DNA of 64,000 nt, taken from NCBI GenBank assembly GCA_036525555.1, contig DATDAD010000030.1:12212-76211 (forward strand). The letters run 5' to 3'. This document shows positions 1 to 64,000 of this stretch, piece after piece. Numbering within the stretch: position 1 is the first letter of the stretch; each line of letters opens with the position of its first letter. Source of the stretch: Nitrosopumilus sp. (lineage in GTDB: Archaea; Thermoproteota; Nitrososphaeria; Nitrososphaerales; Nitrosopumilaceae). The notes beneath the pieces were generated by a model. The model was not told the DNA's origin. It did no database searches and worked only from the letters and a program-made list of their open reading frames with translations. A program made the translations under genes and the position numbers.

Positions 1-1
1 A

Positions 2-430
2 AAGCATTCAGCAGTAAGCATTATCATACCTTCAGAGTTTCTATCAAAATCAATCTCAAACTCTAAAAATCCAATAGTCAATGATTCCAGAGTGCATACA
101 ATTGCTCACGTGCTAGTAAATGCAAGTAAGATCCTAACAAAATCTGAATCAAGTGACATAGATTCGTACTATGACAATGGAATAATCTACATATATGATA
201 ATTCTTCTGATGGATTTAACGGATGCAGTAAAATTATTTTTGATGAATTTGAAAAAGTTCTCAAAACAGCCTTTTCTTTAATAGATGATTGTGATTGTCC
301 AACGGAGAAAACAGATGAGAAGGATTGGGGAGGGTGTCCAAAATGTACATTCACAACAGGTTATTGTCAGACGAAAAATAAAGAATTGACAAAAAATGGA
401 GCAAAAGAATTTTTTGCAACCTTTCGATAA
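2..430 (+). CDS. C-terminal part of a DEAD/DEAH helicase with DUF1998 (MrfA-like) Zn-binding domain; 5' end outside window
   Basis: Frame is open from base 2. HTIAHVL, IYIYDNSSDGFNG and CDC...GGCPKC...C motifs are typical of DUF1998. Confidence 0.8.
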   Translation, partial: KHSAVSIIIPSEFLSKSISNSKNPIVNDSRVHTIAHVLVNASKILTKSESSDIDSYYDNGIIYIYDNSSDGFNGCSKIIFDEFEKVLKTAFSLIDDCDCPTEKTDEKDWGGCPKCTFTTGYCQTKNKELTKNGAKEFFATFR

Positions 431-444
431 TTCTAAAACATAAT

Positions 445-801
445 TTATTTTACAAGTTTTGATCTAAATAATCTAAGCTCATTAAGTTTGTCAAGTTGAG
501 AATGTATCAAAATATCAATAGCTTTTTCATAATCAATCCCAACAAATTTTGTCGGCTTGTCATAGATCATGTCTACCATTCCTTTTTCTTTCAATGAATT
601 TAGTAATCGATAAATTTCAGTTCGGTAAATGTTTAGGTCTTTTCCGATTTGAGTAGCATGTTTTGGACCATTTTGAATTAAGTTATGATATACTTTGAGT
701 TCATTTTCAGTTAATCCATGTTTTTTCAATATAGTCTTCATAGAATTTGAAATTTTTTCATATACACTATCATTACTTTGCTGAGCTTCAACTAAGGCCA
801 T
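445..801 (-). CDS. TrmB-family HTH transcriptional regulator (short)
   Basis: GLTENELKVYHNLIQNGPKHATQIGKDLNIYRTEIYRLLNSLKEKGMV...PTKF. Confidence 0.85.
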   Translation of the reverse strand: MALVEAQQSNDSVYEKISNSMKTILKKHGLTENELKVYHNLIQNGPKHATQIGKDLNIYRTEIYRLLNSLKEKGMVDMIYDKPTKFVGIDYEKAIDILIHSQLDKLNELRLFRSKLVK

Positions 802-897
802 ACTCTGTAATATCTAAATTGTATCAATAAGCATATGTCTCATTTTCATGTTACACATTAATGACAATAGGCTAAAAATTCAAACTCCAAGATATTT

Positions 898-1086
898 TCA
901 TTGTAATGAATAATGAACATCACAGAAGAGAACAATGCCATTAGGCAATGTTTTGGCAGCTATAGAATGTCCATCCTGCAGGCCTTTTCCACAAACATAG
1001 CACTCAACTAGACTTACGGATGTTAAGATTTTTTGAGTTTTTAGAACCTGCATATTTTGTCTGATTCTACCAGTTGTGCCATGCAT
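898..1086 (-). CDS. Small putative Zn-binding protein; start uncertain (1053, 1086 or 1161)
   Basis: ECYVCGK...LFCDVH pattern. Confidence 0.5.
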   Translation of the reverse strand: MHGTTGRIRQNMQVLKTQKILTSVSLVECYVCGKGLQDGHSIAAKTLPNGIVLFCDVHYSLQ

Positions 1087-1234
1087 GATTACAGTACGAT
1101 CAACTAGACTATAAAGGTACCGTACCATACCGTAACAGGCAGATGCCTGAGAGATCAACAATTCAAGACAAAACTGAGCAGAACAGAGTTATCTCATCAC
1201 TTTAAATAATAAACCACCAGATTTTTGTTAATGG

Positions 1235-2584
1235 GTGGACACCTTTGGAAAAACGCAAGCAAAAGTAGTACCTCTAGATTTATCTGAAAATCAATTTCAA
1301 ATTTACAATAAAATATCAAGAAACTATTCGCATTCATTTCTCTTTGAATCCCTAACAGGTCCTGAAGTACTAGCAGAAACATCTGTGATGGGTTTTGATC
1401 CTAAAGTAATTCTCAAAGGATATTCAGAGAAGGTAGAAATTATTGAAAAGGGTAAAACAAAAACCATCAAAACTGAAGACCCATTTGCGGAATTAAAGAA
1501 ATTACTAGGAAAATCAAATGATCAAACTTATCGATATCTAGGAGGAGCAGTAGGAGTAGTAAATTATGATGCAGTTAGACTAGTAGAAAACATTGATGAC
1601 ACACATGGGGCTCCTCAACCACTAATGGAATTTGGAATTTATGATGACGGAATACTATATGACAAAATACATGAGAAACTATTCTACTTTTATCATGATG
1701 AGAATAGATTTGATAAATTAGTGATAGGGGATGATTCTTTTGGAGAATTTCACTCAAGTGACGTTACAGCAAACATGGACGAAGTAAAATATTCTGAAAT
1801 TGTAAACAAAGCAAAAAAATACATTCATGATGGAGATATTTTCCAAGTAGTATTATCTAGAAAATTTGCATTCGACACCGATGGAGACAATTTAACATTA
1901 TACAAGACTCTGAGAAAATTAAATCCATCACCATACATGTATCATTTAAAACAGGATTCAAAAACAATTATCGGTGCATCTCCTGAAATGTTAGTAAGAA
2001 TTACAGGTGACAAAGTAGAAACATTTCCAATTGCAGGCACTAGAAAAGTAACAGATGATGAACAAAAAAATAATGCTTTATCAGAAGAATTAATTCATGA
2101 TGAAAAGGAATTAGCAGAGCATACAATGTTAGTGGATTTGGGTAGAAACGATATTGGCAGAGTTTGCAGATATGGAACAGTTCATCCAGAATCATTAATG
2201 GAGATAAAGCGATTCAGTCATGTCCAACACATTGTCAGCCATGTAGTCGGTAATTTAGCACCTGAAAACGATATGTTTGATGCGTTTCAAGCAGTATTTC
2301 CAGCAGGGACTGTATCAGGAGCTCCAAAAGTTAGAGCTATGGAAATAATTGACGAGTTGGAAACAGAAGCCAGAGGGCCATATGCAGGGGCAGTAGGTTA
2401 TTTTTCTTACAACGGATGTTGTGATTTTGCAATTGCCATTCGAAGCATATTCATTGAGAATGGCAAAGGGTTTGTCCAATCAGGTGCAGGAATAGTTTCA
2501 GATTCAGTAGCTGAAAATGAATTCAAAGAAACAGAACATAAGGCAGGAGCTATGCTTCAAGCATTAAAGGAGGCAACCAGTTGA
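1235..2584 (+). CDS. trpE: Anthranilate synthase component I
   Basis: FLFES, GDIFQVVLS, NPSPYMY, ASPE, PIAGTR, EHTMLVDLGRND, FPAGTVSGAPK. Confidence 0.97.
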   Translation: MDTFGKTQAKVVPLDLSENQFQIYNKISRNYSHSFLFESLTGPEVLAETSVMGFDPKVILKGYSEKVEIIEKGKTKTIKTEDPFAELKKLLGKSNDQTYRYLGGAVGVVNYDAVRLVENIDDTHGAPQPLMEFGIYDDGILYDKIHEKLFYFYHDENRFDKLVIGDDSFGEFHSSDVTANMDEVKYSEIVNKAKKYIHDGDIFQVVLSRKFAFDTDGDNLTLYKTLRKLNPSPYMYHLKQDSKTIIGASPEMLVRITGDKVETFPIAGTRKVTDDEQKNNALSEELIHDEKELAEHTMLVDLGRNDIGRVCRYGTVHPESLMEIKRFSHVQHIVSHVVGNLAPENDMFDAFQAVFPAGTVSGAPKVRAMEIIDELETEARGPYAGAVGYFSYNGCCDFAIAIRSIFIENGKGFVQSGAGIVSDSVAENEFKETEHKAGAMLQALKEATS

Positions 2585-3177
2585 AATTTTTGATCATAGA
2601 CAATTATGATTCGTTTGTATACAACATTGCTCAATACCTGGGAGAACTTGGAGTTGAGTGTGATGTAATTAGAAATGACAAGATTACGTTATCCCAGATT
2701 AAAGAGAGAAAGTATGATGCAATTATTATTTCCCCCGGACCAGGAACACCTGAAGATAAAAAATACTTTGGAATATGCTCAGATGTAATCAAAGACATGG
2801 GAACGTATACCCCAATTCTAGGAGTTTGTCTAGGACATCAAGGAATTATTGATGCATTTGGAGGCAAAGTAACTAATGCAGGATGTGTAAGACATGGAAA
2901 GACCAGTCCTGTAAATCATACAAATTCAAAATTATTTAAAGACGTAAAAAATCCATTTAGAGCAACAAGATACCATAGTTTAGTCGGGGATAAAACAGTA
3001 ATTCCAGATATTTTAGAAGTGACAGCAACTGCATCAGATGATGGGGAAGTTATGGCAATTCAACATAAAAAATATCTGATTCAAGGAGTACAATTTCATC
3101 CAGAATCAATAATGACAGAAGATGGGAAAAAAATTCTGTATAATTTCATAAAGCAAGTAAAGGAGAGAAAGGATTGA
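2581..3177 (+). CDS. trpG: Anthranilate synthase component II (glutamine amidotransferase)
   Basis: IDNYDSF, SPGPG, GVCLGHQ, RYHSL, QFHPES. Confidence 0.97.
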   Translation: MKFLIIDNYDSFVYNIAQYLGELGVECDVIRNDKITLSQIKERKYDAIIISPGPGTPEDKKYFGICSDVIKDMGTYTPILGVCLGHQGIIDAFGGKVTNAGCVRHGKTSPVNHTNSKLFKDVKNPFRATRYHSLVGDKTVIPDILEVTATASDDGEVMAIQHKKYLIQGVQFHPESIMTEDGKKILYNFIKQVKERKD

Positions 3178-4220
3178 TTTCAGATCTAATTACAAAGTTA
3201 CAAGAAAAAACAGACCTAACATATGACGAAATGACTATGTTGATGACAGAGGTCCTTTCAGGAAAAACAGACGACAATCAAAATGCCAATTTTTTATCTA
3301 GACTTGCAGAAAAGGGAGAGACAGATGATGAATTATTAGGAATGCTTGACAAAATGCAAGAATTCTCACTCAAAATTGAGCCTAAAAATCAAGGTACAAT
3401 CATCGACATGTGTGGTACAGGCGGTGACAAATTACAGACATTCAACATCTCAACTACAGCATCATTTGTGGTAGCAGCATCTGGAGGAATTGTGGCCAAG
3501 CACGGCAATCGCTCCAGTTCAGGAGTTTCAGGAAGTGCAGATATTTTTGAATATTTTGGATACAACTTGGATTTAGAACCACCAAAAATTGCAGATGTTT
3601 TAGAAAAGCACAACATATGTTTCATGTTTGCACAGAAATTTCATCCCGCAATGAAATATGTGTCAGCAGCTAGAAAAAAATTAGGAAAAAGAACGGCATT
3701 TAATTTACTTGGCCCACTATCAAATCCTGCAGGGGTAAAAAATCAACTAGTTGGAGTATTCTCCATAGAATACTTGGATAGATTACCATTAATTCTCAAA
3801 AGAAAAGGAGCAGAGAATGTTATGACAGTCAGGTCAGATGATGGAATGGATGAATTTTCAACCAGTGCTACAAATCGTGTATGTGTATTAAAAAATGATA
3901 AAGTCTTAATGAATGCAATTGATCCTGAAGTAGTAGGCCTACACAAATCATCTCTTCGAGATATTCAAATAAAAACAAAAGAAGAAGCTATAAAGTCATT
4001 TGTTGGAGTATTAAACAATTCTGCAAATCAAGCAATGATTGAGACCACAGCTCTTAATGCTGCAGGAGGACTGATTGTTGCAAATATTTCCAAGAACTTT
4101 GAAGAAGCTGTTGAGCTTGCATTAAACACAATAAAAAGTGGGAAAGCATATTCATTGTTAGAGAAGTTTGTTCAAGATACGGGAGACATTACAAAACTAA
4201 GGGAGATTAGTGATGGCTGA
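3174..4220 (+). CDS. trpD: Anthranilate phosphoribosyltransferase
   Basis: DMCGTGGD, FNIST, KHGNRSSSG, GMDE. Confidence 0.97.
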   Translation: MISDLITKLQEKTDLTYDEMTMLMTEVLSGKTDDNQNANFLSRLAEKGETDDELLGMLDKMQEFSLKIEPKNQGTIIDMCGTGGDKLQTFNISTTASFVVAASGGIVAKHGNRSSSGVSGSADIFEYFGYNLDLEPPKIADVLEKHNICFMFAQKFHPAMKYVSAARKKLGKRTAFNLLGPLSNPAGVKNQLVGVFSIEYLDRLPLILKRKGAENVMTVRSDDGMDEFSTSATNRVCVLKNDKVLMNAIDPEVVGLHKSSLRDIQIKTKEEAIKSFVGVLNNSANQAMIETTALNAAGGLIVANISKNFEEAVELALNTIKSGKAYSLLEKFVQDTGDITKLREISDG

Positions 4221-4989
4221 AAACATTCTACGAAAACTGGTAAACAATTCCCAGATGGCAATTAATGACGGAGTTTATGAAGTGGATGTTAATTTGCAAA
4301 AATCTTCCAAAGACTTTATCCAAATTATTAATACAAATCCACATGCAACATTGCTTACTGAGATAAAATTTGCATCCCCATCCTTAGGAAAAATTCGAAC
4401 TTTAACTGATCCAGTAAGCATTGCAAATCAAATGATTACAGGAGGCTCAAAAGCCATCTCAGTTTTGACTCAACCACATCTATTTCATGGCTCGCCAGAA
4501 TATTTCATAAAAGTCAGAGAGGTAATAGATGCGCCAATGCTCATGAAAGACATCATGATTGATAAAATCCAAATTGATGCGGCAAAAAAGATAGGTGCAG
4601 ATTTCATGCTAGTTATTCAATCACTTTATGATCAAAAATTCCTCTCAGATATTGATGAGTTCATAGATTATGGGCACAAACAAGGATTACAGATTTTGCT
4701 TGAAGTACACACAAAACAGGAATTACAAAACGCATTAAGGACAGAAGCAGATCTCATTGGAATTAATAACAGGAATTTAGATACTTTAGAAATAGATCTA
4801 AAAACTACAGAAACTATTCTTTTAGGAGAAGAAAAAACAAGACCAATAATGTCTGAAAGTGGGATTAATACACCTGAAGACATCCAATATCTAAAAAAGT
4901 GCGGAGCAGATGCATTTCTTATAGGATCAAGCATTATGAAAAGTGACAACATTGAAGAAGAGGTAAAGAAATTGGTGAATGCATATTGA
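4213..4989 (+). CDS. trpC: Indole-3-glycerol phosphate synthase
   Basis: [37 protein letters not shown]; position in operon. Confidence 0.95.
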
Positions 4990-6176
4990 AGTATCCTAAA
5001 AATGGGAGATTTGGAGAATTTGGTGGAAAGTATATTCCAGAAACTTTAGTACCTGCAATAGAAGAGCTAGAAGAAAATTATCTTAAATTTAAAAATGATA
5101 AAAAATTCAAAAAAGAATTAGATTACTATCTCAAGGTGTATGCAGGAAGGCCCACACCCCTATACTATGCAAAGAATTTATCTGAAAAGATTGGAGGCGC
5201 TAAAATCTATCTTAAACGAGAAGACCTGCTTCATGGCGGAGCTCATAAAATTAACAACACGTTGGGTCAAGCATTACTTGCAAAAAAAATGAACAAAAAA
5301 AGAATCATTGCAGAGACAGGGGCAGGGCAACATGGAGTAGCAACAGCAATGGCATGTGCCGCATTGGGAATGAAAGCAGAAGTATACATGGGATATAGGG
5401 ATACAATTAGACAAAAACAAAACGTATTTCGAATGAACATGCTTGGTTGTGAGGTACATCCAGTAAAATCAGGCTCTAAAACTCTCAAAGATGCAATCAA
5501 TGAAGCAATTCGTGATTGGATTACAAATGTAGAAAATACATACTACTTGCTTGGTTCAGCAGTAGGCCCTCATCCATATCCTGTAATGGTGAGAGATTTT
5601 CAAAGTGTGATAGGAAATGAAATTAAATCACAGATGAAAAAAATTAACAACAAGGTGCCAGATACTGTAATTGCATGTGTTGGAGGAGGCTCCAATGCAA
5701 TTGGAACATTTTATCCGTTAGTAGACACTAATTCAGAGATTATCGGTGTAGAAGCTGCAGGCCACGGATTGAAATCAAAAATGCATTCAGCAACATTATC
5801 TGCAGGAACCAAAGGAGTTCTTCATGGAATGATGACGTACCTGTTGCAAGACAAAGAAGGCCAGATTGTAGAGACACACAGTATTTCTGCAGGATTAGAT
5901 TACCCAGGGGTAGGTCCTGAGCATTCATACTATAAAGATACTAAACGAATAAAATATCATGCAGCGACAGATGCAGAAGTTATTGACGCATTTCTTACAT
6001 TAACAAGAACAGAAGGAATTATTCCAGCTTTGGAATCATCTCATGCAATTGCAGAAGCTATGAAAGTTGCAAGAAAGAGTAAAAAATCAGAATCAATTGT
6101 AGTTACTCTTTCAGGTAGGGGAGACAAAGACATCGAAGAAGTACAGAATTATTTGAATAAACATGTCAAGAATTAA
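4986..6176 (+). CDS. trpB: Tryptophan synthase beta chain (TrpB1)
   Basis: [53 protein letters not shown]. Confidence 0.98.
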
Positions 6177-6963
6177 AGAAAAGTTTTCAGAGTTGGAAGC
6201 TAGAAACGAAAAAGCCCTGATATCATACATTATGGCAGGGTTTCCAAACGAGAAAGCCACAATATCCACCATTAGAGGATTGGTCAATGGAGGAGTAGAC
6301 ATTATAGAGTTAGGATTTCCATTTTCAGATCCTTTAGCTGACGGACCAGTTATTCAGAATGCAAGCACAGTCTCCTTAGAAAAAGGAACAAAGATTGAAA
6401 AGTTTTTCAATCTTGTGAAAAAGATAAGAAAAGAAACAAGCATCCCACTTATTCTCATGACATATACCAATATTTTGTACCATAAAGGATACGCAAAATT
6501 CATTGTCGAAGCAAAAAAAGCAGGTATCGACGGTTTTATCCTTCCTGACATGTCAATAGAAGAGTCAAAAGAATACTTGAAAGCAGCAAAGAATAACGCT
6601 GATACAATATTCTTAATCTCTCCAAATACAAGCAAGGCCAGAATTCAGAAAATATCAAATGCAACATCAGGGTTTTTGTATCTGGTTGCAGTCTTTGGTA
6701 CTACAGGAATAAAAACAGGGATTAAAAAATATACTTTAGACGCAATCAAGCAAGTTAAAAAACAGACCAAGGGAAAAATTCCAGTAGGTGTAGGATTTGG
6801 GGTTTCAACACCAGATGACGTAAAAAAATACATCAATGCAGGAGCAGATGCAGTAATTGTTGGAAGTGCATATTTGAAATTAATTGAAAAAACTCCACAA
6901 AATCAACTCGAGTCAAAAATTGCATCATTTACTAAAAATCTGAAAAAGCAAACTATTCTTTAG
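6163..6963 (+). CDS. trpA: Tryptophan synthase alpha chain
   Basis: [32 protein letters not shown]. Confidence 0.98.
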
Positions 6964-6964
6964 A

Positions 6965-7058
6965 AGAATATCGTCGGAGTTGGCGGTCAAGTATACAAAC
7001 TTTCATGGAGGGGAACGCGATTTCAGTTAATGGCCGCCAAACTAGATGTTCTCGGACA
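6965..7058. ncRNA. Candidate structured RNA (GC-rich hairpin, H/ACA-like geometry)
   Basis: TTGGCGGTCA (6980-6989) pairs with TGGCCGCCAA (7031-7040). AGAATAT (6965-6971) pairs with ATGTTCT (7046-7052). ACA at 7056. Confidence 0.25.
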
Positions 7059-7247
7059 ATATTACATAGTGAAAAATAAAAAAACAACGTTTGCAACATC
7101 TAAAATTCATTTGAAAATAAAGAAATTAATTTACAGGTGTAAAGATCGCAAATTTCTCAATAAAATTATGAATCATCTAAAATGATAATGGGTCTATTTA
7201 ATTATGATCGACAAAACATACAAAAACCAGATACTCGATTCATTAAT

Positions 7248-8849
7248 GTGCAGACGAAGTTCATTTTTGTCACAGGTGGTGTGATGTCTGGCCTTGGAAA
7301 AGGCGTAACAACTTCCTCGATTGCAAAATTATTACAATTAGCAGATCAAAGGGTATCATGTATCAAAATAGATCCATACCTCAACTATGATGCAGGAACT
7401 ATGAATCCTGTGGCCCATGGCGAAGTTTTCGTCACCGATGATGGCGGGGAATGCGACATGGATATTGGAAATTATGAAAGATTTCTAAATCAAAACATAC
7501 CCAAAACCCACAACATTACCACAGCACAAGTTTATTCATCCGTAATAGAGGCAGAGCGGAAAGGAGATTACCTAGGCGCATGTGTCCAAATAATCCCCCA
7601 TATTACAGATGAAATCAAAAACAGAATTACAAGAATTGCAGAAGATGAAAAATTAGACTTTTTGATTGTAGAATGTGGCGGAACTGTGGGAGATATTGAA
7701 TCTCTGCCATTCTTAGAAGCATTAAGACAGTTAAGAGTTGAGGAAGGACCGGAGAGTGTGATTTTTGTACATGTCACATTGGCACCATCTCTAGATGTGG
7801 TAGGAGAGCAAAAAACAAAACCAACTCAGCATAGTGTTCAAGAATTAAGAAGAATTGGTATTCAGCCAGACTTTTTGGCAGTAAGATGTACTTTGCCACT
7901 AGAAGAAAAAACAAAGAAAAAGATTGCAATGTTTACAAATGTCACTCCAAAAGATGTACTATCATGCCATGATGCAAAATCAATTTTTGAAGTTCCACAA
8001 ATGCTATACGATCAAGGAATAATGGATTCGATATTTAGAAAGTTTGGAAAAGTGGGAATGGTCAATGCATCATCTAATTGGGACAAATGGAATGAGATTG
8101 CTCAAACAATGGTAAATCATGAAAATGATAAAGTCAAGATAGCTATGGTTGGAAAATATGTTACATTACCAGATAGTTATGTGAGCGTAAATCATGCACT
8201 AAAACATGCAGGAGCAGCAATTGGTAAATCAGTAGATATTGATTGGATAGATTCTGAATCAATTACAGATTACAATATTTTATCAAACTATGATGGAATT
8301 TTAGTTCCAGGAGGATTTGGTACAAGAGGTTCTGAAGGAATTATTCAAACTGCAAATTATGCACGTGAAAAAAACATACCATATCTAGGAATTTGTTTTG
8401 GATTTCAGCTAGCAGCAATTGCATTTGGAAGGGGGGTGTTGAATTTAGAGGATGCAAACTCTACAGAAATTAAAGCAGATGCAAAAAATCCAATTGTAGA
8501 TTTGCTACCAGAACAAAATGATGTTTCAGATATGGGAGGATCATTGCGATTAGGAGCAAATGATATAATCATCAAAGACAATACAAATGCCCAAAAAATT
8601 TACAGTGCTTCAAGAATAAGTAAACGCCATCGACATAGATATGAAATCAACAAAGACTACATTCCAGAGTTTGAAAAGAAGGGATTGATATTTTCTGCGT
8701 ATAGTGACGGAGGCAAAAGAATGGAGATGTTAGAGATTCCATCCCATAAGTTCTATCTTGGAGTTCAATTTCACCCTGAATTTAACAGTAGACCGGGATT
8801 TCCAGAGGAGTCATTTTCAGCATTTCTTAAAGCAGCATCTAAAAAATAA
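7248..8849 (+). CDS. pyrG: CTP synthase; GTG at 7248 preferred over the track start at 7182
   Basis: [47 protein letters not shown]. Confidence 0.98.
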
Positions 8850-9094
8850 TTTCTTGCAAAAATCATACTAGCGTTTCATTTGTTAATGCATATCAAAAAT
8901 TTCAGCAGATTTTATAACTATTATAAGATGAAGTCAAATGTTTGTCGACTGAAATTCAGACTTTCATAAAATCCACACATAGATTGATTGTTATTTGAAT
9001 CACTGTCTGTCGGACAATGTAATGTATGAGGACATTATTTTATGAGAGGCATGAGACTGCCAATCATTTTTGTATAAATGTAACAACTGGAAAA

Positions 9095-10093
9095 TTACTC
9101 AATCTTTGAAATTTCATATATCTTCTGTCGAGCATCCCTGATGGAAACTTTCTTTTTTACATACCCTTTTTTGAGCAAATGGCTCAATGCCAATCGGACT
9201 GTTCTATCAGGCAACAGAGTTTTGTTTGCCAAGTCTTTTTGTGTGAGTGCTCCCTCGTATTCTAGAGTTTTCAAGAGTAATTTGGAACTTGGAGGCATGC
9301 TAAGGAGTTCTTCTGCCAAATGCACCTTTTTCGCAAGTGCAGAAATTGCAGTAGAGTTTTTCTTTAAACGGATAATTTTTGCAGGAGGAAAAAATTGTGT
9401 GCATTCTACAGTGTTTTTTACCTTGTATCTATCCAAGCCATCCAGCACTACCTCACAGTGCAATCTTGCAGAAATATCATCAATTACAATAGAACTATCA
9501 TTAGATACGATGATGGGCCTTCTTGTTACATCCAATGAGTTAACAGAGATGATCTCAAAGACGGCTGAATCTTGAAATAATACAGGACCACCCGCAGACA
9601 TTGAATACGCAGAAGACCCGATGGGAGTAGACACAATTATTCCATCACTGTTGTCGTGCCACACTTCCTCTCCATTTACTCGCAGAGTGTGCTCCATCAA
9701 CATTGCACTTTTCGAAGAAAAAACTGCAACATCATTTAACACAGGATAGACATTTTTCCCATCAATCTTTACTCCAAGTCTAGGAACTTCTTCAACGGTG
9801 TATTTTTGCTTTTTTAAAACATTGACGTATGTTGAGAATTCTCTAAGATCTATTTGGGCTAAAAATCCACTTGCCTCACCCTCACTGATACCCAATACAG
9901 GCAATGTAGAATCAAAGGTTCTGTGAAAATAATTTCGGACTCCCTTATCACCACCTAAAACGATAATACAATCGGCTACTTTATTCTTAGATTTTGCTAT
10001 AGTGAATGAGTCAATTCCAGAATCATCTAAAATTTTTTTAATGTTCTTTGCAGCTGATTCTGTAGTCCCTGAACCATAGATACCTATTTGCAT
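9095..10093 (-). CDS. NAD kinase-like protein fused to a C-terminal winged HTH
   Basis: LGGDKG, LND, DGIIVSTPIGSSAYSMSAGG. C-terminal SSKLLLKTLEYEGALTQKDLANKTLLPDRTVRLALSHLLKKGYV is a MarR/TrmB-like wHTH. Confidence 0.85.
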   Translation of the reverse strand: MQIGIYGSGTTESAAKNIKKILDDSGIDSFTIAKSKNKVADCIIVLGGDKGVRNYFHRTFDSTLPVLGISEGEASGFLAQIDLREFSTYVNVLKKQKYTVEEVPRLGVKIDGKNVYPVLNDVAVFSSKSAMLMEHTLRVNGEEVWHDNSDGIIVSTPIGSSAYSMSAGGPVLFQDSAVFEIISVNSLDVTRRPIIVSNDSSIVIDDISARLHCEVVLDGLDRYKVKNTVECTQFFPPAKIIRLKKNSTAISALAKKVHLAEELLSMPPSSKLLLKTLEYEGALTQKDLANKTLLPDRTVRLALSHLLKKGYVKKKVSIRDARQKIYEISKIE

Positions 10094-10240
10094 AGAAGAA
10101 ACAGTTAATTTGGTTCAATAAAAGAATATTCGGTATTCTGAGCGTGCTACACCCACACTTTTGGGTTATTCCTCATATTAGATTAGGGCAATACAATCAC
10201 TCAATGAATTCAGAATAATTAATTTTGCTAGCTAGAAATC

Positions 10241-10558
10241 TTATACAAAAATTCTTTGAGTGAAAACCGTGTAAATTCCAACAATTGAAAAACCGAATGT
10301 TATTCCAGATAAGAGAACATAGACATAATGAACTCTTTTGGACAGTTTCTCTTTAAGTTGAGGAATTGTAATTACTGGAATTACTATCACAAGTAACGAA
10401 TAATATAATAATCTCATATAGGCGCCACTAAAAGATATTGAATATATGAGATATTCTTGAGGATCATTTGGTAATTCTTCCAATTCAAAAACTTCTGCCA
10501 TTGAAATTAAGAATGATAATACAAAACCTATGAAGAACAGTTTAAGGGACTTTCTCAA
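10241..10558 (-). CDS. Hypothetical membrane protein (about 3 TM)
   Basis: Hydrophobic segments; fills an intergenic gap. Confidence 0.6.
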   Translation of the reverse strand: MRKSLKLFFIGFVLSFLISMAEVFELEELPNDPQEYLIYSISFSGAYMRLLYYSLLVIVIPVITIPQLKEKLSKRVHYVYVLLSGITFGFSIVGIYTVFTQRIFV

Positions 10559-10783
10559 TTTCCGACTTGCGTTGATTACATATGACCTTCTTTAAACTAA
10601 TAGAATATCTCAAGATCTAAGTTAAGGCATATAATGCATCACCACAAGTATTGTCAAACTACTTTGCCTCTTTTTCCACATCAAACATGATGAAACTCCA
10701 TCAAGGATGAAAATAGAACGCTTGTGTAATACGCGATGTTTTGGTTTACCGTATAATTGAACTGTAATAAAAAGAATAATGTG

Positions 10784-11653
10784 TCAAATATCTCGGAATT
10801 TTACCAAATTGTAAAAATAAGAGGCATTATTTTGGATGGCTCCTTTTTTAGGAATTTTTTGTAAGCCAACTTTATTGGATTCTAATGCAGCCTGAGCAGC
10901 ACCCCCGGCAAAACATAGAGCCCACAAAAAGTCTTTTTCTTTGAGCATGGTACAAGTAAATGCAGCGCAAAAAATATCACCTATGCCCGTGGTGTCATAG
11001 ATTTGTCGGTTAGGTAAAGTAATAGAATAAATTTTATCTTTGACTAATAAGGACACCTCAGTTTTATTGGTCAATATCACATATTCAATTCCTTTTTTTT
11101 GCAGTGCCAACATCATTTCATCATGAGTTCCACCAACAATTTGTTGTGATTCTTCAGGATTAACCTTTATTGCATTAACACTAGATAAATCAAGATCAGT
11201 TTTATCTAAAAAGATATTATTTTGAGAATCTTTTCGTCTCAGAAATCCCTGCGGGTCAACGAAAAGAAAGTTTGAATCATTTTTAATTTTTTTAAAAACT
11301 TCATCAGAAATTTCATGGTATATTGGACTAACAAGATGAGCGTCTGCATCAGATGTGAAATAATCTATTTGTTCACATTCATTTTCTAGTCTCAATATTC
11401 TATCGGAACCAGTTATAGATATGGCAAACTTTGTTGTGTTTTTTTCAGATTCAGAATTTTGAAAACGGATGTTATGTTCAGATAAATATTGTTTTGGAAA
11501 ATCAGGACCAAATTTTGTAAACAAATCTACATCAAAATTGAATTCTCTTGCAGTGATTCCACAATAACAAGATGCGCCACCTATTTGCTCGTAATTATTT
11601 CCATCAAGCGTTATTGTATCAATTGCACAATGAGAAAAAAGGGCTAATTTCAT
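10784..11653 (-). CDS. PfkB/ribokinase-family kinase; ATG at 11653 preferred
   Basis: QIGGASCY, VDPQG, IKVNPEE, DTTGIGDIFCAAF. Confidence 0.85.
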   Translation of the reverse strand: MKLALFSHCAIDTITLDGNNYEQIGGASCYCGITAREFNFDVDLFTKFGPDFPKQYLSEHNIRFQNSESEKNTTKFAISITGSDRILRLENECEQIDYFTSDADAHLVSPIYHEISDEVFKKIKNDSNFLFVDPQGFLRRKDSQNNIFLDKTDLDLSSVNAIKVNPEESQQIVGGTHDEMMLALQKKGIEYVILTNKTEVSLLVKDKIYSITLPNRQIYDTTGIGDIFCAAFTCTMLKEKDFLWALCFAGGAAQAALESNKVGLQKIPKKGAIQNNASYFYNLVKFRDI

Positions 11654-11915
11654 TTTTCTTAATTTTATCAGTATAGATTTAGTTTTTTGCATTAATTTTT
11701 GATTTGCAGTCATGACAAAGAATCTGACCTTTGAGGATCTCCAATTCAACCCCAGATCTAAAGCAAATGTGACACAATCCACGCATAATATATCAATGAG
11801 AATGATTCGATCTAAGATTAAAACTTGAGGGATTTTTACCAAAAATGTAGGCACGGAATGGAGAATGTTGATGAAAATTCTACAAGAATATAAGTAGGCA
11901 AATTTGTTCATGTTC

Positions 11916-12203
11916 ATGCCACTTAAGCGTGCAAGTAGAGGTCGTACAAAAGGAGGGAAGGGATCCTCAGGAGTTGTACAATGCACAAACTGTGGACAAA
12001 CAGTCCCAAAAGATAAGGCAAAAAAAGTGACATCCAGATTAAATCTAGTTGAACACACATTGGCAAAAGAACTTCGTGCACAGGGCGCTTACATTGCATC
12101 ACCAACAGTTTTGAAACATTACTGTATATCATGTGCAATTCACTTTAAGATTTTGAAAATTAGATCTGCAGACAGCAGAAGAAAACGCGGTAAACTACGT
12201 TAG
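11916..12203 (+). CDS. rps26e: 30S ribosomal protein S26e
   Basis: MPLKRASRGR, VQCTNCG...VPKDKA, YCISCAIH. Confidence 0.95.
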   Translation: MPLKRASRGRTKGGKGSSGVVQCTNCGQTVPKDKAKKVTSRLNLVEHTLAKELRAQGAYIASPTVLKHYCISCAIHFKILKIRSADSRRKRGKLR

Positions 12204-12246
12204 AATTATTTAATTTTATATTTTCACAAAAGTAAATTTTCTATTC

Positions 12247-12423
12247 TCAAGAATTTTCATAACCAACAGTTCTCATACCTGCACAGGGCTTTTTTCCTTT
12301 GCTCCAACATTTACAAGAACAAGAGACAGCTTTTCCGCTTTCTAGGTCTTTAACGACTTTATGAAAAACACCCTCTCGGATTTTGGATTCAATAGATATT
12401 GTTTCAAATCTATCATCTGCCAT
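12247..12423 (-). CDS. 58-aa SWIM-zinc-finger-like microprotein (not in ORF track)
   Basis: Translated by hand: MADDRFETISIESKIREGVFHKVVKDLESGKAVSCSCKCWSKGKKPCAGMRTVGYENS. Confidence 0.6.
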   Translation of the reverse strand: MADDRFETISIESKIREGVFHKVVKDLESGKAVSCSCKCWSKGKKPCAGMRTVGYENS

Positions 12424-12469
12424 GAATAAACTAGAAAAGGTGTAAACTTAAGGGTATTGATAAGTTTGA

Positions 12470-13042
12470 TCATTCTTTAATGTTTTTTGCAGTGAAAATC
12501 ATTCTTTGAATCAAAGTGATTCCGGCAATAATTACCACAATCATTATTGCATAATCCATAAAACCGACAATTCCAATAATTGCAATCACCAAAAGTCGTT
12601 CAGCTCTTTCACCTATTCCAATACCTTGAAGTTTGATGTTGATGATATCAGATTTTGCCCTCGCATAGCTTACGAGCAAAGATAGTGTAATTGCAAGCAA
12701 TACAAGATATGGCTCTACATAACCTCCAATCAAAATTCCTAAAAAGATTGCAACTTCAGCAATTTTATCAAACATTGAATCAAGATACTCACCTTTTTTT
12801 GATGTCTTTCCAGTAACTCTTGCTACTTGTCCATCAACCATATCAAAAAATCCCGAAACAAGTAAGAGAATACCACCAATAATCAATCCAAATTCAATTC
12901 CCATTCCATAAACGATTGCAGAGACTAGTGCAAACCCAAGGCCTACAAAGGTCCAAAAATTAGCAGACAGCCCTGTTGCTGCAAACCCCTTACCTATTTT
13001 TTCAAGAGTTGGCCTTAGGGTATCCCGAAGATTGTTTAACAC
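12470..13042 (-). CDS. CDP-alcohol phosphatidyltransferase (archaetidylinositol-phosphate synthase-like)
   Basis: DMVDGQVARVTGKTSKKGEYLDSMFD signature; SYARAK; GIGERAER. Confidence 0.92.
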   Translation of the reverse strand: MLNNLRDTLRPTLEKIGKGFAATGLSANFWTFVGLGFALVSAIVYGMGIEFGLIIGGILLLVSGFFDMVDGQVARVTGKTSKKGEYLDSMFDKIAEVAIFLGILIGGYVEPYLVLLAITLSLLVSYARAKSDIINIKLQGIGIGERAERLLVIAIIGIVGFMDYAIMIVVIIAGITLIQRMIFTAKNIKE

Positions 13043-13174
13043 GAGATACACCCAAAATACCATCTAATAAAGTGAACAGGAGAAAAATTAAGGCAAAACA
13101 GGGCAAAAATTACTCAAATTATGAAAATCATCATTAGAATCAGGAAGGATATTGGATGATAGAAAAATAAGAAG

Positions 13175-14047
13175 TTATTTTTGAGATAAATTAATGGCAA
13201 TCAATGTAGAGATAATTTTTGCAGCAAGAGATGCTGTAGAACCATTATCATGATATGGATTCAACTCCACAATATCAACACCGGTTACTTTGGTTTCTTT
13301 GAGAGTATGAATCATATCAAAAAGTTCTCTTGATGTAATGCCTACAGCTTCTGGATTTCCAACACCAGGAGCAAATGCAGGATCTAAAACATCAAGATCA
13401 AAACTAGAATAAAGCGTATCAAATGTTGAAACATAGTCTTTTAGAAGACCAGGTCCCTTTCCATCTCTTATTTCCTTATCAGTAATTGTTTTGATTTTGT
13501 TTTCAGTAAGAAACTCTAATTCTTCTTTTACAAAAGCACGTGCACCAACATGCAAAATATTTTCAGAGCCACGCTCCTCAACAATTCTTCTCAAATAGGA
13601 TGCATGGCTTAATTTGATATCAGCAAATTCGTCTCTTAAATCATAATGTGCATCAAATACAACATATCCTGTTTCTTTTGGAAAGCTTGTGTATGTTCCA
13701 TATGTAATGGAATGTTCTCCACCAAGAATAAACAATTGTCTTTGTTTTGAAACAAGCTCAGTGGTGATTTTTTTTATCATATCAATCATTTCTGATGCAA
13801 CAACGGTATGGCGAGTATTTCCCAAATCTTCAATATTGACAGTTTCCAAATCAATTCCTAGTTCAGGATGAAAAATCTCAATATTGTTAAAAGAGTCGCG
13901 AATAGAGTCAGGACCGAATCTACACCCAGGTTTGTAAGAGTGGGTTGCATCAAAAGGAATTCCAAATATCGTGGCAACAGGCTCAGAATCATCATCTGAG
14001 GCAGTTATCAGAGGATTTTTGTTCATGTATAAATCAAGAAAACTCAT
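13175..14047 (-). CDS. speB: Agmatinase
   Basis: GIPFD, GGEHSIT, FDAHYD, SHAS, SFDLDVLDPAFAPGVG. Confidence 0.93.
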   Translation of the reverse strand: MSFLDLYMNKNPLITASDDDSEPVATIFGIPFDATHSYKPGCRFGPDSIRDSFNNIEIFHPELGIDLETVNIEDLGNTRHTVVASEMIDMIKKITTELVSKQRQLFILGGEHSITYGTYTSFPKETGYVVFDAHYDLRDEFADIKLSHASYLRRIVEERGSENILHVGARAFVKEELEFLTENKIKTITDKEIRDGKGPGLLKDYVSTFDTLYSSFDLDVLDPAFAPGVGNPEAVGITSRELFDMIHTLKETKVTGVDIVELNPYHDNGSTASLAAKIISTLIAINLSQK

Positions 14048-14050
14048 TTT

Positions 14051-15919
14051 TTACACCATCAGATTGGGTCTCTTTGAGAGATACTTTGGTAAATTCAAAC
14101 CAGTGAAAGGTTTTCCTTTGGTTTGCTCTTTAATTTCTTTAATAAAATCATCAAACGATATCTCTCTCACATCTCCTGTTTGCCTATCACGAATACTAAG
14201 GTTTTGTGAATTTGCTTCTTTATCGCCTATTACCAGAATGTATCTAATCCATTCTTTTTCAGCTTCCCGGATTCTTTTTCCAATACTTTCATTTCGGTCA
14301 TCAATGTCAACACGCACGTCATGGGCAGAGATTTTATCAGTAAGAGTTTCAGTGAATTCATTAAAGTCTTCTTTAAGAGGAATGATTCTAACTTGTGTAG
14401 GAGACAGCCAAAGAGGGAATTGTGGTTTGCGTCCTTCATAGGAATCCTTGGCAGCTTTTTCCAACAAGGCATAAATGATTCTCTCAATTGCCCCACTAGG
14501 AGAATTGTGTAAAATAATGGGGTTTTGTTTCACATTATTTTCATCAACAAAGTCAATTCCATATCTTTTTCCATTTTCAACATCAATCTGATCTGTCGAT
14601 AAAGCAGATGCCTTTCCAAGACCGTCAATAAAGTTAAACTCCCATTTCAATACAAAGTAAAAGAATTTCTCTTTCCACATTTCAACTAATACGGGCCGTC
14701 CATGTTTTTTTACCAGTTCTTCAATTGCAGGTTTATTTTCATTGTAAAAGTCCTCAGTAAATCTAATTGCCATGTCATAATCAGTGTCATGGATTCCAAG
14801 TTCTCTAAGAACATTTTGAGAAAGATCAAATCGAACCTTGATTTCCTCAACCGCTTGCGGCATATCTTTACAAAATGCATGGCAGTCAGGCATGGTAAAT
14901 GCCCTTAGACGTCTCAATCCAACTAGTTCTCCAGATTGTTCTCGTCTAAAGCTATAACGAGTAAGCTCATAGAGTTTGAAAGGCAGAGTCTTGTAAGATA
15001 ATTGGTATTGATTAGCCATGAGAAATTGGCCAAAACACGCAGCAAATCTCAAAAAAAGTTTTTTTCCTTCTGAATCTATATTGTACTGTCTGGCTGGAAA
15101 TCGATTAAAATAACTTACCATACTTGGATGTTCAGAATCGTACATGATTGGAGTTTCAACTTCATACCCGCCATATTCCTTAACTCTATCAGTAACATAT
15201 CTTTCAATCAATGATTTGATTAGACGACCATTGGGATAAAATCGCATGTTGCCAGAATCAGATGCAGGCTCATAATCAGCTATACCCATTTTTTTCATCA
15301 GTGCAACATGTGGTGGAGGTTGGTCTACTTTGCGAATTTTTGCAGATTCGTATTTTGCTAAAATTTCTAATTTTTTATGTTTTGAGAAATCAAAATCGCC
15401 GATGTTAGTCATTGTTCCATCAGGAGAAAGTATTTTCCAGTATGAGCGAATTTTAGATTCGCCTTTAAGAGCATCTGAAGTAATCTCGTCATCAGATTTT
15501 AAACCAGATGCGTCTTTTGTTACAACCTTGGAGCTTTCTGCAAGAGGATGTCCCTTTACTTGAATTTTGTATGACTTTGTCCAACCAAATGGAGAGTGAG
15601 ATACGTCAAGATCTGATGCACCATCTTCCATCTCTTTTAGCAGACTCATGGCAGTTGATGGTTTTGCAAGATTAGAGCTAAGATGAGCATATGGATATAG
15701 CAGTAATTTTTTGCATCCAATTTTTTCCATGGATGATTTAATTTGAGATATTGCGTTTTGTGCCACAGAAGAGTCATCACCATCTTCGATGGCTACAAAA
15801 ACTACTACAAGTTCCTCTAATCTGGTGGTCTGAGGATCTGCAATATCCTCGGCAGATTTTATCTCCTTTTTTGTAGGAGTATACTCGATATTATCACAGT
15901 GTAATTGCAATATACGCAT
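14051..15919 (-). CDS. thrS: Threonyl-tRNA synthetase, archaeal type with N-terminal editing domain
   Basis: MRILQLHCD, YPYAHLS, LRFAACFG, LRAFTMPD, PLWLSPTQV. Confidence 0.97.
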   Translation of the reverse strand: MRILQLHCDNIEYTPTKKEIKSAEDIADPQTTRLEELVVVFVAIEDGDDSSVAQNAISQIKSSMEKIGCKKLLLYPYAHLSSNLAKPSTAMSLLKEMEDGASDLDVSHSPFGWTKSYKIQVKGHPLAESSKVVTKDASGLKSDDEITSDALKGESKIRSYWKILSPDGTMTNIGDFDFSKHKKLEILAKYESAKIRKVDQPPPHVALMKKMGIADYEPASDSGNMRFYPNGRLIKSLIERYVTDRVKEYGGYEVETPIMYDSEHPSMVSYFNRFPARQYNIDSEGKKLFLRFAACFGQFLMANQYQLSYKTLPFKLYELTRYSFRREQSGELVGLRRLRAFTMPDCHAFCKDMPQAVEEIKVRFDLSQNVLRELGIHDTDYDMAIRFTEDFYNENKPAIEELVKKHGRPVLVEMWKEKFFYFVLKWEFNFIDGLGKASALSTDQIDVENGKRYGIDFVDENNVKQNPIILHNSPSGAIERIIYALLEKAAKDSYEGRKPQFPLWLSPTQVRIIPLKEDFNEFTETLTDKISAHDVRVDIDDRNESIGKRIREAEKEWIRYILVIGDKEANSQNLSIRDRQTGDVREISFDDFIKEIKEQTKGKPFTGLNLPKYLSKRPNLMV

Positions 15920-16039
15920 GTAATGAGTTGTTAAAATGCTCATAAATATACGATTCCCAAAAAAGGCATTTGCCCCATTACACGAGATCGTGAGGAGTTT
16001 TTACTAATGAAATTTATTCAGAAATAAAGTAAATTATGT

Positions 16040-16186
16040 ATGCATAGCAAAAAGAGTGAAAAAAGACATCAGGAATTGCTAAAAGAAAAGAAAGAACTAG
16101 AAGATAACAGACCACATGGTATCGATGAAATGAGACGCTGGAAGCATTCAATGGGTAAAATTTTGCAAGAATTGGAATTATACTAG
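16040..16186 (+). CDS. 48-aa helical microprotein (not in ORF track)
   Basis: MHSKKSEKRHQELLKEKKELEDNRPHGIDEMRRWKHSMGKILQELELY; fills the gap cleanly. Confidence 0.6.
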   Translation: MHSKKSEKRHQELLKEKKELEDNRPHGIDEMRRWKHSMGKILQELELY

Positions 16187-16249
16187 TTTACTTGAGGATT
16201 AATTTTAAACCTAAATTCAAATGTACCAGTTTTGGAGAATTACTTTAGG

Positions 16250-16747
16250 ATGAATCCATCAGATGTGTTTAGAAAAAGAAATCTCTCAAAAGTTAATTTT
16301 GATTATGAAGAATTAGTTGGAAGGGATTTATCAGACACAAATATGCGAGGAGTGAATCTCAAAAACAGAGATATTCATAATGCTGATTTGAGTTGTTCTG
16401 ATCTTAGTGAAGCTGATTTGAGTGGAGCCATATTGTTTAGTGTAAAACTAAGAGGAGCAGACATGCGAGGTGTAAATCTCTCAAATGCAAAACTTTGGGA
16501 TGCGGAACTGTATGGAGCTGATTTGAGAAATGCAAACATAAGTGGAGCAGATTTGTTTTATGCTGATTTGAGAAATGCTGATTTGGACAATGCAAACATG
16601 CAAGGAGTAAATCTTAGACATGCAAATTTTACAGGTACAGTATTGACATCAGTTAACTTTGCAGGAGCCAATTATGATGCACACACTTTGGACACAATTT
16701 CAAAGGAGGCAAAAATTGTTTTACAGAGCCAGGGGAATCCATGGTAG
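16250..16747 (+). CDS. Pentapeptide-repeat protein
   Basis: Tandem A(D/N)LXX repeats (ADLSC SDLSE ADLSG...). Confidence 0.92.
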   Translation: MNPSDVFRKRNLSKVNFDYEELVGRDLSDTNMRGVNLKNRDIHNADLSCSDLSEADLSGAILFSVKLRGADMRGVNLSNAKLWDAELYGADLRNANISGADLFYADLRNADLDNANMQGVNLRHANFTGTVLTSVNFAGANYDAHTLDTISKEAKIVLQSQGNPW

Positions 16748-16773
16748 GCGATTCAAAATATTAAATTAAAAAA

Positions 16774-17109
16774 TTATTTCAATTTTTCTTCTAGTGCAAT
16801 TATTGAGCGCAAAATTAAACCAGAAATTCCCAAATTAGATTTAAGAAATGTACTTGCCCTCAAAAGAGATTCTTCCCCACGAAATCCTTCATCATAAATC
16901 ATTTCTATAGATCCTTTATCAGTCTCAACAAAAGAGGTAATCAAAGAAAAAGTACCCAACTTTTCATCAGTTTGTTCGGAATAAAGTCTTAATTCTACTC
17001 TTGAAATTTTAAAATTATCCTGGATAAAATTTCCAGAAGAGAGCAAAACCTCAACAGCGTCTGGAGTTCTATCTATCCGTGTAGGATCATGTAAATCTAC
17101 AAAATTCAT
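16774..17109 (-). CDS. Hypothetical protein
   Basis: 111-aa ORF with protein-like composition and no competing ORF. Confidence 0.65.
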   Translation of the reverse strand: MNFVDLHDPTRIDRTPDAVEVLLSSGNFIQDNFKISRVELRLYSEQTDEKLGTFSLITSFVETDKGSIEMIYDEGFRGEESLLRASTFLKSNLGISGLILRSIIALEEKLK

Positions 17110-17160
17110 TCTGTATCATTTAGAATTATTCCTAAATAAGTAATAATATCTACAAAGAAA

Positions 17161-18465
17161 TCAATTCGAATCTCTCGCTATTTTATCAAAGACACAACTT
17201 GCAGTAAGATCTCCTGTAACATTTACCATAGTTCTAATCATGTCCAAGATTCTATCTACAGAGAGTAATAGTAAAATTCCAACTGGAGGAATGCCAACGG
17301 TTATGAGTATAGTTGATAAGACAATTACGCCTGCTCCAGGGACAGCAGGGGTTCCAATAGAAGCTAAAAGAGATGTTATGATTATCACCAATATTGACAC
17401 CATACTCAATTCTATTGCAAAGAGCTGTGCCAAAAAGAAGACAGCTATTACCTGGTAGAGGGCAGTGCCATCCATATTCACAGTGGTTCCTAGTGGAATT
17501 ACAAATTTTGAAATTCGTGTATCTATTTTTAGATCTTCTTCGGCAACCTTTAACGTCACCGGCATTGTGGCCATTGAGCTTGCAGTTGAAAAAGCCAAAG
17601 TTTGAGGATTACGGAATTTTGTAAATGTGGAAGAGACAGATCTTTTTGCTACAAACTTTAAGATCAATGCATATACCAGTAACATAATTCCAAGACCCAA
17701 AACAACTGTTCCCATGTATACTCCCAATCCAATCATTGTTCCCATACCAACTGTTGCAACCATACCAACAATCAATCCAAAAACGGCAAAGGGTACAATC
17801 TTCATTGAAATCAATAGAATGTGTAGTGTGATTTTTTGAATTGATTCTAGCATATCTAAAAGCGGCTTGACTGATTCTTTTGGGAGAACTGCCATTGACA
17901 GCCCTACAATGAGTGCCATTACCAAAATGCTAAACATCTGTCCTTCAAGATATGAAGAAATAGGGTTTTTTGGGATTATGTTGGATACTGCATTTGGTAT
18001 GTCGTCTAACGAAAAACCTTCTGTGACTTTTAAATCATCTTCAGAAAGATCATGTGTCTCTTGGAGTGCAGTAAGATCTAAAATACTTCCGGGGGCAATA
18101 ATTGATGCAAGGGATATGGCTACAAGTATTGCAATGGTCGTAGTAATTACAAAATAGGTACCAATACCCAATCCTAGAGTTTTTAGTTTATCCTTTGCCC
18201 CTAAGTTAGTTATAGCCACAACAATGGATGTAAAAATTAACGGAACAATAATCATCAAAATTACACTCAAAAATATGTTAGCAGGAATTTTTAGATATAA
18301 CGATAAAGAATCCAGAGAATCATCGTCTACCCCAACACCTACATCATCACCTAAAATCAACCCTACACAAAGTCCTATGACTAAGGAGAATACAACTTGT
18401 AGCCACAAATTTTTGAAAATATAATTTTTAATCGCCATTTCGTACATATTGATTTTCAGCATCAA
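17161..18465 (-). CDS. Dicarboxylate/amino acid:cation symporter (DAACS, GltP-like)
   Basis: AFSTASSMATMP, GTTVNMDGTALY, IGTPAVPG, VDRILDMIRTMVNVTGD. Confidence 0.95.
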   Translation of the reverse strand: MMLKINMYEMAIKNYIFKNLWLQVVFSLVIGLCVGLILGDDVGVGVDDDSLDSLSLYLKIPANIFLSVILMIIVPLIFTSIVVAITNLGAKDKLKTLGLGIGTYFVITTTIAILVAISLASIIAPGSILDLTALQETHDLSEDDLKVTEGFSLDDIPNAVSNIIPKNPISSYLEGQMFSILVMALIVGLSMAVLPKESVKPLLDMLESIQKITLHILLISMKIVPFAVFGLIVGMVATVGMGTMIGLGVYMGTVVLGLGIMLLVYALILKFVAKRSVSSTFTKFRNPQTLAFSTASSMATMPVTLKVAEEDLKIDTRISKFVIPLGTTVNMDGTALYQVIAVFFLAQLFAIELSMVSILVIIITSLLASIGTPAVPGAGVIVLSTILITVGIPPVGILLLLSVDRILDMIRTMVNVTGDLTASCVFDKIARDSN

Positions 18466-18513
18466 TCAAAAAGGATTCGATAGTATTATTTACCAAAATA
18501 TTAGTTTTCAAAC

Positions 18514-19608
18514 ATGGATCCACATGAATTTCATGGCAAGGATATTCCCCACATCAAGCTAGATCCGAAAATGACCATAGAAGATTTGGTAGATGTTTTT
18601 GCAAGTTCAGGGTTTAATGGGAGACAGCTTGGAGATGCAGCAAAACTTTATGCTAAAATGATCAAGGAAGATGCAACAATATGTCTTACAATCTCAGGGG
18701 CAATGACACCAGTGGGATTTGGAGGAATAGTCAAAACATTGATTGAAAGAGGTTTTGTAGATTGGATAGTTACAACTGGAGCCAATGTATACCACGAAGA
18801 TCATTTTGCATGGGGATTGCCAGTAAAACAAGGTAGTTTTGATGTAGATGACATGAAACTCTACGAAAACGAAATTGTTAGAATAAGAGATGTGTATATT
18901 AAATTTCATGAAACGCTAGAAGCGCAAGATGAACTAGTTCAAAAAATGTTTGGGGATGATTTTCCAAACAAGCCATTTACTACCGCTGAATTTTGTAATT
19001 TGATGGGAAAGATTAGTAAAGAAAAAGCCAAACACCCCGAAAAAAGTTTCATTACAACTGCTTATGACTATGATGTTCCAGTGTACATTTCAACAATGAA
19101 AGACTCATCATTGGCATTAAATTTGGCAGTTCACAGATTACGAGGTAAAATATACAACTTGGACTTTGTGCGAGAGATTATTGAGCAAGCCGCAATTCTA
19201 TATGATTCAAAAAAATCAGGGATTTTGGAATTAGGTGGAGGTGTGCCAAAAAACACAGCTCAGCAGACAGGCCCACTTTTAGATCAAATTCTAAAAAGAG
19301 ATGATGGAGGACAAGATTACATTATTCAGATTACAGATGCACGTCCAGATACTGGAGGTCTTTCAGGAGCTACACTGCAAGAGGGCAAAAGTTGGGGAAA
19401 AGTTCAAGATGCACATAATGGAATGGTAACAGTTTATGCTGATGCCACAATAGCTTTTCCAATTCTTGCATTGTACGTTCTTAGCAACCAAAAAACAAGA
19501 AAACCAAAAAGACTTTACAAAAAACTAGACAGACTATATGAAAAATTAAGTGAGAATTATTTCAAAAATCCAGATAATAAAATAAATAAATCAAAAAAGA
19601 AGAACTAG
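18514..19608 (+). CDS. Deoxyhypusine synthase-like protein (possibly homospermidine synthase)
   Basis: SGAMTP, TTGAN, DSS, GGGVPKN, TGGLSGATLQEGKSWGK with the catalytic Lys. Confidence 0.88.
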   Translation: MDPHEFHGKDIPHIKLDPKMTIEDLVDVFASSGFNGRQLGDAAKLYAKMIKEDATICLTISGAMTPVGFGGIVKTLIERGFVDWIVTTGANVYHEDHFAWGLPVKQGSFDVDDMKLYENEIVRIRDVYIKFHETLEAQDELVQKMFGDDFPNKPFTTAEFCNLMGKISKEKAKHPEKSFITTAYDYDVPVYISTMKDSSLALNLAVHRLRGKIYNLDFVREIIEQAAILYDSKKSGILELGGGVPKNTAQQTGPLLDQILKRDDGGQDYIIQITDARPDTGGLSGATLQEGKSWGKVQDAHNGMVTVYADATIAFPILALYVLSNQKTRKPKRLYKKLDRLYEKLSENYFKNPDNKINKSKKKN

Positions 19609-19817
19609 AACTTGTCAAATCTAGCACGTTCAAGATCTCGATCATCTTTAGACTCTTTCTTGTATTCTTTGTAGTGTTCTTTACAAAGAACTGTTTTTTT
19701 TCCAGTTGAATTTACGCGGAGTCCAGCGTTTTCAACTTTGCTAGTATTAAGAGAACGTGCACCATCTTGATCACAGCCTTCAAAATTGCATTTTGCACCT
19801 TTTGATACTATTCCCAT
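19605..19817 (-). CDS. Small Cys/His protein
   Basis: CNFEGC...LCKEH. Confidence 0.7.
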   Translation of the reverse strand: MGIVSKGAKCNFEGCDQDGARSLNTSKVENAGLRVNSTGKKTVLCKEHYKEYKKESKDDRDLERARFDKF

Positions 19818-19938
19818 ACAGAATACTAATCAAGATGTTATTTATACTTGAAAATTATTTTCAGATTTTTTAACTCATATAGGTAAAGTATCAAAAAACG
19901 GTACATCGTTTATAAGAGGAATATTTTTTTCTTAATTT

Positions 19939-20247
19939 ATGGGTGGAGCTAAAAAACCAACTGCTGGAAATAAAGACAAATCTGCAGGTTCTAAAGATAC
20001 AAAGAAAAAGAAAGACAAGGGTGAAGGCGGACCAAAGAAAGCAGAAATTACAGTTTTGGTTAATGAGCAACAAGCATTAAAAATTATTCAAAATTCCAAA
20101 GTTGTAACAGTCCAAGATCTTGCAAGACAAACAGGAGTTAAGATTTCTGCAGCAAATGCATTCCTAAAAGAATCTACAAACAAAGGAATTGTGAAAAGAG
20201 TTGGCGGATATTCAGGCCATCATCTGTATCAAGCAGTATCTTCATAG
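19939..20247 (+). CDS. rps25e: 30S ribosomal protein S25e
   Basis: Lys-rich N-terminus plus wHTH VTVQDLARQTGVKISAANAFL...HHLY. Confidence 0.85.
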   Translation: MGGAKKPTAGNKDKSAGSKDTKKKKDKGEGGPKKAEITVLVNEQQALKIIQNSKVVTVQDLARQTGVKISAANAFLKESTNKGIVKRVGGYSGHHLYQAVSS

Positions 20248-20615
20248 ATAGATAAGACGTCACCGGATTTAGCATCTTTTAATAATTCAAAATCACCATC
20301 TAGTTTTCCAATAGGAGTCATCGTTTTAGCAAAGACAGTATCGTTTAAGAAAAAACAAATGCTTCCAGTAGATGGCAAAAATGCAACATCGCCTTTTTTG
20401 AATTCAGTTCTTGATCTTTCAATTCCAGAGTCAACACTAGTTTCAAAATACAAAATACTTTTTCCCAGAAGATGAGCATGTCCTTCCAATGGCAAAGATC
20501 TCATAATAGTTCCAACAGTTCGTGGAGATAGATGACGTTTTAGGTCACATGTGATTTTTGCCTTTCCACGAATTTCTAAAATTAGTTGCTTTCTGGAGAC
20601 TGACGATGTACTCAA
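20229..20615 (-). CDS. Cyclophilin-like fold protein
   Basis: SPRTVGTIMRSLP, FKKGDVAFLPSTGSICFF, MTPIGK. Confidence 0.8.
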   Translation of the reverse strand: MSTSSVSRKQLILEIRGKAKITCDLKRHLSPRTVGTIMRSLPLEGHAHLLGKSILYFETSVDSGIERSRTEFKKGDVAFLPSTGSICFFLNDTVFAKTMTPIGKLDGDFELLKDAKSGDVLSIYEDTA

Positions 20616-20667
20616 TTCGTACTTTAAAATGATTAGATTATATAACGTTTTAAGAAAATTTTGTTAC

Positions 20668-21162
20668 TTGTCTGATGTTAAAGAACCTGAATTAATTGAA
20701 GCTCCACAACCAGAAGAAGATATCGATGCAGATGTGGAAGAAAATGCAGGACTCAACAAAGCATTAGATACCTATCGAAAATTAATCGACAGAAAAGATC
20801 TTGTAGAGCCATTAACTGAAAAAGAACAGGGCGCATTAGAAAAAAGAATTAAAGAAATTGAAGAAAGAGAAATCGTTGAAAACGTAGAGGAACATGAGCC
20901 AACAGAAATTCCTTGTGAAAAAAATAAGATTACTATAGGACCACCAAGGTTAACAAAATTTGAAAAAGCAAGAATTATGGGAGCCAGAGCATTACAATTA
21001 TCATTGGGAGCACCACCATTTATTCCAATTCCAAAGACAGCACGAATTTCATTAGACATTGCAATGGAAGAGCTAGAGCAGAGAGTAATTCCAATCACAA
21101 TTAGAAGAGTATTACCAAATGGTGATTACCAAAATATCCCAATTGATTACTTTGAAAAATGA
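20668..21162 (+). CDS. rpo6: RNA polymerase subunit Rpo6 (K) with acidic N-terminal extension; TTG at 20668 preferred
   Basis: LTKFEKARIMGARALQLSLGAP...IAMEEL...IPITIRR. Confidence 0.93.
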   Translation: MSDVKEPELIEAPQPEEDIDADVEENAGLNKALDTYRKLIDRKDLVEPLTEKEQGALEKRIKEIEEREIVENVEEHEPTEIPCEKNKITIGPPRLTKFEKARIMGARALQLSLGAPPFIPIPKTARISLDIAMEELEQRVIPITIRRVLPNGDYQNIPIDYFEK

Positions 21163-21213
21163 ATCAATGGTCGATAAAACTTAAAAGAACATAAAATTTC
21201 TAATTAGTGAATA

Positions 21214-21525
21214 ATGCTCATGGAAGAGACAACTGAACTGCATGGTCAAGAGCAGACCGAAAAGTCTGAGACTACAATACAAATTGGAAACTATCCTGTA
21301 ATGGAGGCAGCTCTTGACGTATTAACAATCTTAGGTAAAAAAACCAGAGTGATTCTTAAAGCAAAAGGAAACTCGATTCCGAATGCTGTTGCAGTTGCAA
21401 ATATCATAACAGAGAAAATGCTCAATGGGAATTCCAAAGTCGAGAAAATCAAACTAGATACAGTTGCAGCTGCAGGTATTGGTGATATGACCTCAACTGT
21501 AGAAATTATTATAGTAAAAAATTAG
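21214..21525 (+). CDS. Alba-family DNA/RNA-binding protein
   Basis: IQIGNYPVM...VILKAKGNSIPNAVAVA...STVEIII. Confidence 0.8.
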   Translation: MLMEETTELHGQEQTEKSETTIQIGNYPVMEAALDVLTILGKKTRVILKAKGNSIPNAVAVANIITEKMLNGNSKVEKIKLDTVAAAGIGDMTSTVEIIIVKN

Positions 21526-21938
21526 TAAACGCTTCCAGGACCTTTAAGAAGCATATTTTCACATTCTTTACAAACTTGCTCATCAATATTGGATTCTAGA
21601 TTATGATGAATTTCACAAATTAGCAGACTAGATTTGATGTAATTGCAGAGACCAATAAATTTAGAAAGACTGGACGGAGTGTATGCCATATCAGATGAGA
21701 GACTATCACTTAATTCATCAATCATTATTGCAACTTGTTTTTCAGCTAAAAGCTTTGCAATCAATGATGGGTCTCCGCGTGTTCCACGAATGTAATTACT
21801 AATTGCAGCTTGCGTAACTCCAAGCATTTTAGAAATTTCATCTTCTCTAATATTGTGATCTTCTGCGAGTTTTTTGGCAAGAATTGCTCGTAATGCAGGT
21901 ATGAGAGTTTTAGATTCAATTTCAGCAGGAAGTAGCAT
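21522..21938 (-). CDS. XRE-type HTH transcriptional regulator (COG2522-like)
   Basis: LIPALRAILAKKL...ISKMLGVTQAAISNY; ICEIH...C..C. Confidence 0.85.
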   Translation of the reverse strand: MLLPAEIESKTLIPALRAILAKKLAEDHNIREDEISKMLGVTQAAISNYIRGTRGDPSLIAKLLAEKQVAIMIDELSDSLSSDMAYTPSSLSKFIGLCNYIKSSLLICEIHHNLESNIDEQVCKECENMLLKGPGSVY

Positions 21939-22046
21939 TAATCCTCAAGAATGGGATAGCGAATTTAAAGTTTACAACAAGATCCTCATGGATTTACCCT
22001 CTATCTCATCAGGCATATCTATTTTAATTTCAAAAATATCTAATGC

Positions 22047-22994
22047 ATGTTGGAAAAATTTTCTGAGGAAATTTACAGTGTACTTGAAGAAGCCTGTGAT
22101 GAAACCAAATCAAATTTAATTTCACTGTCAGGAGGATTAGATAGTTCAATCATAGCCTATTTTCTAAAACAAAGAAAGCCTAAAGCAATTGCAGTAATTG
22201 CGGAAGATTTTGTTTCAACAGATTTGACCTATTGTCAAATGATTTCAAAAGAGATGGAATTACCATTAACAATTTACAATGTAAAAACAACTGTAATTTT
22301 AGAAGCAATAGAAGAAACAATCAAAATTTTAAAAAATTTCAACGATATTGAAATTCGCAATAACGTAGTCATGTATTTGGCAATAAAATGGGCAAAAGAA
22401 AATGGAGAAAACTCAATTGTTACAGGAGATGGGGCGGATGAATTGTTTGCAGGATACAGCTTCTTAAAAAATAAATCAGATGAAGAGTTGGAAAGAGAAA
22501 TCAAAAGAATTTGTTCTGTAATGCATTTTCCCACACAAAAAATTGGAGATGCATTGGGAGTTACAGTAGAATCGCCTTTTCTTAATGAAAAAATGATTAA
22601 TCTGGCTGAGAAAATACCAGTCAATCTCAAAGTTAGGAATGAAAATGGAAATAGATATGGAAAATGGATTTTGCGTAAGACATTTGAAAAACACATTCCA
22701 CAAAAAATTGCATGGCGAGAAAAATCACCAATGCAGGATGGCTCAGGAACTGTGGGATTAACAAATTTATTTGATTCAGTAATAGGGGAAGAGCAATTCG
22801 TTGAAAAAAAATTAACAGTCGAAAAAACAGACGGAGTTGTAATCAGAAGCAGAGAATCAATGCATTATTATGAAATTTTCAAAAAATTATTTGGCAGTCC
22901 AGCAGAACCAAAATCAGATGAAGTTTGTCCATATTGTAAGCATCATGTGGGAAAATCAAAATTTTGTAGAATGTGTGGAGCTTTCCCCATCTAG
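22047..22994 (+). CDS. Asparagine synthase C-terminal (PP-loop) domain protein with Zn ribbon; no glutaminase domain
   Basis: LSGGLDSS, TGDGADELFAGY, PFL, GKWILRK, REKSPMQDGSG; CPYC...CRMC. Confidence 0.85.
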   Translation: MLEKFSEEIYSVLEEACDETKSNLISLSGGLDSSIIAYFLKQRKPKAIAVIAEDFVSTDLTYCQMISKEMELPLTIYNVKTTVILEAIEETIKILKNFNDIEIRNNVVMYLAIKWAKENGENSIVTGDGADELFAGYSFLKNKSDEELEREIKRICSVMHFPTQKIGDALGVTVESPFLNEKMINLAEKIPVNLKVRNENGNRYGKWILRKTFEKHIPQKIAWREKSPMQDGSGTVGLTNLFDSVIGEEQFVEKKLTVEKTDGVVIRSRESMHYYEIFKKLFGSPAEPKSDEVCPYCKHHVGKSKFCRMCGAFPI

Positions 22995-23134
22995 TTATTT
23001 TTGTACTTTCGTGGTTTTTTAATGAAAATTCTTCTGCATCCATTACAGCAAAAATAGAATTTCTTTCCATTATGATCATGAAGTAATGCTAGTTCTTCAT
23101 CAAGTTCAATTCCACATACAGGATCTACTGGCAC
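22991..23134 (-). CDS. 47-aa YHS/TRASH metal-binding microprotein (not in ORF track)
   Basis: GTG start; MPVDPVCGIELDEELALLHDHNGKKFYFCCNGCRRIFIKKPRKYKNN. Confidence 0.85.
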   Translation of the reverse strand: MPVDPVCGIELDEELALLHDHNGKKFYFCCNGCRRIFIKKPRKYKNN

Positions 23135-23239
23135 AAACTTTCCACTTTCAAATTCTATTTATAGATTCATCTAATGCGAATCTCATACTAAAAAATTAGA
23201 GGATATTTTGATTTTAATTGAATATTTTAGTCACAGGAG

Positions 23240-23287
23240 ATGATGATTAAAATCATCTGTGAATTTATGGAGATATTGTAGGACTGA
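23240..23287 (+). ncRNA. Candidate box C/D sRNA
   Basis: ATGATGA (C, 23240-23246), 10 nt, CTGT (D'), ATGGAGA (C'), 10 nt, CTGA (D, 23284-23287). Confidence 0.3.
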
Positions 23288-23303
23288 GATGTACTGCAAA
23301 TTT

Positions 23304-23516
23304 TTACACTGTCAATTGCGGCAGAGGGGACTTTATCTTGTGTATAACATCAGATGTGATTTTCAAAATATGTTCAACATCACAAGGAAGCAAAACATCT
23401 CTTCCCTGATTAAATGAATTTTCCACTATCGCACCAATTTCTTGGGTCAATTCAGACATTGCTAAATAATCAGCGTCAAGTTTTTTATCAAATTGCATGT
23501 GGTCTATTTGAGACAT
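23304..23516 (-). CDS. Hypothetical protein
   Basis: 70-aa ORF; palindromic site upstream. Confidence 0.6.
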   Translation of the reverse strand: MSQIDHMQFDKKLDADYLAMSELTQEIGAIVENSFNQGRDVLLPCDVEHILKITSDVIHKIKSPLPQLTV

Positions 23517-23541
23517 AATTATTAATTAAGAAGATCACAAT

Positions 23542-23557
23542 GTCCCAAAATTGGAAA
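23542..23557. promoter_or_regulatory. Palindromic operator candidate, site 1
   Basis: GTCCCA AAAT TGGAAA. Confidence 0.5.
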
Positions 23558-23567
23558 CTAAATACAT

Positions 23568-23933
23568 CTATGATTGAATTATTTTGAGAATTTTTTTTGG
23601 CAATGTGCCATAATCAGTGTCAGGTTCTGATACGACATATAAAATATCATCATTAATTACCACACTTATTGCAAGTGCACGTTCACGAGAGGCCATTGCA
23701 AAATTTACAGGTCCAAGTTGTTTATCAAATTCTTTTCTCATTTTAACACGGAGTGCAAGTTCCATGAAAATCATTTCATCATCTTTTTCACTTTCTAGAG
23801 GCTCAACATTTTCTTTCATACCACCTGCAACTAAACGCCCACGTTCGTTGATTACTCCTACAAATCTAATTTTAGGATCAATTGTAAATACCGAATTACA
23901 AATTTTTGAATAATCATAAATTTTAGCAGACAA
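23568..23933 (-). CDS. Roadblock/profilin-like thaumarchaeal protein (DUF6659-like)
   Basis: IDPKIRFVGVINERGRLVAGG...MELALRVKMRKEFDKQLGPVNF. Confidence 0.75.
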   Translation of the reverse strand: MSAKIYDYSKICNSVFTIDPKIRFVGVINERGRLVAGGMKENVEPLESEKDDEMIFMELALRVKMRKEFDKQLGPVNFAMASRERALAISVVINDDILYVVSEPDTDYGTLPKKILKIIQS

Positions 23934-23995
23934 ATTACTAAGTGAACGTAAAATTCACTCATTTATTATCTTTATACAAGTTTTTGAGGCTACAA

Positions 23996-25096
23996 TTATG
24001 AAGTGAGTTTCTTTACTAGTGCAAGAAAATCATCTTCAGATAATGGATGAATTTTCATGATTTCAAGATTTTCAGATACATGTTCAGTAGATTTCTGACC
24101 AACTAAAGGAGCCAAAACACCAGGAGTAGAACGAATGAATTGTAAAGCACGTAATGATGGTTTCAAATCATGGAATTCAGGCATTACACCAGGCTGTAGT
24201 AACCGTCCTTGCATGAAAGGAACACTGGTAAACACCCCAATTCCCAATCTAACTGCAGATTCTAAAATGGATACATGTTCAGTTCCAATTAATTGATTTT
24301 TTGCAAGTAAAGCCTGATCATAATTCATGTTGTATGGTAATTGAATAAATCTGAAACCATGATTTTCTCCACCCACTTCTTTTGCCATATTGACTGTCTC
24401 TTCAAGAGATAGATACTGAGGATTATCAGGTTCGACTCTAAAACATTCCCATGTTGCCATTCCATAAAATTTGATTTTTCCTTCTTTTCGTTTTTGTTCA
24501 TATAATTTGAAAACAGATTTTAAATTTTCTAAAAATTTTTCTTTTGACACATCTTTTATTTGGCCTTCAACAGCGTTATGGAGATACATTAAATCAATGC
24601 ATTCTAGATTAAGATTTTTCAAGCTCCTATCTAACTGATCTGAAAGGTAAGGAATAGTCATACAATGATACCCAGAAGTGACATCGCCCTCTTGGATTAC
24701 ACCATTCTTGGAATATTCTTCTTTTACATATTCCCAAAAATCTAATTTGACATCAGCATCATTTGTAAGATACCCATTTTTTGAACTAATGAAAATTTGG
24801 TTTCGTGTAATTTTACCGTCTTCAATTAACTCTGAAATTGCCTTTCCTACTGAACGCTCTGCTTTTTGGGAACGATAATTGATTGCAGTGTCTATAACAT
24901 TTACCCCAGATAAAATAGATTGTTTTACTGCATTTGTAACTAATTCATCAGTTTTTGCATCTGCATCTCCCAGATATGTTCCAATACCAACATTTGAAAG
25001 GTAAAGACTTTCAAAATTCTTAAAATTGTCTTGATTTGCACCTGAATCTACAATAAATTTTTGTGTCCCATCAGAGCTTGCACAGCCTAAAATCAT
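23996..25096 (-). CDS. Aldo/keto reductase
   Basis: GIGTY, IDTAINY, SSKNG, IDLMYLHN, QLPYN. Confidence 0.92.
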   Translation of the reverse strand: MILGCASSDGTQKFIVDSGANQDNFKNFESLYLSNVGIGTYLGDADAKTDELVTNAVKQSILSGVNVIDTAINYRSQKAERSVGKAISELIEDGKITRNQIFISSKNGYLTNDADVKLDFWEYVKEEYSKNGVIQEGDVTSGYHCMTIPYLSDQLDRSLKNLNLECIDLMYLHNAVEGQIKDVSKEKFLENLKSVFKLYEQKRKEGKIKFYGMATWECFRVEPDNPQYLSLEETVNMAKEVGGENHGFRFIQLPYNMNYDQALLAKNQLIGTEHVSILESAVRLGIGVFTSVPFMQGRLLQPGVMPEFHDLKPSLRALQFIRSTPGVLAPLVGQKSTEHVSENLEIMKIHPLSEDDFLALVKKLTS

Positions 25097-25134
25097 ATTA
25101 TTTGTAATTAGTTACTAAATTTATGTTTAAAGCA

Positions 25135-26019
25135 TCATATAGGAATTAAAAATCCAATGACAAATAGTGCTCCAGTGAGTCTACTAAACATCAGAGTCGA
25201 TGACATGTATGGAACAAGATTATCAATTGAATCATAATTTTTCTGTAAACCAAAACCAGATTTTATCATCAATGGAATTCCAAATAGACTAATCAGAGAG
25301 AGCGCAGGAAACAGATTTGTGGCAACACCAATAATTATCACAGAATAAGATATCAGAGGGAAAATCCAAAATAATTTTGCACCCTTTTGTTTACCAGCAG
25401 CAATTACCAAAGTCTTTCGACCTTTGGATTTATCAGCATCATGATCAGGGAAAGATGCGATAAAAAGAACTAACGAGGATAAAGAGCCTACAACAATTCC
25501 TGCAAGAATTGATTCAATCGAAATTTGTCCAGACTGAATGAAAAAAGTTCCAATGACAATCATCGAACCCTTTACTGCAACAAAGAATTCACCTAAACCA
25601 GAATCGACAATTTTTGTAGAATAAAAATAGATAGATAGAATTGCAAATGCCAAAATAATTGCTATAGTTATTCCATCGGTGATTACAAAAAACCCTCCAA
25701 TAACAGTACCCAAAATTAGAAATGCAATTCCTGCACGATAAACAGAAGAAGGTTTGAGTAATCCTTCAGGTAATACACCAGTTCCACCACTCATTTTTGT
25801 TCTTTTTGTTTTAGTATCAATACCTCTTTTGAAATCCCAAAAATCATTTAGTAAATCAACACTTGCATGGAGGGCCATGACACCTGCAAAAGTCAAAACT
25901 GCATCAAATACATCGAAGGAAGAATTTTGCCACCAATTTAGCGATAGTCCAACTGAAACAGCAATTACAGATGCAAGTAGAAATCTTACACGTATTACAC
26001 GAAACCATACTGATAGCAT
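25135..26019 (-). CDS. UbiA-family prenyltransferase (MenA-like)
   Basis: DLLNDFWDFKRGID, FPDHDADKSKGRKTL; multiple TM segments. Confidence 0.9.
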   Translation of the reverse strand: MLSVWFRVIRVRFLLASVIAVSVGLSLNWWQNSSFDVFDAVLTFAGVMALHASVDLLNDFWDFKRGIDTKTKRTKMSGGTGVLPEGLLKPSSVYRAGIAFLILGTVIGGFFVITDGITIAIILAFAILSIYFYSTKIVDSGLGEFFVAVKGSMIVIGTFFIQSGQISIESILAGIVVGSLSSLVLFIASFPDHDADKSKGRKTLVIAAGKQKGAKLFWIFPLISYSVIIIGVATNLFPALSLISLFGIPLMIKSGFGLQKNYDSIDNLVPYMSSTLMFSRLTGALFVIGFLIPI

Positions 26020-26102
26020 AGTGATTCTAGTGATTTTTCAGTATAATATTCATGAGTTTAAGAGCAGAATTTGTATATATCAAAATGAAATAAAAAATTG
26101 AT

Positions 26103-26309
26103 TTGATAATAGGGAAGATTTCAGAAAACGATAAAAAAATAGAGATACAGGTAGATATTCACTGTACAAATTGTCGCAAAAAGGTTCCAGGAGGACTAAA
26201 AACAGGCGAGAAATTTTCAAGAACAAATCAATTCAAAGTAGAATTAGAAGAATTTAGGAAAAAATATCTTTGTGGAATTTGTAGAGATAAAAAAAGAGTC
26301 AAAAAATAA
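26103..26309 (+). CDS. Small Zn-binding protein
   Basis: CTNC...CGIC. Confidence 0.65.
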   Translation: MIIGKISENDKKIEIQVDIHCTNCRKKVPGGLKTGEKFSRTNQFKVELEEFRKKYLCGICRDKKRVKK

Positions 26310-26312
26310 GAA

Positions 26313-29036
26313 TTATAGTTCTTCTTCCTCTTCCCATTCCTCTTCCAAATCTGTTTTAGATTTTCTCAAGAACATAAAGACCACAATACCTACTAGTAAA
26401 ATTCCCCCTATTACGATATAGACAATCCATTCAGGCAATTCCAAATCTATTGAGTCAAATATTTTATCCGGAGCATCTACGTTGACAGTAAAAGAATCCT
26501 TGCCTTCCGCATACCCTTCGGCAGTTGCAATAATTTCAAATGAAATATCAGGTCCCTTTAATGCAGTTAAGCTCACAATGGCACTACCATCAGAATTGGT
26601 TCTTACAACATCAGGTGTGATTAATGCTTCTTCTTCATTAACAATTATTTTGATTGATGCACCAGATACAGAATCTGCATTTTCATCATCAACGAATAAT
26701 TTAAATTCAATTTGTTCATCTACAGGAATTTCATTATCTAAACCACCAGTGAAAATTTTGAGTTGAGTTTGAGATGAAGCAGAATTAAAGGATAATGATG
26801 TTCCATTAACTCCCTTTGCACTTGCAGAAATTATTGCGTCTCCAACAAAACCAGTTGTCTTGATTGAAAATGGAGCATATGATGAACCTGCTGGTATAAC
26901 TGCATCGTCAATGATTTGTGCAATTGTATCTTTTGAGGATACAATTTTAGATTTAACATCAAATTTAGGAATAACTGGATTTCCTTGCAAATCCACTAAT
27001 TGAATTATACCGATATTTTGCTGATGATCAGCATTCATTTTGTCTACAGGCAAAAAGACTTGAAGTTGTGAAGTCGGATGAGTTGTGAATATTTTGTTAC
27101 TCTCCAAACTCAAATTAGCATTTTCTCCGATAGGTTCCACAGTAAGCAAAAGTACGGTCTCATCAGTAGGAGTGTCAAAAGAATCACTTCTTAATTGAGT
27201 AAAAGTAAATGTTGTTCCTTTTTCAATTTCAACTAACCCATTAGTAGGCGTAATCAAATATTTCCCGGACTCCTTCATTACTTTTGGACGTTCTTTTGCA
27301 TCAAGTGAAATTAGAAATATATCAAAAAAGCCATCACGATCAAAAATGATATTATCCTTTCCGGTTGGAGAAAATAATAGTACTTCTTTTTGTTCTAATG
27401 TGTTAACAACCTCACTAGTAAATGAACCAGTACCTACACCGTTAACAGATGCAGAAATTTTCACGGGGCCGATTTGTTGACCGGTGGAGACAGTAGCTGT
27501 ACCATAAGAGTAAGAACTGACAATTTTTCCGCCATTATCAATTCTTGCTATTTTCTCATTACTGGAAATCACATTAATTTTTTGGACAAACCCATCAGAA
27601 TATTGATTATCATTTGATTGTACAGGATATAATTCACCTTCGTCTAGACAATCAATACTGTACAAAATAATATCATCAGGATCTAATTCAGTATTATGAG
27701 TTATTTCGTCAGAATCAGTCCCACTAGAATCGTCATCGGATTGCTCAAGGCAGTTAGGATGAATTTTGATTTCAGTTCCATCTGGTCGAAATCCATCATC
27801 ATCTTCATCATCTTCAATTAAAGATAACTGATATGTAAAAAATGCTGTTGCATTACTAGGGATTTTATCTAAACCGAAAACTTTCACAGTTGCATCATAA
27901 TCTTTTTCATCAAAATTATAATCTGTTGAGCGCTGATTTTGATCTAACTCTATAGATTTACCCACAGTGCGAAAAGTATCAGTTGCAGTGCCATACCCTA
28001 CGGAGCTAACTCCAATCAAGATATCATTTTTTAATAAATTTTGCAGGCTATATTTTTGTTGAAGTAAAAATCCAAATTGATTTTTTTTAATCATAGGCTT
28101 TTCTGATTGTGAAATTTTATCTAGATTTTCACCAATTGGGTATTGCTCATTTGAGAAAAAATCAAGAGGGATATCATGAGGCGTTTTTGTAGGATTACCG
28201 TCAGAATCAACTACACTGACAAAAATATCTAAAGTTCTATCAAATTCAGCAGGAATCAATTTTGGAAAGATAGATAATTTTAACGAAGTTGGGAGTGTAG
28301 ATGAAATCTGAATACTTTTGGCCACATCAAGGCCTGAATCCGTATGAATTGCACGAATGAAGGTATTTCCAACTTTCTCATGTGCATATATCGTACCCCA
28401 TGTGTAATAATCTCCTTTTTTTATGGTCAATATTTGAGAATCAGTTGTAGCAAGCTGTTCATCATACTCCAATACAATGTCAATATCATTGGGTGCACGA
28501 ACTATAACACCGTCATCGGTTTTAAGAAATATTGTAAATGGCATTTCAGAATTCACATGCATTTTGTTTGTTGGGAGATTTAATTCCAAAATTAAGTCAT
28601 CTGGAAGATATGTTTCATCTGTGCCAATCTCAATTTTTTGAAATGTGGTTTTTCCATCAAGATTTGCAGTAATTGTTGTTGAACCTGATTTATCACTGGT
28701 TGCTATAGGAAATGTTGCATATTCCTCATTTGCTTTTAGAATGATTTTATTTGGAACAGAAGCAATTGTTGAATCATCAGAACTTAAACTAATAGGAACA
28801 TCATATGTGGATGTAATTGGAACCCCGTGTTTGCTTAAAACAAAAACATATCCTACATCATGTTGTGCAATTCCACTTTCTAAATGAGATGGAGAAATAG
28901 ATAATTTAATAGAATAATCAGATAGAGCATCTAGATTTTGAGCATCGACAGAATGTAAATTAGGTCCAAAAAGAATAGTTATGGCAAGTAAGAAGAGGAT
29001 TGGTTTTTTTGTGTTCATTTTTTCTCCATTTTTCAT
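26313..29036 (-). CDS. Large secreted, membrane-anchored surface protein with repeated Ig-like modules
   Basis: N-terminal signal peptide, beta-rich repeats, C-terminal TM and acidic tail. Confidence 0.85.
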   Translation of the reverse strand: MKNGEKMNTKKPILFLLAITILFGPNLHSVDAQNLDALSDYSIKLSISPSHLESGIAQHDVGYVFVLSKHGVPITSTYDVPISLSSDDSTIASVPNKIILKANEEYATFPIATSDKSGSTTITANLDGKTTFQKIEIGTDETYLPDDLILELNLPTNKMHVNSEMPFTIFLKTDDGVIVRAPNDIDIVLEYDEQLATTDSQILTIKKGDYYTWGTIYAHEKVGNTFIRAIHTDSGLDVAKSIQISSTLPTSLKLSIFPKLIPAEFDRTLDIFVSVVDSDGNPTKTPHDIPLDFFSNEQYPIGENLDKISQSEKPMIKKNQFGFLLQQKYSLQNLLKNDILIGVSSVGYGTATDTFRTVGKSIELDQNQRSTDYNFDEKDYDATVKVFGLDKIPSNATAFFTYQLSLIEDDEDDDGFRPDGTEIKIHPNCLEQSDDDSSGTDSDEITHNTELDPDDIILYSIDCLDEGELYPVQSNDNQYSDGFVQKINVISSNEKIARIDNGGKIVSSYSYGTATVSTGQQIGPVKISASVNGVGTGSFTSEVVNTLEQKEVLLFSPTGKDNIIFDRDGFFDIFLISLDAKERPKVMKESGKYLITPTNGLVEIEKGTTFTFTQLRSDSFDTPTDETVLLLTVEPIGENANLSLESNKIFTTHPTSQLQVFLPVDKMNADHQQNIGIIQLVDLQGNPVIPKFDVKSKIVSSKDTIAQIIDDAVIPAGSSYAPFSIKTTGFVGDAIISASAKGVNGTSLSFNSASSQTQLKIFTGGLDNEIPVDEQIEFKLFVDDENADSVSGASIKIIVNEEEALITPDVVRTNSDGSAIVSLTALKGPDISFEIIATAEGYAEGKDSFTVNVDAPDKIFDSIDLELPEWIVYIVIGGILLVGIVVFMFLRKSKTDLEEEWEEEEEL

Positions 29037-29078
29037 TTTTTACTCCGTTTTTTTTCATAAAAAGGAAAAAGGGTGGAG

Positions 29079-29666
29079 TTATCCACTTTGTTGACCAGCT
29101 ATAACAGTTCCAACGAAGACAGCACCGTTTGCGGTTGTTAGCTTGAACTGTGTGTCTCTACCAGACTTGATGTTTTCATCAAGTGTTGCTAGAATTGTTA
29201 CTTGTTGACCAGGTTGAATTTCTGCAGTTGTAGAAGTCAAGATAGTGCCAGGTCCTCTTGTAAGAACTTGGAAATCACCAGGAGCTGGAGATGAACTAGT
29301 GTAATTGTACACAGTACCACCTATTCTTACCTCACTTAGGGTGAGTTTACCTACACTGTTACTTTGTAGATATACTGCTATATCTTCACCAACAACTAGA
29401 CCATTTCCAGCAGTATTTCCTGCTGCAAATATAGTACCATCATGGTTTTCAAGAGTAATGCCATCTGAGGCATCATAACCAGTGAATTTTACAGATTCAA
29501 TGTTTGGTGAACCACTGATTTGAGCAGAACTAAAGAATCCTTGTGAGAACACAAAGACAATACTTCCACCAACGACTGCGATTGCTACCAGAAGAAGTGT
29601 TGCTATGACGGGAGCAACTGCTCTTCTTGAAGTCAACTTGTTTTGTTTTGACTGTAGTTTTGTCAT
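29079..29666 (-). CDS. Archaeal type IV pilin (likely major pilin)
   Basis: Class III signal peptide RRA|VAPVIATLLLVAIAVVGG. Confidence 0.9.
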   Translation of the reverse strand: MTKLQSKQNKLTSRRAVAPVIATLLLVAIAVVGGSIVFVFSQGFFSSAQISGSPNIESVKFTGYDASDGITLENHDGTIFAAGNTAGNGLVVGEDIAVYLQSNSVGKLTLSEVRIGGTVYNYTSSSPAPGDFQVLTRGPGTILTSTTAEIQPGQQVTILATLDENIKSGRDTQFKLTTANGAVFVGTVIAGQQSG

Positions 29667-29801
29667 TTCTGAATTTCTTAGAATGAGAAAAGATGTTAAA
29701 GGAATTTGTGTTCAAATTGGACTACAATTAACTAGTTTGTACATATGTTTTATGAAATGAACAAAAAATGAAAAACGAGCCTGTATGATTAAGAAAAAAT
29801 A

Positions 29802-31643
29802 TCACGTAGGACATCCAGTGGATGGGCATACCTGTAAAACTATTTCAGCTATAGGTCCAACTGCAAATTCCCCACTTAGACTATTACCTGTAGCAACACC
29901 ATTTGCAAGTATAGACATCACATACATTTTTGCTTTAGGAACAGATGGAGCTGTAGCTGTGAATTGAATAGTTTTGGCTTCAGTATGATCATTTATGGAT
30001 TCAAGTAAAGTGCCAAAAATCTGTGTTGAACCATCAGGGTATGTGACAGGAGGAGATACATCAAAACCAATTGAACTAACAACGGTTCCAAAATTCCATT
30101 CTTTTGGAATGTTAATAATTAAAGATGTGCCATTCTTGATTCCAAATTCACTATCACTACTCATATCAGCAAGAGTGGCATTAAATAATACTGTACTTCC
30201 TTCCACAACTCCAGTTAATGTACTCATTACATCAGAAGATGCAACTGATTTTGTATCTCTTGCAAGAAAAACATTTGGTAATGCAACTTCACTAGTATGC
30301 ATTGTAGTTCCATAACCTGCTTTTCCATATTGACCAAGGGTTGTAAACACGACAGGTTGAACCAGAATATTTTGAGCATCTTCTGTAGTACCTGCCATAT
30401 TACCGCTGCCAATTCCTACAAGAAATGGGAAAACAGATCTTGGCGCAACTTGAACAGGGTCAACCAAATTTCTCCACATCAGTTGATTACTTTCAGGGCA
30501 AGACCAATTATCAGGAGTAGGAGATATTGTTGCAGGTTTCTCAGGACTTTCTGGAACAGTAATACCTTCACAATTTTTTACAAAAACATCATCTTGAGAA
30601 TTTGCCCTAGGATTGAATACCATCACTACTACTTTGTTTACAAACATTGGCTTATCCGTAGGATTTGCAACATTTACACCCCAAATTGGCCTTGATGTAA
30701 CACCATCATTTTCGTCTCCAACTGCATTAGGCATTACCATGAATATCTGAGGTTTTCCAAACAGTTCATTTGAGATTACAATTTCTCCTCCACCACCACC
30801 CTCTCCAGCTTCTCGTAAGAGAATGGAATCAGATGCAACGTTACTGGATACATCATCAGGTATCTTAAAATCTCCTTTTGCGATAGCTGAAAACACCAAA
30901 TCATTTCCACTGACTCCATCAACTTGATAATCCCAGGAAAACATTACAGATTCTGCAGGTTCCAAATTCACAGAAGATGGAGTATGAGAAGGAGAAGGAG
31001 AAATAAGAAAACCAGAACCAGTTACAGGTTGCATTTCAGGCTGAACATTTTTAATTACAGCATTACCGGTGTTTGTAACAACCATTGCAACAGTGACATT
31101 CTTGCCAAGAACTACATCTGGAGGATCTGTTATTAGTTCAGCACGAAGATCCCCAATAGAAGCACCCACACCGACGACGACCTCATTAATCTTCATCGTT
31201 CCTAGAGATGAAACTACTTTGATATCATATGTATCAGGAGTCATTTTAAGAGGTTGTGTAAAAAGAACATTATTAGTAAAACCTGATGGAACAAATGCAT
31301 CATCATAATTTACATCAAATCGAGTTACAGGTTGATTTGATAATGTTTTGTTAATGATCCAGATACTTGAAATCTCAACTGGGTTTTGGCCCTGATTTTT
31401 AACATTCATGCTTAAAATATTGTCTTCATCAATAGAGGTAGAAACTGCAAATTGTTCTTGTTGTTTTTTTATTTCAATATCAGAGACAATTCTTTGTGTA
31501 GTTACAATATCTGTTTGTGCATCCAAAGCTAAACTCAATACAGAAAAGCCCGCAATCATCAATACTGTAAAAAATAACGCGCCTACAACAGAAGATAATC
31601 CACGTCTTTTTTGTAAATGAAATAAAGTGATTTTATCAATCAT
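29802..31643 (-). CDS. Large minor pilin/adhesin
   Basis: KRRG|LSSVVGALFF; CARDB-like VTVAMVVTNTGN; Gly linker. Confidence 0.85.
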   Translation of the reverse strand: MIDKITLFHLQKRRGLSSVVGALFFTVLMIAGFSVLSLALDAQTDIVTTQRIVSDIEIKKQQEQFAVSTSIDEDNILSMNVKNQGQNPVEISSIWIINKTLSNQPVTRFDVNYDDAFVPSGFTNNVLFTQPLKMTPDTYDIKVVSSLGTMKINEVVVGVGASIGDLRAELITDPPDVVLGKNVTVAMVVTNTGNAVIKNVQPEMQPVTGSGFLISPSPSHTPSSVNLEPAESVMFSWDYQVDGVSGNDLVFSAIAKGDFKIPDDVSSNVASDSILLREAGEGGGGGEIVISNELFGKPQIFMVMPNAVGDENDGVTSRPIWGVNVANPTDKPMFVNKVVVMVFNPRANSQDDVFVKNCEGITVPESPEKPATISPTPDNWSCPESNQLMWRNLVDPVQVAPRSVFPFLVGIGSGNMAGTTEDAQNILVQPVVFTTLGQYGKAGYGTTMHTSEVALPNVFLARDTKSVASSDVMSTLTGVVEGSTVLFNATLADMSSDSEFGIKNGTSLIINIPKEWNFGTVVSSIGFDVSPPVTYPDGSTQIFGTLLESINDHTEAKTIQFTATAPSVPKAKMYVMSILANGVATGNSLSGEFAVGPIAEIVLQVCPSTGCPT

Positions 31644-32380
31644 CGAGCATCACCACTATCAATTAAAAATTCTACCAGTTGTGGATTACCTACATCAAAT
31701 GAAATATGAATTCCCTTATTGAGAAGAATATCAGAATCATCAACACCTAATTTTACTAGAATGTTTACTGCTTGGCCGTTTTGAATTTCAATGCTAGAAT
31801 TTTGTATGACAGGAGATGCACCGATGGGCAGTATTGAGAAAGTTCCATCAGAAGGATATTTTCCTCCAGCCAAATCATTTGTGGAGGCATCCAGTTGAAC
31901 TCCAGCAGTTGAGGAATCCCAAGTGTGAATCACATTGTTGATTCCAATATCTTCAAGAAATATTGGATTCAAGCCATTGTTTTGAATTTGTAATACAATG
32001 AATTCAGTTCCCCCACTTTCAGGAATGGCATCAGGAGAACCAGCACAACTATAGCCACAAAGAACAGGATCACCGGTCATAGGAACAATCCCATTAGTAA
32101 TATCGTTATCAACATCAGTTAATTTCAAAAGGGTTGAGGAATCCCGCGTATCATATGCTAAAAGTAGAAGATTCAAAGATGATGAATCAAGTGTAGATAT
32201 AGTACCAAGATTACCAGATACAAATGCATCATTCATAAAATAAGTAAGAGTGCTAGCTCCAGTTACAGTAACTGCCATAAGCATCATGGTACTAATCACA
32301 TCAGCTACACCCCGTCTATTTCTTAAAGGAGAATGTTTTTTCTTTTCAAATAAAGTGTTAGATTTTGAATTTTGTTTCAT
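31640..32380 (-). CDS. Archaeal type IV pilin
   Basis: RRG|VADVISTMMLMAVTV. Confidence 0.85.
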   Translation of the reverse strand: MKQNSKSNTLFEKKKHSPLRNRRGVADVISTMMLMAVTVTGASTLTYFMNDAFVSGNLGTISTLDSSSLNLLLLAYDTRDSSTLLKLTDVDNDITNGIVPMTGDPVLCGYSCAGSPDAIPESGGTEFIVLQIQNNGLNPIFLEDIGINNVIHTWDSSTAGVQLDASTNDLAGGKYPSDGTFSILPIGASPVIQNSSIEIQNGQAVNILVKLGVDDSDILLNKGIHISFDVGNPQLVEFLIDSGDAR

Positions 32381-32387
32381 TTTAGCT

Positions 32388-32915
32388 CTATGTATTAAAT
32401 GGACTTGCGACAGTTGTGAAAAAATTACCTTTTACCGTAGTTAAGGATATTTTGTATTTGTCATCAACATAGTATGCATCATCCCACGTTTGAGTTACAA
32501 TACCATTAGTGAGAATAATGTCAGGACTATCAAGAATAATTTTTTTGTTTGTTTTAATTTGGATAGGTTCAGAAACATCTACCCAATTTGCAATAATTTC
32601 TTGGGTGTCAATTTTTAAAATAGTTATATTTGAAATGGTAGATTCAACCGTACCGATATTGTTCAAATTAATTTCAATAATATCATCACCAGGGACAAAT
32701 CTAATATGTTCAAAAATTATATCCTCACGATGAATTTCATTTTTTGATTTTTCATGAAATGATAAATCATATGTAAATGCACTGATACTATTCATACCAT
32801 TAAACAAAATTACAGAGCCAACTGAACTAACTATTCCCAATATTACAATACTGCCCATTACCTGACTGACTGCACGTCGTTTTTTTACAGGAAATTTTGA
32901 TATGACATATGTCAT
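32388..32915 (-). CDS. Archaeal type IV pilin
   Basis: KRRA|VSQVMGSIVILGIV. Confidence 0.85.
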   Translation of the reverse strand: MTYVISKFPVKKRRAVSQVMGSIVILGIVSSVGSVILFNGMNSISAFTYDLSFHEKSKNEIHREDIIFEHIRFVPGDDIIEINLNNIGTVESTISNITILKIDTQEIIANWVDVSEPIQIKTNKKIILDSPDIILTNGIVTQTWDDAYYVDDKYKISLTTVKGNFFTTVASPFNT

Positions 32916-34153
32916 TTGTTGCCACCAGTCTTTGATTTTAGATTAGCCACAAGAGACTCAAAGGAATCAATGGAAGATTTCTGGGGAGCATAGTCATTTT
33001 TAGAATACCACTCAGATACAAAATCTTCAACACGGGAAAGAATTTGAGTAAAATCAGGCTCAGAAATCAAATTAATGCCATAGTGTTTTGCAAAATTGTC
33101 CATACCGTCACCAATATCTGAAACAGTAACTAGGAGAGTATTTGTAGGATCAATGTCTAATTTTGGAACTAAAATGGAATTCATATCAGATTGACCAATT
33201 CCATCAGGCGGATTTTTGATAAAAATTAAGAGTGATTCATCAGATGTTTTACTCTTGGCATATATTGGAATCTCATGCACATTTCCACTTTTTCCTTTTA
33301 TTGACACATTGAGCTTGGCATTAAAATTAAATCCTTGTAACAGTTTTAGTAATTCATCTTTAATTTGATTAGTATCAGAGTTTATTGAAATCTCAGAATT
33401 TTTTAATTTATAACTAAAAGTTGTTACAAATTGTCCAGAATTTGTATCGAAATCATGTTCATGTTTTCTGCAATGCAGTTTGATTACAGCATTATCAAAT
33501 TTTTCATTACAATCATCACATTGATACCACATAGCAGGAACCCGAATTTCTTTCTCAAAATTTTTAATTTGTTTTTTACATGAGGGGCAACTAGAATTTC
33601 CCTGGTCGACAAAATCAAAATTGGTACTTTCTGTAATATAACCGCATTTTTTATGCTCAAACAAATTTAATTTTTCAACACTCATTGAATGACATTTTGG
33701 ACAGTACAAACGCATGCTAGAGGAAAATGTATCTGAATGAATAGGACATACAATTAATTTTTCATATACTTTTTTCTCTAAAATTCCATCAGACACCAGA
33801 TCATCAAGACATGTGATATTATCCTGCAATTCCCCAATTTTTGATAGTATGGGATAGAAGAGATGACCTTCGTTATAATCTACAAAGGGTTTGATTGTTC
33901 TATCCTCAAGCTTTTGAACCTCTTGAATTAGTTGTACGGCCCTATTGCCTGAGGGTTTTGGAATAATATCAGGCATAGATAGAGAATTTTCTATAAGAGC
34001 ATCTTCAATGATTAACTCATTTTTTGAATCATTTGAATTTCCTTTGAAAAGAGAAGAGAGATTCTCTAATTTAGTTAATTTATGCTCATTTTTTGAGGAA
34101 AAATCACTATTGTCAGGCAGAGATTTTTTTCTAAACATCAATACGTACCTCAC
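32912..34153 (-). CDS. TackOD1-like Zn-ribbon protein with C-terminal PD-(D/E)xK/Mrr-like domain
   Basis: CPIH...CPKCHS...HKKCG...CPSCKK...CDDCN...CRKHEH; IKGKSGNVHEIPIYA. Confidence 0.7.
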   Translation of the reverse strand: MRYVLMFRKKSLPDNSDFSSKNEHKLTKLENLSSLFKGNSNDSKNELIIEDALIENSLSMPDIIPKPSGNRAVQLIQEVQKLEDRTIKPFVDYNEGHLFYPILSKIGELQDNITCLDDLVSDGILEKKVYEKLIVCPIHSDTFSSSMRLYCPKCHSMSVEKLNLFEHKKCGYITESTNFDFVDQGNSSCPSCKKQIKNFEKEIRVPAMWYQCDDCNEKFDNAVIKLHCRKHEHDFDTNSGQFVTTFSYKLKNSEISINSDTNQIKDELLKLLQGFNFNAKLNVSIKGKSGNVHEIPIYAKSKTSDESLLIFIKNPPDGIGQSDMNSILVPKLDIDPTNTLLVTVSDIGDGMDNFAKHYGINLISEPDFTQILSRVEDFVSEWYSKNDYAPQKSSIDSFESLVANLKSKTGGNK

Positions 34154-34225
34154 TTGATACTAACGAACTACTTACCATGGTAGGTTTCTTATCAAATTCA
34201 AGAGTAAAAGGAAAAGGTTGTTCAA

Positions 34226-35887
34226 ATGGACGAACAAGCGTTAAAACGCATTACTTGTGCAAAAAATCCGGAATTGAGTCTAAAGATTTTGAAAAATAAA
34301 TTGTCCATATTGCAAAAATTACAGTCAAATAGCAAAATCAACATCAAACCAAAAAATGAGTCTGTAAAAAATATTCAAGACAGGATTGAAAACGAAATTA
34401 AAATTCCACAATACATGACACTCTCAAAACTAGATTGGGATAACAACGAGATACATGCAGGGATCATTAAGGACCCAACTGCAAAAGGAGGGCTAAGATA
34501 TCAGGTGATAGAGCCAGTTCTTTCTGAAAGAGACCAAAAAGCATTTGAAATTATTAAAAAACTTCTCATGACTGAGCTTACAGTTTCACTGCAAGATATT
34601 AAAACAAAAAAAGATGCAGAACGTAGATTAAAAAAGAAAATTGGATCAATGATAAAAAAATACAGGTTAAACATCCCTCCAAAAAATATAGCAAAAATCA
34701 ATTATTTTGCTATCAGGGATTTTGTGTATCTTGGAAAAATCGAACCATTGATGAGAGATCACATGATAGAGGAAATTAGTTGTGATGGAACAAACATTCC
34801 GATATACATATGGCATCGAGAACACGAGTCTATGCCAACAAACATCATATTTGAAAAAGATGCAGAACTAAATAATTTTTCAAGAAAGATGGCATATATT
34901 TGTGGAAAGCATGTTTCAATGGCAGATCCAATTATTGATGCATCATTACCAAATGGAAGTAGGATCAATTTGACATTAGGTCATGAAATTACCAAACGTG
35001 GAAGTACATTTACAATTAGGAGATTTAGGGCAGATCCAATTACTATTATTGATTTAATAAAATTTGGAACCATATCAGTGGATATTGCTGCATACATGTG
35101 GTATTTGGCTGAAAAGAAAGCAACCATGTTAATTGCAGGAGGTACTGCAAGTGGCAAAACCACAGCTCTGAATGCATTAGCCTCATTTATCAGGCCAGGT
35201 GAGAAAGTAGTAAGCATAGAAGACACACAGGAACTCAATCTACCTCATGAAAATTGGATTCCTGCAGTCTCAAGACAAAATTTTACAGATACCCAAATTG
35301 GAGAAATTAATCAATTTGATCTTTTAAGAGCAGCACTAAGACAACGCCCAGACATCATTATCGTTGGAGAAACTAGAGGGAGAGAAGCATACACGTTATT
35401 TCAGGCAATGGCAACAGGTCATGGAGGATTCTCATCAATTCATGCAGATTCAGTGGATGCAACATTAACCAGATTGACATCATCTCCAATGGATGTTCCA
35501 AAAGCCTTAATCTCAAATAGTCTTGATTTGATTACACTGCAGTTGAAAATCAGGGTTGGGGACAAATCAGCTAGAAGAATTATCCAGGTTTCAGAAATTA
35601 ATGGTATTGATGATGTAACAGGGCAAATCAAAACTCATGAAATTTTCAAATGGAATCCTAAAACGGACACACATGAGTACATGGGTGACAGCGTCATTTT
35701 CAAAAAACTCAAAGAAAGAGACGGAGATTCAGAAGAAAAGATCAATTATGAATTGACAAAAAGAAGACTCGCACTAGAGTGGATGGTAAAAAATGATATT
35801 CGTGATCATAAAGAGGTAACTGCTAATGTAATGGATTTCTATGCAGACCCTGAAAGATTCTATGAAAGAAAAAGACTCGAGGTATAA
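34226..35887 (+). CDS. Type IV pilus assembly ATPase (VirB11/TadA/FlaI family)
   Basis: IEEISCDG, LPNGSRI, GGTASGKTT, SIEDTQEL, LRQRPD, GETRG, GH. Confidence 0.95.
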   Translation: MDEQALKRITCAKNPELSLKILKNKLSILQKLQSNSKINIKPKNESVKNIQDRIENEIKIPQYMTLSKLDWDNNEIHAGIIKDPTAKGGLRYQVIEPVLSERDQKAFEIIKKLLMTELTVSLQDIKTKKDAERRLKKKIGSMIKKYRLNIPPKNIAKINYFAIRDFVYLGKIEPLMRDHMIEEISCDGTNIPIYIWHREHESMPTNIIFEKDAELNNFSRKMAYICGKHVSMADPIIDASLPNGSRINLTLGHEITKRGSTFTIRRFRADPITIIDLIKFGTISVDIAAYMWYLAEKKATMLIAGGTASGKTTALNALASFIRPGEKVVSIEDTQELNLPHENWIPAVSRQNFTDTQIGEINQFDLLRAALRQRPDIIIVGETRGREAYTLFQAMATGHGGFSSIHADSVDATLTRLTSSPMDVPKALISNSLDLITLQLKIRVGDKSARRIIQVSEINGIDDVTGQIKTHEIFKWNPKTDTHEYMGDSVIFKKLKERDGDSEEKINYELTKRRLALEWMVKNDIRDHKEVTANVMDFYADPERFYERKRLEV

Positions 35888-35889
35888 TT

Positions 35890-36813
35890 ATGAAATTAAT
35901 TGGAAATAAGCAAATAAAGAAAAAACAAGAAGAATCAGTAGGCCAGATTCATGTTTATAGTTACAAACTGCTAAACGAACATGTAAAATTTTTACATCCT
36001 AAATTACGAACACTAGATAAAACAATCAAGCAAGCAATGATGCCAATTCCATTTGAAGTGTATGTTTCAAGCATGGTTTTCTTCAGCATGATTGCAGGAG
36101 TATGTGGAGGAATTATGGGATTAATTGCATCACAGTTTATCAATATTCAGCCGGCAAGTGTAGGGATGTTACTTCCAATATTGAGTGGATTGATGCTCTT
36201 TGGAATGACTTTTGGAATATTGCAAATTATACCCACTATTAGAGTAAAAAATAGAGCAGCAAAACTCGTTGAGGAAATTCCTCATTTTATTGGATACATG
36301 TCAACTCTAGCAACTAGTGGCTTGACATTGGAGGGGATTTTCAAAGCCATAGCAAAAGAAGAAACAGACGAAGACATAGTCAAAGATTCAAGGTTCATCG
36401 TAAGAAATATCGATATTCTAGGCATGGATTTGATTAGTGCCATAAAGGATTTGATTCAGAGAACACCTACAGGACCATACTCGGAATTGCTTGAGGGAGC
36501 AATAGTTACAGTTCAATCAGGAGGAGACCTCAAAGAATATTTCAATGCAACTGCAAAAGTCCAGCTTGAAGAAAAGAAGATGTTAATGCAAAAAACTACA
36601 GAATCATTAGGTAGTGTCGCAGAAATTTATACTATTCTGCTAATTGTTTTCCCATTGCTTGCAGTAATCATGTTATCAATCATGGGAATTATGAGTCCCA
36701 GTCTTGCAGGATTTGATTTGTTAACGCTGATGAATATTCTAACTTTTGCAGTAATTCCCCTTAGTGGAGTACTGATGTTAGTCATGATGGATACTATGGT
36801 GCCAAAGAGGTAA
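35890..36813 (+). CDS. Pilus platform protein (T2SSF/TadC-like)
   Basis: EIPHFIGYMSTLATSG; TM segments; follows the ATPase. Confidence 0.9.
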   Translation: MKLIGNKQIKKKQEESVGQIHVYSYKLLNEHVKFLHPKLRTLDKTIKQAMMPIPFEVYVSSMVFFSMIAGVCGGIMGLIASQFINIQPASVGMLLPILSGLMLFGMTFGILQIIPTIRVKNRAAKLVEEIPHFIGYMSTLATSGLTLEGIFKAIAKEETDEDIVKDSRFIVRNIDILGMDLISAIKDLIQRTPTGPYSELLEGAIVTVQSGGDLKEYFNATAKVQLEEKKMLMQKTTESLGSVAEIYTILLIVFPLLAVIMLSIMGIMSPSLAGFDLLTLMNILTFAVIPLSGVLMLVMMDTMVPKR

Positions 36814-36817
36814 TAAA

Positions 36818-37735
36818 ATGGAAGTATTGGAGAAAAAACAAAAGAAAAAATCAGAACCAAAATTAGAACCAAGACAATCAATTTTTAAAAATGAGATACT
36901 AAAGACTCTAACATTCTCATTAATTGCATCGATAAGTGTGCTATCAATGAGTTTCTATTTTTCAGAATTTTCAAATTCTACGACAATCAAAGATGTTGGA
37001 CTAATCTTTGGAATTCTAGTGGGAATTATCCCATTAACAATTCACCAATTAAAGGAAGTTCAAAGGAGAGACAGCATTGATAGACATTTACCAGTATTCC
37101 TACTTGCACTACTTAGTTCAGTTCAAAGTGGAGCCAATTTGATCAAAGCCATAGAACATGCTGGAGATAGAAATCTTGGTGCATTGACTCCAGAATTAAA
37201 AAATCTTAGAGCAAACATAAGTTGGGGAACCCCAATTGAAGAAGCTTTTGAAAACTTTGCAACAAGGACAGGTACCAGAGTTGCAAGACGTGTTACCGTA
37301 TTGTTAGAAATGGCAATGAAGATAGGAGGCGACGTATCAGAAAATTTGGAGATGATCCAAAAACACGTATCTGAAATGCAAAATATTGAAAAAAGTAGAA
37401 AATCTGCTTTGGCCCCATATACTTATACAATTTACATTTCATTTGGAGTATTTTTGGCAGTAGCAGTGTTACTTACTACTAGTTTTTTCACTGAAATAGA
37501 AAAGGTTCAGGAGGGATTACTTGCATCTGGAAGTGGCACTGAAGGACTATTTGGATCTCTTGCAAGCATGGAAATTGAAAAATTAGAATCAGCGTTGTTT
37601 AACATGGCAATAATAGAGGCAGTTTTTGGAGGACTGGCGGCGGGAAAGATTGGTGCAGGCTCATATGTTGCAGGCACAAAACATGTTGTAGCAATGATTG
37701 TAGTAGCAGTAGTGGCATTTAACATCCCAATGTAG
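36818..37735 (+). CDS. Second pilus platform protein (T2SSF/TadB/C-like)
   Basis: HLPVFL...SWGTPIEEAF; FGGLAAGKIG. Confidence 0.9.
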   Translation: MEVLEKKQKKKSEPKLEPRQSIFKNEILKTLTFSLIASISVLSMSFYFSEFSNSTTIKDVGLIFGILVGIIPLTIHQLKEVQRRDSIDRHLPVFLLALLSSVQSGANLIKAIEHAGDRNLGALTPELKNLRANISWGTPIEEAFENFATRTGTRVARRVTVLLEMAMKIGGDVSENLEMIQKHVSEMQNIEKSRKSALAPYTYTIYISFGVFLAVAVLLTTSFFTEIEKVQEGLLASGSGTEGLFGSLASMEIEKLESALFNMAIIEAVFGGLAAGKIGAGSYVAGTKHVVAMIVVAVVAFNIPM

Positions 37736-37896
37736 ATACCATTTCAGACATTTCAGTAAAAAAATGTTCTAAATGAGATTACCAAATATGATTACAACAT
37801 AATCAAAAGAAATCATATCAATGACATGTGTGATTTTTTATTGTTTGTAATTGATCTAACAAGCAGATCTTTTAGTTCATAATACTTCAATATCAA

Positions 37897-37912
37897 TTAC
37901 CAAAAATGGGAA
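37897..37912. promoter_or_regulatory. Palindromic operator candidate, site 2, abutting a TATA-like TTATAAAT
   Basis: TTACCA AAAA TGGGAA. Confidence 0.5.
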
Positions 37913-37997
37913 TTATAAATAATTCAAAACATAGGAATCATACGAAAATACTAAATGCAAATAGGCAAAGTGAGCCTAGGGAAAAGATGAGAACTAA

Positions 37998-38843
37998 ATG
38001 ATTTCATATCAAGAACAAGTAAGCGGAATTGCATCGGAACTAGAAGATATTTTGGATTTGGATGATTTGGAAGCCAAAGTTTATCTTAATTTACTAAGGG
38101 CAGGTCCAATTACAGCAAGTGCCCTAGCAAAAGAACTTGATATAGACAGAGCAAGAATGTATAGAACTGTAGACAAGCTAGTCAGCAGAAATATTATTTC
38201 TACAACATTATCCAGTCCCAAATTATGCATTGCCGCAGATCCTCATGATGCATTAAAAATCGCACTAGGGAAAAAAGAAGACGAAGTAAACAAAATTAAA
38301 AAGTCAGGCGAGGCAATTATTGATAAAATCAACAATGAAATTAGTACAAATCAAAACAGCACAGTACCAACATTCAGAGTGGTCCAAGGGCGTCAGAATA
38401 TTTATGCAGATATTTCACATGTAATTGAAAATTCTACGGGAGTTATCTACATCGCTACAACCCTAGATGATGTTTCAAGAATGTATCACAGCACAATACC
38501 TGAAAAAATCACTCTCTGTGAAAAGAATGGTGGCAAAGTGAGATTGCTTGTAGACATGGATGATCCTAAACTTGCACCTTTTGTTAAAAGATTTAACGCT
38601 ACTGAAACTAGGATTGGAAAGCTTCCATCTAAAGGAAGAATAGTAGTTCAGCAAGAAAAAAAAATGATCATGTCAGATTCTGCAGCATCATTCAAAAACT
38701 CAAATTCAGACTCTGATTTTTCACTATGTACAAACTCATCAGAGATGGTAGATAATATTTTCACACTATGTACATTTTTGTGGGATACATCAAAGCCATT
38801 AAAAACATTAGATGTTAAAAATTTTGTAAAGAAATCGAAGTAG
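37998..38843 (+). CDS. TrmB-family regulator
   Basis: LEAKVYLNLLRAGPITASALAKELDIDRARMYRTVDKL; VVQGRQNIY. Confidence 0.9.
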   Translation: MISYQEQVSGIASELEDILDLDDLEAKVYLNLLRAGPITASALAKELDIDRARMYRTVDKLVSRNIISTTLSSPKLCIAADPHDALKIALGKKEDEVNKIKKSGEAIIDKINNEISTNQNSTVPTFRVVQGRQNIYADISHVIENSTGVIYIATTLDDVSRMYHSTIPEKITLCEKNGGKVRLLVDMDDPKLAPFVKRFNATETRIGKLPSKGRIVVQQEKKMIMSDSAASFKNSNSDSDFSLCTNSSEMVDNIFTLCTFLWDTSKPLKTLDVKNFVKKSK

Positions 38844-38919
38844 AAAATACGAAAATACAGCATTAACACTTTCATATATTTTCGAGCCTAACATTTTAGA
38901 AATCGTTAAAAGGGACTAA

Positions 38920-38935
38920 TTCCCAAAATTGGAAA
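38920..38935. promoter_or_regulatory. Palindromic operator candidate, site 3, overlapping the start codon
   Basis: TTCCCA AAAT TGGAAA; the last A is the A of the ATG at 38935. Confidence 0.5.
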
Positions 38936-39432
38936 TGGCTATTGAAATCTACGACGAAAACAAACTAAGAGACATACCAGAAGCCCAAAGGATTTCCATA
39001 TGTGAACGCATCATAAAAAATGATAGTGATGAGTCAAAACGATGGGATGCAGTTTGGCTTATTGGAGAACTAGCTGAAAACAGAGATCCAGAAGATCCAA
39101 TGTTCGTAAAATCTGCAGATTTGATGGAGTGGGTATTGAAAAATGATGACAATGGAGTAGTCAAACATGAAGCATGTTATCAGATTGCTGGAAGAAACAT
39201 GAGAACAAAGATCCCGGCTCTAGTAGAATCGGCATTAAATGATAAAAGTATTCTCACAAAACACGAGGCAATTGAATCCCTTGGCCTGATGAGAGCATTT
39301 GATGCAATTGATTTGATCAGAGATGCCGAAATTGATCCAAGTATTGATGTTAGAGAAACGGCAAGATTCGTAATCAAAAGATTACAAAGATTGCAAAATC
39401 AAGGCGAATACAAACCAGCTGAGATTCTCTAA
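38935..39432 (+). CDS. HEAT-repeat protein resembling one half of deoxyhypusine hydroxylase
   Basis: VVKHEACYQI and LTKHEAIESLG 32 aa apart; IPALVES; DPSIDVRETARFVIKRL. Confidence 0.75.
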   Translation: MAIEIYDENKLRDIPEAQRISICERIIKNDSDESKRWDAVWLIGELAENRDPEDPMFVKSADLMEWVLKNDDNGVVKHEACYQIAGRNMRTKIPALVESALNDKSILTKHEAIESLGLMRAFDAIDLIRDAEIDPSIDVRETARFVIKRLQRLQNQGEYKPAEIL

Positions 39433-39449
39433 TCAAGAAATCTTTAAAA

Positions 39450-39893
39450 CTAGCGAACCTGTTTGATGGTGGCATTTTTTTTAACGACACCAACACAGTT
39501 CACACTTCCACAATTACAAGGAAATACCTGATAAGGGTTCATGAAAGGCAAATAATTCCAAGTTATTTCTTCGTCTTTTTCAATATCTCTCATTGCAACG
39601 ATCATAGTAGGATCATCATCAGGAAAATCTGCTGTGTTTGGCTCACAACTGTGATTCATGAATCTAGTGTCATCAATATCCATTTGGAAATAATCATCAA
39701 TTTGATAACAGTGATCAACCCAAGTTTGTTTATCTTCAGCAGATAATTTTTCAAAATCAGTCAAAGAAATTGTTTTGAAATGATTTTCAGTAGGAGCCCA
39801 AATTAACTCATCTTTTAAAATCAACTCCTTTGCAAATAACCCATAGCGATTAATTTTTGAGGAATCTCGTTTATCGATTTTTGGATTTAACAT
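39450..39893 (-). CDS. SET-domain protein-lysine methyltransferase with post-SET
   Basis: YGLFA, RFMNHSCEPN, EEITWNY, CNCGSVNC. Confidence 0.93.
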   Translation of the reverse strand: MLNPKIDKRDSSKINRYGLFAKELILKDELIWAPTENHFKTISLTDFEKLSAEDKQTWVDHCYQIDDYFQMDIDDTRFMNHSCEPNTADFPDDDPTMIVAMRDIEKDEEITWNYLPFMNPYQVFPCNCGSVNCVGVVKKNATIKQVR

Positions 39894-39946
39894 TTAGAGT
39901 AAGATTATTTGCATATAATATTAGATTACCTTTTTCAAATTATTTA

Positions 39947-40792
39947 TCACAGGGCTTTTTTGTGCTTGTATAGAGCATACAAAATAAGTAGGTATGCAGA
40001 ATACCAGCATAGATTCACAGGATCTGATAACAAATATCCTGTTGTAACTTCGCTGTAATAATACCAGGTATCACCAAAAAGATTCAATATAATTCCAATC
40101 ACCAGGATCAGCCAAGCAGTTCCAATTAGACCCCCTCTGAAAATTTTTGCAGTGTGAATAGAAAGACCCAAAGTAACAGAAGCAGCAGAAATGAAGATTA
40201 TGCCATAGTAAAAATCAAAACTCCCATAATCCTCAATAATTTCAAAAATATCATAACTAGCCAATCCAGTATCAATCGCATATGGAGAAATGATCAAATA
40301 GACATATGTGGCTGTGACTATTATTGGCATTCCAGTAATCAGAGCAATGCCACTCTTTGAAATTTTAGGGGCAAAGAATTTGAGATTAATTATCAGATAG
40401 ATTACAATCAACGGATAAAATACAAAAAAGAAAATATCTGCAATTGAAGGATATGGGTCCAAATCTAAAAATTGCTCATAGATAAAATATGTCAATTCTG
40501 CAAAAAACATGAGCATGAAAGCAACACCGAGAACAACATATGCTTTTGAATAAACCAAAGCACCAGAATATCTTCTAGAAGTCAAAAAGGCAAAAGCAGA
40601 CACAGATAGCGGGATAATCATGGAAAAACCATAGATCAATACATCTGAAGTTGATGCATAGACATCTACTTCTGCAAGATAGTTCACAAGAAAATGAAAT
40701 CCAACTACAATTCCAACAATAATTGCAATGATCTTAAAGTTGATTGGACTACCTAGTTTTTCAGGTACAACTTCAACATCCTGATCTTTCAT
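39947..40792 (-). CDS. Multi-pass membrane protein (sensor-domain-like)
   Basis: About 7-8 TM segments; DPYPSIADIFF; WYSAYLL. Confidence 0.75.
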   Translation of the reverse strand: MKDQDVEVVPEKLGSPINFKIIAIIVGIVVGFHFLVNYLAEVDVYASTSDVLIYGFSMIIPLSVSAFAFLTSRRYSGALVYSKAYVVLGVAFMLMFFAELTYFIYEQFLDLDPYPSIADIFFFVFYPLIVIYLIINLKFFAPKISKSGIALITGMPIIVTATYVYLIISPYAIDTGLASYDIFEIIEDYGSFDFYYGIIFISAASVTLGLSIHTAKIFRGGLIGTAWLILVIGIILNLFGDTWYYYSEVTTGYLLSDPVNLCWYSAYLLILYALYKHKKAL

Positions 40793-40882
40793 AATTTTAT
40801 TTCAAATTAGAGGGATAAACCTATAGCTTGTCAGAAAAAAACACACAGAAAATTAATTTTTTAAACAAAAAATATTTTCAAA

Positions 40883-41503
40883 CTAGGAACTGATTTGAAC
40901 GGTCTGTAAAATAGAACTTTCAGACAGCAATGAATTTTTTAGCTGGACCTTTACTTCAACATCATTTTTTATAATATCGACCTTAACATTTTCAAAAATA
41001 GTCTCATATTTTTTTACTTTTTTACCATCATGAGATAATTCAAATCCATTAGATACCAACAAGCCATTGTTAATAAGATAATTAATTTTTCTGTACCCAG
41101 ATGTTTGTGGAATTCTACATGAGTCTAAAATTTTTGCAATTATTAAAGACTCAGACATAACAGACCCAAGAATTGCTTTTTTATCTTGATCAGCAAAAGA
41201 TTCTAAAAATATTCTAGCCAGCTCAGGATCTTTCATTTGAATCCAATTGGAATCGGTTTGTCTTGATTTTTCAATGCCAACAATTTTTTGCAAGAATTTT
41301 TGTTCTAATCCATCAGCACCTGCACCAAAAAATTCTCTTAGAACACTATCAAATTTATGGAAATTTTTGATTGCCTGAACTAATCCAAGACCATGTCTTT
41401 CCATTAGTCTTTCTTCAATTTTATTCAAAGTATCTTTACCAAGATTTTCCTCAATTGATTTCCTTAAAGAAGGAACTAAGAGAGTATCCAATCCATTTTC
41501 CAT
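40883..41503 (-). CDS. wHTH regulator with helical N-terminal domain (paralog of 47386..47997)
   Basis: IPQTSGYRKINYLINNGLL. Confidence 0.8.
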   Translation of the reverse strand: MENGLDTLLVPSLRKSIEENLGKDTLNKIEERLMERHGLGLVQAIKNFHKFDSVLREFFGAGADGLEQKFLQKIVGIEKSRQTDSNWIQMKDPELARIFLESFADQDKKAILGSVMSESLIIAKILDSCRIPQTSGYRKINYLINNGLLVSNGFELSHDGKKVKKYETIFENVKVDIIKNDVEVKVQLKNSLLSESSILQTVQISS

Positions 41504-41757
41504 AATTGGATATGTAAAGACATCATAATAAACAATGTGACATTATTTTTTATGACAAACAGTTTACTTGACACAAAGAGATCGATCAGGATTCCAAAAA
41601 CGACAATAAATTGATCGGCAAATATTACAAATTCATGCAATGTAATTATTTGTACAATGTTGTATGTGTGGAAAATAACATACTAATCCATATGACTAAA
41701 AATACTCTAAGAATATTGTAAAATGGACCAATTAGCGACAAAGGGAGATGAGCAACT

Positions 41758-42312
41758 TTGACTTTACAGGAAAAGCAATTATTGAAAAAAACAGACAATG
41801 TTTCAATAAGAATTGATTCTGAATTAAGCCAGAAGCTGCATGAAAAATGTTTAGAGCAAAAAATTAGTCTCAATACTCTCATCAATCATTTGCTAGATAA
41901 GCAGGTGAATTGGAATGAACTAACAACAGAGATGGGATGGGTTCCTATGTTTAGATCAACATTAAGAGAAATCACTGATTCGATACCTAAAGAAAAAATA
42001 GAAAAAATTGCAGAGACGACAGGTACATCAGATCTGAAAAATTCATTAAATTACGTTTATGGATATATCGAACTAGATTCTATCTTAGATTTATTCAAGA
42101 AGAGATGTCAAAGTATGAATGTTCAATACAGAGAAATGGAAGTGAACGGAAAGAACAAAATTATCATTCAACATGATTTAGGAAAAAATTGGCCATATTT
42201 CATTGTGGGTCAAATGAATACAATTCTAAATGAAATAGGACACAGGGTAGTCAATGAAGAATACAATAAACAAGGATTTTCCTTTGAGATCGTCAAAACG
42301 GATGAAATCTAG
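41758..42312 (+). CDS. Ribbon-helix-helix (HicB/Arc-like) protein with C-terminal alpha/beta domain
   Basis: VSIRIDSELSQKLHEKCLEQKISLNTLINHLL. Confidence 0.75.
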   Translation: MTLQEKQLLKKTDNVSIRIDSELSQKLHEKCLEQKISLNTLINHLLDKQVNWNELTTEMGWVPMFRSTLREITDSIPKEKIEKIAETTGTSDLKNSLNYVYGYIELDSILDLFKKRCQSMNVQYREMEVNGKNKIIIQHDLGKNWPYFIVGQMNTILNEIGHRVVNEEYNKQGFSFEIVKTDEI

Positions 42313-42376
42313 TAATATCGGAAATCGTGCCTAAATTTCCAAAAAATTAAAGATACTGCTATTAAGGATAATCTCA

Positions 42377-42392
42377 TTTCCAAAAATGGTAA
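42377..42392. promoter_or_regulatory. Palindromic operator candidate, site 4
   Basis: TTTCCA AAAA TGGTAA, 3 nt before the DMT start. Confidence 0.5.
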
Positions 42393-42395
42393 TGA

Positions 42396-43463
42396 ATGAT
42401 TTCTGAGAGGATTTCCTTAAAAAAATCAAAGTATGGATATTATTTAATTATTCTAGCGGCAGCATTATCTGCACTTATTCATGTAATTTCAAAACCAATG
42501 CTGGAAAATTCAGAAAACATGCTTGAAATCAATCCAATCGTTTTAGCATTTTTGATTTATTTCATTGCAGGTATTTTCTTTACGCCAGTTGCAAAAAAAA
42601 CACATTCAATTTCCAAATTTGGGAAAAAGGATTGGACGTTCATGGGACTAATAGGCATAGCAGAAGTGTCTGCATTAATTACCTACTTTTATGGGCTATC
42701 TACAGCATCTGCAGTAAATGCATCAATTTTCAGCAATAGTGAGATAATTTTTGCACTAGTAATTGCAATGTTAGTGTTTAAAGAAAGATTACGAATCAAA
42801 GAATCAATCCCATTCACAATGATCATCATCGGTATGATGGTTATACCAGTTGGAAATGATCTTCTCCAGAACAATTTCAATTTAGGGCACTTGGTTACAG
42901 GAGATTTGTTAATAATTTTGTCAGGAGTTTTGTATGCTGTGGACATCACACTGTGTAAATATATCGGAGACAGATTTGATACAAAAAGAGTCACACAAGT
43001 ACTATCATTTATTTCTGCAGGAGTTGCAATATCCCTAATTGCAGCATTTCAAATTCCCATGAATGTTGATTTAGCACAATTGCCAGGAATAATCACCTTA
43101 TCAGTATTCGGCACAGGTCTATCCACATTATTTTTCCTAGTGGCGCTAAAAATTATTGGAACTGTCAGAACAGTTTTGCTATATTCCACAACTGCAGTGT
43201 TTGGAGTGATTTTTTCAGGATTGTTCCTATCAGAAACAATTGGCACCACAGATATTTTGTCATTAGCGTTGGTATTCACGGGAATATTTTTGCTTAGAAA
43301 CAAACTAGCTGGAAAAGAAGATGAGGATGAAAATAATGCAATTACGCCAAATTCCACACCCAAAAGAAAATCAGGAAAACACGTTAGACAAATGCAAAAA
43401 ATATCATTTGAAAAGAGAGTTAAAAATGAAATTGCATTGCAAGGCTGGATAAGTGCAGGCTAA
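42396..43463 (+). CDS. EamA/DMT-family transporter
   Basis: Two 5-TM repeats; NASIFSNSEIIF; GDLLIILSG. Confidence 0.9.
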   Translation: MISERISLKKSKYGYYLIILAAALSALIHVISKPMLENSENMLEINPIVLAFLIYFIAGIFFTPVAKKTHSISKFGKKDWTFMGLIGIAEVSALITYFYGLSTASAVNASIFSNSEIIFALVIAMLVFKERLRIKESIPFTMIIIGMMVIPVGNDLLQNNFNLGHLVTGDLLIILSGVLYAVDITLCKYIGDRFDTKRVTQVLSFISAGVAISLIAAFQIPMNVDLAQLPGIITLSVFGTGLSTLFFLVALKIIGTVRTVLLYSTTAVFGVIFSGLFLSETIGTTDILSLALVFTGIFLLRNKLAGKEDEDENNAITPNSTPKRKSGKHVRQMQKISFEKRVKNEIALQGWISAG

Positions 43464-43651
43464 ATTCTTATTTCAAAAATTGAAAATAACTGTGACTGGG
43501 AAAAAAGTAAAATAAAACTTAGATTAATTTTCAGAAAAATTACAAAAAATAGGCACAAAAATAGAGCAAATTTTGGAATGTAGTGATTTGTAGCTAAATG
43601 TATACGATTGAACGATCAGACTTTTAAAAGAAAAATCGATCATTACCATTA

Positions 43652-44500
43652 ATGGAAATTGCTTCAAGGACTATGCAGTTAGGCACATACCCAGTAGATA
43701 AGGACAATTTTGAAGAAATTCGAGATGCACTAGTTTCATTTGGATTAACACCAAACCAAAGCAAGGTATTTTTTTATCTAGGCAAGATAGGTGCAAAAAC
43801 AGCATCAGATATTGCAAAGGCGGTTAACATCCCAAGAAGTGAGACATACCACTTACTAACGGCCTTGCAAAACAAAGGTATCGTAGAAGCATCATTTCAG
43901 CATCCAATTCAATTTACAGCTTTGAGTATCAAAAACGCAGTAAATCTCCTTATTAGTACTGAAACTGAGCGTCTAAACAAACTCAAAAAGGCAGGTCCGG
44001 AATTAGAAGAAATCTGGGAAAAAATTCCAGGAGCCACACTCAATGATGAGGAGGAGGGAGAAGAGAAATTCAAAGTATTGCAGGGAGGCAATCAAGTGAA
44101 TAGTAAAATTTTTGATATGATTCTTAATGCCAAAAAAGAGTGCAGAGTTTTAGGATCAGAAAAAGATTTCATCAAATTTTATCATGCAAACTTTCTAGAT
44201 GCATTAGAAGAACAAAAAATAGATTACAAATTATTGACATCAATTACAAAAAAATCAAAGGGGATTTTTGATGACATAGATAAAACAAAAATTAAAAAAC
44301 TTTGTTCATCAGTAAAAGAAAACTTGTGCTTTTTGATAAAGGATGATGACGAAGTATTATTCTTTATTAAAAATGAGGGAAACAATAAAGAGATGAGAGC
44401 CATATGGACAAACTCTGAAACAATAATCTATTCCAAAGCATTGTTGTTCAATAGCATATGGTCAAAAACAGAATTAGGCGGAGATGTATTCATTGAGTAA
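43652..44500 (+). CDS. TrmB-family regulator
   Basis: FGLTPNQSKVFFYL...IPRSETYHLLTALQNKGIV. Confidence 0.9.
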   Translation: MEIASRTMQLGTYPVDKDNFEEIRDALVSFGLTPNQSKVFFYLGKIGAKTASDIAKAVNIPRSETYHLLTALQNKGIVEASFQHPIQFTALSIKNAVNLLISTETERLNKLKKAGPELEEIWEKIPGATLNDEEEGEEKFKVLQGGNQVNSKIFDMILNAKKECRVLGSEKDFIKFYHANFLDALEEQKIDYKLLTSITKKSKGIFDDIDKTKIKKLCSSVKENLCFLIKDDDEVLFFIKNEGNNKEMRAIWTNSETIIYSKALLFNSIWSKTELGGDVFIE

Positions 44501-44609
44501 ATGTAGTTGCGGATATTCTACAGTATGCAGAGATGAATTTTGTCATCATTTAGCTGAATCTTGGAATGATCTTAGAATTGATCACCATATCAAATTATTA
44601 GATCAGTGA
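44493..44609 (+). CDS. 38-aa Cys/His microprotein (not in ORF track)
   Basis: TTG start overlapping the TrmB stop; MSKCSCGYSTVCRDEFCHHLAESWNDLRIDHHIKLLDQ. Confidence 0.4.
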   Translation: MSKCSCGYSTVCRDEFCHHLAESWNDLRIDHHIKLLDQ

Positions 44610-44999
44610 GTCGTCACTAACTTCAATAGGCTTTCTTCCCATAAAGCCTGAATCTTTTTCATGCCAAAATTTGATTTCAGTTTCACCATATTTCCAGCAC
44701 AGCCAAACTTCTTCTTCAAATCGTTTTGAGGGAAAATCCAATAGTCCCTGCTCAATACTTTTGACAACCACACCAGTATTTTCCAAGATCTCAACAGATT
44801 CATAGAATTTGGTGATTGCAGAATTTAGGCGCTGTTTGATTTTCACATAAGATTCAAAGGAATTTGTAGTCGACATGCTCATTTGCAATTCTTGTTCAAT
44901 TTTCTTAACTTCATTATTTTTTGCTAGAGCATACTCAAATTTTTTTATCACATCAGGTAATGCGTCATTTGCCTCATTTGTGGTAAAAAAAGAGAACAT
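44598..44999 (-). CDS. DUF2203-like protein
   Basis: FTTNEANDALP...GLLDFP...WLCWKYGETEIKFWH...GFMGRKPI. Confidence 0.85.
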   Translation of the reverse strand: MFSFFTTNEANDALPDVIKKFEYALAKNNEVKKIEQELQMSMSTTNSFESYVKIKQRLNSAITKFYESVEILENTGVVVKSIEQGLLDFPSKRFEEEVWLCWKYGETEIKFWHEKDSGFMGRKPIEVSDDSLI

Positions 45000-45185
45000 G
45001 TGTATCCCTTAGAAGCAGAGATTAAAAATCTTAGGTGCAAATGTTGACACGTGTATAAATCACAAAAAATATTTCTCAAAAGGGACCTTAATTAAAAATA
45101 AAATTCTTTCAAGAGGGCTTGTAAAGTTAGTTCAATATCACCAATTTGGGTGCAGATTTATTAAGAAATATTTCAATGAGATAAT

Positions 45186-45464
45186 ATGAGTGATGATCAA
45201 TTAGAAGAAATAATTCTACAGACAATAAATGGTGCAATTGCAACAATTCCGTCATATTTAGAAGAAATTAACCAAAATAAAGAAACACTCAGGGTTGAGG
45301 AACCAAAAGAATTTGTTTATGGGATTGTAATGGGAATGGCGCTTGGCATGAGTGGTGCAATACTTAGTGCACAAAAAGAGATACCTACAGCAGAAGATCA
45401 AATTAAAGTCAGAGATATTGTATACAAACACATTCCAGAAATAAGAGAACGAATTTTCAATTGA
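45186..45464 (+). CDS. Hypothetical protein
   Basis: 92-aa ORF coupled to the next gene (TTGA overlap). Confidence 0.7.
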   Translation: MSDDQLEEIILQTINGAIATIPSYLEEINQNKETLRVEEPKEFVYGIVMGMALGMSGAILSAQKEIPTAEDQIKVRDIVYKHIPEIRERIFN

Positions 45465-45859
45465 TAGAATTCAAACAAAATGAAATTGATTTTCTAAATT
45501 CATTAGAGGAAGCAAGAATTGCAACATCACATAATGATATTCCACATGTTAAGCCAGTTTCATTTGTAAAAATCAACAGCAGCATAATCATTGCGACAGA
45601 TTATGATACACGAACATATGCCAATATTAAATTTAATCCTAATGTGGGAATCGTTATTGATATTTACAAGTCTGGTAGTCATAAAGCAATATGCATCCAA
45701 GGTAAGGCAGAAATCATTGAAAACGGAGAAGAGTTTAAAAAAATCTATCAAATATTCTTCAAAAAATTTCAATGGGTGAGGGATGATCCATGGTATGAAA
45801 ATGATGCCCCTTTTTTGAAGATAATGCCCACCGCAAAAATTAGTTGGGGCCTAGATTAA
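45461..45859 (+). CDS. Pyridoxamine 5'-phosphate oxidase-like (split barrel, FMN/F420-binding) protein
   Basis: ARIAT...PHVKPV...NIKFNPNVGIVID...IQGKAEII. Confidence 0.85.
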   Translation: MIEFKQNEIDFLNSLEEARIATSHNDIPHVKPVSFVKINSSIIIATDYDTRTYANIKFNPNVGIVIDIYKSGSHKAICIQGKAEIIENGEEFKKIYQIFFKKFQWVRDDPWYENDAPFLKIMPTAKISWGLD

Positions 45860-46221
45860 AAGGCTATTTCAGGTTCTACTTGTGAAAGCAATGATTGAAC
45901 AGAGATAGGTTTTCTTAAAACAGAACGGATTCCCAAATTTAATAATTCTTGTTCCTGTATAGAGCTCATCGCGAGTCCACTTACAATTACAACTTTAGAT
46001 AGTTCTGAGGGTTTTCTTGATTTTAAATCTAAAAGAAAATCAACACCGCTATACTTTGGCATACACATGTCAAGCAAAATTAGATCATATTCTTTGTAAA
46101 TTGCTAACTCCAATCCAGCTCGCCCATCCAATATACTATCAAAATCATAATTTTTGCTAGATAAAATATCTGCAAAGATTTTACTTATTTCAGGAGTGTC
46201 CTCCACATGAAGTATTTTCAT
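45856..46221 (-). CDS. Stand-alone response regulator receiver
   Basis: KILHVED, DLILLDMCMPKYSG, VVIVSG, KP. Confidence 0.9.
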   Translation of the reverse strand: MKILHVEDTPEISKIFADILSSKNYDFDSILDGRAGLELAIYKEYDLILLDMCMPKYSGVDFLLDLKSRKPSELSKVVIVSGLAMSSIQEQELLNLGIRSVLRKPISVQSLLSQVEPEIAF

Positions 46222-46373
46222 ATAATATGAAACATTTCTACAATTGATAAAAACAAGTTTGCTCATTTGAACAAACTATGAGATTTAAAATTAAAATCTG
46301 AATTGAATTTCAATAGATCTCATCATTTCAAAACCAGGATTACAAAACAATATCAGTAGAATTTGTCAAAATC

Positions 46374-46577
46374 CTATTCAGAATATTCATTTTTCTGAAT
46401 CATTTTACAATCTTTAATCCAATTTTGGACATCAATGACAATGCTAGATTGTAAGGATTTTGTATGAAACCAGCAAAGTTCATCATTTGAAAGACAATTT
46501 TGGCAACTGGTAATTTCTTCTAATGATCTAGATATTTCGGATTGAGTAAACGGGTTTTTATCAAATTGATATTTCAA
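46374..46577 (-). CDS. Small Cys/His hypothetical protein
   Basis: CQNC...CWFH. Confidence 0.55.
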   Translation of the reverse strand: MKYQFDKNPFTQSEISRSLEEITSCQNCLSNDELCWFHTKSLQSSIVIDVQNWIKDCKMIQKNEYSE

Positions 46578-46646
46578 TGATTATATAGTAACATTCTAAC
46601 ATTTATGAAAATGTAATTTAACATGAAGACATACATTTTTCACAAT

Positions 46647-46662
46647 TTCCCAAAAATGGGAT
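46647..46662. promoter_or_regulatory. Palindromic operator candidate, site 5, in a divergent promoter region
   Basis: TTCCCA AAAA TGGGAT. Confidence 0.55.
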
Positions 46663-46735
46663 TGATTAATAAGATAATCATATAAAGTATGAATTTATGA
46701 GCAAAGTTATGTCAGATAGCAGAGCAGGTAGATAA

Positions 46736-47344
46736 ATGATCAATTGCATAGTCATTGATGATGATCAAGATATCTTAGATTTGATGTGTGAATTTTTAGA
46801 CATTATCAAAGTTGATGTCATAGCAAAGGGGAACGACGGTAAGGATGCAGTTGAATTGTATAAAAAACATACACCAGATATTGTGTTTACAGATATGTCA
46901 ATGCCTAACTATGATGGACTCTATGCCATAGAAAATATAAAAGATGAAAATCAAAATGCAAAAATAATTGCTGTGACAGCGAACCCAGTTGAAAAAAATA
47001 AATATTTTTTTGACTTACTAAGAATACCAATAATACACAAACCATTTAACATGAACATGTTAAAACAAGTTTTAGAGAAAATTTCTTCAACAGATACAGA
47101 ATCCATAATGCCATTTGAAATCAAATACAAATTCAAAGAAGATCATAATTTTTACACATGCGTGGTAAACTATGAGCAATATAGGAATTTTAAAAAATTG
47201 CCAATCATATGTGAATGTGAAATAGTAGAAAACAATCAAAAAAATATTAAATTAAAAAAAGAGGAAATCGAAAAAGCTTTGAATTTGGCTGTAAAAAAAG
47301 ACACCAGCCATATTCGTAAATTATCAAAAATAGTGACGAATTGA
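46736..47344 (+). CDS. Response regulator with small C-terminal output domain
   Basis: IVIDDD, DIVFTDMSMPNYDG, IAVTA, HKP plus about 80 aa extension. Confidence 0.88.
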   Translation: MINCIVIDDDQDILDLMCEFLDIIKVDVIAKGNDGKDAVELYKKHTPDIVFTDMSMPNYDGLYAIENIKDENQNAKIIAVTANPVEKNKYFFDLLRIPIIHKPFNMNMLKQVLEKISSTDTESIMPFEIKYKFKEDHNFYTCVVNYEQYRNFKKLPIICECEIVENNQKNIKLKKEEIEKALNLAVKKDTSHIRKLSKIVTN

Positions 47345-47385
47345 GATAACAGATAAGAATAACAGAGTATCAATAAAAGAGAGTT

Positions 47386-47997
47386 ATGACAGAAATAGAC
47401 CAATTATTTGCATCAGCACTTGAAAAAATAATACAAGAGAATCTTGGGGATGTGACATTTCAAAGCATACAAAATAGATTATTTGAAAAATATGGCATGT
47501 CAATTACAGAGTCAATTAAAGACTTTGAAAAATTAGATTCAGTTTTATCAGAATTTTTTGGTTCTGGCGCAAAAGGTCTGGAAGAGAGATTTTTAGGCAG
47601 TATTTGTAGCATTAAATCAGATAAAGACAAAGTTCAAAAAAGATTCACAATATCAAATTCATCAATTAATCAATCAATCATCAAAGCATTCAGTGATGAC
47701 GAAATGTCAAAAATCCTTAATGCTTCAATTGGAGATCCATGGACCATTTCAGAAATTTTAGAGAAATTAGATATTCCCAAGACATCGGGATATAGAAAAA
47801 TCAATTTGTTGATAAAAGAAGGATTATTGATCAGGATGGGACAGGAGTTAACAGAAAATAGACGAATCATACACAAATACAAATCATTATTTGACAATGT
47901 AAATATCGATTTTAATAACAAAGTCACAGTTAGTGTTCAATTTACACCAGAAGTTGTTTTGAACAGTTCAATTCTCCAGGCAGTATATAATAGATAA
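47386..47997 (+). CDS. wHTH regulator (paralog of 40883..41503)
   Basis: IPKTSGYRKINLLIKEGLL. Confidence 0.8.
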   Translation: MTEIDQLFASALEKIIQENLGDVTFQSIQNRLFEKYGMSITESIKDFEKLDSVLSEFFGSGAKGLEERFLGSICSIKSDKDKVQKRFTISNSSINQSIIKAFSDDEMSKILNASIGDPWTISEILEKLDIPKTSGYRKINLLIKEGLLIRMGQELTENRRIIHKYKSLFDNVNIDFNNKVTVSVQFTPEVVLNSSILQAVYNR

Positions 47998-48017
47998 ATT
48001 TTCAAAATAAAACTAAA

Positions 48018-48161
48018 TTATTTTAAACCTTTTTCGAGGACCTCATTTATGATTCTTGAAAAACTGACAGTGGATGAGGATTCTTTAATTTTTTTTGCCT
48101 GTAATGCTCGCAATTTTTTTGCAATATCGGTATTTAGCATGATTGTCAGTCTTTCTGCCAT
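48018..48161 (-). CDS. 47-aa ribbon-helix-helix-like microprotein (not in ORF track)
   Basis: MAERLTIMLNTDIAKKLRALQAKKIKESSSTVSFSRIINEVLEKGLK. Confidence 0.75.
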   Translation of the reverse strand: MAERLTIMLNTDIAKKLRALQAKKIKESSSTVSFSRIINEVLEKGLK

Positions 48162-48368
48162 AATATTTGATAAATGTAGTTTTAGTTATTTACATACAGA
48201 TCCAGATCATTTACAAAAATGCCAATTTGTGTTGAATATTCCCATTTGTGGAAACATTGTAAAAACATTCAATCTGATTTTTTTGTGAGTACAGAAGATC
48301 TTAATTTGATTACACTCTCTAGAGGGTTTTAAACCAGGCAATGTTTTTTATTCTGTTTACCCAGTAAT

Positions 48369-48467
48369 TTATTTTTCAGATTTATGAATTGTTCTGATAT
48401 GCCTGCGCAGGTGACCTTCTCCTGCAAGATGCTGTTTACAGTATTGGCATAAAATTCTTTCACTCAT
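48369..48467 (-). CDS. 32-aa stand-alone C2H2 zinc finger (not in ORF track)
   Basis: MSERILCQYCKQHLAGEGHLRRHIRTIHKSEK matches C-x2-C-x12-H-x4-H. Confidence 0.65.
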   Translation of the reverse strand: MSERILCQYCKQHLAGEGHLRRHIRTIHKSEK

Positions 48468-48546
48468 TTCTTAAACTCATACTTTATGTTAAAATCATAT
48501 ATTAGAACATACGTAAATCATGAACAAGACATACAATAAAATGAAT

Positions 48547-48562
48547 TTCCCATTTTTGGAAA
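48547..48562. promoter_or_regulatory. Palindromic operator candidate, site 6
   Basis: TTCCCA TTTT TGGAAA. Confidence 0.5.
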
Positions 48563-48588
48563 ATCAATCTTAAGAAACTTTGATAATT

Positions 48589-49371
48589 TTAAGACCATGT
48601 TACAATTTTTTTTCCATATTTTGAAAAAGCCAAAAACAACCCTAACGTTATTCGTCTTTTACTGCCCTTTACAGATAGAATTTCATGGTAGTAATTTGGA
48701 TTAATTATCACCAAATCACCCTGATTAGGTTTGATTTTTACACATTGGGCTGAATTTGCAACTACTTCATGCCTGTATCCGAATTCAATATTTCTGTATC
48801 TCTCATCTGATTTCTCCCAAAGTTTTTTGTACAAAACTAATTCCCCTCCTTCTTCAGATTGCTGAATGTATAGCACTGTTGATAATTGTATGGGAAATTT
48901 TGAAACGTTAAAATTTTTTGCCTCATAACTAACATTATCTCTATGTAGTGATGCAGAATCATCTAATCCATGCAATCTAATTATTCCACAAGCATATTTT
49001 TTCCCTTTTTCTGCAGCAACTGAAATTTCTTTATTTGGAAAAAATTTACCTAAAAGTTGATGGATTTTTTTCCTAGGATCCTCAATATCAAAGAAAATAT
49101 CTCTAAGAGTTTTTCTAACAATTTTTGACTGAATGAAGTACTCAGTTTTTCTATTGGCGTAGGAAACAAGAGATACTCCAATTTTTGTCATGCCGTCTAG
49201 GTTTTTTGTATTGGAATTGATTCTTTGAATAATCGCATTACATAAATTCACATCATAAAAATTTTCAATTATCAAAGCTGAAAATTTACCATCCACAATT
49301 TCATTTAATTTTTTTTTATTTTGTTGTATTTTTGTATAATCAATAGATACTGAAGGCCATATTTCAGGCAT
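48589..49371 (-). CDS. 2OG-Fe(II) oxygenase
   Basis: LHRD (HxD), STVLYIQ...GGELVL, GDLVII...YHE, RRIT. Confidence 0.85.
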   Translation of the reverse strand: MPEIWPSVSIDYTKIQQNKKKLNEIVDGKFSALIIENFYDVNLCNAIIQRINSNTKNLDGMTKIGVSLVSYANRKTEYFIQSKIVRKTLRDIFFDIEDPRKKIHQLLGKFFPNKEISVAAEKGKKYACGIIRLHGLDDSASLHRDNVSYEAKNFNVSKFPIQLSTVLYIQQSEEGGELVLYKKLWEKSDERYRNIEFGYRHEVVANSAQCVKIKPNQGDLVIINPNYYHEILSVKGSKRRITLGLFLAFSKYGKKIVTWS

Positions 49372-49656
49372 CTAATATCCACCCTGGCCTGAGTGTGAAA
49401 CTGAAGATATCCAGTTGCCTTCCTCATCCTGTTTTTCAATTTCACATTTTACAAATGCGCCTGAGAGATGCTCTTCAACCAATTCCTTTGTATAAGCATT
49501 GATGTCTGCAGGTAAGGCCATAAAATCGGTTTTACTAATTCTAATTTTCTCCATATCTGAGTATGTGTGTTTGTTACCATCCTTTCTATGAGTAAGATTC
49601 AATTCAAAGATTTGACCTGATAAAACATTTCCCACATTTCCCCAAATAATATCCAT
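49372..49656 (-). CDS. Hypothetical protein
   Basis: 94-aa ORF abutting the oxygenase start. Confidence 0.6.
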   Translation of the reverse strand: MDIIWGNVGNVLSGQIFELNLTHRKDGNKHTYSDMEKIRISKTDFMALPADINAYTKELVEEHLSGAFVKCEIEKQDEEGNWISSVSHSGQGGY

Positions 49657-49864
49657 AAAAAAATTAGTCTTTTCTTATATTTACACTGATAGTGATTTTC
49701 CATATAGTGCCAACATGCTCAAAACACATTTCCGGCATCAAGTGCCTCTGGAACTTCAAATGAAAGTCATTGAGAAAGACGGGACCAAATAATGGAAGAC
49801 GCCCAGTTAGCACTAGCTGGATATATTGACACTAGCTTATATGGGTTCACTGAATAATTACCAT

Positions 49865-50050
49865 ATGGCAGAGCAACAAGAATGGGCAAATTTACTTGCC
49901 GAGATTTTTGACAAGCTCACTCAAAAACACGCCTCAATCACATATGATTTTGATGATTTAGCGCTAAAAGGAGTGATTCAAAAAGATGGCAAACCTGTTC
50001 CAACGGGCGTAGTTTCTCTAAGTGGGAAACTGACAATTACCGCAAAGTGA
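49865..50050 (+). CDS. Small hypothetical protein; ATG at 49865 preferred
   Basis: MAEQQEWANLLAEIFDKLT...LSGKLTITAK. Confidence 0.6.
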   Translation: MAEQQEWANLLAEIFDKLTQKHASITYDFDDLALKGVIQKDGKPVPTGVVSLSGKLTITAK

Positions 50051-50053
50051 GGT

Positions 50054-50425
50054 TTGATTGAAATGAAAGACTTTGATCTACCTGCTACTTTTTTATCTTA
50101 TTTTAACTCTGGAAATCTTAAAGTTACCTGTGATGGGGTCCCTACAATTAATTTCATGGTTGATGGCAATACTAGAATTCTAGATGTTACTGAAATTCCC
50201 ATATCGCTAAAAAATCGTCCCGGGGTCTTCAAACAGCTATCTGAAGCAAAAACATTAGCAAAAAGTCTATCTGAACAAAATATCACATTGGAGATTAGAT
50301 TACAAGGAAATCCTGTTCTCAAATTGGGCAAAAATGCAAATCCAAAGCTAGCAAAAATAGTGACATTAAGTAGCAACATCGAGATTACAGATTTGATGAA
50401 ATTAAAAAAATTAAATGATTTTTGA
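50054..50425 (+). CDS. Hypothetical protein
   Basis: 123-aa ORF, 3 nt after the previous gene. Confidence 0.65.
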   Translation: MIEMKDFDLPATFLSYFNSGNLKVTCDGVPTINFMVDGNTRILDVTEIPISLKNRPGVFKQLSEAKTLAKSLSEQNITLEIRLQGNPVLKLGKNANPKLAKIVTLSSNIEITDLMKLKKLNDF

Positions 50426-50537
50426 GATGCACTGTAGCACACTTATGATATCTTAGGGAATAATTTAGTCCTCAAGGGGATATTAGTTTAGTTTTAGACC
50501 CAAAACAATTAAGATGCAGAATAGTCTATAAGTGTAA

Positions 50538-50816
50538 ATGAGTATCAAGATAAAGTGCGCTCACATACTAGTTGAAAAACAAAGTGAATCACTAGCAATT
50601 TTGGAAAAAATCAAAAGCGGTGAAAAATTTGGAAAGTTAGCGAAAGAATTTTCAACAGACAAAGGAAGTGGAAAAAAAGAGGGGAATTTAGGCTATTTTA
50701 CCAAGGGCATGATGGTAAAGCCATTTGAAGATGCAGCATTCAAACTCCAAGTTGGAGAAATTTCACAGCCGATAAAAACAGAATTTGGGTACCACATAAT
50801 CAAAAGATTAGGATGA
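50538..50816 (+). CDS. Parvulin-type peptidyl-prolyl isomerase
   Basis: AHILV, FGKLAKEFSTD, GNLGYF, MVKPFEDAAF, TEFGYHII. Confidence 0.96.
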   Translation: MSIKIKCAHILVEKQSESLAILEKIKSGEKFGKLAKEFSTDKGSGKKEGNLGYFTKGMMVKPFEDAAFKLQVGEISQPIKTEFGYHIIKRLG

Positions 50817-50963
50817 TTCGGACAATTTCGATTGTTTTATCTTTTCAAAGTCATCATTAATTTTCTGACTAATTTTCTCAAAATCATCATGAATCTCCTT
50901 GTGGAGTTTTTTCTCTCTTTGAATCAGATTTTTCATTTCTTTAGATTTGTCTGGATTTACCAA
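50808..50963 (-). CDS. 51-aa coiled-coil microprotein (not in ORF track)
   Basis: MVNPDKSKEMKNLIQREKKLHKEIHDDFEKISQKINDDFEKIKQSKLSESS. Confidence 0.45.
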   Translation of the reverse strand: MVNPDKSKEMKNLIQREKKLHKEIHDDFEKISQKINDDFEKIKQSKLSESS

Positions 50964-51070
50964 TAAATTATCTTAAAGTGGGATATTTTCAAAGGCTTTA
51001 TCAATTTCAGCATCTAAAAAACCAAAATAAAATACACAACATTTTTTGCAGTAATCAAATTAAATCGATT

Positions 51071-51343
51071 ATGATCTTAACATCTGAAGGGATGGATGAA
51101 ATTTTAGACTATCTGGAGAAATCTATAGAAAATTTATCAAAAGAGGCAGTTGAGAATTTGGAAATAGAGGATGGACTTTCTGGAATTCTGAATTTTCTTC
51201 AAAACCAATTTGATATACGATTAGAAAACATTCTTCTTGCAAAAAAAAGTAGTATTCATCATTTAGAATCAGGAATGAAAAATAAGATCATTCAAAGAAA
51301 GCAATTACTAATTGACAGGATGATCAGGCAGTACAATAATTAA
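51071..51343 (+). CDS. Hypothetical protein
   Basis: Helical ORF; ATG at 51071 or 51092 more likely than the track start. Confidence 0.65.
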   Translation: MILTSEGMDEILDYLEKSIENLSKEAVENLEIEDGLSGILNFLQNQFDIRLENILLAKKSSIHHLESGMKNKIIQRKQLLIDRMIRQYNN

Positions 51344-52848
51344 AGAAACGCATCTAGTCCTTGCTTTTGAGATTCAATCTCTTGATTTTTTTCTAATACC
51401 TGAGTCATTTTTTCACCCATTGATTTGGCAGCAGTCATTTTTCGTTTTCCAATCCAATAGTAGGTTTCATCGATAGTATTTTTTGCAATTAAAACTACTA
51501 ATTTACCAACATCCTTCCTACCAGTTCTCCCCCGCCTTTGAATGAACCTAACAGAACTTGGCACATTGTCATAAAAGATCACCTGGTTTACTTCAGCAAT
51601 ATCCAAACCCTCTTCCCCTACACGAGTAGCAACCAAAACCTGATAGAGACCATCTCGGAAATTTTGCACCGTCTCAATCTGTTTTTTTTGTTTTAGTCCT
51701 TTGTCTCCTGCTTTTCCAATTAGTATGCCAGCACTAATTCCCAATTCAGTTAATTTATTGAAAATTAAATCAACAGAGTCTCGATAACTAGTAAAAATAA
51801 GTGCTTTGCCGGGAACAGAATCAAGGATCTCTTTCAGTTTTGGAATTTTGGAATGCTCAATCCCATGAGATTGTGCTTCTTTAGCCAATTGTATTGCTTT
51901 TGTAAAATTGGGATCAATCTCAAACAAATCCTTTACACCTACACCTTTTTTTGCTTTAGTTCGTTCACAAAATTTTAGAAAAGGAGTAATCCCATGAGCC
52001 TCAAGCATATTTAGCGCATAATGAATTCTAATTGCCGTGAACAGGGGTTTTGCAGAACGTCTATTTTGATTTAATACAAATTGTCGGATTCGAAGAAGGG
52101 CAGAAAGAGATTGTTGTTCTGCTAGCCTGATTCCATTTTTTCTTAACTGATCATATCTTTCATCCAAAGCAGATTTTAACAACTTTTGAATTGTTTTTAA
52201 TTCTGGAGGAAGTTCAACATTAACCCATTCTGTATTAGTTTCTTGAGTGTACGGTTTTACATCAAGACTATCTTCAGTTCTTTCTGCAACACTAGAAATT
52301 TTTAGCCTTGTCAAAATTTCAGTGGCTTTTTCTTTCTCGCTAGGTAAAGTAGCAGTCATTCCAACAATGCGGGCAGGAGTATTTTCAAACCATTGAGCAA
52401 TCCCAGAATAGGCATAATCACCAATAGTCCTATGAACTTCATCAAACACTACAAGATTAAACTGGTTTGGAGATATGATTTTGCGATTTAGATCATTTCT
52501 AGCAATCTCAGGAGTAGCACAAACAACACTGTTATTCCACAGCTTTGCTCTTTTTTGAATCGTATCTTCACCTGTTATCATAGAAATATCATCCAACGTA
52601 AGATTATTTTTTAAGAATTCATAATGTTGATGGACTAAAACTCGAGTAGGGGCTAAAAATAAAATACCGCCAGTTCCTTTTGACAAATACTCGGCAATAA
52701 TATGTAAGGCAACAGCTGTTTTCCCAAGACCAGTTGGCAAAACAACAATACAATTTTCTTTAATTGCCTGATTTGCAAGGCTTACCTGATAATCACGTTT
52801 TTCTATAGAATCATTTTTGACATATTTTTTTTTAATGAATTCAGTCAT
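51340..52848 (-). CDS. Hef/FANCM/Mph1-family SF2 helicase without nuclease domain
   Basis: LPTGLGKT, APTRVLVHQH, DEVH, GMTAT, VATRVGEEGLDI, QRRGRTGR. Confidence 0.92.
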   Translation of the reverse strand: MTEFIKKKYVKNDSIEKRDYQVSLANQAIKENCIVVLPTGLGKTAVALHIIAEYLSKGTGGILFLAPTRVLVHQHYEFLKNNLTLDDISMITGEDTIQKRAKLWNNSVVCATPEIARNDLNRKIISPNQFNLVVFDEVHRTIGDYAYSGIAQWFENTPARIVGMTATLPSEKEKATEILTRLKISSVAERTEDSLDVKPYTQETNTEWVNVELPPELKTIQKLLKSALDERYDQLRKNGIRLAEQQSLSALLRIRQFVLNQNRRSAKPLFTAIRIHYALNMLEAHGITPFLKFCERTKAKKGVGVKDLFEIDPNFTKAIQLAKEAQSHGIEHSKIPKLKEILDSVPGKALIFTSYRDSVDLIFNKLTELGISAGILIGKAGDKGLKQKKQIETVQNFRDGLYQVLVATRVGEEGLDIAEVNQVIFYDNVPSSVRFIQRRGRTGRKDVGKLVVLIAKNTIDETYYWIGKRKMTAAKSMGEKMTQVLEKNQEIESQKQGLDAFL

Positions 52849-53014
52849 ATAGCAATATTAGAACAAAATTTATTGATTTTATGCTTTCGTGTAACAAAAT
52901 ACTATCCACAACTCAATAATTCACAAATAATCCGGTAAAAAATAGGCATGAATTATTCAAGATTGTGAATTAAAGCAATTTTTAAATCTTGAAAAAAGAA
53001 AATTAGCATAATTT

Positions 53015-53161
53015 ATGTCCAAAAAATCCAAATCAACCGCCAATGAGAAAGAGTCAGAAATGAGATTGAAAGAAGAAAGGCAGATTTTGGAATTGGAATT
53101 AGCCTTAAAAAAAGAAAATTACAAAAAGAAAAAAAATATTAAAACAAAAATTGATGTTTGA
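53015..53161 (+). CDS. 48-aa basic microprotein (not in ORF track)
   Basis: MSKKSKSTANEKESEMRLKEERQILELELALKKENYKKKKNIKTKIDV. Confidence 0.4.
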   Translation: MSKKSKSTANEKESEMRLKEERQILELELALKKENYKKKKNIKTKIDV

Positions 53162-53359
53162 AAAAGATAAAATTCTCATGAATGTTAATTATACTGTAAG
53201 ACATCTTTAGAAAATATCAAACCATTACAATGAATTTATCATCTCAGCACTAACTAGTTTTCAGTAAATCCAGACATTATCTTCAACATAGTTTTAATCT
53301 GATCGCAAATTATATTCTATTAACGTGATCCATATATTGAGCAGTCAAACAGAGTTTGT

Positions 53360-53884
53360 ATGAGTTCTTTTGACAGACCAGGCTGGGATGAATATTTTAT
53401 GTTACAAGCAGAACTTGCTAAACTTCGTTCTAACTGCATGACAAGACAAGTAGGTGCAGTAATTGTTAGAAACCACAGACAGTTGGCAACAGGGTATAAT
53501 GGAACTCCACCAGGAATCAAAAACTGTTTTGAGGGAGGATGTAAGAGATGCCAATTAAGAATGGAAGGAAAAATTGAATCAGGAGCATCATTAGACAGAT
53601 GTTTGTGCAATCATGCAGAAGCAAATGCAATAATGCACTGTGCAATTTTAGGAATAGAGGCAGGGATTAAAGGGGCAATTCTATACACGACATTCGTCCC
53701 ATGTTTAGAGTGCACAAAAATGGCAATAACTATAGGGATTAGAAAATTTGTTTGTCTTGATGCATATCCTGAAACAGATTATGATTTGTTGAAGGAGGCA
53801 GGTGTGGAAGTGATTAGTCTTGACAAAAGCAGAATTACAAAATGGGCAAAAGAACTTGTAAGCAAGTACGACAATTCAGAGTGA
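53360..53884 (+). CDS. dCMP deaminase-family protein
   Basis: RPGWDEYF, SNCMTRQVGA, TGYNG, HAEANA, PCLEC. Confidence 0.92.
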   Translation: MSSFDRPGWDEYFMLQAELAKLRSNCMTRQVGAVIVRNHRQLATGYNGTPPGIKNCFEGGCKRCQLRMEGKIESGASLDRCLCNHAEANAIMHCAILGIEAGIKGAILYTTFVPCLECTKMAITIGIRKFVCLDAYPETDYDLLKEAGVEVISLDKSRITKWAKELVSKYDNSE

Positions 53885-53888
53885 GAAA

Positions 53889-56447
53889 ATGCAAGTAAAT
53901 TTGCCAGAAACTAAGAAAATCGAATCAATGCCAGCATCAATGTTAGTATCAGCAGCATATGACAATATATCAAAATCTGCAGTTTTGAAATTTTATGATC
54001 CAGAATCTAAAAAATTATTCTTATGGAAAGATGAAACAGGTCATAAACCATATTGTTATTCAAGATTATCTCCAGACGAATTAGATTTTCTTCAAGAAAG
54101 AGATGACGTTTTGGAAATCAAAACAGTTCGAAGATATGATTTAATGAAAGACAAAGAAATAGATATGTCGAAAATTACTGTTGCAGACCCGTTAGCGATA
54201 GGAGGAACAGCAGGAGACAAAAGTATTAGAAATGTGATTGAGACATGGGAATCAGATATCAAATATTATGAAAATTATTTGTATGATAGAGAACTAATAG
54301 TTGGAAAATATTATGAAGTTGTAAACGGGGAGTTAAAACCACATGATCTAGAAATTTCAGATGAAGTCAAACTTGCATTGAAGAGTTTGCTGTGGGATAA
54401 AGTAGATAGTAAAAGCATGGTTGATGCGGAAGAATTTAAAAAATATATTTCTGAATGGGCAGATTTACTAAATCAGCCAATACCAAAAATAAAGAGACTA
54501 AGTGTAGATATCGAAGTAGAAGCAGAGGTAGGACGCATACCAGATCCAAAAATTGCAGAAAAAAAGGTGACTGCGATAGGATTGAAAGGGTCTGACGGAT
54601 TTGACCAAATTTTTGTTCTCAAAACAGAGGGGACAGAAGAAGGAACAAATGAACTAGAGCAAAATATCAAAATTACATTTTATGAATTAGATAAAGAAAA
54701 AGAAATGATTCAAGATGCATTTGAAATAATGAAGACATTTCCATTTGTACTAACATACAATGGGGATGAATTTGATTTGCCGTATCTCTACAATAGAGCA
54801 GAAAGATTAGGAGTAAAAAATTCAGATAATCCCCTCTATATGATGAGGGATTCTGCAACATTAAAGGAAGGAGTTCATCTTGATTTGTACAAAGTTCTTT
54901 CAAACAGATCATTTCAAATCTATGCATTTAGTCAAAAATATACTGACTTTTCGTTAAACAGTGTGTCAAAAGCACTTCTAGGTAAAGAAAAGATAGATTA
55001 TGGATTAGAATTCGACGAGTTATCCCTCTACCAGACTGCAAATTATTGTTATAATGACGCTCTTCTAACATACGAACTAACCAGTTTTAATAAAGATTTG
55101 ATGATGGACTTGCTTGTAATCATTGCAAGAATTGGAAGAATGCCAATTGACGATATTGCAAGAATGGGTGTCTCGCAGTGGATTAGAAGTTTACTGTATT
55201 ATGAGCATAGACGAAGAAATTGTTTGATTCCAAAACGAGAGGAATTACAAAGAAGATCAGAAGGGGTAATGTCAGATGCAGTAATCAAAGATAAGAAATA
55301 TCGTGGCGGTCTCGTTGTAGAACCCAAAGAAGGAATTCATTTTGATGTGGTGGTAATGGATTTTGCCAGTCTGTATCCAAGCATCATCAAAGTTAGAAAT
55401 CTATCATATGAAACAGTTAGATGCCCTCACGAAGAGTGTAAAAAAAATACAATACCTGGAACAAATCATTGGGCATGCACAAAAAAGAATGGTCAGACAT
55501 CCATGATTATTGGATCGTTAAGAGATTTGAGGGTAAATTATTACAAAAGTCTATCAAAAAAAGAGACACTGACAGATGATCAAAGGCAGCAATACACAGT
55601 TGTCAGCCAAGCACTCAAAGTGATTCTAAATGCCAGTTATGGTGTAATGGGAGCTGAAATATTTCCACTATACTTCCTACCAGTAGCAGAAGCAACAACT
55701 GCAATCGGTAGATACACAATTTTAGAAACAATCAAAAAATGCGAAGAGGCAGGGATCGAGGTTCTGTATGGAGACACAGATTCATTATTTATTAAAAATC
55801 CAACTAAAGAGCAAATCAAAATTGTGATAGAGCAAGCAAAGAAGGAACACGGTGTAGATTTAGAGATTGATAAAACGTACAGATATTGTGTACTCAGTAA
55901 TAGGAAGAAAAACTATTTGGGAGTTACAAAAGACGGCAAAGTAGACGTTAAAGGATTGACAGGTAAAAAATCACACACGCCTGCATTTATAAAAAATTTG
56001 TTTTATGAGTTAATCGATGTCTTGTCCAGGGTCCAAACAGTAGAAGATTTCGTAAAGGCAAAGCAAGAAATTACAAAGAAAATTGCAACATGCGGCAAGA
56101 AAGTGGAAGCAAAAGAAATACCATTAAAAGATTTGACATTTAATGTGATGTTAAGTAAGGCACCATCTGAATATGTGAAAACAATTCCTCAACATATCAG
56201 AGCAGCCAAACAATTAGAATCCATCAGGGAGATAAAGAAAGGAGACAAGATTTCATTTATCAAAATCCTAAACAAACCTGGCGTAAAACCAGTTGAATTG
56301 GCAAAGAAAGAAGAAATTGATTCTAAAAAATATATGGAGTTTATGGAATCAACATTAGAACAAATCACATCCTCAATGGATTTAGATTTTGACACAATGT
56401 TAGGAAAGCCAAAACAGACAGGATTGGATGAATTCTTTTGGAGTTAG
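53889..56447 (+). CDS. polB: Family B DNA polymerase (PolB1)
   Basis: DIE, TYNGDEFD, DFASLYPS, KVILNASYG, YGDTDS, KKNY. Confidence 0.97.
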   Translation: MQVNLPETKKIESMPASMLVSAAYDNISKSAVLKFYDPESKKLFLWKDETGHKPYCYSRLSPDELDFLQERDDVLEIKTVRRYDLMKDKEIDMSKITVADPLAIGGTAGDKSIRNVIETWESDIKYYENYLYDRELIVGKYYEVVNGELKPHDLEISDEVKLALKSLLWDKVDSKSMVDAEEFKKYISEWADLLNQPIPKIKRLSVDIEVEAEVGRIPDPKIAEKKVTAIGLKGSDGFDQIFVLKTEGTEEGTNELEQNIKITFYELDKEKEMIQDAFEIMKTFPFVLTYNGDEFDLPYLYNRAERLGVKNSDNPLYMMRDSATLKEGVHLDLYKVLSNRSFQIYAFSQKYTDFSLNSVSKALLGKEKIDYGLEFDELSLYQTANYCYNDALLTYELTSFNKDLMMDLLVIIARIGRMPIDDIARMGVSQWIRSLLYYEHRRRNCLIPKREELQRRSEGVMSDAVIKDKKYRGGLVVEPKEGIHFDVVVMDFASLYPSIIKVRNLSYETVRCPHEECKKNTIPGTNHWACTKKNGQTSMIIGSLRDLRVNYYKSLSKKETLTDDQRQQYTVVSQALKVILNASYGVMGAEIFPLYFLPVAEATTAIGRYTILETIKKCEEAGIEVLYGDTDSLFIKNPTKEQIKIVIEQAKKEHGVDLEIDKTYRYCVLSNRKKNYLGVTKDGKVDVKGLTGKKSHTPAFIKNLFYELIDVLSRVQTVEDFVKAKQEITKKIATCGKKVEAKEIPLKDLTFNVMLSKAPSEYVKTIPQHIRAAKQLESIREIKKGDKISFIKILNKPGVKPVELAKKEEIDSKKYMEFMESTLEQITSSMDLDFDTMLGKPKQTGLDEFFWS

Positions 56448-56455
56448 AATAGAAA

Positions 56456-56740
56456 ATGGAAGTAGATGGAACATTTCTAACAATATTAGGAATAACCGCA
56501 GGGATTTTGATTTTGATGGGATGGGTTGAACAAATCTACAAAGGATATAAAACCAAAAGACTCAAGGATGTTTCAAAATTTTTAATGATCTTCATTGCAG
56601 CAGGTTCGATATTATGGCTAATTTATGGGATTATAATAGATGACGTATTCATAATCGGCACTAACATGTCAGGGTTAATTTTAATGATCATAGTATTAGG
56701 AATGAAAAAAAGATACGACATTCATGCTAAAACATCATAA
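56456..56740 (+). CDS. SemiSWEET/PQ-loop family transporter
   Basis: 3 TM; EQIYKGYKTKRLKDVS; WLIYG; IIGTN. Confidence 0.8.
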   Translation: MEVDGTFLTILGITAGILILMGWVEQIYKGYKTKRLKDVSKFLMIFIAAGSILWLIYGIIIDDVFIIGTNMSGLILMIIVLGMKKRYDIHAKTS

Positions 56741-56778
56741 TCAAGGAATAAATACAATACAGAAAGTTTCAATTAAAG

Positions 56779-57435
56779 ATGTTTGTAATTAATTGTAAAA
56801 ATTATGAAGAAATTGCAGGAGACAAAATAGTAAAATTTGTAAAGACAGCAGAAAAAATTTCCAAAAAATATAAAATAAAAATAGCAATATCACCACCACA
56901 GCATCTAATTGGATTGGTATCAAATAGTTCAATTCCAATTTTAGCCCAACATATCGACGACTCAAAGGTTGGAAGCACTACAGGGTTTGTCATTCCAGAA
57001 TTATTAAAAAAATCCAAAGTTAAAGGATCATTAATCAATCACAGTGAACATAGAATTTCCAGTAAAGAAATTGAAAAATTAATTTTAAAATTAAAAGAAT
57101 TAAAAATGATATCTATTTTATGTGTAAAAGATGTTGCTGAAGTTAAAAAGTATGCAAAATTCAATCCAGATTATATTGCAATAGAGCCTCCAGAATTAAT
57201 TGGATCTGGCAAAGCAGTTTCTAAAGAAAAACCAGAATTAATCACTAAAGCCGCAGAAGCAATAAAGAATGCAAAAAACAATACAAAATTACTTTGTGGC
57301 GCAGGGATTGTTTCAGGAGAAGATGTTTCTAAGGCCTTAGAGTTGGGATCCAAAGGAATCTTGGTTGCAAGTGGAATTATCAAAGCAAAAGACTGGAATA
57401 AAATTATGGCAGATTTTGCCAAGTCAATGGTTTAA
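56779..57435 (+). CDS. tpiA: Triosephosphate isomerase (archaeal type)
   Basis: INCKNY, AQH, NHSE, EPPELIG, CGAGI, LVASG. Confidence 0.96.
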   Translation: MFVINCKNYEEIAGDKIVKFVKTAEKISKKYKIKIAISPPQHLIGLVSNSSIPILAQHIDDSKVGSTTGFVIPELLKKSKVKGSLINHSEHRISSKEIEKLILKLKELKMISILCVKDVAEVKKYAKFNPDYIAIEPPELIGSGKAVSKEKPELITKAAEAIKNAKNNTKLLCGAGIVSGEDVSKALELGSKGILVASGIIKAKDWNKIMADFAKSMV

Positions 57436-57468
57436 TACCCCCTTTCTAAGATTGTTTAATCGTAAAAA

Positions 57469-60135
57469 ATGAAACAAGTTTACTTTTATGATGAAGGAGA
57501 CGGCAAAAATAAGAAGCTTCTAGGTGGAAAAGGAGCGGGTTTGTGCGAAATGACAAGATTGAAGCTACCAGTGCCCCCAGGATTTACAATTACCACAGAA
57601 GTTTGTAACAAATATTATGAAAATAACAAAAAATTGCCAAAAACACTCATGGCAGAAGTAAAAAAGAATATTGCAAAAATAGAGAGAAAAACAGGTAAAA
57701 AATGGAATTCAAAAACAAATCCACTACTAGTATCAGTTAGATCAGGTGCAGCAATTTCTATGCCTGGCATGATGGATACAATTCTAAATTTGGGACTAAA
57801 TGATGAAACAGTTATCGGTCTTTCCGAAAAAAGTAGCAATCCACGATTTGCATGGGATTCTTACAGAAGATTTGTACAATTATTTGGAAAAGTAGTGTTT
57901 GGTGTTGAGGATAAGAAATTTGATGATGTCTTAGAAGATGCAAAGAAAAAACAAAACGTGCAAGTAGACAGTGATTTGAGTGAAGAATCATTAAGGGAAA
58001 TTGTTGCAAAATACAAAGATATCTGTGACAATCATACAGGGCGAAAATTTCCAGCAGATCCAACTGAACAAGTGGAACTTGCAATCAAGGCAGTGTTTGG
58101 AAGTTGGATGGGGGAAAGAGCAATTGTGTATAGAGAGAAAAATAACATTACAAAAGATATTGCAAATGGAACTGCAGTAAATATTGTATCAATGGCATTT
58201 GGAAATATGGGAGATGATTGTGCAACAGGAGTTGTATTTACAAGAAATCCTGGGGACGGAACAAGAAAGATTTATGGCGAATATCTAATTAATGCACAAG
58301 GAGAGGATGTAGTAGCAGGAGTAAGAACAGGAAAGCAAGTTGACGAGATGAAAAAAGATTTGCCAAAATCCTATGAACAACTAGCCAAAACATGTGAAAG
58401 GCTGGAAAGACACTACAAAGAACCACAAGATATTGAATTTACTATTGAGCAAGGAAAATTCTATTTGTTACAAACAAGAAATGCAAAGATGAATGCAGTG
58501 GGGATGGTAAAAACATCAATTGACATGGTCAAAGAAAAATTAATTGATAAAAATAGAGCAATTACTAGATTACAAGCAGAACAATTAGAGCAATTATTAC
58601 ATAAAAGAATAGATCCTAATGAAATCAAAAATCACACACTATTAGCAAAAGGAATTGCGGCATCACCAGGAGCAGCAAGTGGAATTGCAGTTTTGGATGT
58701 AAAAAGAGCAACCGCAATGGGTGAGAACGGTGCTAAAGTGATACTAATCAGGGAAGAAACAAAACCCGAAGATGTTCCAGCATTTTTTGAATCAGTTGGA
58801 ATTTTAACTAGCCGTGGAGGCAAAACATCTCATGCAGCAGTGGTTGCAAGAGGAATGGGAAAACCATGTATCGTAGGATGCTCAAATCTGAAAATCGATC
58901 TTGACAATAAACAATGTAGCGTAGATGGAAGAGTTGTTCGCGAGGGAGATTCAATCACAATAGATGGCAGTTCAGGGGCAGTATACATTGGAGATATTCC
59001 AACTATAGAACCTAAAGTAAATACAGACTTTAAGAAAATTTTAGAATGGTCCCAAAAAGCAAAAAAAATTGGGATTAGAGCTAATGCAGACACACCAGAA
59101 GGAGCAAAACTTGCAAGAGAATTTGGAGGACAGGGAATTGGATTATGCAGGACAGAAAGAATGTTCAACGGTAGTGACAGGATCAATCTATTTGTAGAAA
59201 TGATCATGGCAGAAAGCATTGAAGAACGAAGTAAGATTTTACAAAAACTAGGAGAATTGCAAAAAAGTGACTTTGTCCAAATTCTAAAGGCAATGGAAGG
59301 ATATGAAGTCACCATTAGATTACTAGACCCACCTCTACACGAATTCCTACCAAACCCAGAAGAACTAGCAGAGAAAATCCACAAATTAGAATTAAAGAAT
59401 GAAACAGAAGAAGTTGAAAAAGCAAAAATCATTCTAAAAAGAGCAAGAGAACTTGCAGAAGTAAACCCAATGATGGGGCATAGAGGAGTCAGAGTAGGAA
59501 TTACATATCCTGAAATATATGAGATGCAAATTCGAGCAGTCTTTGAAGCATTAGTAGAGTTAACAAAGAAAAAAGTAAAGGCACACCCACAAATCATGAT
59601 TCCACAAATCAGTAGCATCGCAGAATTAAACCACATTAAGAAAATTTATGATTCCATTAAGAAAGAGACAGAATCAAAATATAAAATGAAATTAAAGATT
59701 AACTTTGGAACCATGATTGAAGTTGTAAGAGCAGCACTAACAGCAAATGAACTTGCAACCACTGCTGAATTCTTTAGTTTCGGTACAAATGACCTCACAC
59801 AAGGAACATTTAGTTTCAGTAGGGAAGATGTTGAAGGTAAATTCCTTCCAGAATACATGGAAAAAGAACTTCTTGAGAGGAACCCATTTCAATCAATTGA
59901 CGTAAACGGCGTAGGCAGTCTGATAAAAATGGGAGTTGCAGCAGGAAGAAATCTCAGACCAAATATGGAGATAGGAATTTGTGGAGAGCATGGAGGAGAT
60001 CCTAATTCAATTAAATTCTGTCACAGCATAGGTCTAAGTTATGTTAGTGCATCACCCCATAGAATTCCTATTGCGATAGTTGCAGCAGCACAAGCAGCAA
60101 TTGAACAACCAAAAATTAAGTCAAAGAAAAAATAG
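57469..60135 (+). CDS. ppdK: Pyruvate, phosphate dikinase
   Basis: GGKGA, SVRSGA, GEDVVAG, GGKTSHAAVVAR, GLCRTE, FSFGTNDLTQ, GICGEHGG. Confidence 0.98.
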   Translation: MKQVYFYDEGDGKNKKLLGGKGAGLCEMTRLKLPVPPGFTITTEVCNKYYENNKKLPKTLMAEVKKNIAKIERKTGKKWNSKTNPLLVSVRSGAAISMPGMMDTILNLGLNDETVIGLSEKSSNPRFAWDSYRRFVQLFGKVVFGVEDKKFDDVLEDAKKKQNVQVDSDLSEESLREIVAKYKDICDNHTGRKFPADPTEQVELAIKAVFGSWMGERAIVYREKNNITKDIANGTAVNIVSMAFGNMGDDCATGVVFTRNPGDGTRKIYGEYLINAQGEDVVAGVRTGKQVDEMKKDLPKSYEQLAKTCERLERHYKEPQDIEFTIEQGKFYLLQTRNAKMNAVGMVKTSIDMVKEKLIDKNRAITRLQAEQLEQLLHKRIDPNEIKNHTLLAKGIAASPGAASGIAVLDVKRATAMGENGAKVILIREETKPEDVPAFFESVGILTSRGGKTSHAAVVARGMGKPCIVGCSNLKIDLDNKQCSVDGRVVREGDSITIDGSSGAVYIGDIPTIEPKVNTDFKKILEWSQKAKKIGIRANADTPEGAKLAREFGGQGIGLCRTERMFNGSDRINLFVEMIMAESIEERSKILQKLGELQKSDFVQILKAMEGYEVTIRLLDPPLHEFLPNPEELAEKIHKLELKNETEEVEKAKIILKRARELAEVNPMMGHRGVRVGITYPEIYEMQIRAVFEALVELTKKKVKAHPQIMIPQISSIAELNHIKKIYDSIKKETESKYKMKLKINFGTMIEVVRAALTANELATTAEFFSFGTNDLTQGTFSFSREDVEGKFLPEYMEKELLERNPFQSIDVNGVGSLIKMGVAAGRNLRPNMEIGICGEHGGDPNSIKFCHSIGLSYVSASPHRIPIAIVAAAQAAIEQPKIKSKKK

Positions 60136-60242
60136 AATTTTAAATCAAAATACGGGTAATAATATAGAACACCAACTTGACTAGAGACCTTATTTAATCA
60201 GAAAATAAATTTTTAAATCAATCAAAAGCATTTCAAAGTGAA

Positions 60243-60800
60243 TTGCTACCTAGGATTGATTCAATTAAACAGATTAGACAAAAAATAGGCATCACTCAGA
60301 AAAAACTTGCGGCAATGACGGGAGTGAGCACATCCATGATTAATCAAATAGAATCAGGAAGAAGTCAACCAAGCTATGAGACTGCAAAAAAGATTTTTGA
60401 GAGTCTTACACAATTAGAAGGGGAATCATCATCTCATACAGCAGGGGATTTTTGCAGTAGAGATATCATAAAACTAAAACCAACAAACACACTTCATGAT
60501 GCAATTAAGAAAATGCATCAATTGTCAATCAGTCAGATCCCTGTTTTTGACAATTCAGATGTAGTTGGAGTAATATCTGAAGATGGGATAGTAAAACATC
60601 TTGCAGATTTAGGAGAAGCAGAGTTAAAAAAAGCAAAATTAGCAGACACAATGGATCCTGTACCTCCTATAGTAGACTTTGACACACCAGCTAATGTGTT
60701 AGTCCCATTGATCAGATATTCAAAGTGCATTCTAGTTTCAAAAAAATCAAAAATCATTGGAATAATTACGGCATCAGACACATTGAAAATGATGGAATAG
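60243..60800 (+). CDS. XRE HTH plus CBS-pair regulator
   Basis: ITQKKLAAMTGVSTSMINQIESG; ISQIPV; GIITASD. Confidence 0.92.
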   Translation: MLPRIDSIKQIRQKIGITQKKLAAMTGVSTSMINQIESGRSQPSYETAKKIFESLTQLEGESSSHTAGDFCSRDIIKLKPTNTLHDAIKKMHQLSISQIPVFDNSDVVGVISEDGIVKHLADLGEAELKKAKLADTMDPVPPIVDFDTPANVLVPLIRYSKCILVSKKSKIIGIITASDTLKMME

Positions 60801-60832
60801 TATTTTTCATAAACAAATCATAGTTTAGACTG

Positions 60833-61222
60833 ATGTCCATGTTTAAAAATCAGCAAAATAGTTTCATATTATCACAATGCACTAAACACCAAGGAGATGT
60901 TTTGATGGCATTTGAAAATTTTATCATTACAGGATTTAAAAGGAGACAAAAGAATATCAATGAAGTAGAAAATAAATCTCAAAGATTAAGAAATGAACGT
61001 CAAATTGCAGAATCACGACAGTTTGAGGATCATGCTTTATTTTTGAAAGAAGAATTGGGCAGATATTTTCAGCAATATCGTAAACTTCTTGTCAGTCACG
61101 GAATGATACCAATCCACCGTGTTGGAATTACGGCCCTTACAAAAGATGAACTAAGGATAAAAGAAGAATATAATTTGAAAGATAAAAAAAGAATCAACAG
61201 GGAGGGTAAGATTGGATTTTGA
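60833..61222 (+). CDS. Hypothetical protein
   Basis: 129-aa ORF. Confidence 0.55.
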   Translation: MSMFKNQQNSFILSQCTKHQGDVLMAFENFIITGFKRRQKNINEVENKSQRLRNERQIAESRQFEDHALFLKEELGRYFQQYRKLLVSHGMIPIHRVGITALTKDELRIKEEYNLKDKKRINREGKIGF

Positions 61223-61301
61223 AATTCTAGTTCCCATATTCATAGTTCTTGCCGTAGGGATTTTTGTAGGTTCAAGAATATGGATGATGTTTAGAAAATA
61301 A
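61212..61301 (+). CDS. 29-aa single-TM micropeptide (not in ORF track)
   Basis: TTG start; MDFEILVPIFIVLAVGIFVGSRIWMMFRK. Confidence 0.55.
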   Translation: MDFEILVPIFIVLAVGIFVGSRIWMMFRK

Positions 61302-61343
61302 ATTGGATGAATGTGAACATAATTTTTCCAAAGAATGAAATAA

Positions 61344-61742
61344 CTACTCTTTAGGATGAGAACAAAGTTCTGCCAATACCCCTTGAAGAGATTTTGGATG
61401 AATAAATGTGACTTTAGTTCCTGCAGAACCAGGTCGGATTTTACCCAAGAATTGGATTCCACAACCTTCCATTCGTTCTACTTCACCCTCTATGTTGTCA
61501 GTATCCAGTGCCATATGATGTAATCCTTGACCTTTTTTATCTAAAAATTTCTTAATCGGACTAGAATCATTTGTAGGTTGCATTAATTCGACGCGACCAT
61601 TTTCCAAATGAATGATTGCAACTTTAACACCCTCAGATTCCACTGTTTCAAATTCTACAGAATCAACTCCTAATGCTTGCTGATAAATTTTAGCAGATTC
61701 TTCTACATCATTTACTGCAATTGCAATGTGATCAATTTTCAT
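61344..61742 (-). CDS. mce: Methylmalonyl-CoA epimerase
   Basis: IDHIAIAV, ELMQP, KKGQGLHHMA, FIHPK...LAEL. Confidence 0.93.
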   Translation of the reverse strand: MKIDHIAIAVNDVEESAKIYQQALGVDSVEFETVESEGVKVAIIHLENGRVELMQPTNDSSPIKKFLDKKGQGLHHMALDTDNIEGEVERMEGCGIQFLGKIRPGSAGTKVTFIHPKSLQGVLAELCSHPKE

Positions 61743-61808
61743 CTAAAAGATATCCCAATTTACAGTATTAATGGATTTATTTTATAGAAAATTGAATCAT
61801 ATTAGATT

Positions 61809-62246
61809 TCAGTTTAAAATTAAAATTGCACGCTCAAAATTTTTTGAAACATCTTCAATGGTACTAGGATAGTGCCTTTTTTCATATCTGGTGCGCTTTT
61901 TTAACCCCATGATTATCAAATCCACATCATGCTTATTTGCAAATTCAAGAATTTCATTAGATGGCACACTACTCTTGGTAATTTTAAAAACTGGAAAAAT
62001 ATCATGCTCTGCAGCATACTTTTCAAGTTTTTTATGTTCTAACTCGATCATTTTATGCTCCTTATCAAATTCCTCTCTGTCTGTTTTTGTTTTGAATAAT
62101 CCAAATGTCGCCCTATCTTCAACGCATGTCAAAATTGTTAATTTTGACTTTGTCAGTTGTGATAATCCAACTGCTTTTTTGAAAGCCTTTTGACTGCCAG
62201 GACATCCATTGTATGGAACCAAGATATGTTCAAAAAGATTAGTCAT
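61809..62246 (-). CDS. Universal stress protein
   Basis: HILVPYNGCPGSQKAF; DLIIMG. Confidence 0.9.
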   Translation of the reverse strand: MTNLFEHILVPYNGCPGSQKAFKKAVGLSQLTKSKLTILTCVEDRATFGLFKTKTDREEFDKEHKMIELEHKKLEKYAAEHDIFPVFKITKSSVPSNEILEFANKHDVDLIIMGLKKRTRYEKRHYPSTIEDVSKNFERAILILN

Positions 62247-62713
62247 TTTTTAATATCCAATAGCAACACAGGGCAATTGGCATTTTCAACAATCTTTCTT
62301 GAAACACTGCCTAAAGATAATAATTTTTTTATTCCCTTTAGTTTTCGTCGTTTTGACATTACTATTAGATCTACTTTTTCTTTTTCAAGAGTATCTAAAA
62401 TTATTTCAGCTGCATCACCTATGGCCACTTTAATTTTTGATTTAACACCTTTTTCTTCACATTGGAGAGAGTATTTTTCCATGTTTTTCTCCATATCTTT
62501 TTTCATTTCCTTATTTGCATTATCAATACTCTTTAGCAATTTTTCTCTTTCAGAAGATGACAAAGCAAATGATGGTGGAGCATGTATTTCTTCCACAATG
62601 TGCAAGAGGATTATTTTAGACGATTGGTCTGACGCATAAATTGCATGTTTTAGTGCCTCATCATCGGCAGGAGTTCCAGCATTAGGAACTAGAATTGTCT
62701 TATACATAATCAT
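62243..62713 (-). CDS. Universal stress protein
   Basis: ILVPNAG; GDAAEII; DLIVM; LGSVSRKIVENANCPVLL. Confidence 0.92.
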   Translation of the reverse strand: MIMYKTILVPNAGTPADDEALKHAIYASDQSSKIILLHIVEEIHAPPSFALSSSEREKLLKSIDNANKEMKKDMEKNMEKYSLQCEEKGVKSKIKVAIGDAAEIILDTLEKEKVDLIVMSKRRKLKGIKKLLSLGSVSRKIVENANCPVLLLDIKK

Positions 62714-62756
62714 TTTAAATCTTCGAGATAAATAAACTTGTAAGTTATTTGTCAGA

Positions 62757-63137
62757 CTAATGTCTGTGGATAATATCAAACTTCTTTTTCTTTGAAGTGA
62801 GTGATTTTGCCACAGGGATTATTTTATCAGCTAATCGTCGAATTTCTCGCTCATTCATTTTTGGGTATTTAATGTGTAAGCATTCATGATACAAGGTGTT
62901 CACAGTTTCAACTTTTGGTTCTGTTGCCAAATGAGGGTTTAGCCAAATTGTGCCACATTCTTTAATACATTCAGCCCAAACAGCATTTGGCTTAACCCTA
63001 TTTTTGTAAAGATATTTTGAAAAATGTTTTCTATCATAAACTAAAACAGGTTGTATGTCCATCTTCAAGATATTTTCAAATGTGTTAAGTAATGTTTGGT
63101 GCCATTCTTTATCATTAGCTGAAAATGCATATTTCAT
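62757..63137 (-). CDS. Minimal HExxH zincin-like protein
   Basis: IWLNPH...NTLYHECLHIKYP. Confidence 0.7.
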   Translation of the reverse strand: MKYAFSANDKEWHQTLLNTFENILKMDIQPVLVYDRKHFSKYLYKNRVKPNAVWAECIKECGTIWLNPHLATEPKVETVNTLYHECLHIKYPKMNEREIRRLADKIIPVAKSLTSKKKKFDIIHRH

Positions 63138-63154
63138 ATTTTAAAATAAGAAAA

Positions 63155-63301
63155 TCATTCTATTAATTCCTCACCTATATCTATAGTATCAAAATTTGTG
63201 CCATCACAATGGGGGCAGCTAGTTATCATGGTTACACCTGCTTTTTTGGTAAAAACATTACCACATGATTTACATGCACGCAATTCACTTAAAGTAGTCA
63301 T
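63155..63301 (-). CDS. 48-aa Zn-ribbon microprotein (not in ORF track)
   Basis: MTTLSELRACKSCGNVFTKKAGVTMITSCPHCDGTNFDTIDIGEELIE. Confidence 0.75.
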   Translation of the reverse strand: MTTLSELRACKSCGNVFTKKAGVTMITSCPHCDGTNFDTIDIGEELIE

Positions 63302-63489
63302 GAATCAATTTGCCTACAAATCTAAATAAAGTGTATGGTTAATTCCAAATTTGAAATTATTTCTATGCTCACAAACTAATTACATAAAAAATGTTCTTTT
63401 AAAATATAAAAAAAATAATCAAATTTTTCTTTCACGACTAGAGAATTAAACGGGTTTTATTAAGGGGCTAATAGTATCATCACTCCACG

Positions 63490-64000
63490 ATGAATGAATT
63501 AAAAGTAAAAAAAGATTTTACAGATATTTACACACAAGATTCCCCATGCAGTTATCTAAAAGAAATGGATAGATTGGAATACTTGATATCAGATTCAACA
63601 AAACCGTTGTACAACTCCATCATAGAGCAACTTGAAGAAACAGTATCTAGACCCATTAATGTTTTAGATTTAGGAAGTTCGTATGGCATCAATTCATCAT
63701 TAATGAAATATAATTTAACAATGTCAGAATTGAATGATTTCTTTTTAAGCGGAACAGAACCTACAAAAAAAGAGACCAAGCAATTCTACGAAGAATGCAC
63801 GATTAATGACAACTTGAATTTCTATCAAATAGATATTTCAGAAGAGGCTCTAAAATTTTCTGAAGAGATGAATTTGTGTGAAAGAGGCATAAATGTTGAT
63901 CTTGATTCTGAAAAATTAAATCTGCTAGAATCATTACCAAAGATGGATGTGGTGATTGCAACGGGTTGTGTTGGTTATATCGGATATGAAGCATTTTCAA
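63490..64000 (+). CDS. Class I SAM-dependent methyltransferase; 3' end outside window
   Basis: Frame open from ATG 63490 to the edge; VLDLGSSYGINS, QIDISEEAL, DVVIATGCVGY. Confidence 0.85.
   Translation, partial: MNELKVKKDFTDIYTQDSPCSYLKEMDRLEYLISDSTKPLYNSIIEQLEETVSRPINVLDLGSSYGINSSLMKYNLTMSELNDFFLSGTEPTKKETKQFYEECTINDNLNFYQIDISEEALKFSEEMNLCERGINVDLDSEKLNLLESLPKMDVVIATGCVGYIGYEAFS

Follow-up and report, generated by a model that had tools for sequence, protein, structure and literature searches.

A recurrent palindrome in Nitrosopumilus, most likely the operator of arCOG03067-type winged-helix regulators

The window, a 64,000-nucleotide stretch of a 124-kb contig of Nitrosopumilus sp., encodes several regulators interspersed with other genes. 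A minus-strand gene of 70 aa as called (23304..23516) found no match in a Pfam search, and the ATG that its relatives keep is the second one, at 23498. TrmB-1, a TrmB-family regulator (37998..38843, plus strand; Pfam TrmB, 1.1e-13), is followed by a HEAT-repeat protein gene (38935..39432, plus; HEAT_2, 3.1e-10), an EamA/DMT transporter gene (42396..43463, plus; EamA, 7.1e-33) and a second TrmB-family regulator, TrmB-2 (43652..44500, plus; TrmB, 1.4e-12). Two winged-helix-turn-helix (wHTH) paralogs are present, namely paralog A (40883..41503, minus; 206 aa), an arCOG03067-like protein for which Pfam and PDB sequence searches gave no match, and paralog B (47386..47997, plus; 203 aa), with a weak Pfam HTH_20 match (0.0029). 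A stand-alone receiver (REC) gene lies at 45856..46266 (minus; Response_reg, 2.4e-17), and a REC-NitrOD1 response regulator (46736..47344, plus; Response_reg, 3e-19; NitrOD1, 4.6e-13) is the first gene of what we term the B-type module. Two minus-strand genes encode microproteins, a 47-aa ribbon-helix-helix (RHH)-like one (48018..48161; MAERLTIMLNTDIAKKLR...) and a 32-aa C2H2 zinc finger (48369..48467).

Recurring among these genes is a DNA palindrome, ATTYCCA-N4-TGGRAAT, with the extended consensus A-TT-Y-CCA-W4-TGG-R-AA-T. The window contains 11 copies of its CCA-W4-TGG core, where dinucleotide shuffles predict 2.23 +/- 1.29 and none of 100 attains the observed count, and a control with a 5-nt spacer showed no excess in the window (1 observed, 1.41 expected). 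All 11 core matches of the contig fall inside the window, 10 of them at 23.5-48.6 kb. Genome-wide (1.376 Mb), 18 of 62 core matches are intergenic, with intergenic DNA amounting to approximately 11-13% of the genome on a crude ORF map. The longer form TYCCA-W4-TGGRA is found at eight intergenic and two coding positions, a density ratio of about 22, in keeping with the intergenic setting proposed in a preliminary description; strong sites are nearly all intergenic. Nothing comparable was seen in the controls, which comprised spacer variants and 26 further GC-trimer palindromes. In a genome scan by a PWM derived from the window sites, the three top-scoring sites outside the window (contigs C23, C15 and C36) were all found to be intergenic, and a small ORF resembling the 47-aa RHH-like microgene follows the one on C36. 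Low scores mark the core-only matches at 46419 and 59959 as likely chance occurrences. All six 16-mers quoted in the preliminary description are present where it placed them; its list is sound but incomplete, as strong sites at 42610, 43643 and 41497 were overlooked, and the weaker matches it gave at 15954, 21942 and 63342 are not sites, since the core is missing from each and none reaches 9 bits.

Two position classes, already recognized in that description, are borne out. In the first, the motif lies in the interval between TATA-like box and ATG. The site TTCCCAAAATTGGAAA (38920..38935; PWM 26.7; kept in four congeners) falls between the conserved TATA-like box GTTAAAAGG and the HEAT-gene ATG at 38935, its final base being the A of the ATG, and this arrangement of TATA, motif and ATG recurs in other genera. 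Similarly, TTTCCAAAAATGGTAA (42377..42392; PWM 24.1) lies between the conserved TATA-like box CTATTAAGG and the EamA ATG at 42396, and is kept in all four relatives with the locus and in a further one, G021. The site TTACCATTAATGGAAA (43643..43658; PWM 23.3; kept in five relatives) is downstream of the conserved TATA-like box CTTTTAAAAG and contains the TrmB-2 ATG.

In the second class the motif is upstream of the TATA box, at a distance that varies from about 24 to 50 nt. The site GTCCCAAAATTGGAAA (23542..23557; PWM 20.6) precedes the conserved TATA-like box TTAATTAA of the 70-aa gene by about 24 nt, measured between centres, and is kept in three relatives, with a G in the spacer in G012. The site preceding TrmB-1, TTACCAAAAATGGGAA (37897..37912; PWM 24.6), lies upstream of the likely TATA of that gene, and is kept in three congeners and degenerate in two. 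About 85 nt upstream of REC-NitrOD1, and upstream of a TATAAAG box, is TTCCCAAAAATGGGAT (46647..46662; PWM 22.3), whose position, -729 to -754 from the start of paralog B, is occupied in six of eight congener B-type loci as well as in many GTDB loci. Finally, TTCCCATTTTTGGAAA (48547..48562; PWM 24.3) lies upstream of the C2H2 and RHH microgenes, and a weak motif-like site, TTCCCATTTGTGGAAA (48239..48254; PWM 12.4), upstream of the RHH microgene. The C2H2 finger was previously suggested as a member of the regulon, but the segment carrying its site (about 46.3-50.5 kb) is missing at this locus in relatives, and no site matching the 48547 position was found among the related B-type loci examined.

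Two further sites touch coding sequence. The conserved site TTTCCAAATTTGGGAA (42610..42625; PWM 22.7), within the EamA gene and 233 bp downstream of its promoter site, employs the rare Ser codon TCC (6.9% of Ser codons) and has a counterpart at about -1125 in many loci of the wHTH family. The motif-like TTTCCATAATTGGATA (41497..41512; PWM 20.8), which overlaps the paralog A start codon, occurs only in this genome; relatives keep just the half-site encoded by the start of the CDS and, in place of the full site, have a weaker one some 200 nt further upstream.

The sites at 23542, 37897, 38920, 42377, 42610 and 43643 are retained at the same positions in syntenic loci of three to five congeners, at approximately 77% nucleotide identity, with CCA and TGG constant while spacer and flanks drift. 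Mirrored variable positions show no covariation (position 3/14, p=0.24; 118 distinct sites), which fits two independent protein half-sites rather than an RNA hairpin. Such footprinting, together with the cross-genus comparison, supports the earlier proposals that a dimeric transcription factor binds the palindrome and that these sites link the HEAT gene (formerly described as DOHH-like), the EamA transporter and the REC genes.

The candidate cognate factors are the wHTH paralogs, of which a third is encoded elsewhere in the genome; this arCOG03067-type family of about 200 aa has an ArsR/HTH_20-type wHTH, and for paralog B 369 homologs are found in Nitrosopumilaceae. Family members comprise an N-terminal helical domain, the wHTH with the recognition helix P-x-T-S-G-Y-R-K-I (PQTSGYRKIN in paralog A) and a C-terminal beta/helix part. 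HTH_20 and NCBIfam matches of the window proteins fall below curated cut-offs. The confident AF2 model of paralog B (pLDDT 90.6) predicts an ArsR/SmtB-type wHTH, nearest to HlyU, NolR, PH1932 and Phr.

Motif and family are tightly linked across genera. Among congener loci, a site of PWM>=14 lies within 1.2 kb in 7/10 of subfamily A, 6/8 of B and 5/8 of C, where about 0.06 sites per locus are expected (binomial p 3e-7, 7e-7 and 3e-5, respectively, values that overstate significance since orthologous loci are not independent), and in none of five of subfamily D. The motif accompanies the invariant helix TSGYRKI of subfamilies A, B and C, and is missing where the helix differs, as in D (GIISENIS) and two A-outliers (KSKGYRTI and KASTYNRI). 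Across 80 GTDB family loci, which cover no fewer than four named genera (Nitrosopumilus, Nitrosarchaeum, Nitrosotenuis and Nitrosotalea), sites occur at 0.33 per kb against a background of 0.025 per kb, a 13-fold difference; as these loci were picked via the regulator gene, partly by the peptide pattern TSGYRKINxL, so that the helix is there by construction, the set speaks for linkage and not for the identity of the binder.

In these 80 loci, sites at gene starts most often belong to EamA (32), followed by HEAT (21), REC (18), the regulator (17) and TrmB-2 (11). An EamA homolog, the most frequent target across genera, is present in 46 loci and a HEAT homolog, among the most widely conserved targets, in 35. 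The recurrent targets would be the genes for the EamA transporter, the HEAT-repeat protein, REC proteins and TrmB-2 and the regulator's own gene, with, in this genome, pilin genes, whose promoters carry the motif. The 100 bp before the regulator start hold 28 sites, with a sharp peak, represented in 27 loci, between -79 and -92. In many genera this '-80' site coincides with the start of a divergently oriented HEAT or REC gene, and may mainly serve that gene rather than autoregulation.

We consider it probable, on comparative sequence evidence, that the palindrome is the operator of the arCOG03067 regulators. With a homodimer, each TTYCCA half-site would receive one recognition helix, the two lying in consecutive major grooves at a spacing of about 10 bp. 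As the three paralogs keep an identical helix, they probably share a common site, which would explain the clustering of sites around their genes; the single factor envisaged earlier would thus give way to several paralogous regulators. A site between TATA and a leaderless start codon would block recruitment of RNA polymerase, repressing the HEAT, EamA, TrmB-2 and pilin genes, whereas one upstream of TATA could activate or act at a distance, as for REC-NitrOD1, TrmB-1, the 70-aa gene, the microprotein genes and, at about -80, the regulator's own promoter. The adjoining REC genes suggest a phospho-relay that may modulate the regulator.

Several known systems offer parallels. ArsR/SmtB-type regulators, which act as dimers on imperfect palindromes and are often autoregulatory, share the predicted wHTH fold (HlyU, NolR, CadC/CzrA; archaeal PH1932 and the Pyrococcus heat-shock regulator Phr), with Foldseek matches of the AF2 model to 1uly, 2cwe, 4g6q and 2p4w at probability near unity and local rmsd 1.5-3 A. 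However, the arCOG03067 family has an extra N-terminal helical domain of about 85 residues and a C-terminal part without structural match, and the operator sequence is different. The Thermococcales glycolytic motif of TrmBL1/Tgr, TATCAC-N5-GTGATA, represses downstream of TATA and activates upstream, with regulator genes in its regulon. Here too one palindrome occupies both positions and regulator genes are among the targets, but motif and spacer differ and the favoured binder is not a TrmB protein, the TrmB genes rather looking like targets. Lrs14/AbfR proteins of Sulfolobus are small archaeal wHTH regulators of pili, motility and biofilm; Foldseek also matches AbfR2 (6cmv) and paralog B has a weak similarity to NCBIfam Sta1/Lrs14 (26.9 against a cut-off of 80 bits), but Lrs14 proteins, of about 100-130 aa, lack the extra domains, and their genes are not adjacent to their targets (PMC4858521). 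EarA, the euryarchaeal archaellum activator, is likewise an HTH protein, controlling a type IV filament operon, comparable with the pilin promoters here, and binds upstream of BRE/TATA, however at a 6-bp TACATA element (PMC10665913) rather than this palindrome; euryarchaeal arCOG03067 genes are reported to occur near flaB genes (PMC4858521). Divergent thaumarchaeal REC-arCOG03067 pairs (Nmar_0452-0453, Nlim_0095-0096 and NSED_08760-08765) have been described (Galperin et al. 2018, PMC5847659), with the same family and REC/HTH pairing as the C-type module on contig C36; that study concerns gene adjacency and describes no operator, regulon, or A- or B-type modules. Nmar_0453, an arCOG03067 entry, adjoins the biofilm-induced adhesin genes Nmar_0455-0459 (PMC12448741).

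Among other readings, the one that survives best, although unlikely, is that a factor encoded outside the neighbourhood, such as a small Lrs14-like wHTH, an RHH microprotein or an RHH-domain protein of 184 aa, binds the motif and that the wHTH family is merely a frequent regulon member. The binder is not identifiable from linkage alone, small wHTH proteins exist in all genomes, RHH microgenes follow sites in B and C modules, and the RHH-domain protein is found in 18/80 loci. Nevertheless, other DNA-binding genes are inconsistently present within 2.5 kb (TrmB in 22/80, the 184-aa RHH protein in 18/80), loci such as L186 have three strong sites and no other regulator near, and the correlation of helix with motif inside the wHTH family is hard to reconcile with an outside factor.

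It is considerably less plausible that a local TrmB regulator, preferably TrmB-2 as an autorepressor, binds the site and that the wHTH genes are only targets. The site overlapping the TrmB-2 start codon is kept in six genomes, TrmB-1 is preceded by a site in four, and relatives of TrmB use palindromes in a dual repressor/activator mode. Sites in C-type modules, moreover, are limited to TrmB-2-positive genomes (six loci in five genomes), being missing from two loci in TrmB-2-negative ones. However, TrmB-1 and TrmB-2 are only about 25% identical and TrmB-1 orthologs occur in just 5/24 congeners; three congeners (G021, G024 and G015) lack both TrmBs, yet their sites adjoin the wHTH gene. Strong sites also persist at wHTH loci of two Nitrosotenuis genomes with best TrmB-2 matches of 23-25% identity and of one Nitrosarchaeum genome with no TrmB-2 match at E<=1e-10, and in G012, where the TrmB-2 ortholog has an in-frame TGA. 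Of the binders named earlier, the wHTH paralogs are strongly favoured over TrmB and the inconsistently present RHH proteins, and both TrmB genes are likely targets.

A role as RNA hairpin, terminator or translational element, or as a recombination or replication site, appears very improbable: the half-sites could pair as a 6-bp stem around a 4-nt loop, and there are sites that overlap a start codon, besides one inside a CDS, but many are upstream of TATA boxes in presumably untranscribed DNA, many are imperfect palindromes, no compensatory changes accompany mirrored positions, a T-run does not consistently follow, and sites are used in either orientation to genes. A chance or compositional artefact of AT-rich promoters is refuted by the shuffles, the flat spacer and trimer controls and the conservation of positions across species and genera, even though the genome-wide excess of perfect 4-mer palindromes is mild (TCCA-N4-TGGA 5 vs 1.3; CCCA-N4-TGGG 2 vs 0.24) and most strict matches in larger congeners are within CDS.

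On these comparisons, the palindrome is a genuine regulator-binding site, conserved among ammonia-oxidising archaea, and most likely belongs to an uncharacterised wHTH family of about 200 residues whose genes neighbour it and frequently form pairs with signal-receiver genes. We infer the identity of the binding protein, the sign of regulation, the coupling to REC proteins and a role in a surface or adhesion lifestyle, to which this family may contribute.

All six 16-mers that the preliminary description had taken to mark a regulon, at 23542, 37897, 38920, 42377, 46647 and 48547, are present in the window (C30:12212-76211 of a 1.376-Mb genome with 44 contigs and 33% GC). The core CCA-W4-TGG occurs 11 times in these 64 kb as against 2.23 +/- 1.29 in dinucleotide-preserving shuffles (maximum 6, n=100), and a control with identical half-sites but a 5-nt spacer was observed once as against 1.41 expected. 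Genome-wide, 62 core matches were found, 18 of them intergenic on a crude ORF map that is 89% coding; on the 124-kb contig, all 11 matches fall inside the window and 10 of these lie between 23.5 and 48.6 kb. The intergenic enrichment that had been proposed as a check was observed for TYCCA-W4-TGGRA, with 8 intergenic and 2 coding matches, a density ratio of about 22 on the same crude map. No comparable bias or local clustering was found for 3-, 5- or 6-nt spacers, for the inverted order or for 26 other GC-containing trimer palindromes.

A position weight matrix (PWM) built from the window sites ranked C23:7690, C15:89387 and C36:53959, on three other contigs and all intergenic, directly after its training sites; below these the scores fall and the remaining matches are mostly coding. 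Strong sites overlooked earlier are located within the EamA coding sequence (42610), at the start codon of the second TrmB gene (43643) and at that of a winged helix-turn-helix (wHTH) gene (41497). The weaker matches previously listed at 15954, 21942 and 63342 are without the core, stay under 9 bits and had therefore to be dropped; core-only matches at 46419 and 59959 also score low and are unsupported as sites. In genome-wide scans for perfect 3-mer or 4-mer palindromes CCA-N4-TGG was not conspicuous, because the real sites are imperfect and few, hence the need for a degenerate pattern and a PWM. Raw counts of TYCCAWWWWTGGRA per genome were likewise abandoned as a presence/absence profile: the many matches in the large genomes of two congeners (G009 and G021) are mostly coding, for example in a conserved multicopper-oxidase segment, and locus-based tests were used instead. 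As a separate genome-wide observation, the intergenic DNA is strongly enriched in GGG-N7-CCC inverted repeats, with 31 found where 1.6 are expected (for CGGG-N7-CCCG, 8 as against 0.04); they probably form the stems of tRNAs or of other structured RNAs.

The genes around the sites, as assigned by Pfam, include two TrmB-family regulators (TrmB-1, 37998-38843; TrmB-2, 43652-44500), a HEAT-repeat protein (38935-39432), a SET-domain protein (39450-39893), an EamA transporter (42396-43463), a REC protein (45856-46266), a REC-NitrOD1 protein (46736-47344) and a WelO5-like 2OG oxygenase (48589-49371), with type IV pilus platform genes immediately upstream of 37735. A weak HTH_20 match marks the gene at 47386-47997 (paralog B), one of two wHTH regulator genes of the window, the other being paralog A at 40883-41503 on the minus strand. 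Past site 48547, small minus-strand ORFs code for a C2H2 finger of 32 aa and an RHH-like peptide of 47 aa.

With respect to these genes, the two positional classes of the preliminary description hold. Sites 38920 and 42377, upstream of the HEAT gene (then termed DOHH-like) and of EamA (then a DMT transporter), had been placed between a TATA-like box and the start codon; together with 43643 they follow conserved TATA-like boxes (GTTAAAAGG, CTATTAAGG and CTTTTAAAAG, respectively) at a distance of 8-12 nt and abut or contain the start codons, which places them on the transcription start for leaderless mRNAs. Sites 37897 and 46647, ascribed to a TrmB gene and a response regulator, are upstream of TATA-like boxes, as are 23542 and 48547. 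A stretch ATAAAGTATGA(A/G)TTTA is common to 46663-46700 and 48480-48546 (minus strand), following sites 46647 and 48547 at differing distances, and could be a core-promoter element that both share or else the product of a duplication. Apart from the palindrome, blocks containing GAGCCTA(G/A) at about 37960-37975 and 38878-38886 are kept in relatives upstream of TrmB-1 and HEAT.

Syntenic segments of five congeners, about 75-80% identical at the nucleotide level, were aligned with MAFFT for each intergenic region. Phylogenetic footprinting, which had been called for, found sites 23542, 37897, 38920, 42377, 42610 and 43643 kept in 3-5 genomes, with CCA and TGG constant and the W4 spacer and position 3 variable. 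At the site inside EamA, every ortholog examined encodes Ser by TCC, a rare choice (6.9% of Ser codons), which suggests selection on the DNA itself, and the 233-bp spacing of the EamA site pair is kept constant. Site 41497 is present in this genome alone and was rejected as a conserved autoregulatory site. None of the five syntenic congeners has the segment at about 46287-50500, with sites 46647 and 48547, at this locus; these ~4 kb look like a relocated or inserted module. They contain the genes for REC-NitrOD1, for wHTH paralog B, for the RHH-like and C2H2 microproteins and for the WelO5-like oxygenase; the B-type modules of the five congeners are placed elsewhere.

Outside the window, two pilin-like genes with class III signal peptides on contig C23 (7690-9504 and 24795-27129) have the motif directly before the start codon, one being followed by a gene for a 430-aa secreted protein and the other by one for a FlaI/VirB11-like ATPase. 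The C23 pilin-gene site is kept in two orthologous loci, where protein identity is only 61%. The type IV pilus locus of the window itself (26313-37735) holds no strong site.

Across 118 distinct sites the consensus is A-TT-Y-CCA-W4-TGG-R-AA-T, and in the papers searched no motif or regulon of Nitrosopumilus was found described. An RNA-hairpin reading was rejected, since no covariation was found between mirrored variable positions of these sites, which argues for two half-sites read independently by protein.

Among the candidate binders named in the preliminary description, TrmB is disfavoured on phyletic grounds. Orthologs of TrmB-1 occur in only 5 of 24 congeners and those of TrmB-2 in about 8, and no TrmB-2 ortholog was found in two Nitrosotenuis genomes and one Nitrosarchaeum genome with strong sites at the regulator locus, the best matches there being 23-25% identical or none at E<=1e-10. 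Further, TrmB-family operators of the TGM type read TATCAC-N5-GTGATA or TACT-N7-8-GAGTA, whereas the motif here is TTYCCA-N4-TGGRAA and is found in genomes lacking orthologs of both TrmB genes. As an observation on the gene itself, the TrmB-2 ortholog of one complete congener genome (G012:C1:662437-663257) is split into two ORFs by an in-frame TGA, with the surrounding motif sites intact.

The wHTH regulators are the favoured candidates. On inspection of strict matches in congener G021, a site was found between the EamA ortholog and a ~200-aa ORF homologous (32-46% identity) to 40883-41503, 47386-47997 and a third paralog at C36:54384-54986. A search of 41 genomes showed that part of the genus has an expanded set of this family, whose full-length members form subfamilies A, B and C and a more distant D. 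In congener loci, A-type genes adjoin EamA sites or have a site ~70-120 nt upstream. REC-NitrOD1 precedes the B-type genes, whose site is found at -729 to -754, and the C-type genes, which have theirs at -415 to -422, point away from an adjacent gene for a stand-alone REC protein. A site of PWM>=14 occurs within 1.2 kb in 7 of 10 A, 6 of 8 B and 5 of 8 C loci against about 0.06 expected per locus, the orthologous loci being related to one another and so not fully independent; two independent estimates put the background at 0.024-0.025 sites/kb. None of the five D-type loci has such a site within that distance. Since the A, B and C subfamilies are paralogs of ancient origin, motif and gene have stayed associated in at least three separate cases. 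The recognition-helix segment P-x-TSGYRKI-N/E is invariant in the alignment of A, B and C; the D-type helix reads GIISENIS, its loci being devoid of the motif, and two A-outliers with helices KSKGYRTI and KASTYNRI are likewise without it.

A scan of GTDB species representatives extended the association to 80 loci from Nitrosopumilus, Nitrosarchaeum, Nitrosotenuis, Nitrosotalea and other Nitrosopumilaceae. In this set, which was chosen via the regulator gene and in part via the recognition-helix peptide, 133 sites of PWM>=14 occur in 397 kb (0.33/kb, 13-fold over background), with a sharp peak of 28 sites in the bin from -100 to -1. In 27 of the 80 loci the regulator start codon is preceded, at a distance of 79-92 nt, by an inverted repeat whose half-sites are spaced 10 bp apart. 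The usual layout comprises the motif, ~40-45 nt, a TATA-like box, ~25 nt and ATG, and in many loci a divergent HEAT or REC gene starts directly under the motif. Sites of at least 15 bits lie just upstream of EamA (32), HEAT (21), REC (18), the regulator (17) and TrmB-2 (11), and homologs within 2.5 kb were counted for a 281-aa membrane protein (47/80), EamA (46/80), REC (39/80), HEAT (35/80) and TrmB (22/80). A conserved, intergenic, imperfect palindrome of 16-18 bp is thus closely associated, in several genera, with a single family of wHTH genes.

The neighbourhood itself, represented in the window at 38935-43463, is conserved across Nitrosopumilaceae (loci L115-L194) as wHTH regulator, HEAT, EamA, REC and membrane protein (258-281 aa, N-terminus PDVVPEKL), with a SET-domain or Cys-rich ~170-aa protein as an occasional extra member. 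Many loci of other genera among L134-L193 carry, besides the full site at about -80, a single TTCCA or TGGAA half-site by the TATA-like box at -50 to -30 from the regulator ATG, which could serve as an auxiliary operator.

The family has no Pfam match above threshold (paralog B matches HTH_20 at E=0.0029 and 18 bits, cut-off 27; paralog A has no match), and a PDB sequence search with paralog A found none. Some close homologs carry a precomputed PF12840 assignment, 369 homologs are found at E<=1e-5, and Nitrosopumilus members are named 'transcriptional regulator' in public records. The N. maritimus member Nmar_0453 is listed as arCOG03067 (PMC12448741). An AlphaFold2 model from a 21-sequence alignment (pLDDT 90.6, pTM 0.84) comprises an N-terminal helical domain (~1-83), the wHTH (~92-167) and a C-terminal beta/helix part. 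Foldseek matched the wHTH only, with ArsR/SmtB-type proteins on top (HlyU, NolR, SqrR, BigR and CadC, and the archaeal PH1932 and Phr). The predicted model has the ArsR-type winged helix-turn-helix fold of ArsR/SmtB regulators, which bind inverted-repeat operators as homodimers, usually at their own promoter; the invariant columns of the family alignment contain no Cys or His.

Other known systems fit less well. Classical response regulators fuse REC to a DNA-binding output, whereas here REC or REC-NitrOD1 and wHTH are separate adjacent genes, and Pfam found no REC domain in the wHTH proteins of the window. Lrs14/Sta1 proteins have a single domain of ~100-130 aa, unlike the 200-206 aa with extra domains found here, and the NCBIfam scores of 26.9 and 18.9 bits fall short of the respective cut-offs (80 and 90). 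EarA archaellum activators use repeated TACATA elements upstream of the BRE of the first filament gene (PMC10665913), whereas the pilin promoters here have the palindrome directly before ATG and no TACATA repeats.

We infer that dimers of the wHTH family bind the palindrome. Sites on the transcription start would repress HEAT, EamA, TrmB-2 and the pilins, while those upstream of TATA would activate or act cooperatively, a dual-position logic like that of TrmBL1/Tgr with the TGM motif, except that the regulator family is ArsR-like and not TrmB. The neighbouring REC proteins may modulate the regulator. Galperin et al. 2018 (PMC5847659) described some REC-only genes of thaumarchaea as lying divergently to arCOG03067 (ArsR/HTH_20) genes, e.g. 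Nmar_0452-0453, leaving open whether the products interact, and raised the question of output for the roughly three quarters of response regulators in thaumarchaea that consist of a REC domain alone. In euryarchaea, arCOG03067 genes occur near archaellin genes (Makarova et al., PMC4858521), and the adhesin genes Nmar_0455-0459, neighbours of Nmar_0453, are strongly biofilm-induced (PMC12448741). The position of the family near these N. maritimus genes and the motif at pilin promoters here point to control of surface attachment. Quite tentatively, the ~200-aa wHTH proteins could be the missing DNA-binding half of 'split' response regulators, in which phosphorylation of REC or REC-NitrOD1, acting via the N-terminal helical domain, would set occupancy of ATTYCCA-N4-TGGRAAT and so switch the regulon between planktonic and surface-attached states; this regulon would comprise the EamA exporter, HEAT protein, membrane protein and pilins/adhesins. 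A small RHH-like ORF (MAERLTIMLNTDIAKKLR... / MSKRVTIMIDDDLDKKLR...) downstream of the motif site in B- and C-type modules (48018-48161 and C36 ~53750-53900, both minus strand) may encode a conserved microprotein that belongs to the regulon.

Ammonia-oxidising archaea are among the most abundant microbes of oceans and soils. They lack genetic tools and, to our knowledge, hardly any transcription factor has been matched to its operator in them. The present result supplies a predicted 18-bp operator, a family of candidate regulators and a set of targets conserved over at least four genera, and the predicted pairing is open to direct test on recombinant protein. The systematic pairing of REC genes with a DNA-binding protein of predicted operator bears on the output question of Galperin et al. 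(2018), and the split-regulator arrangement, if true, would connect two-component signalling in archaea to transcription by a concrete route.
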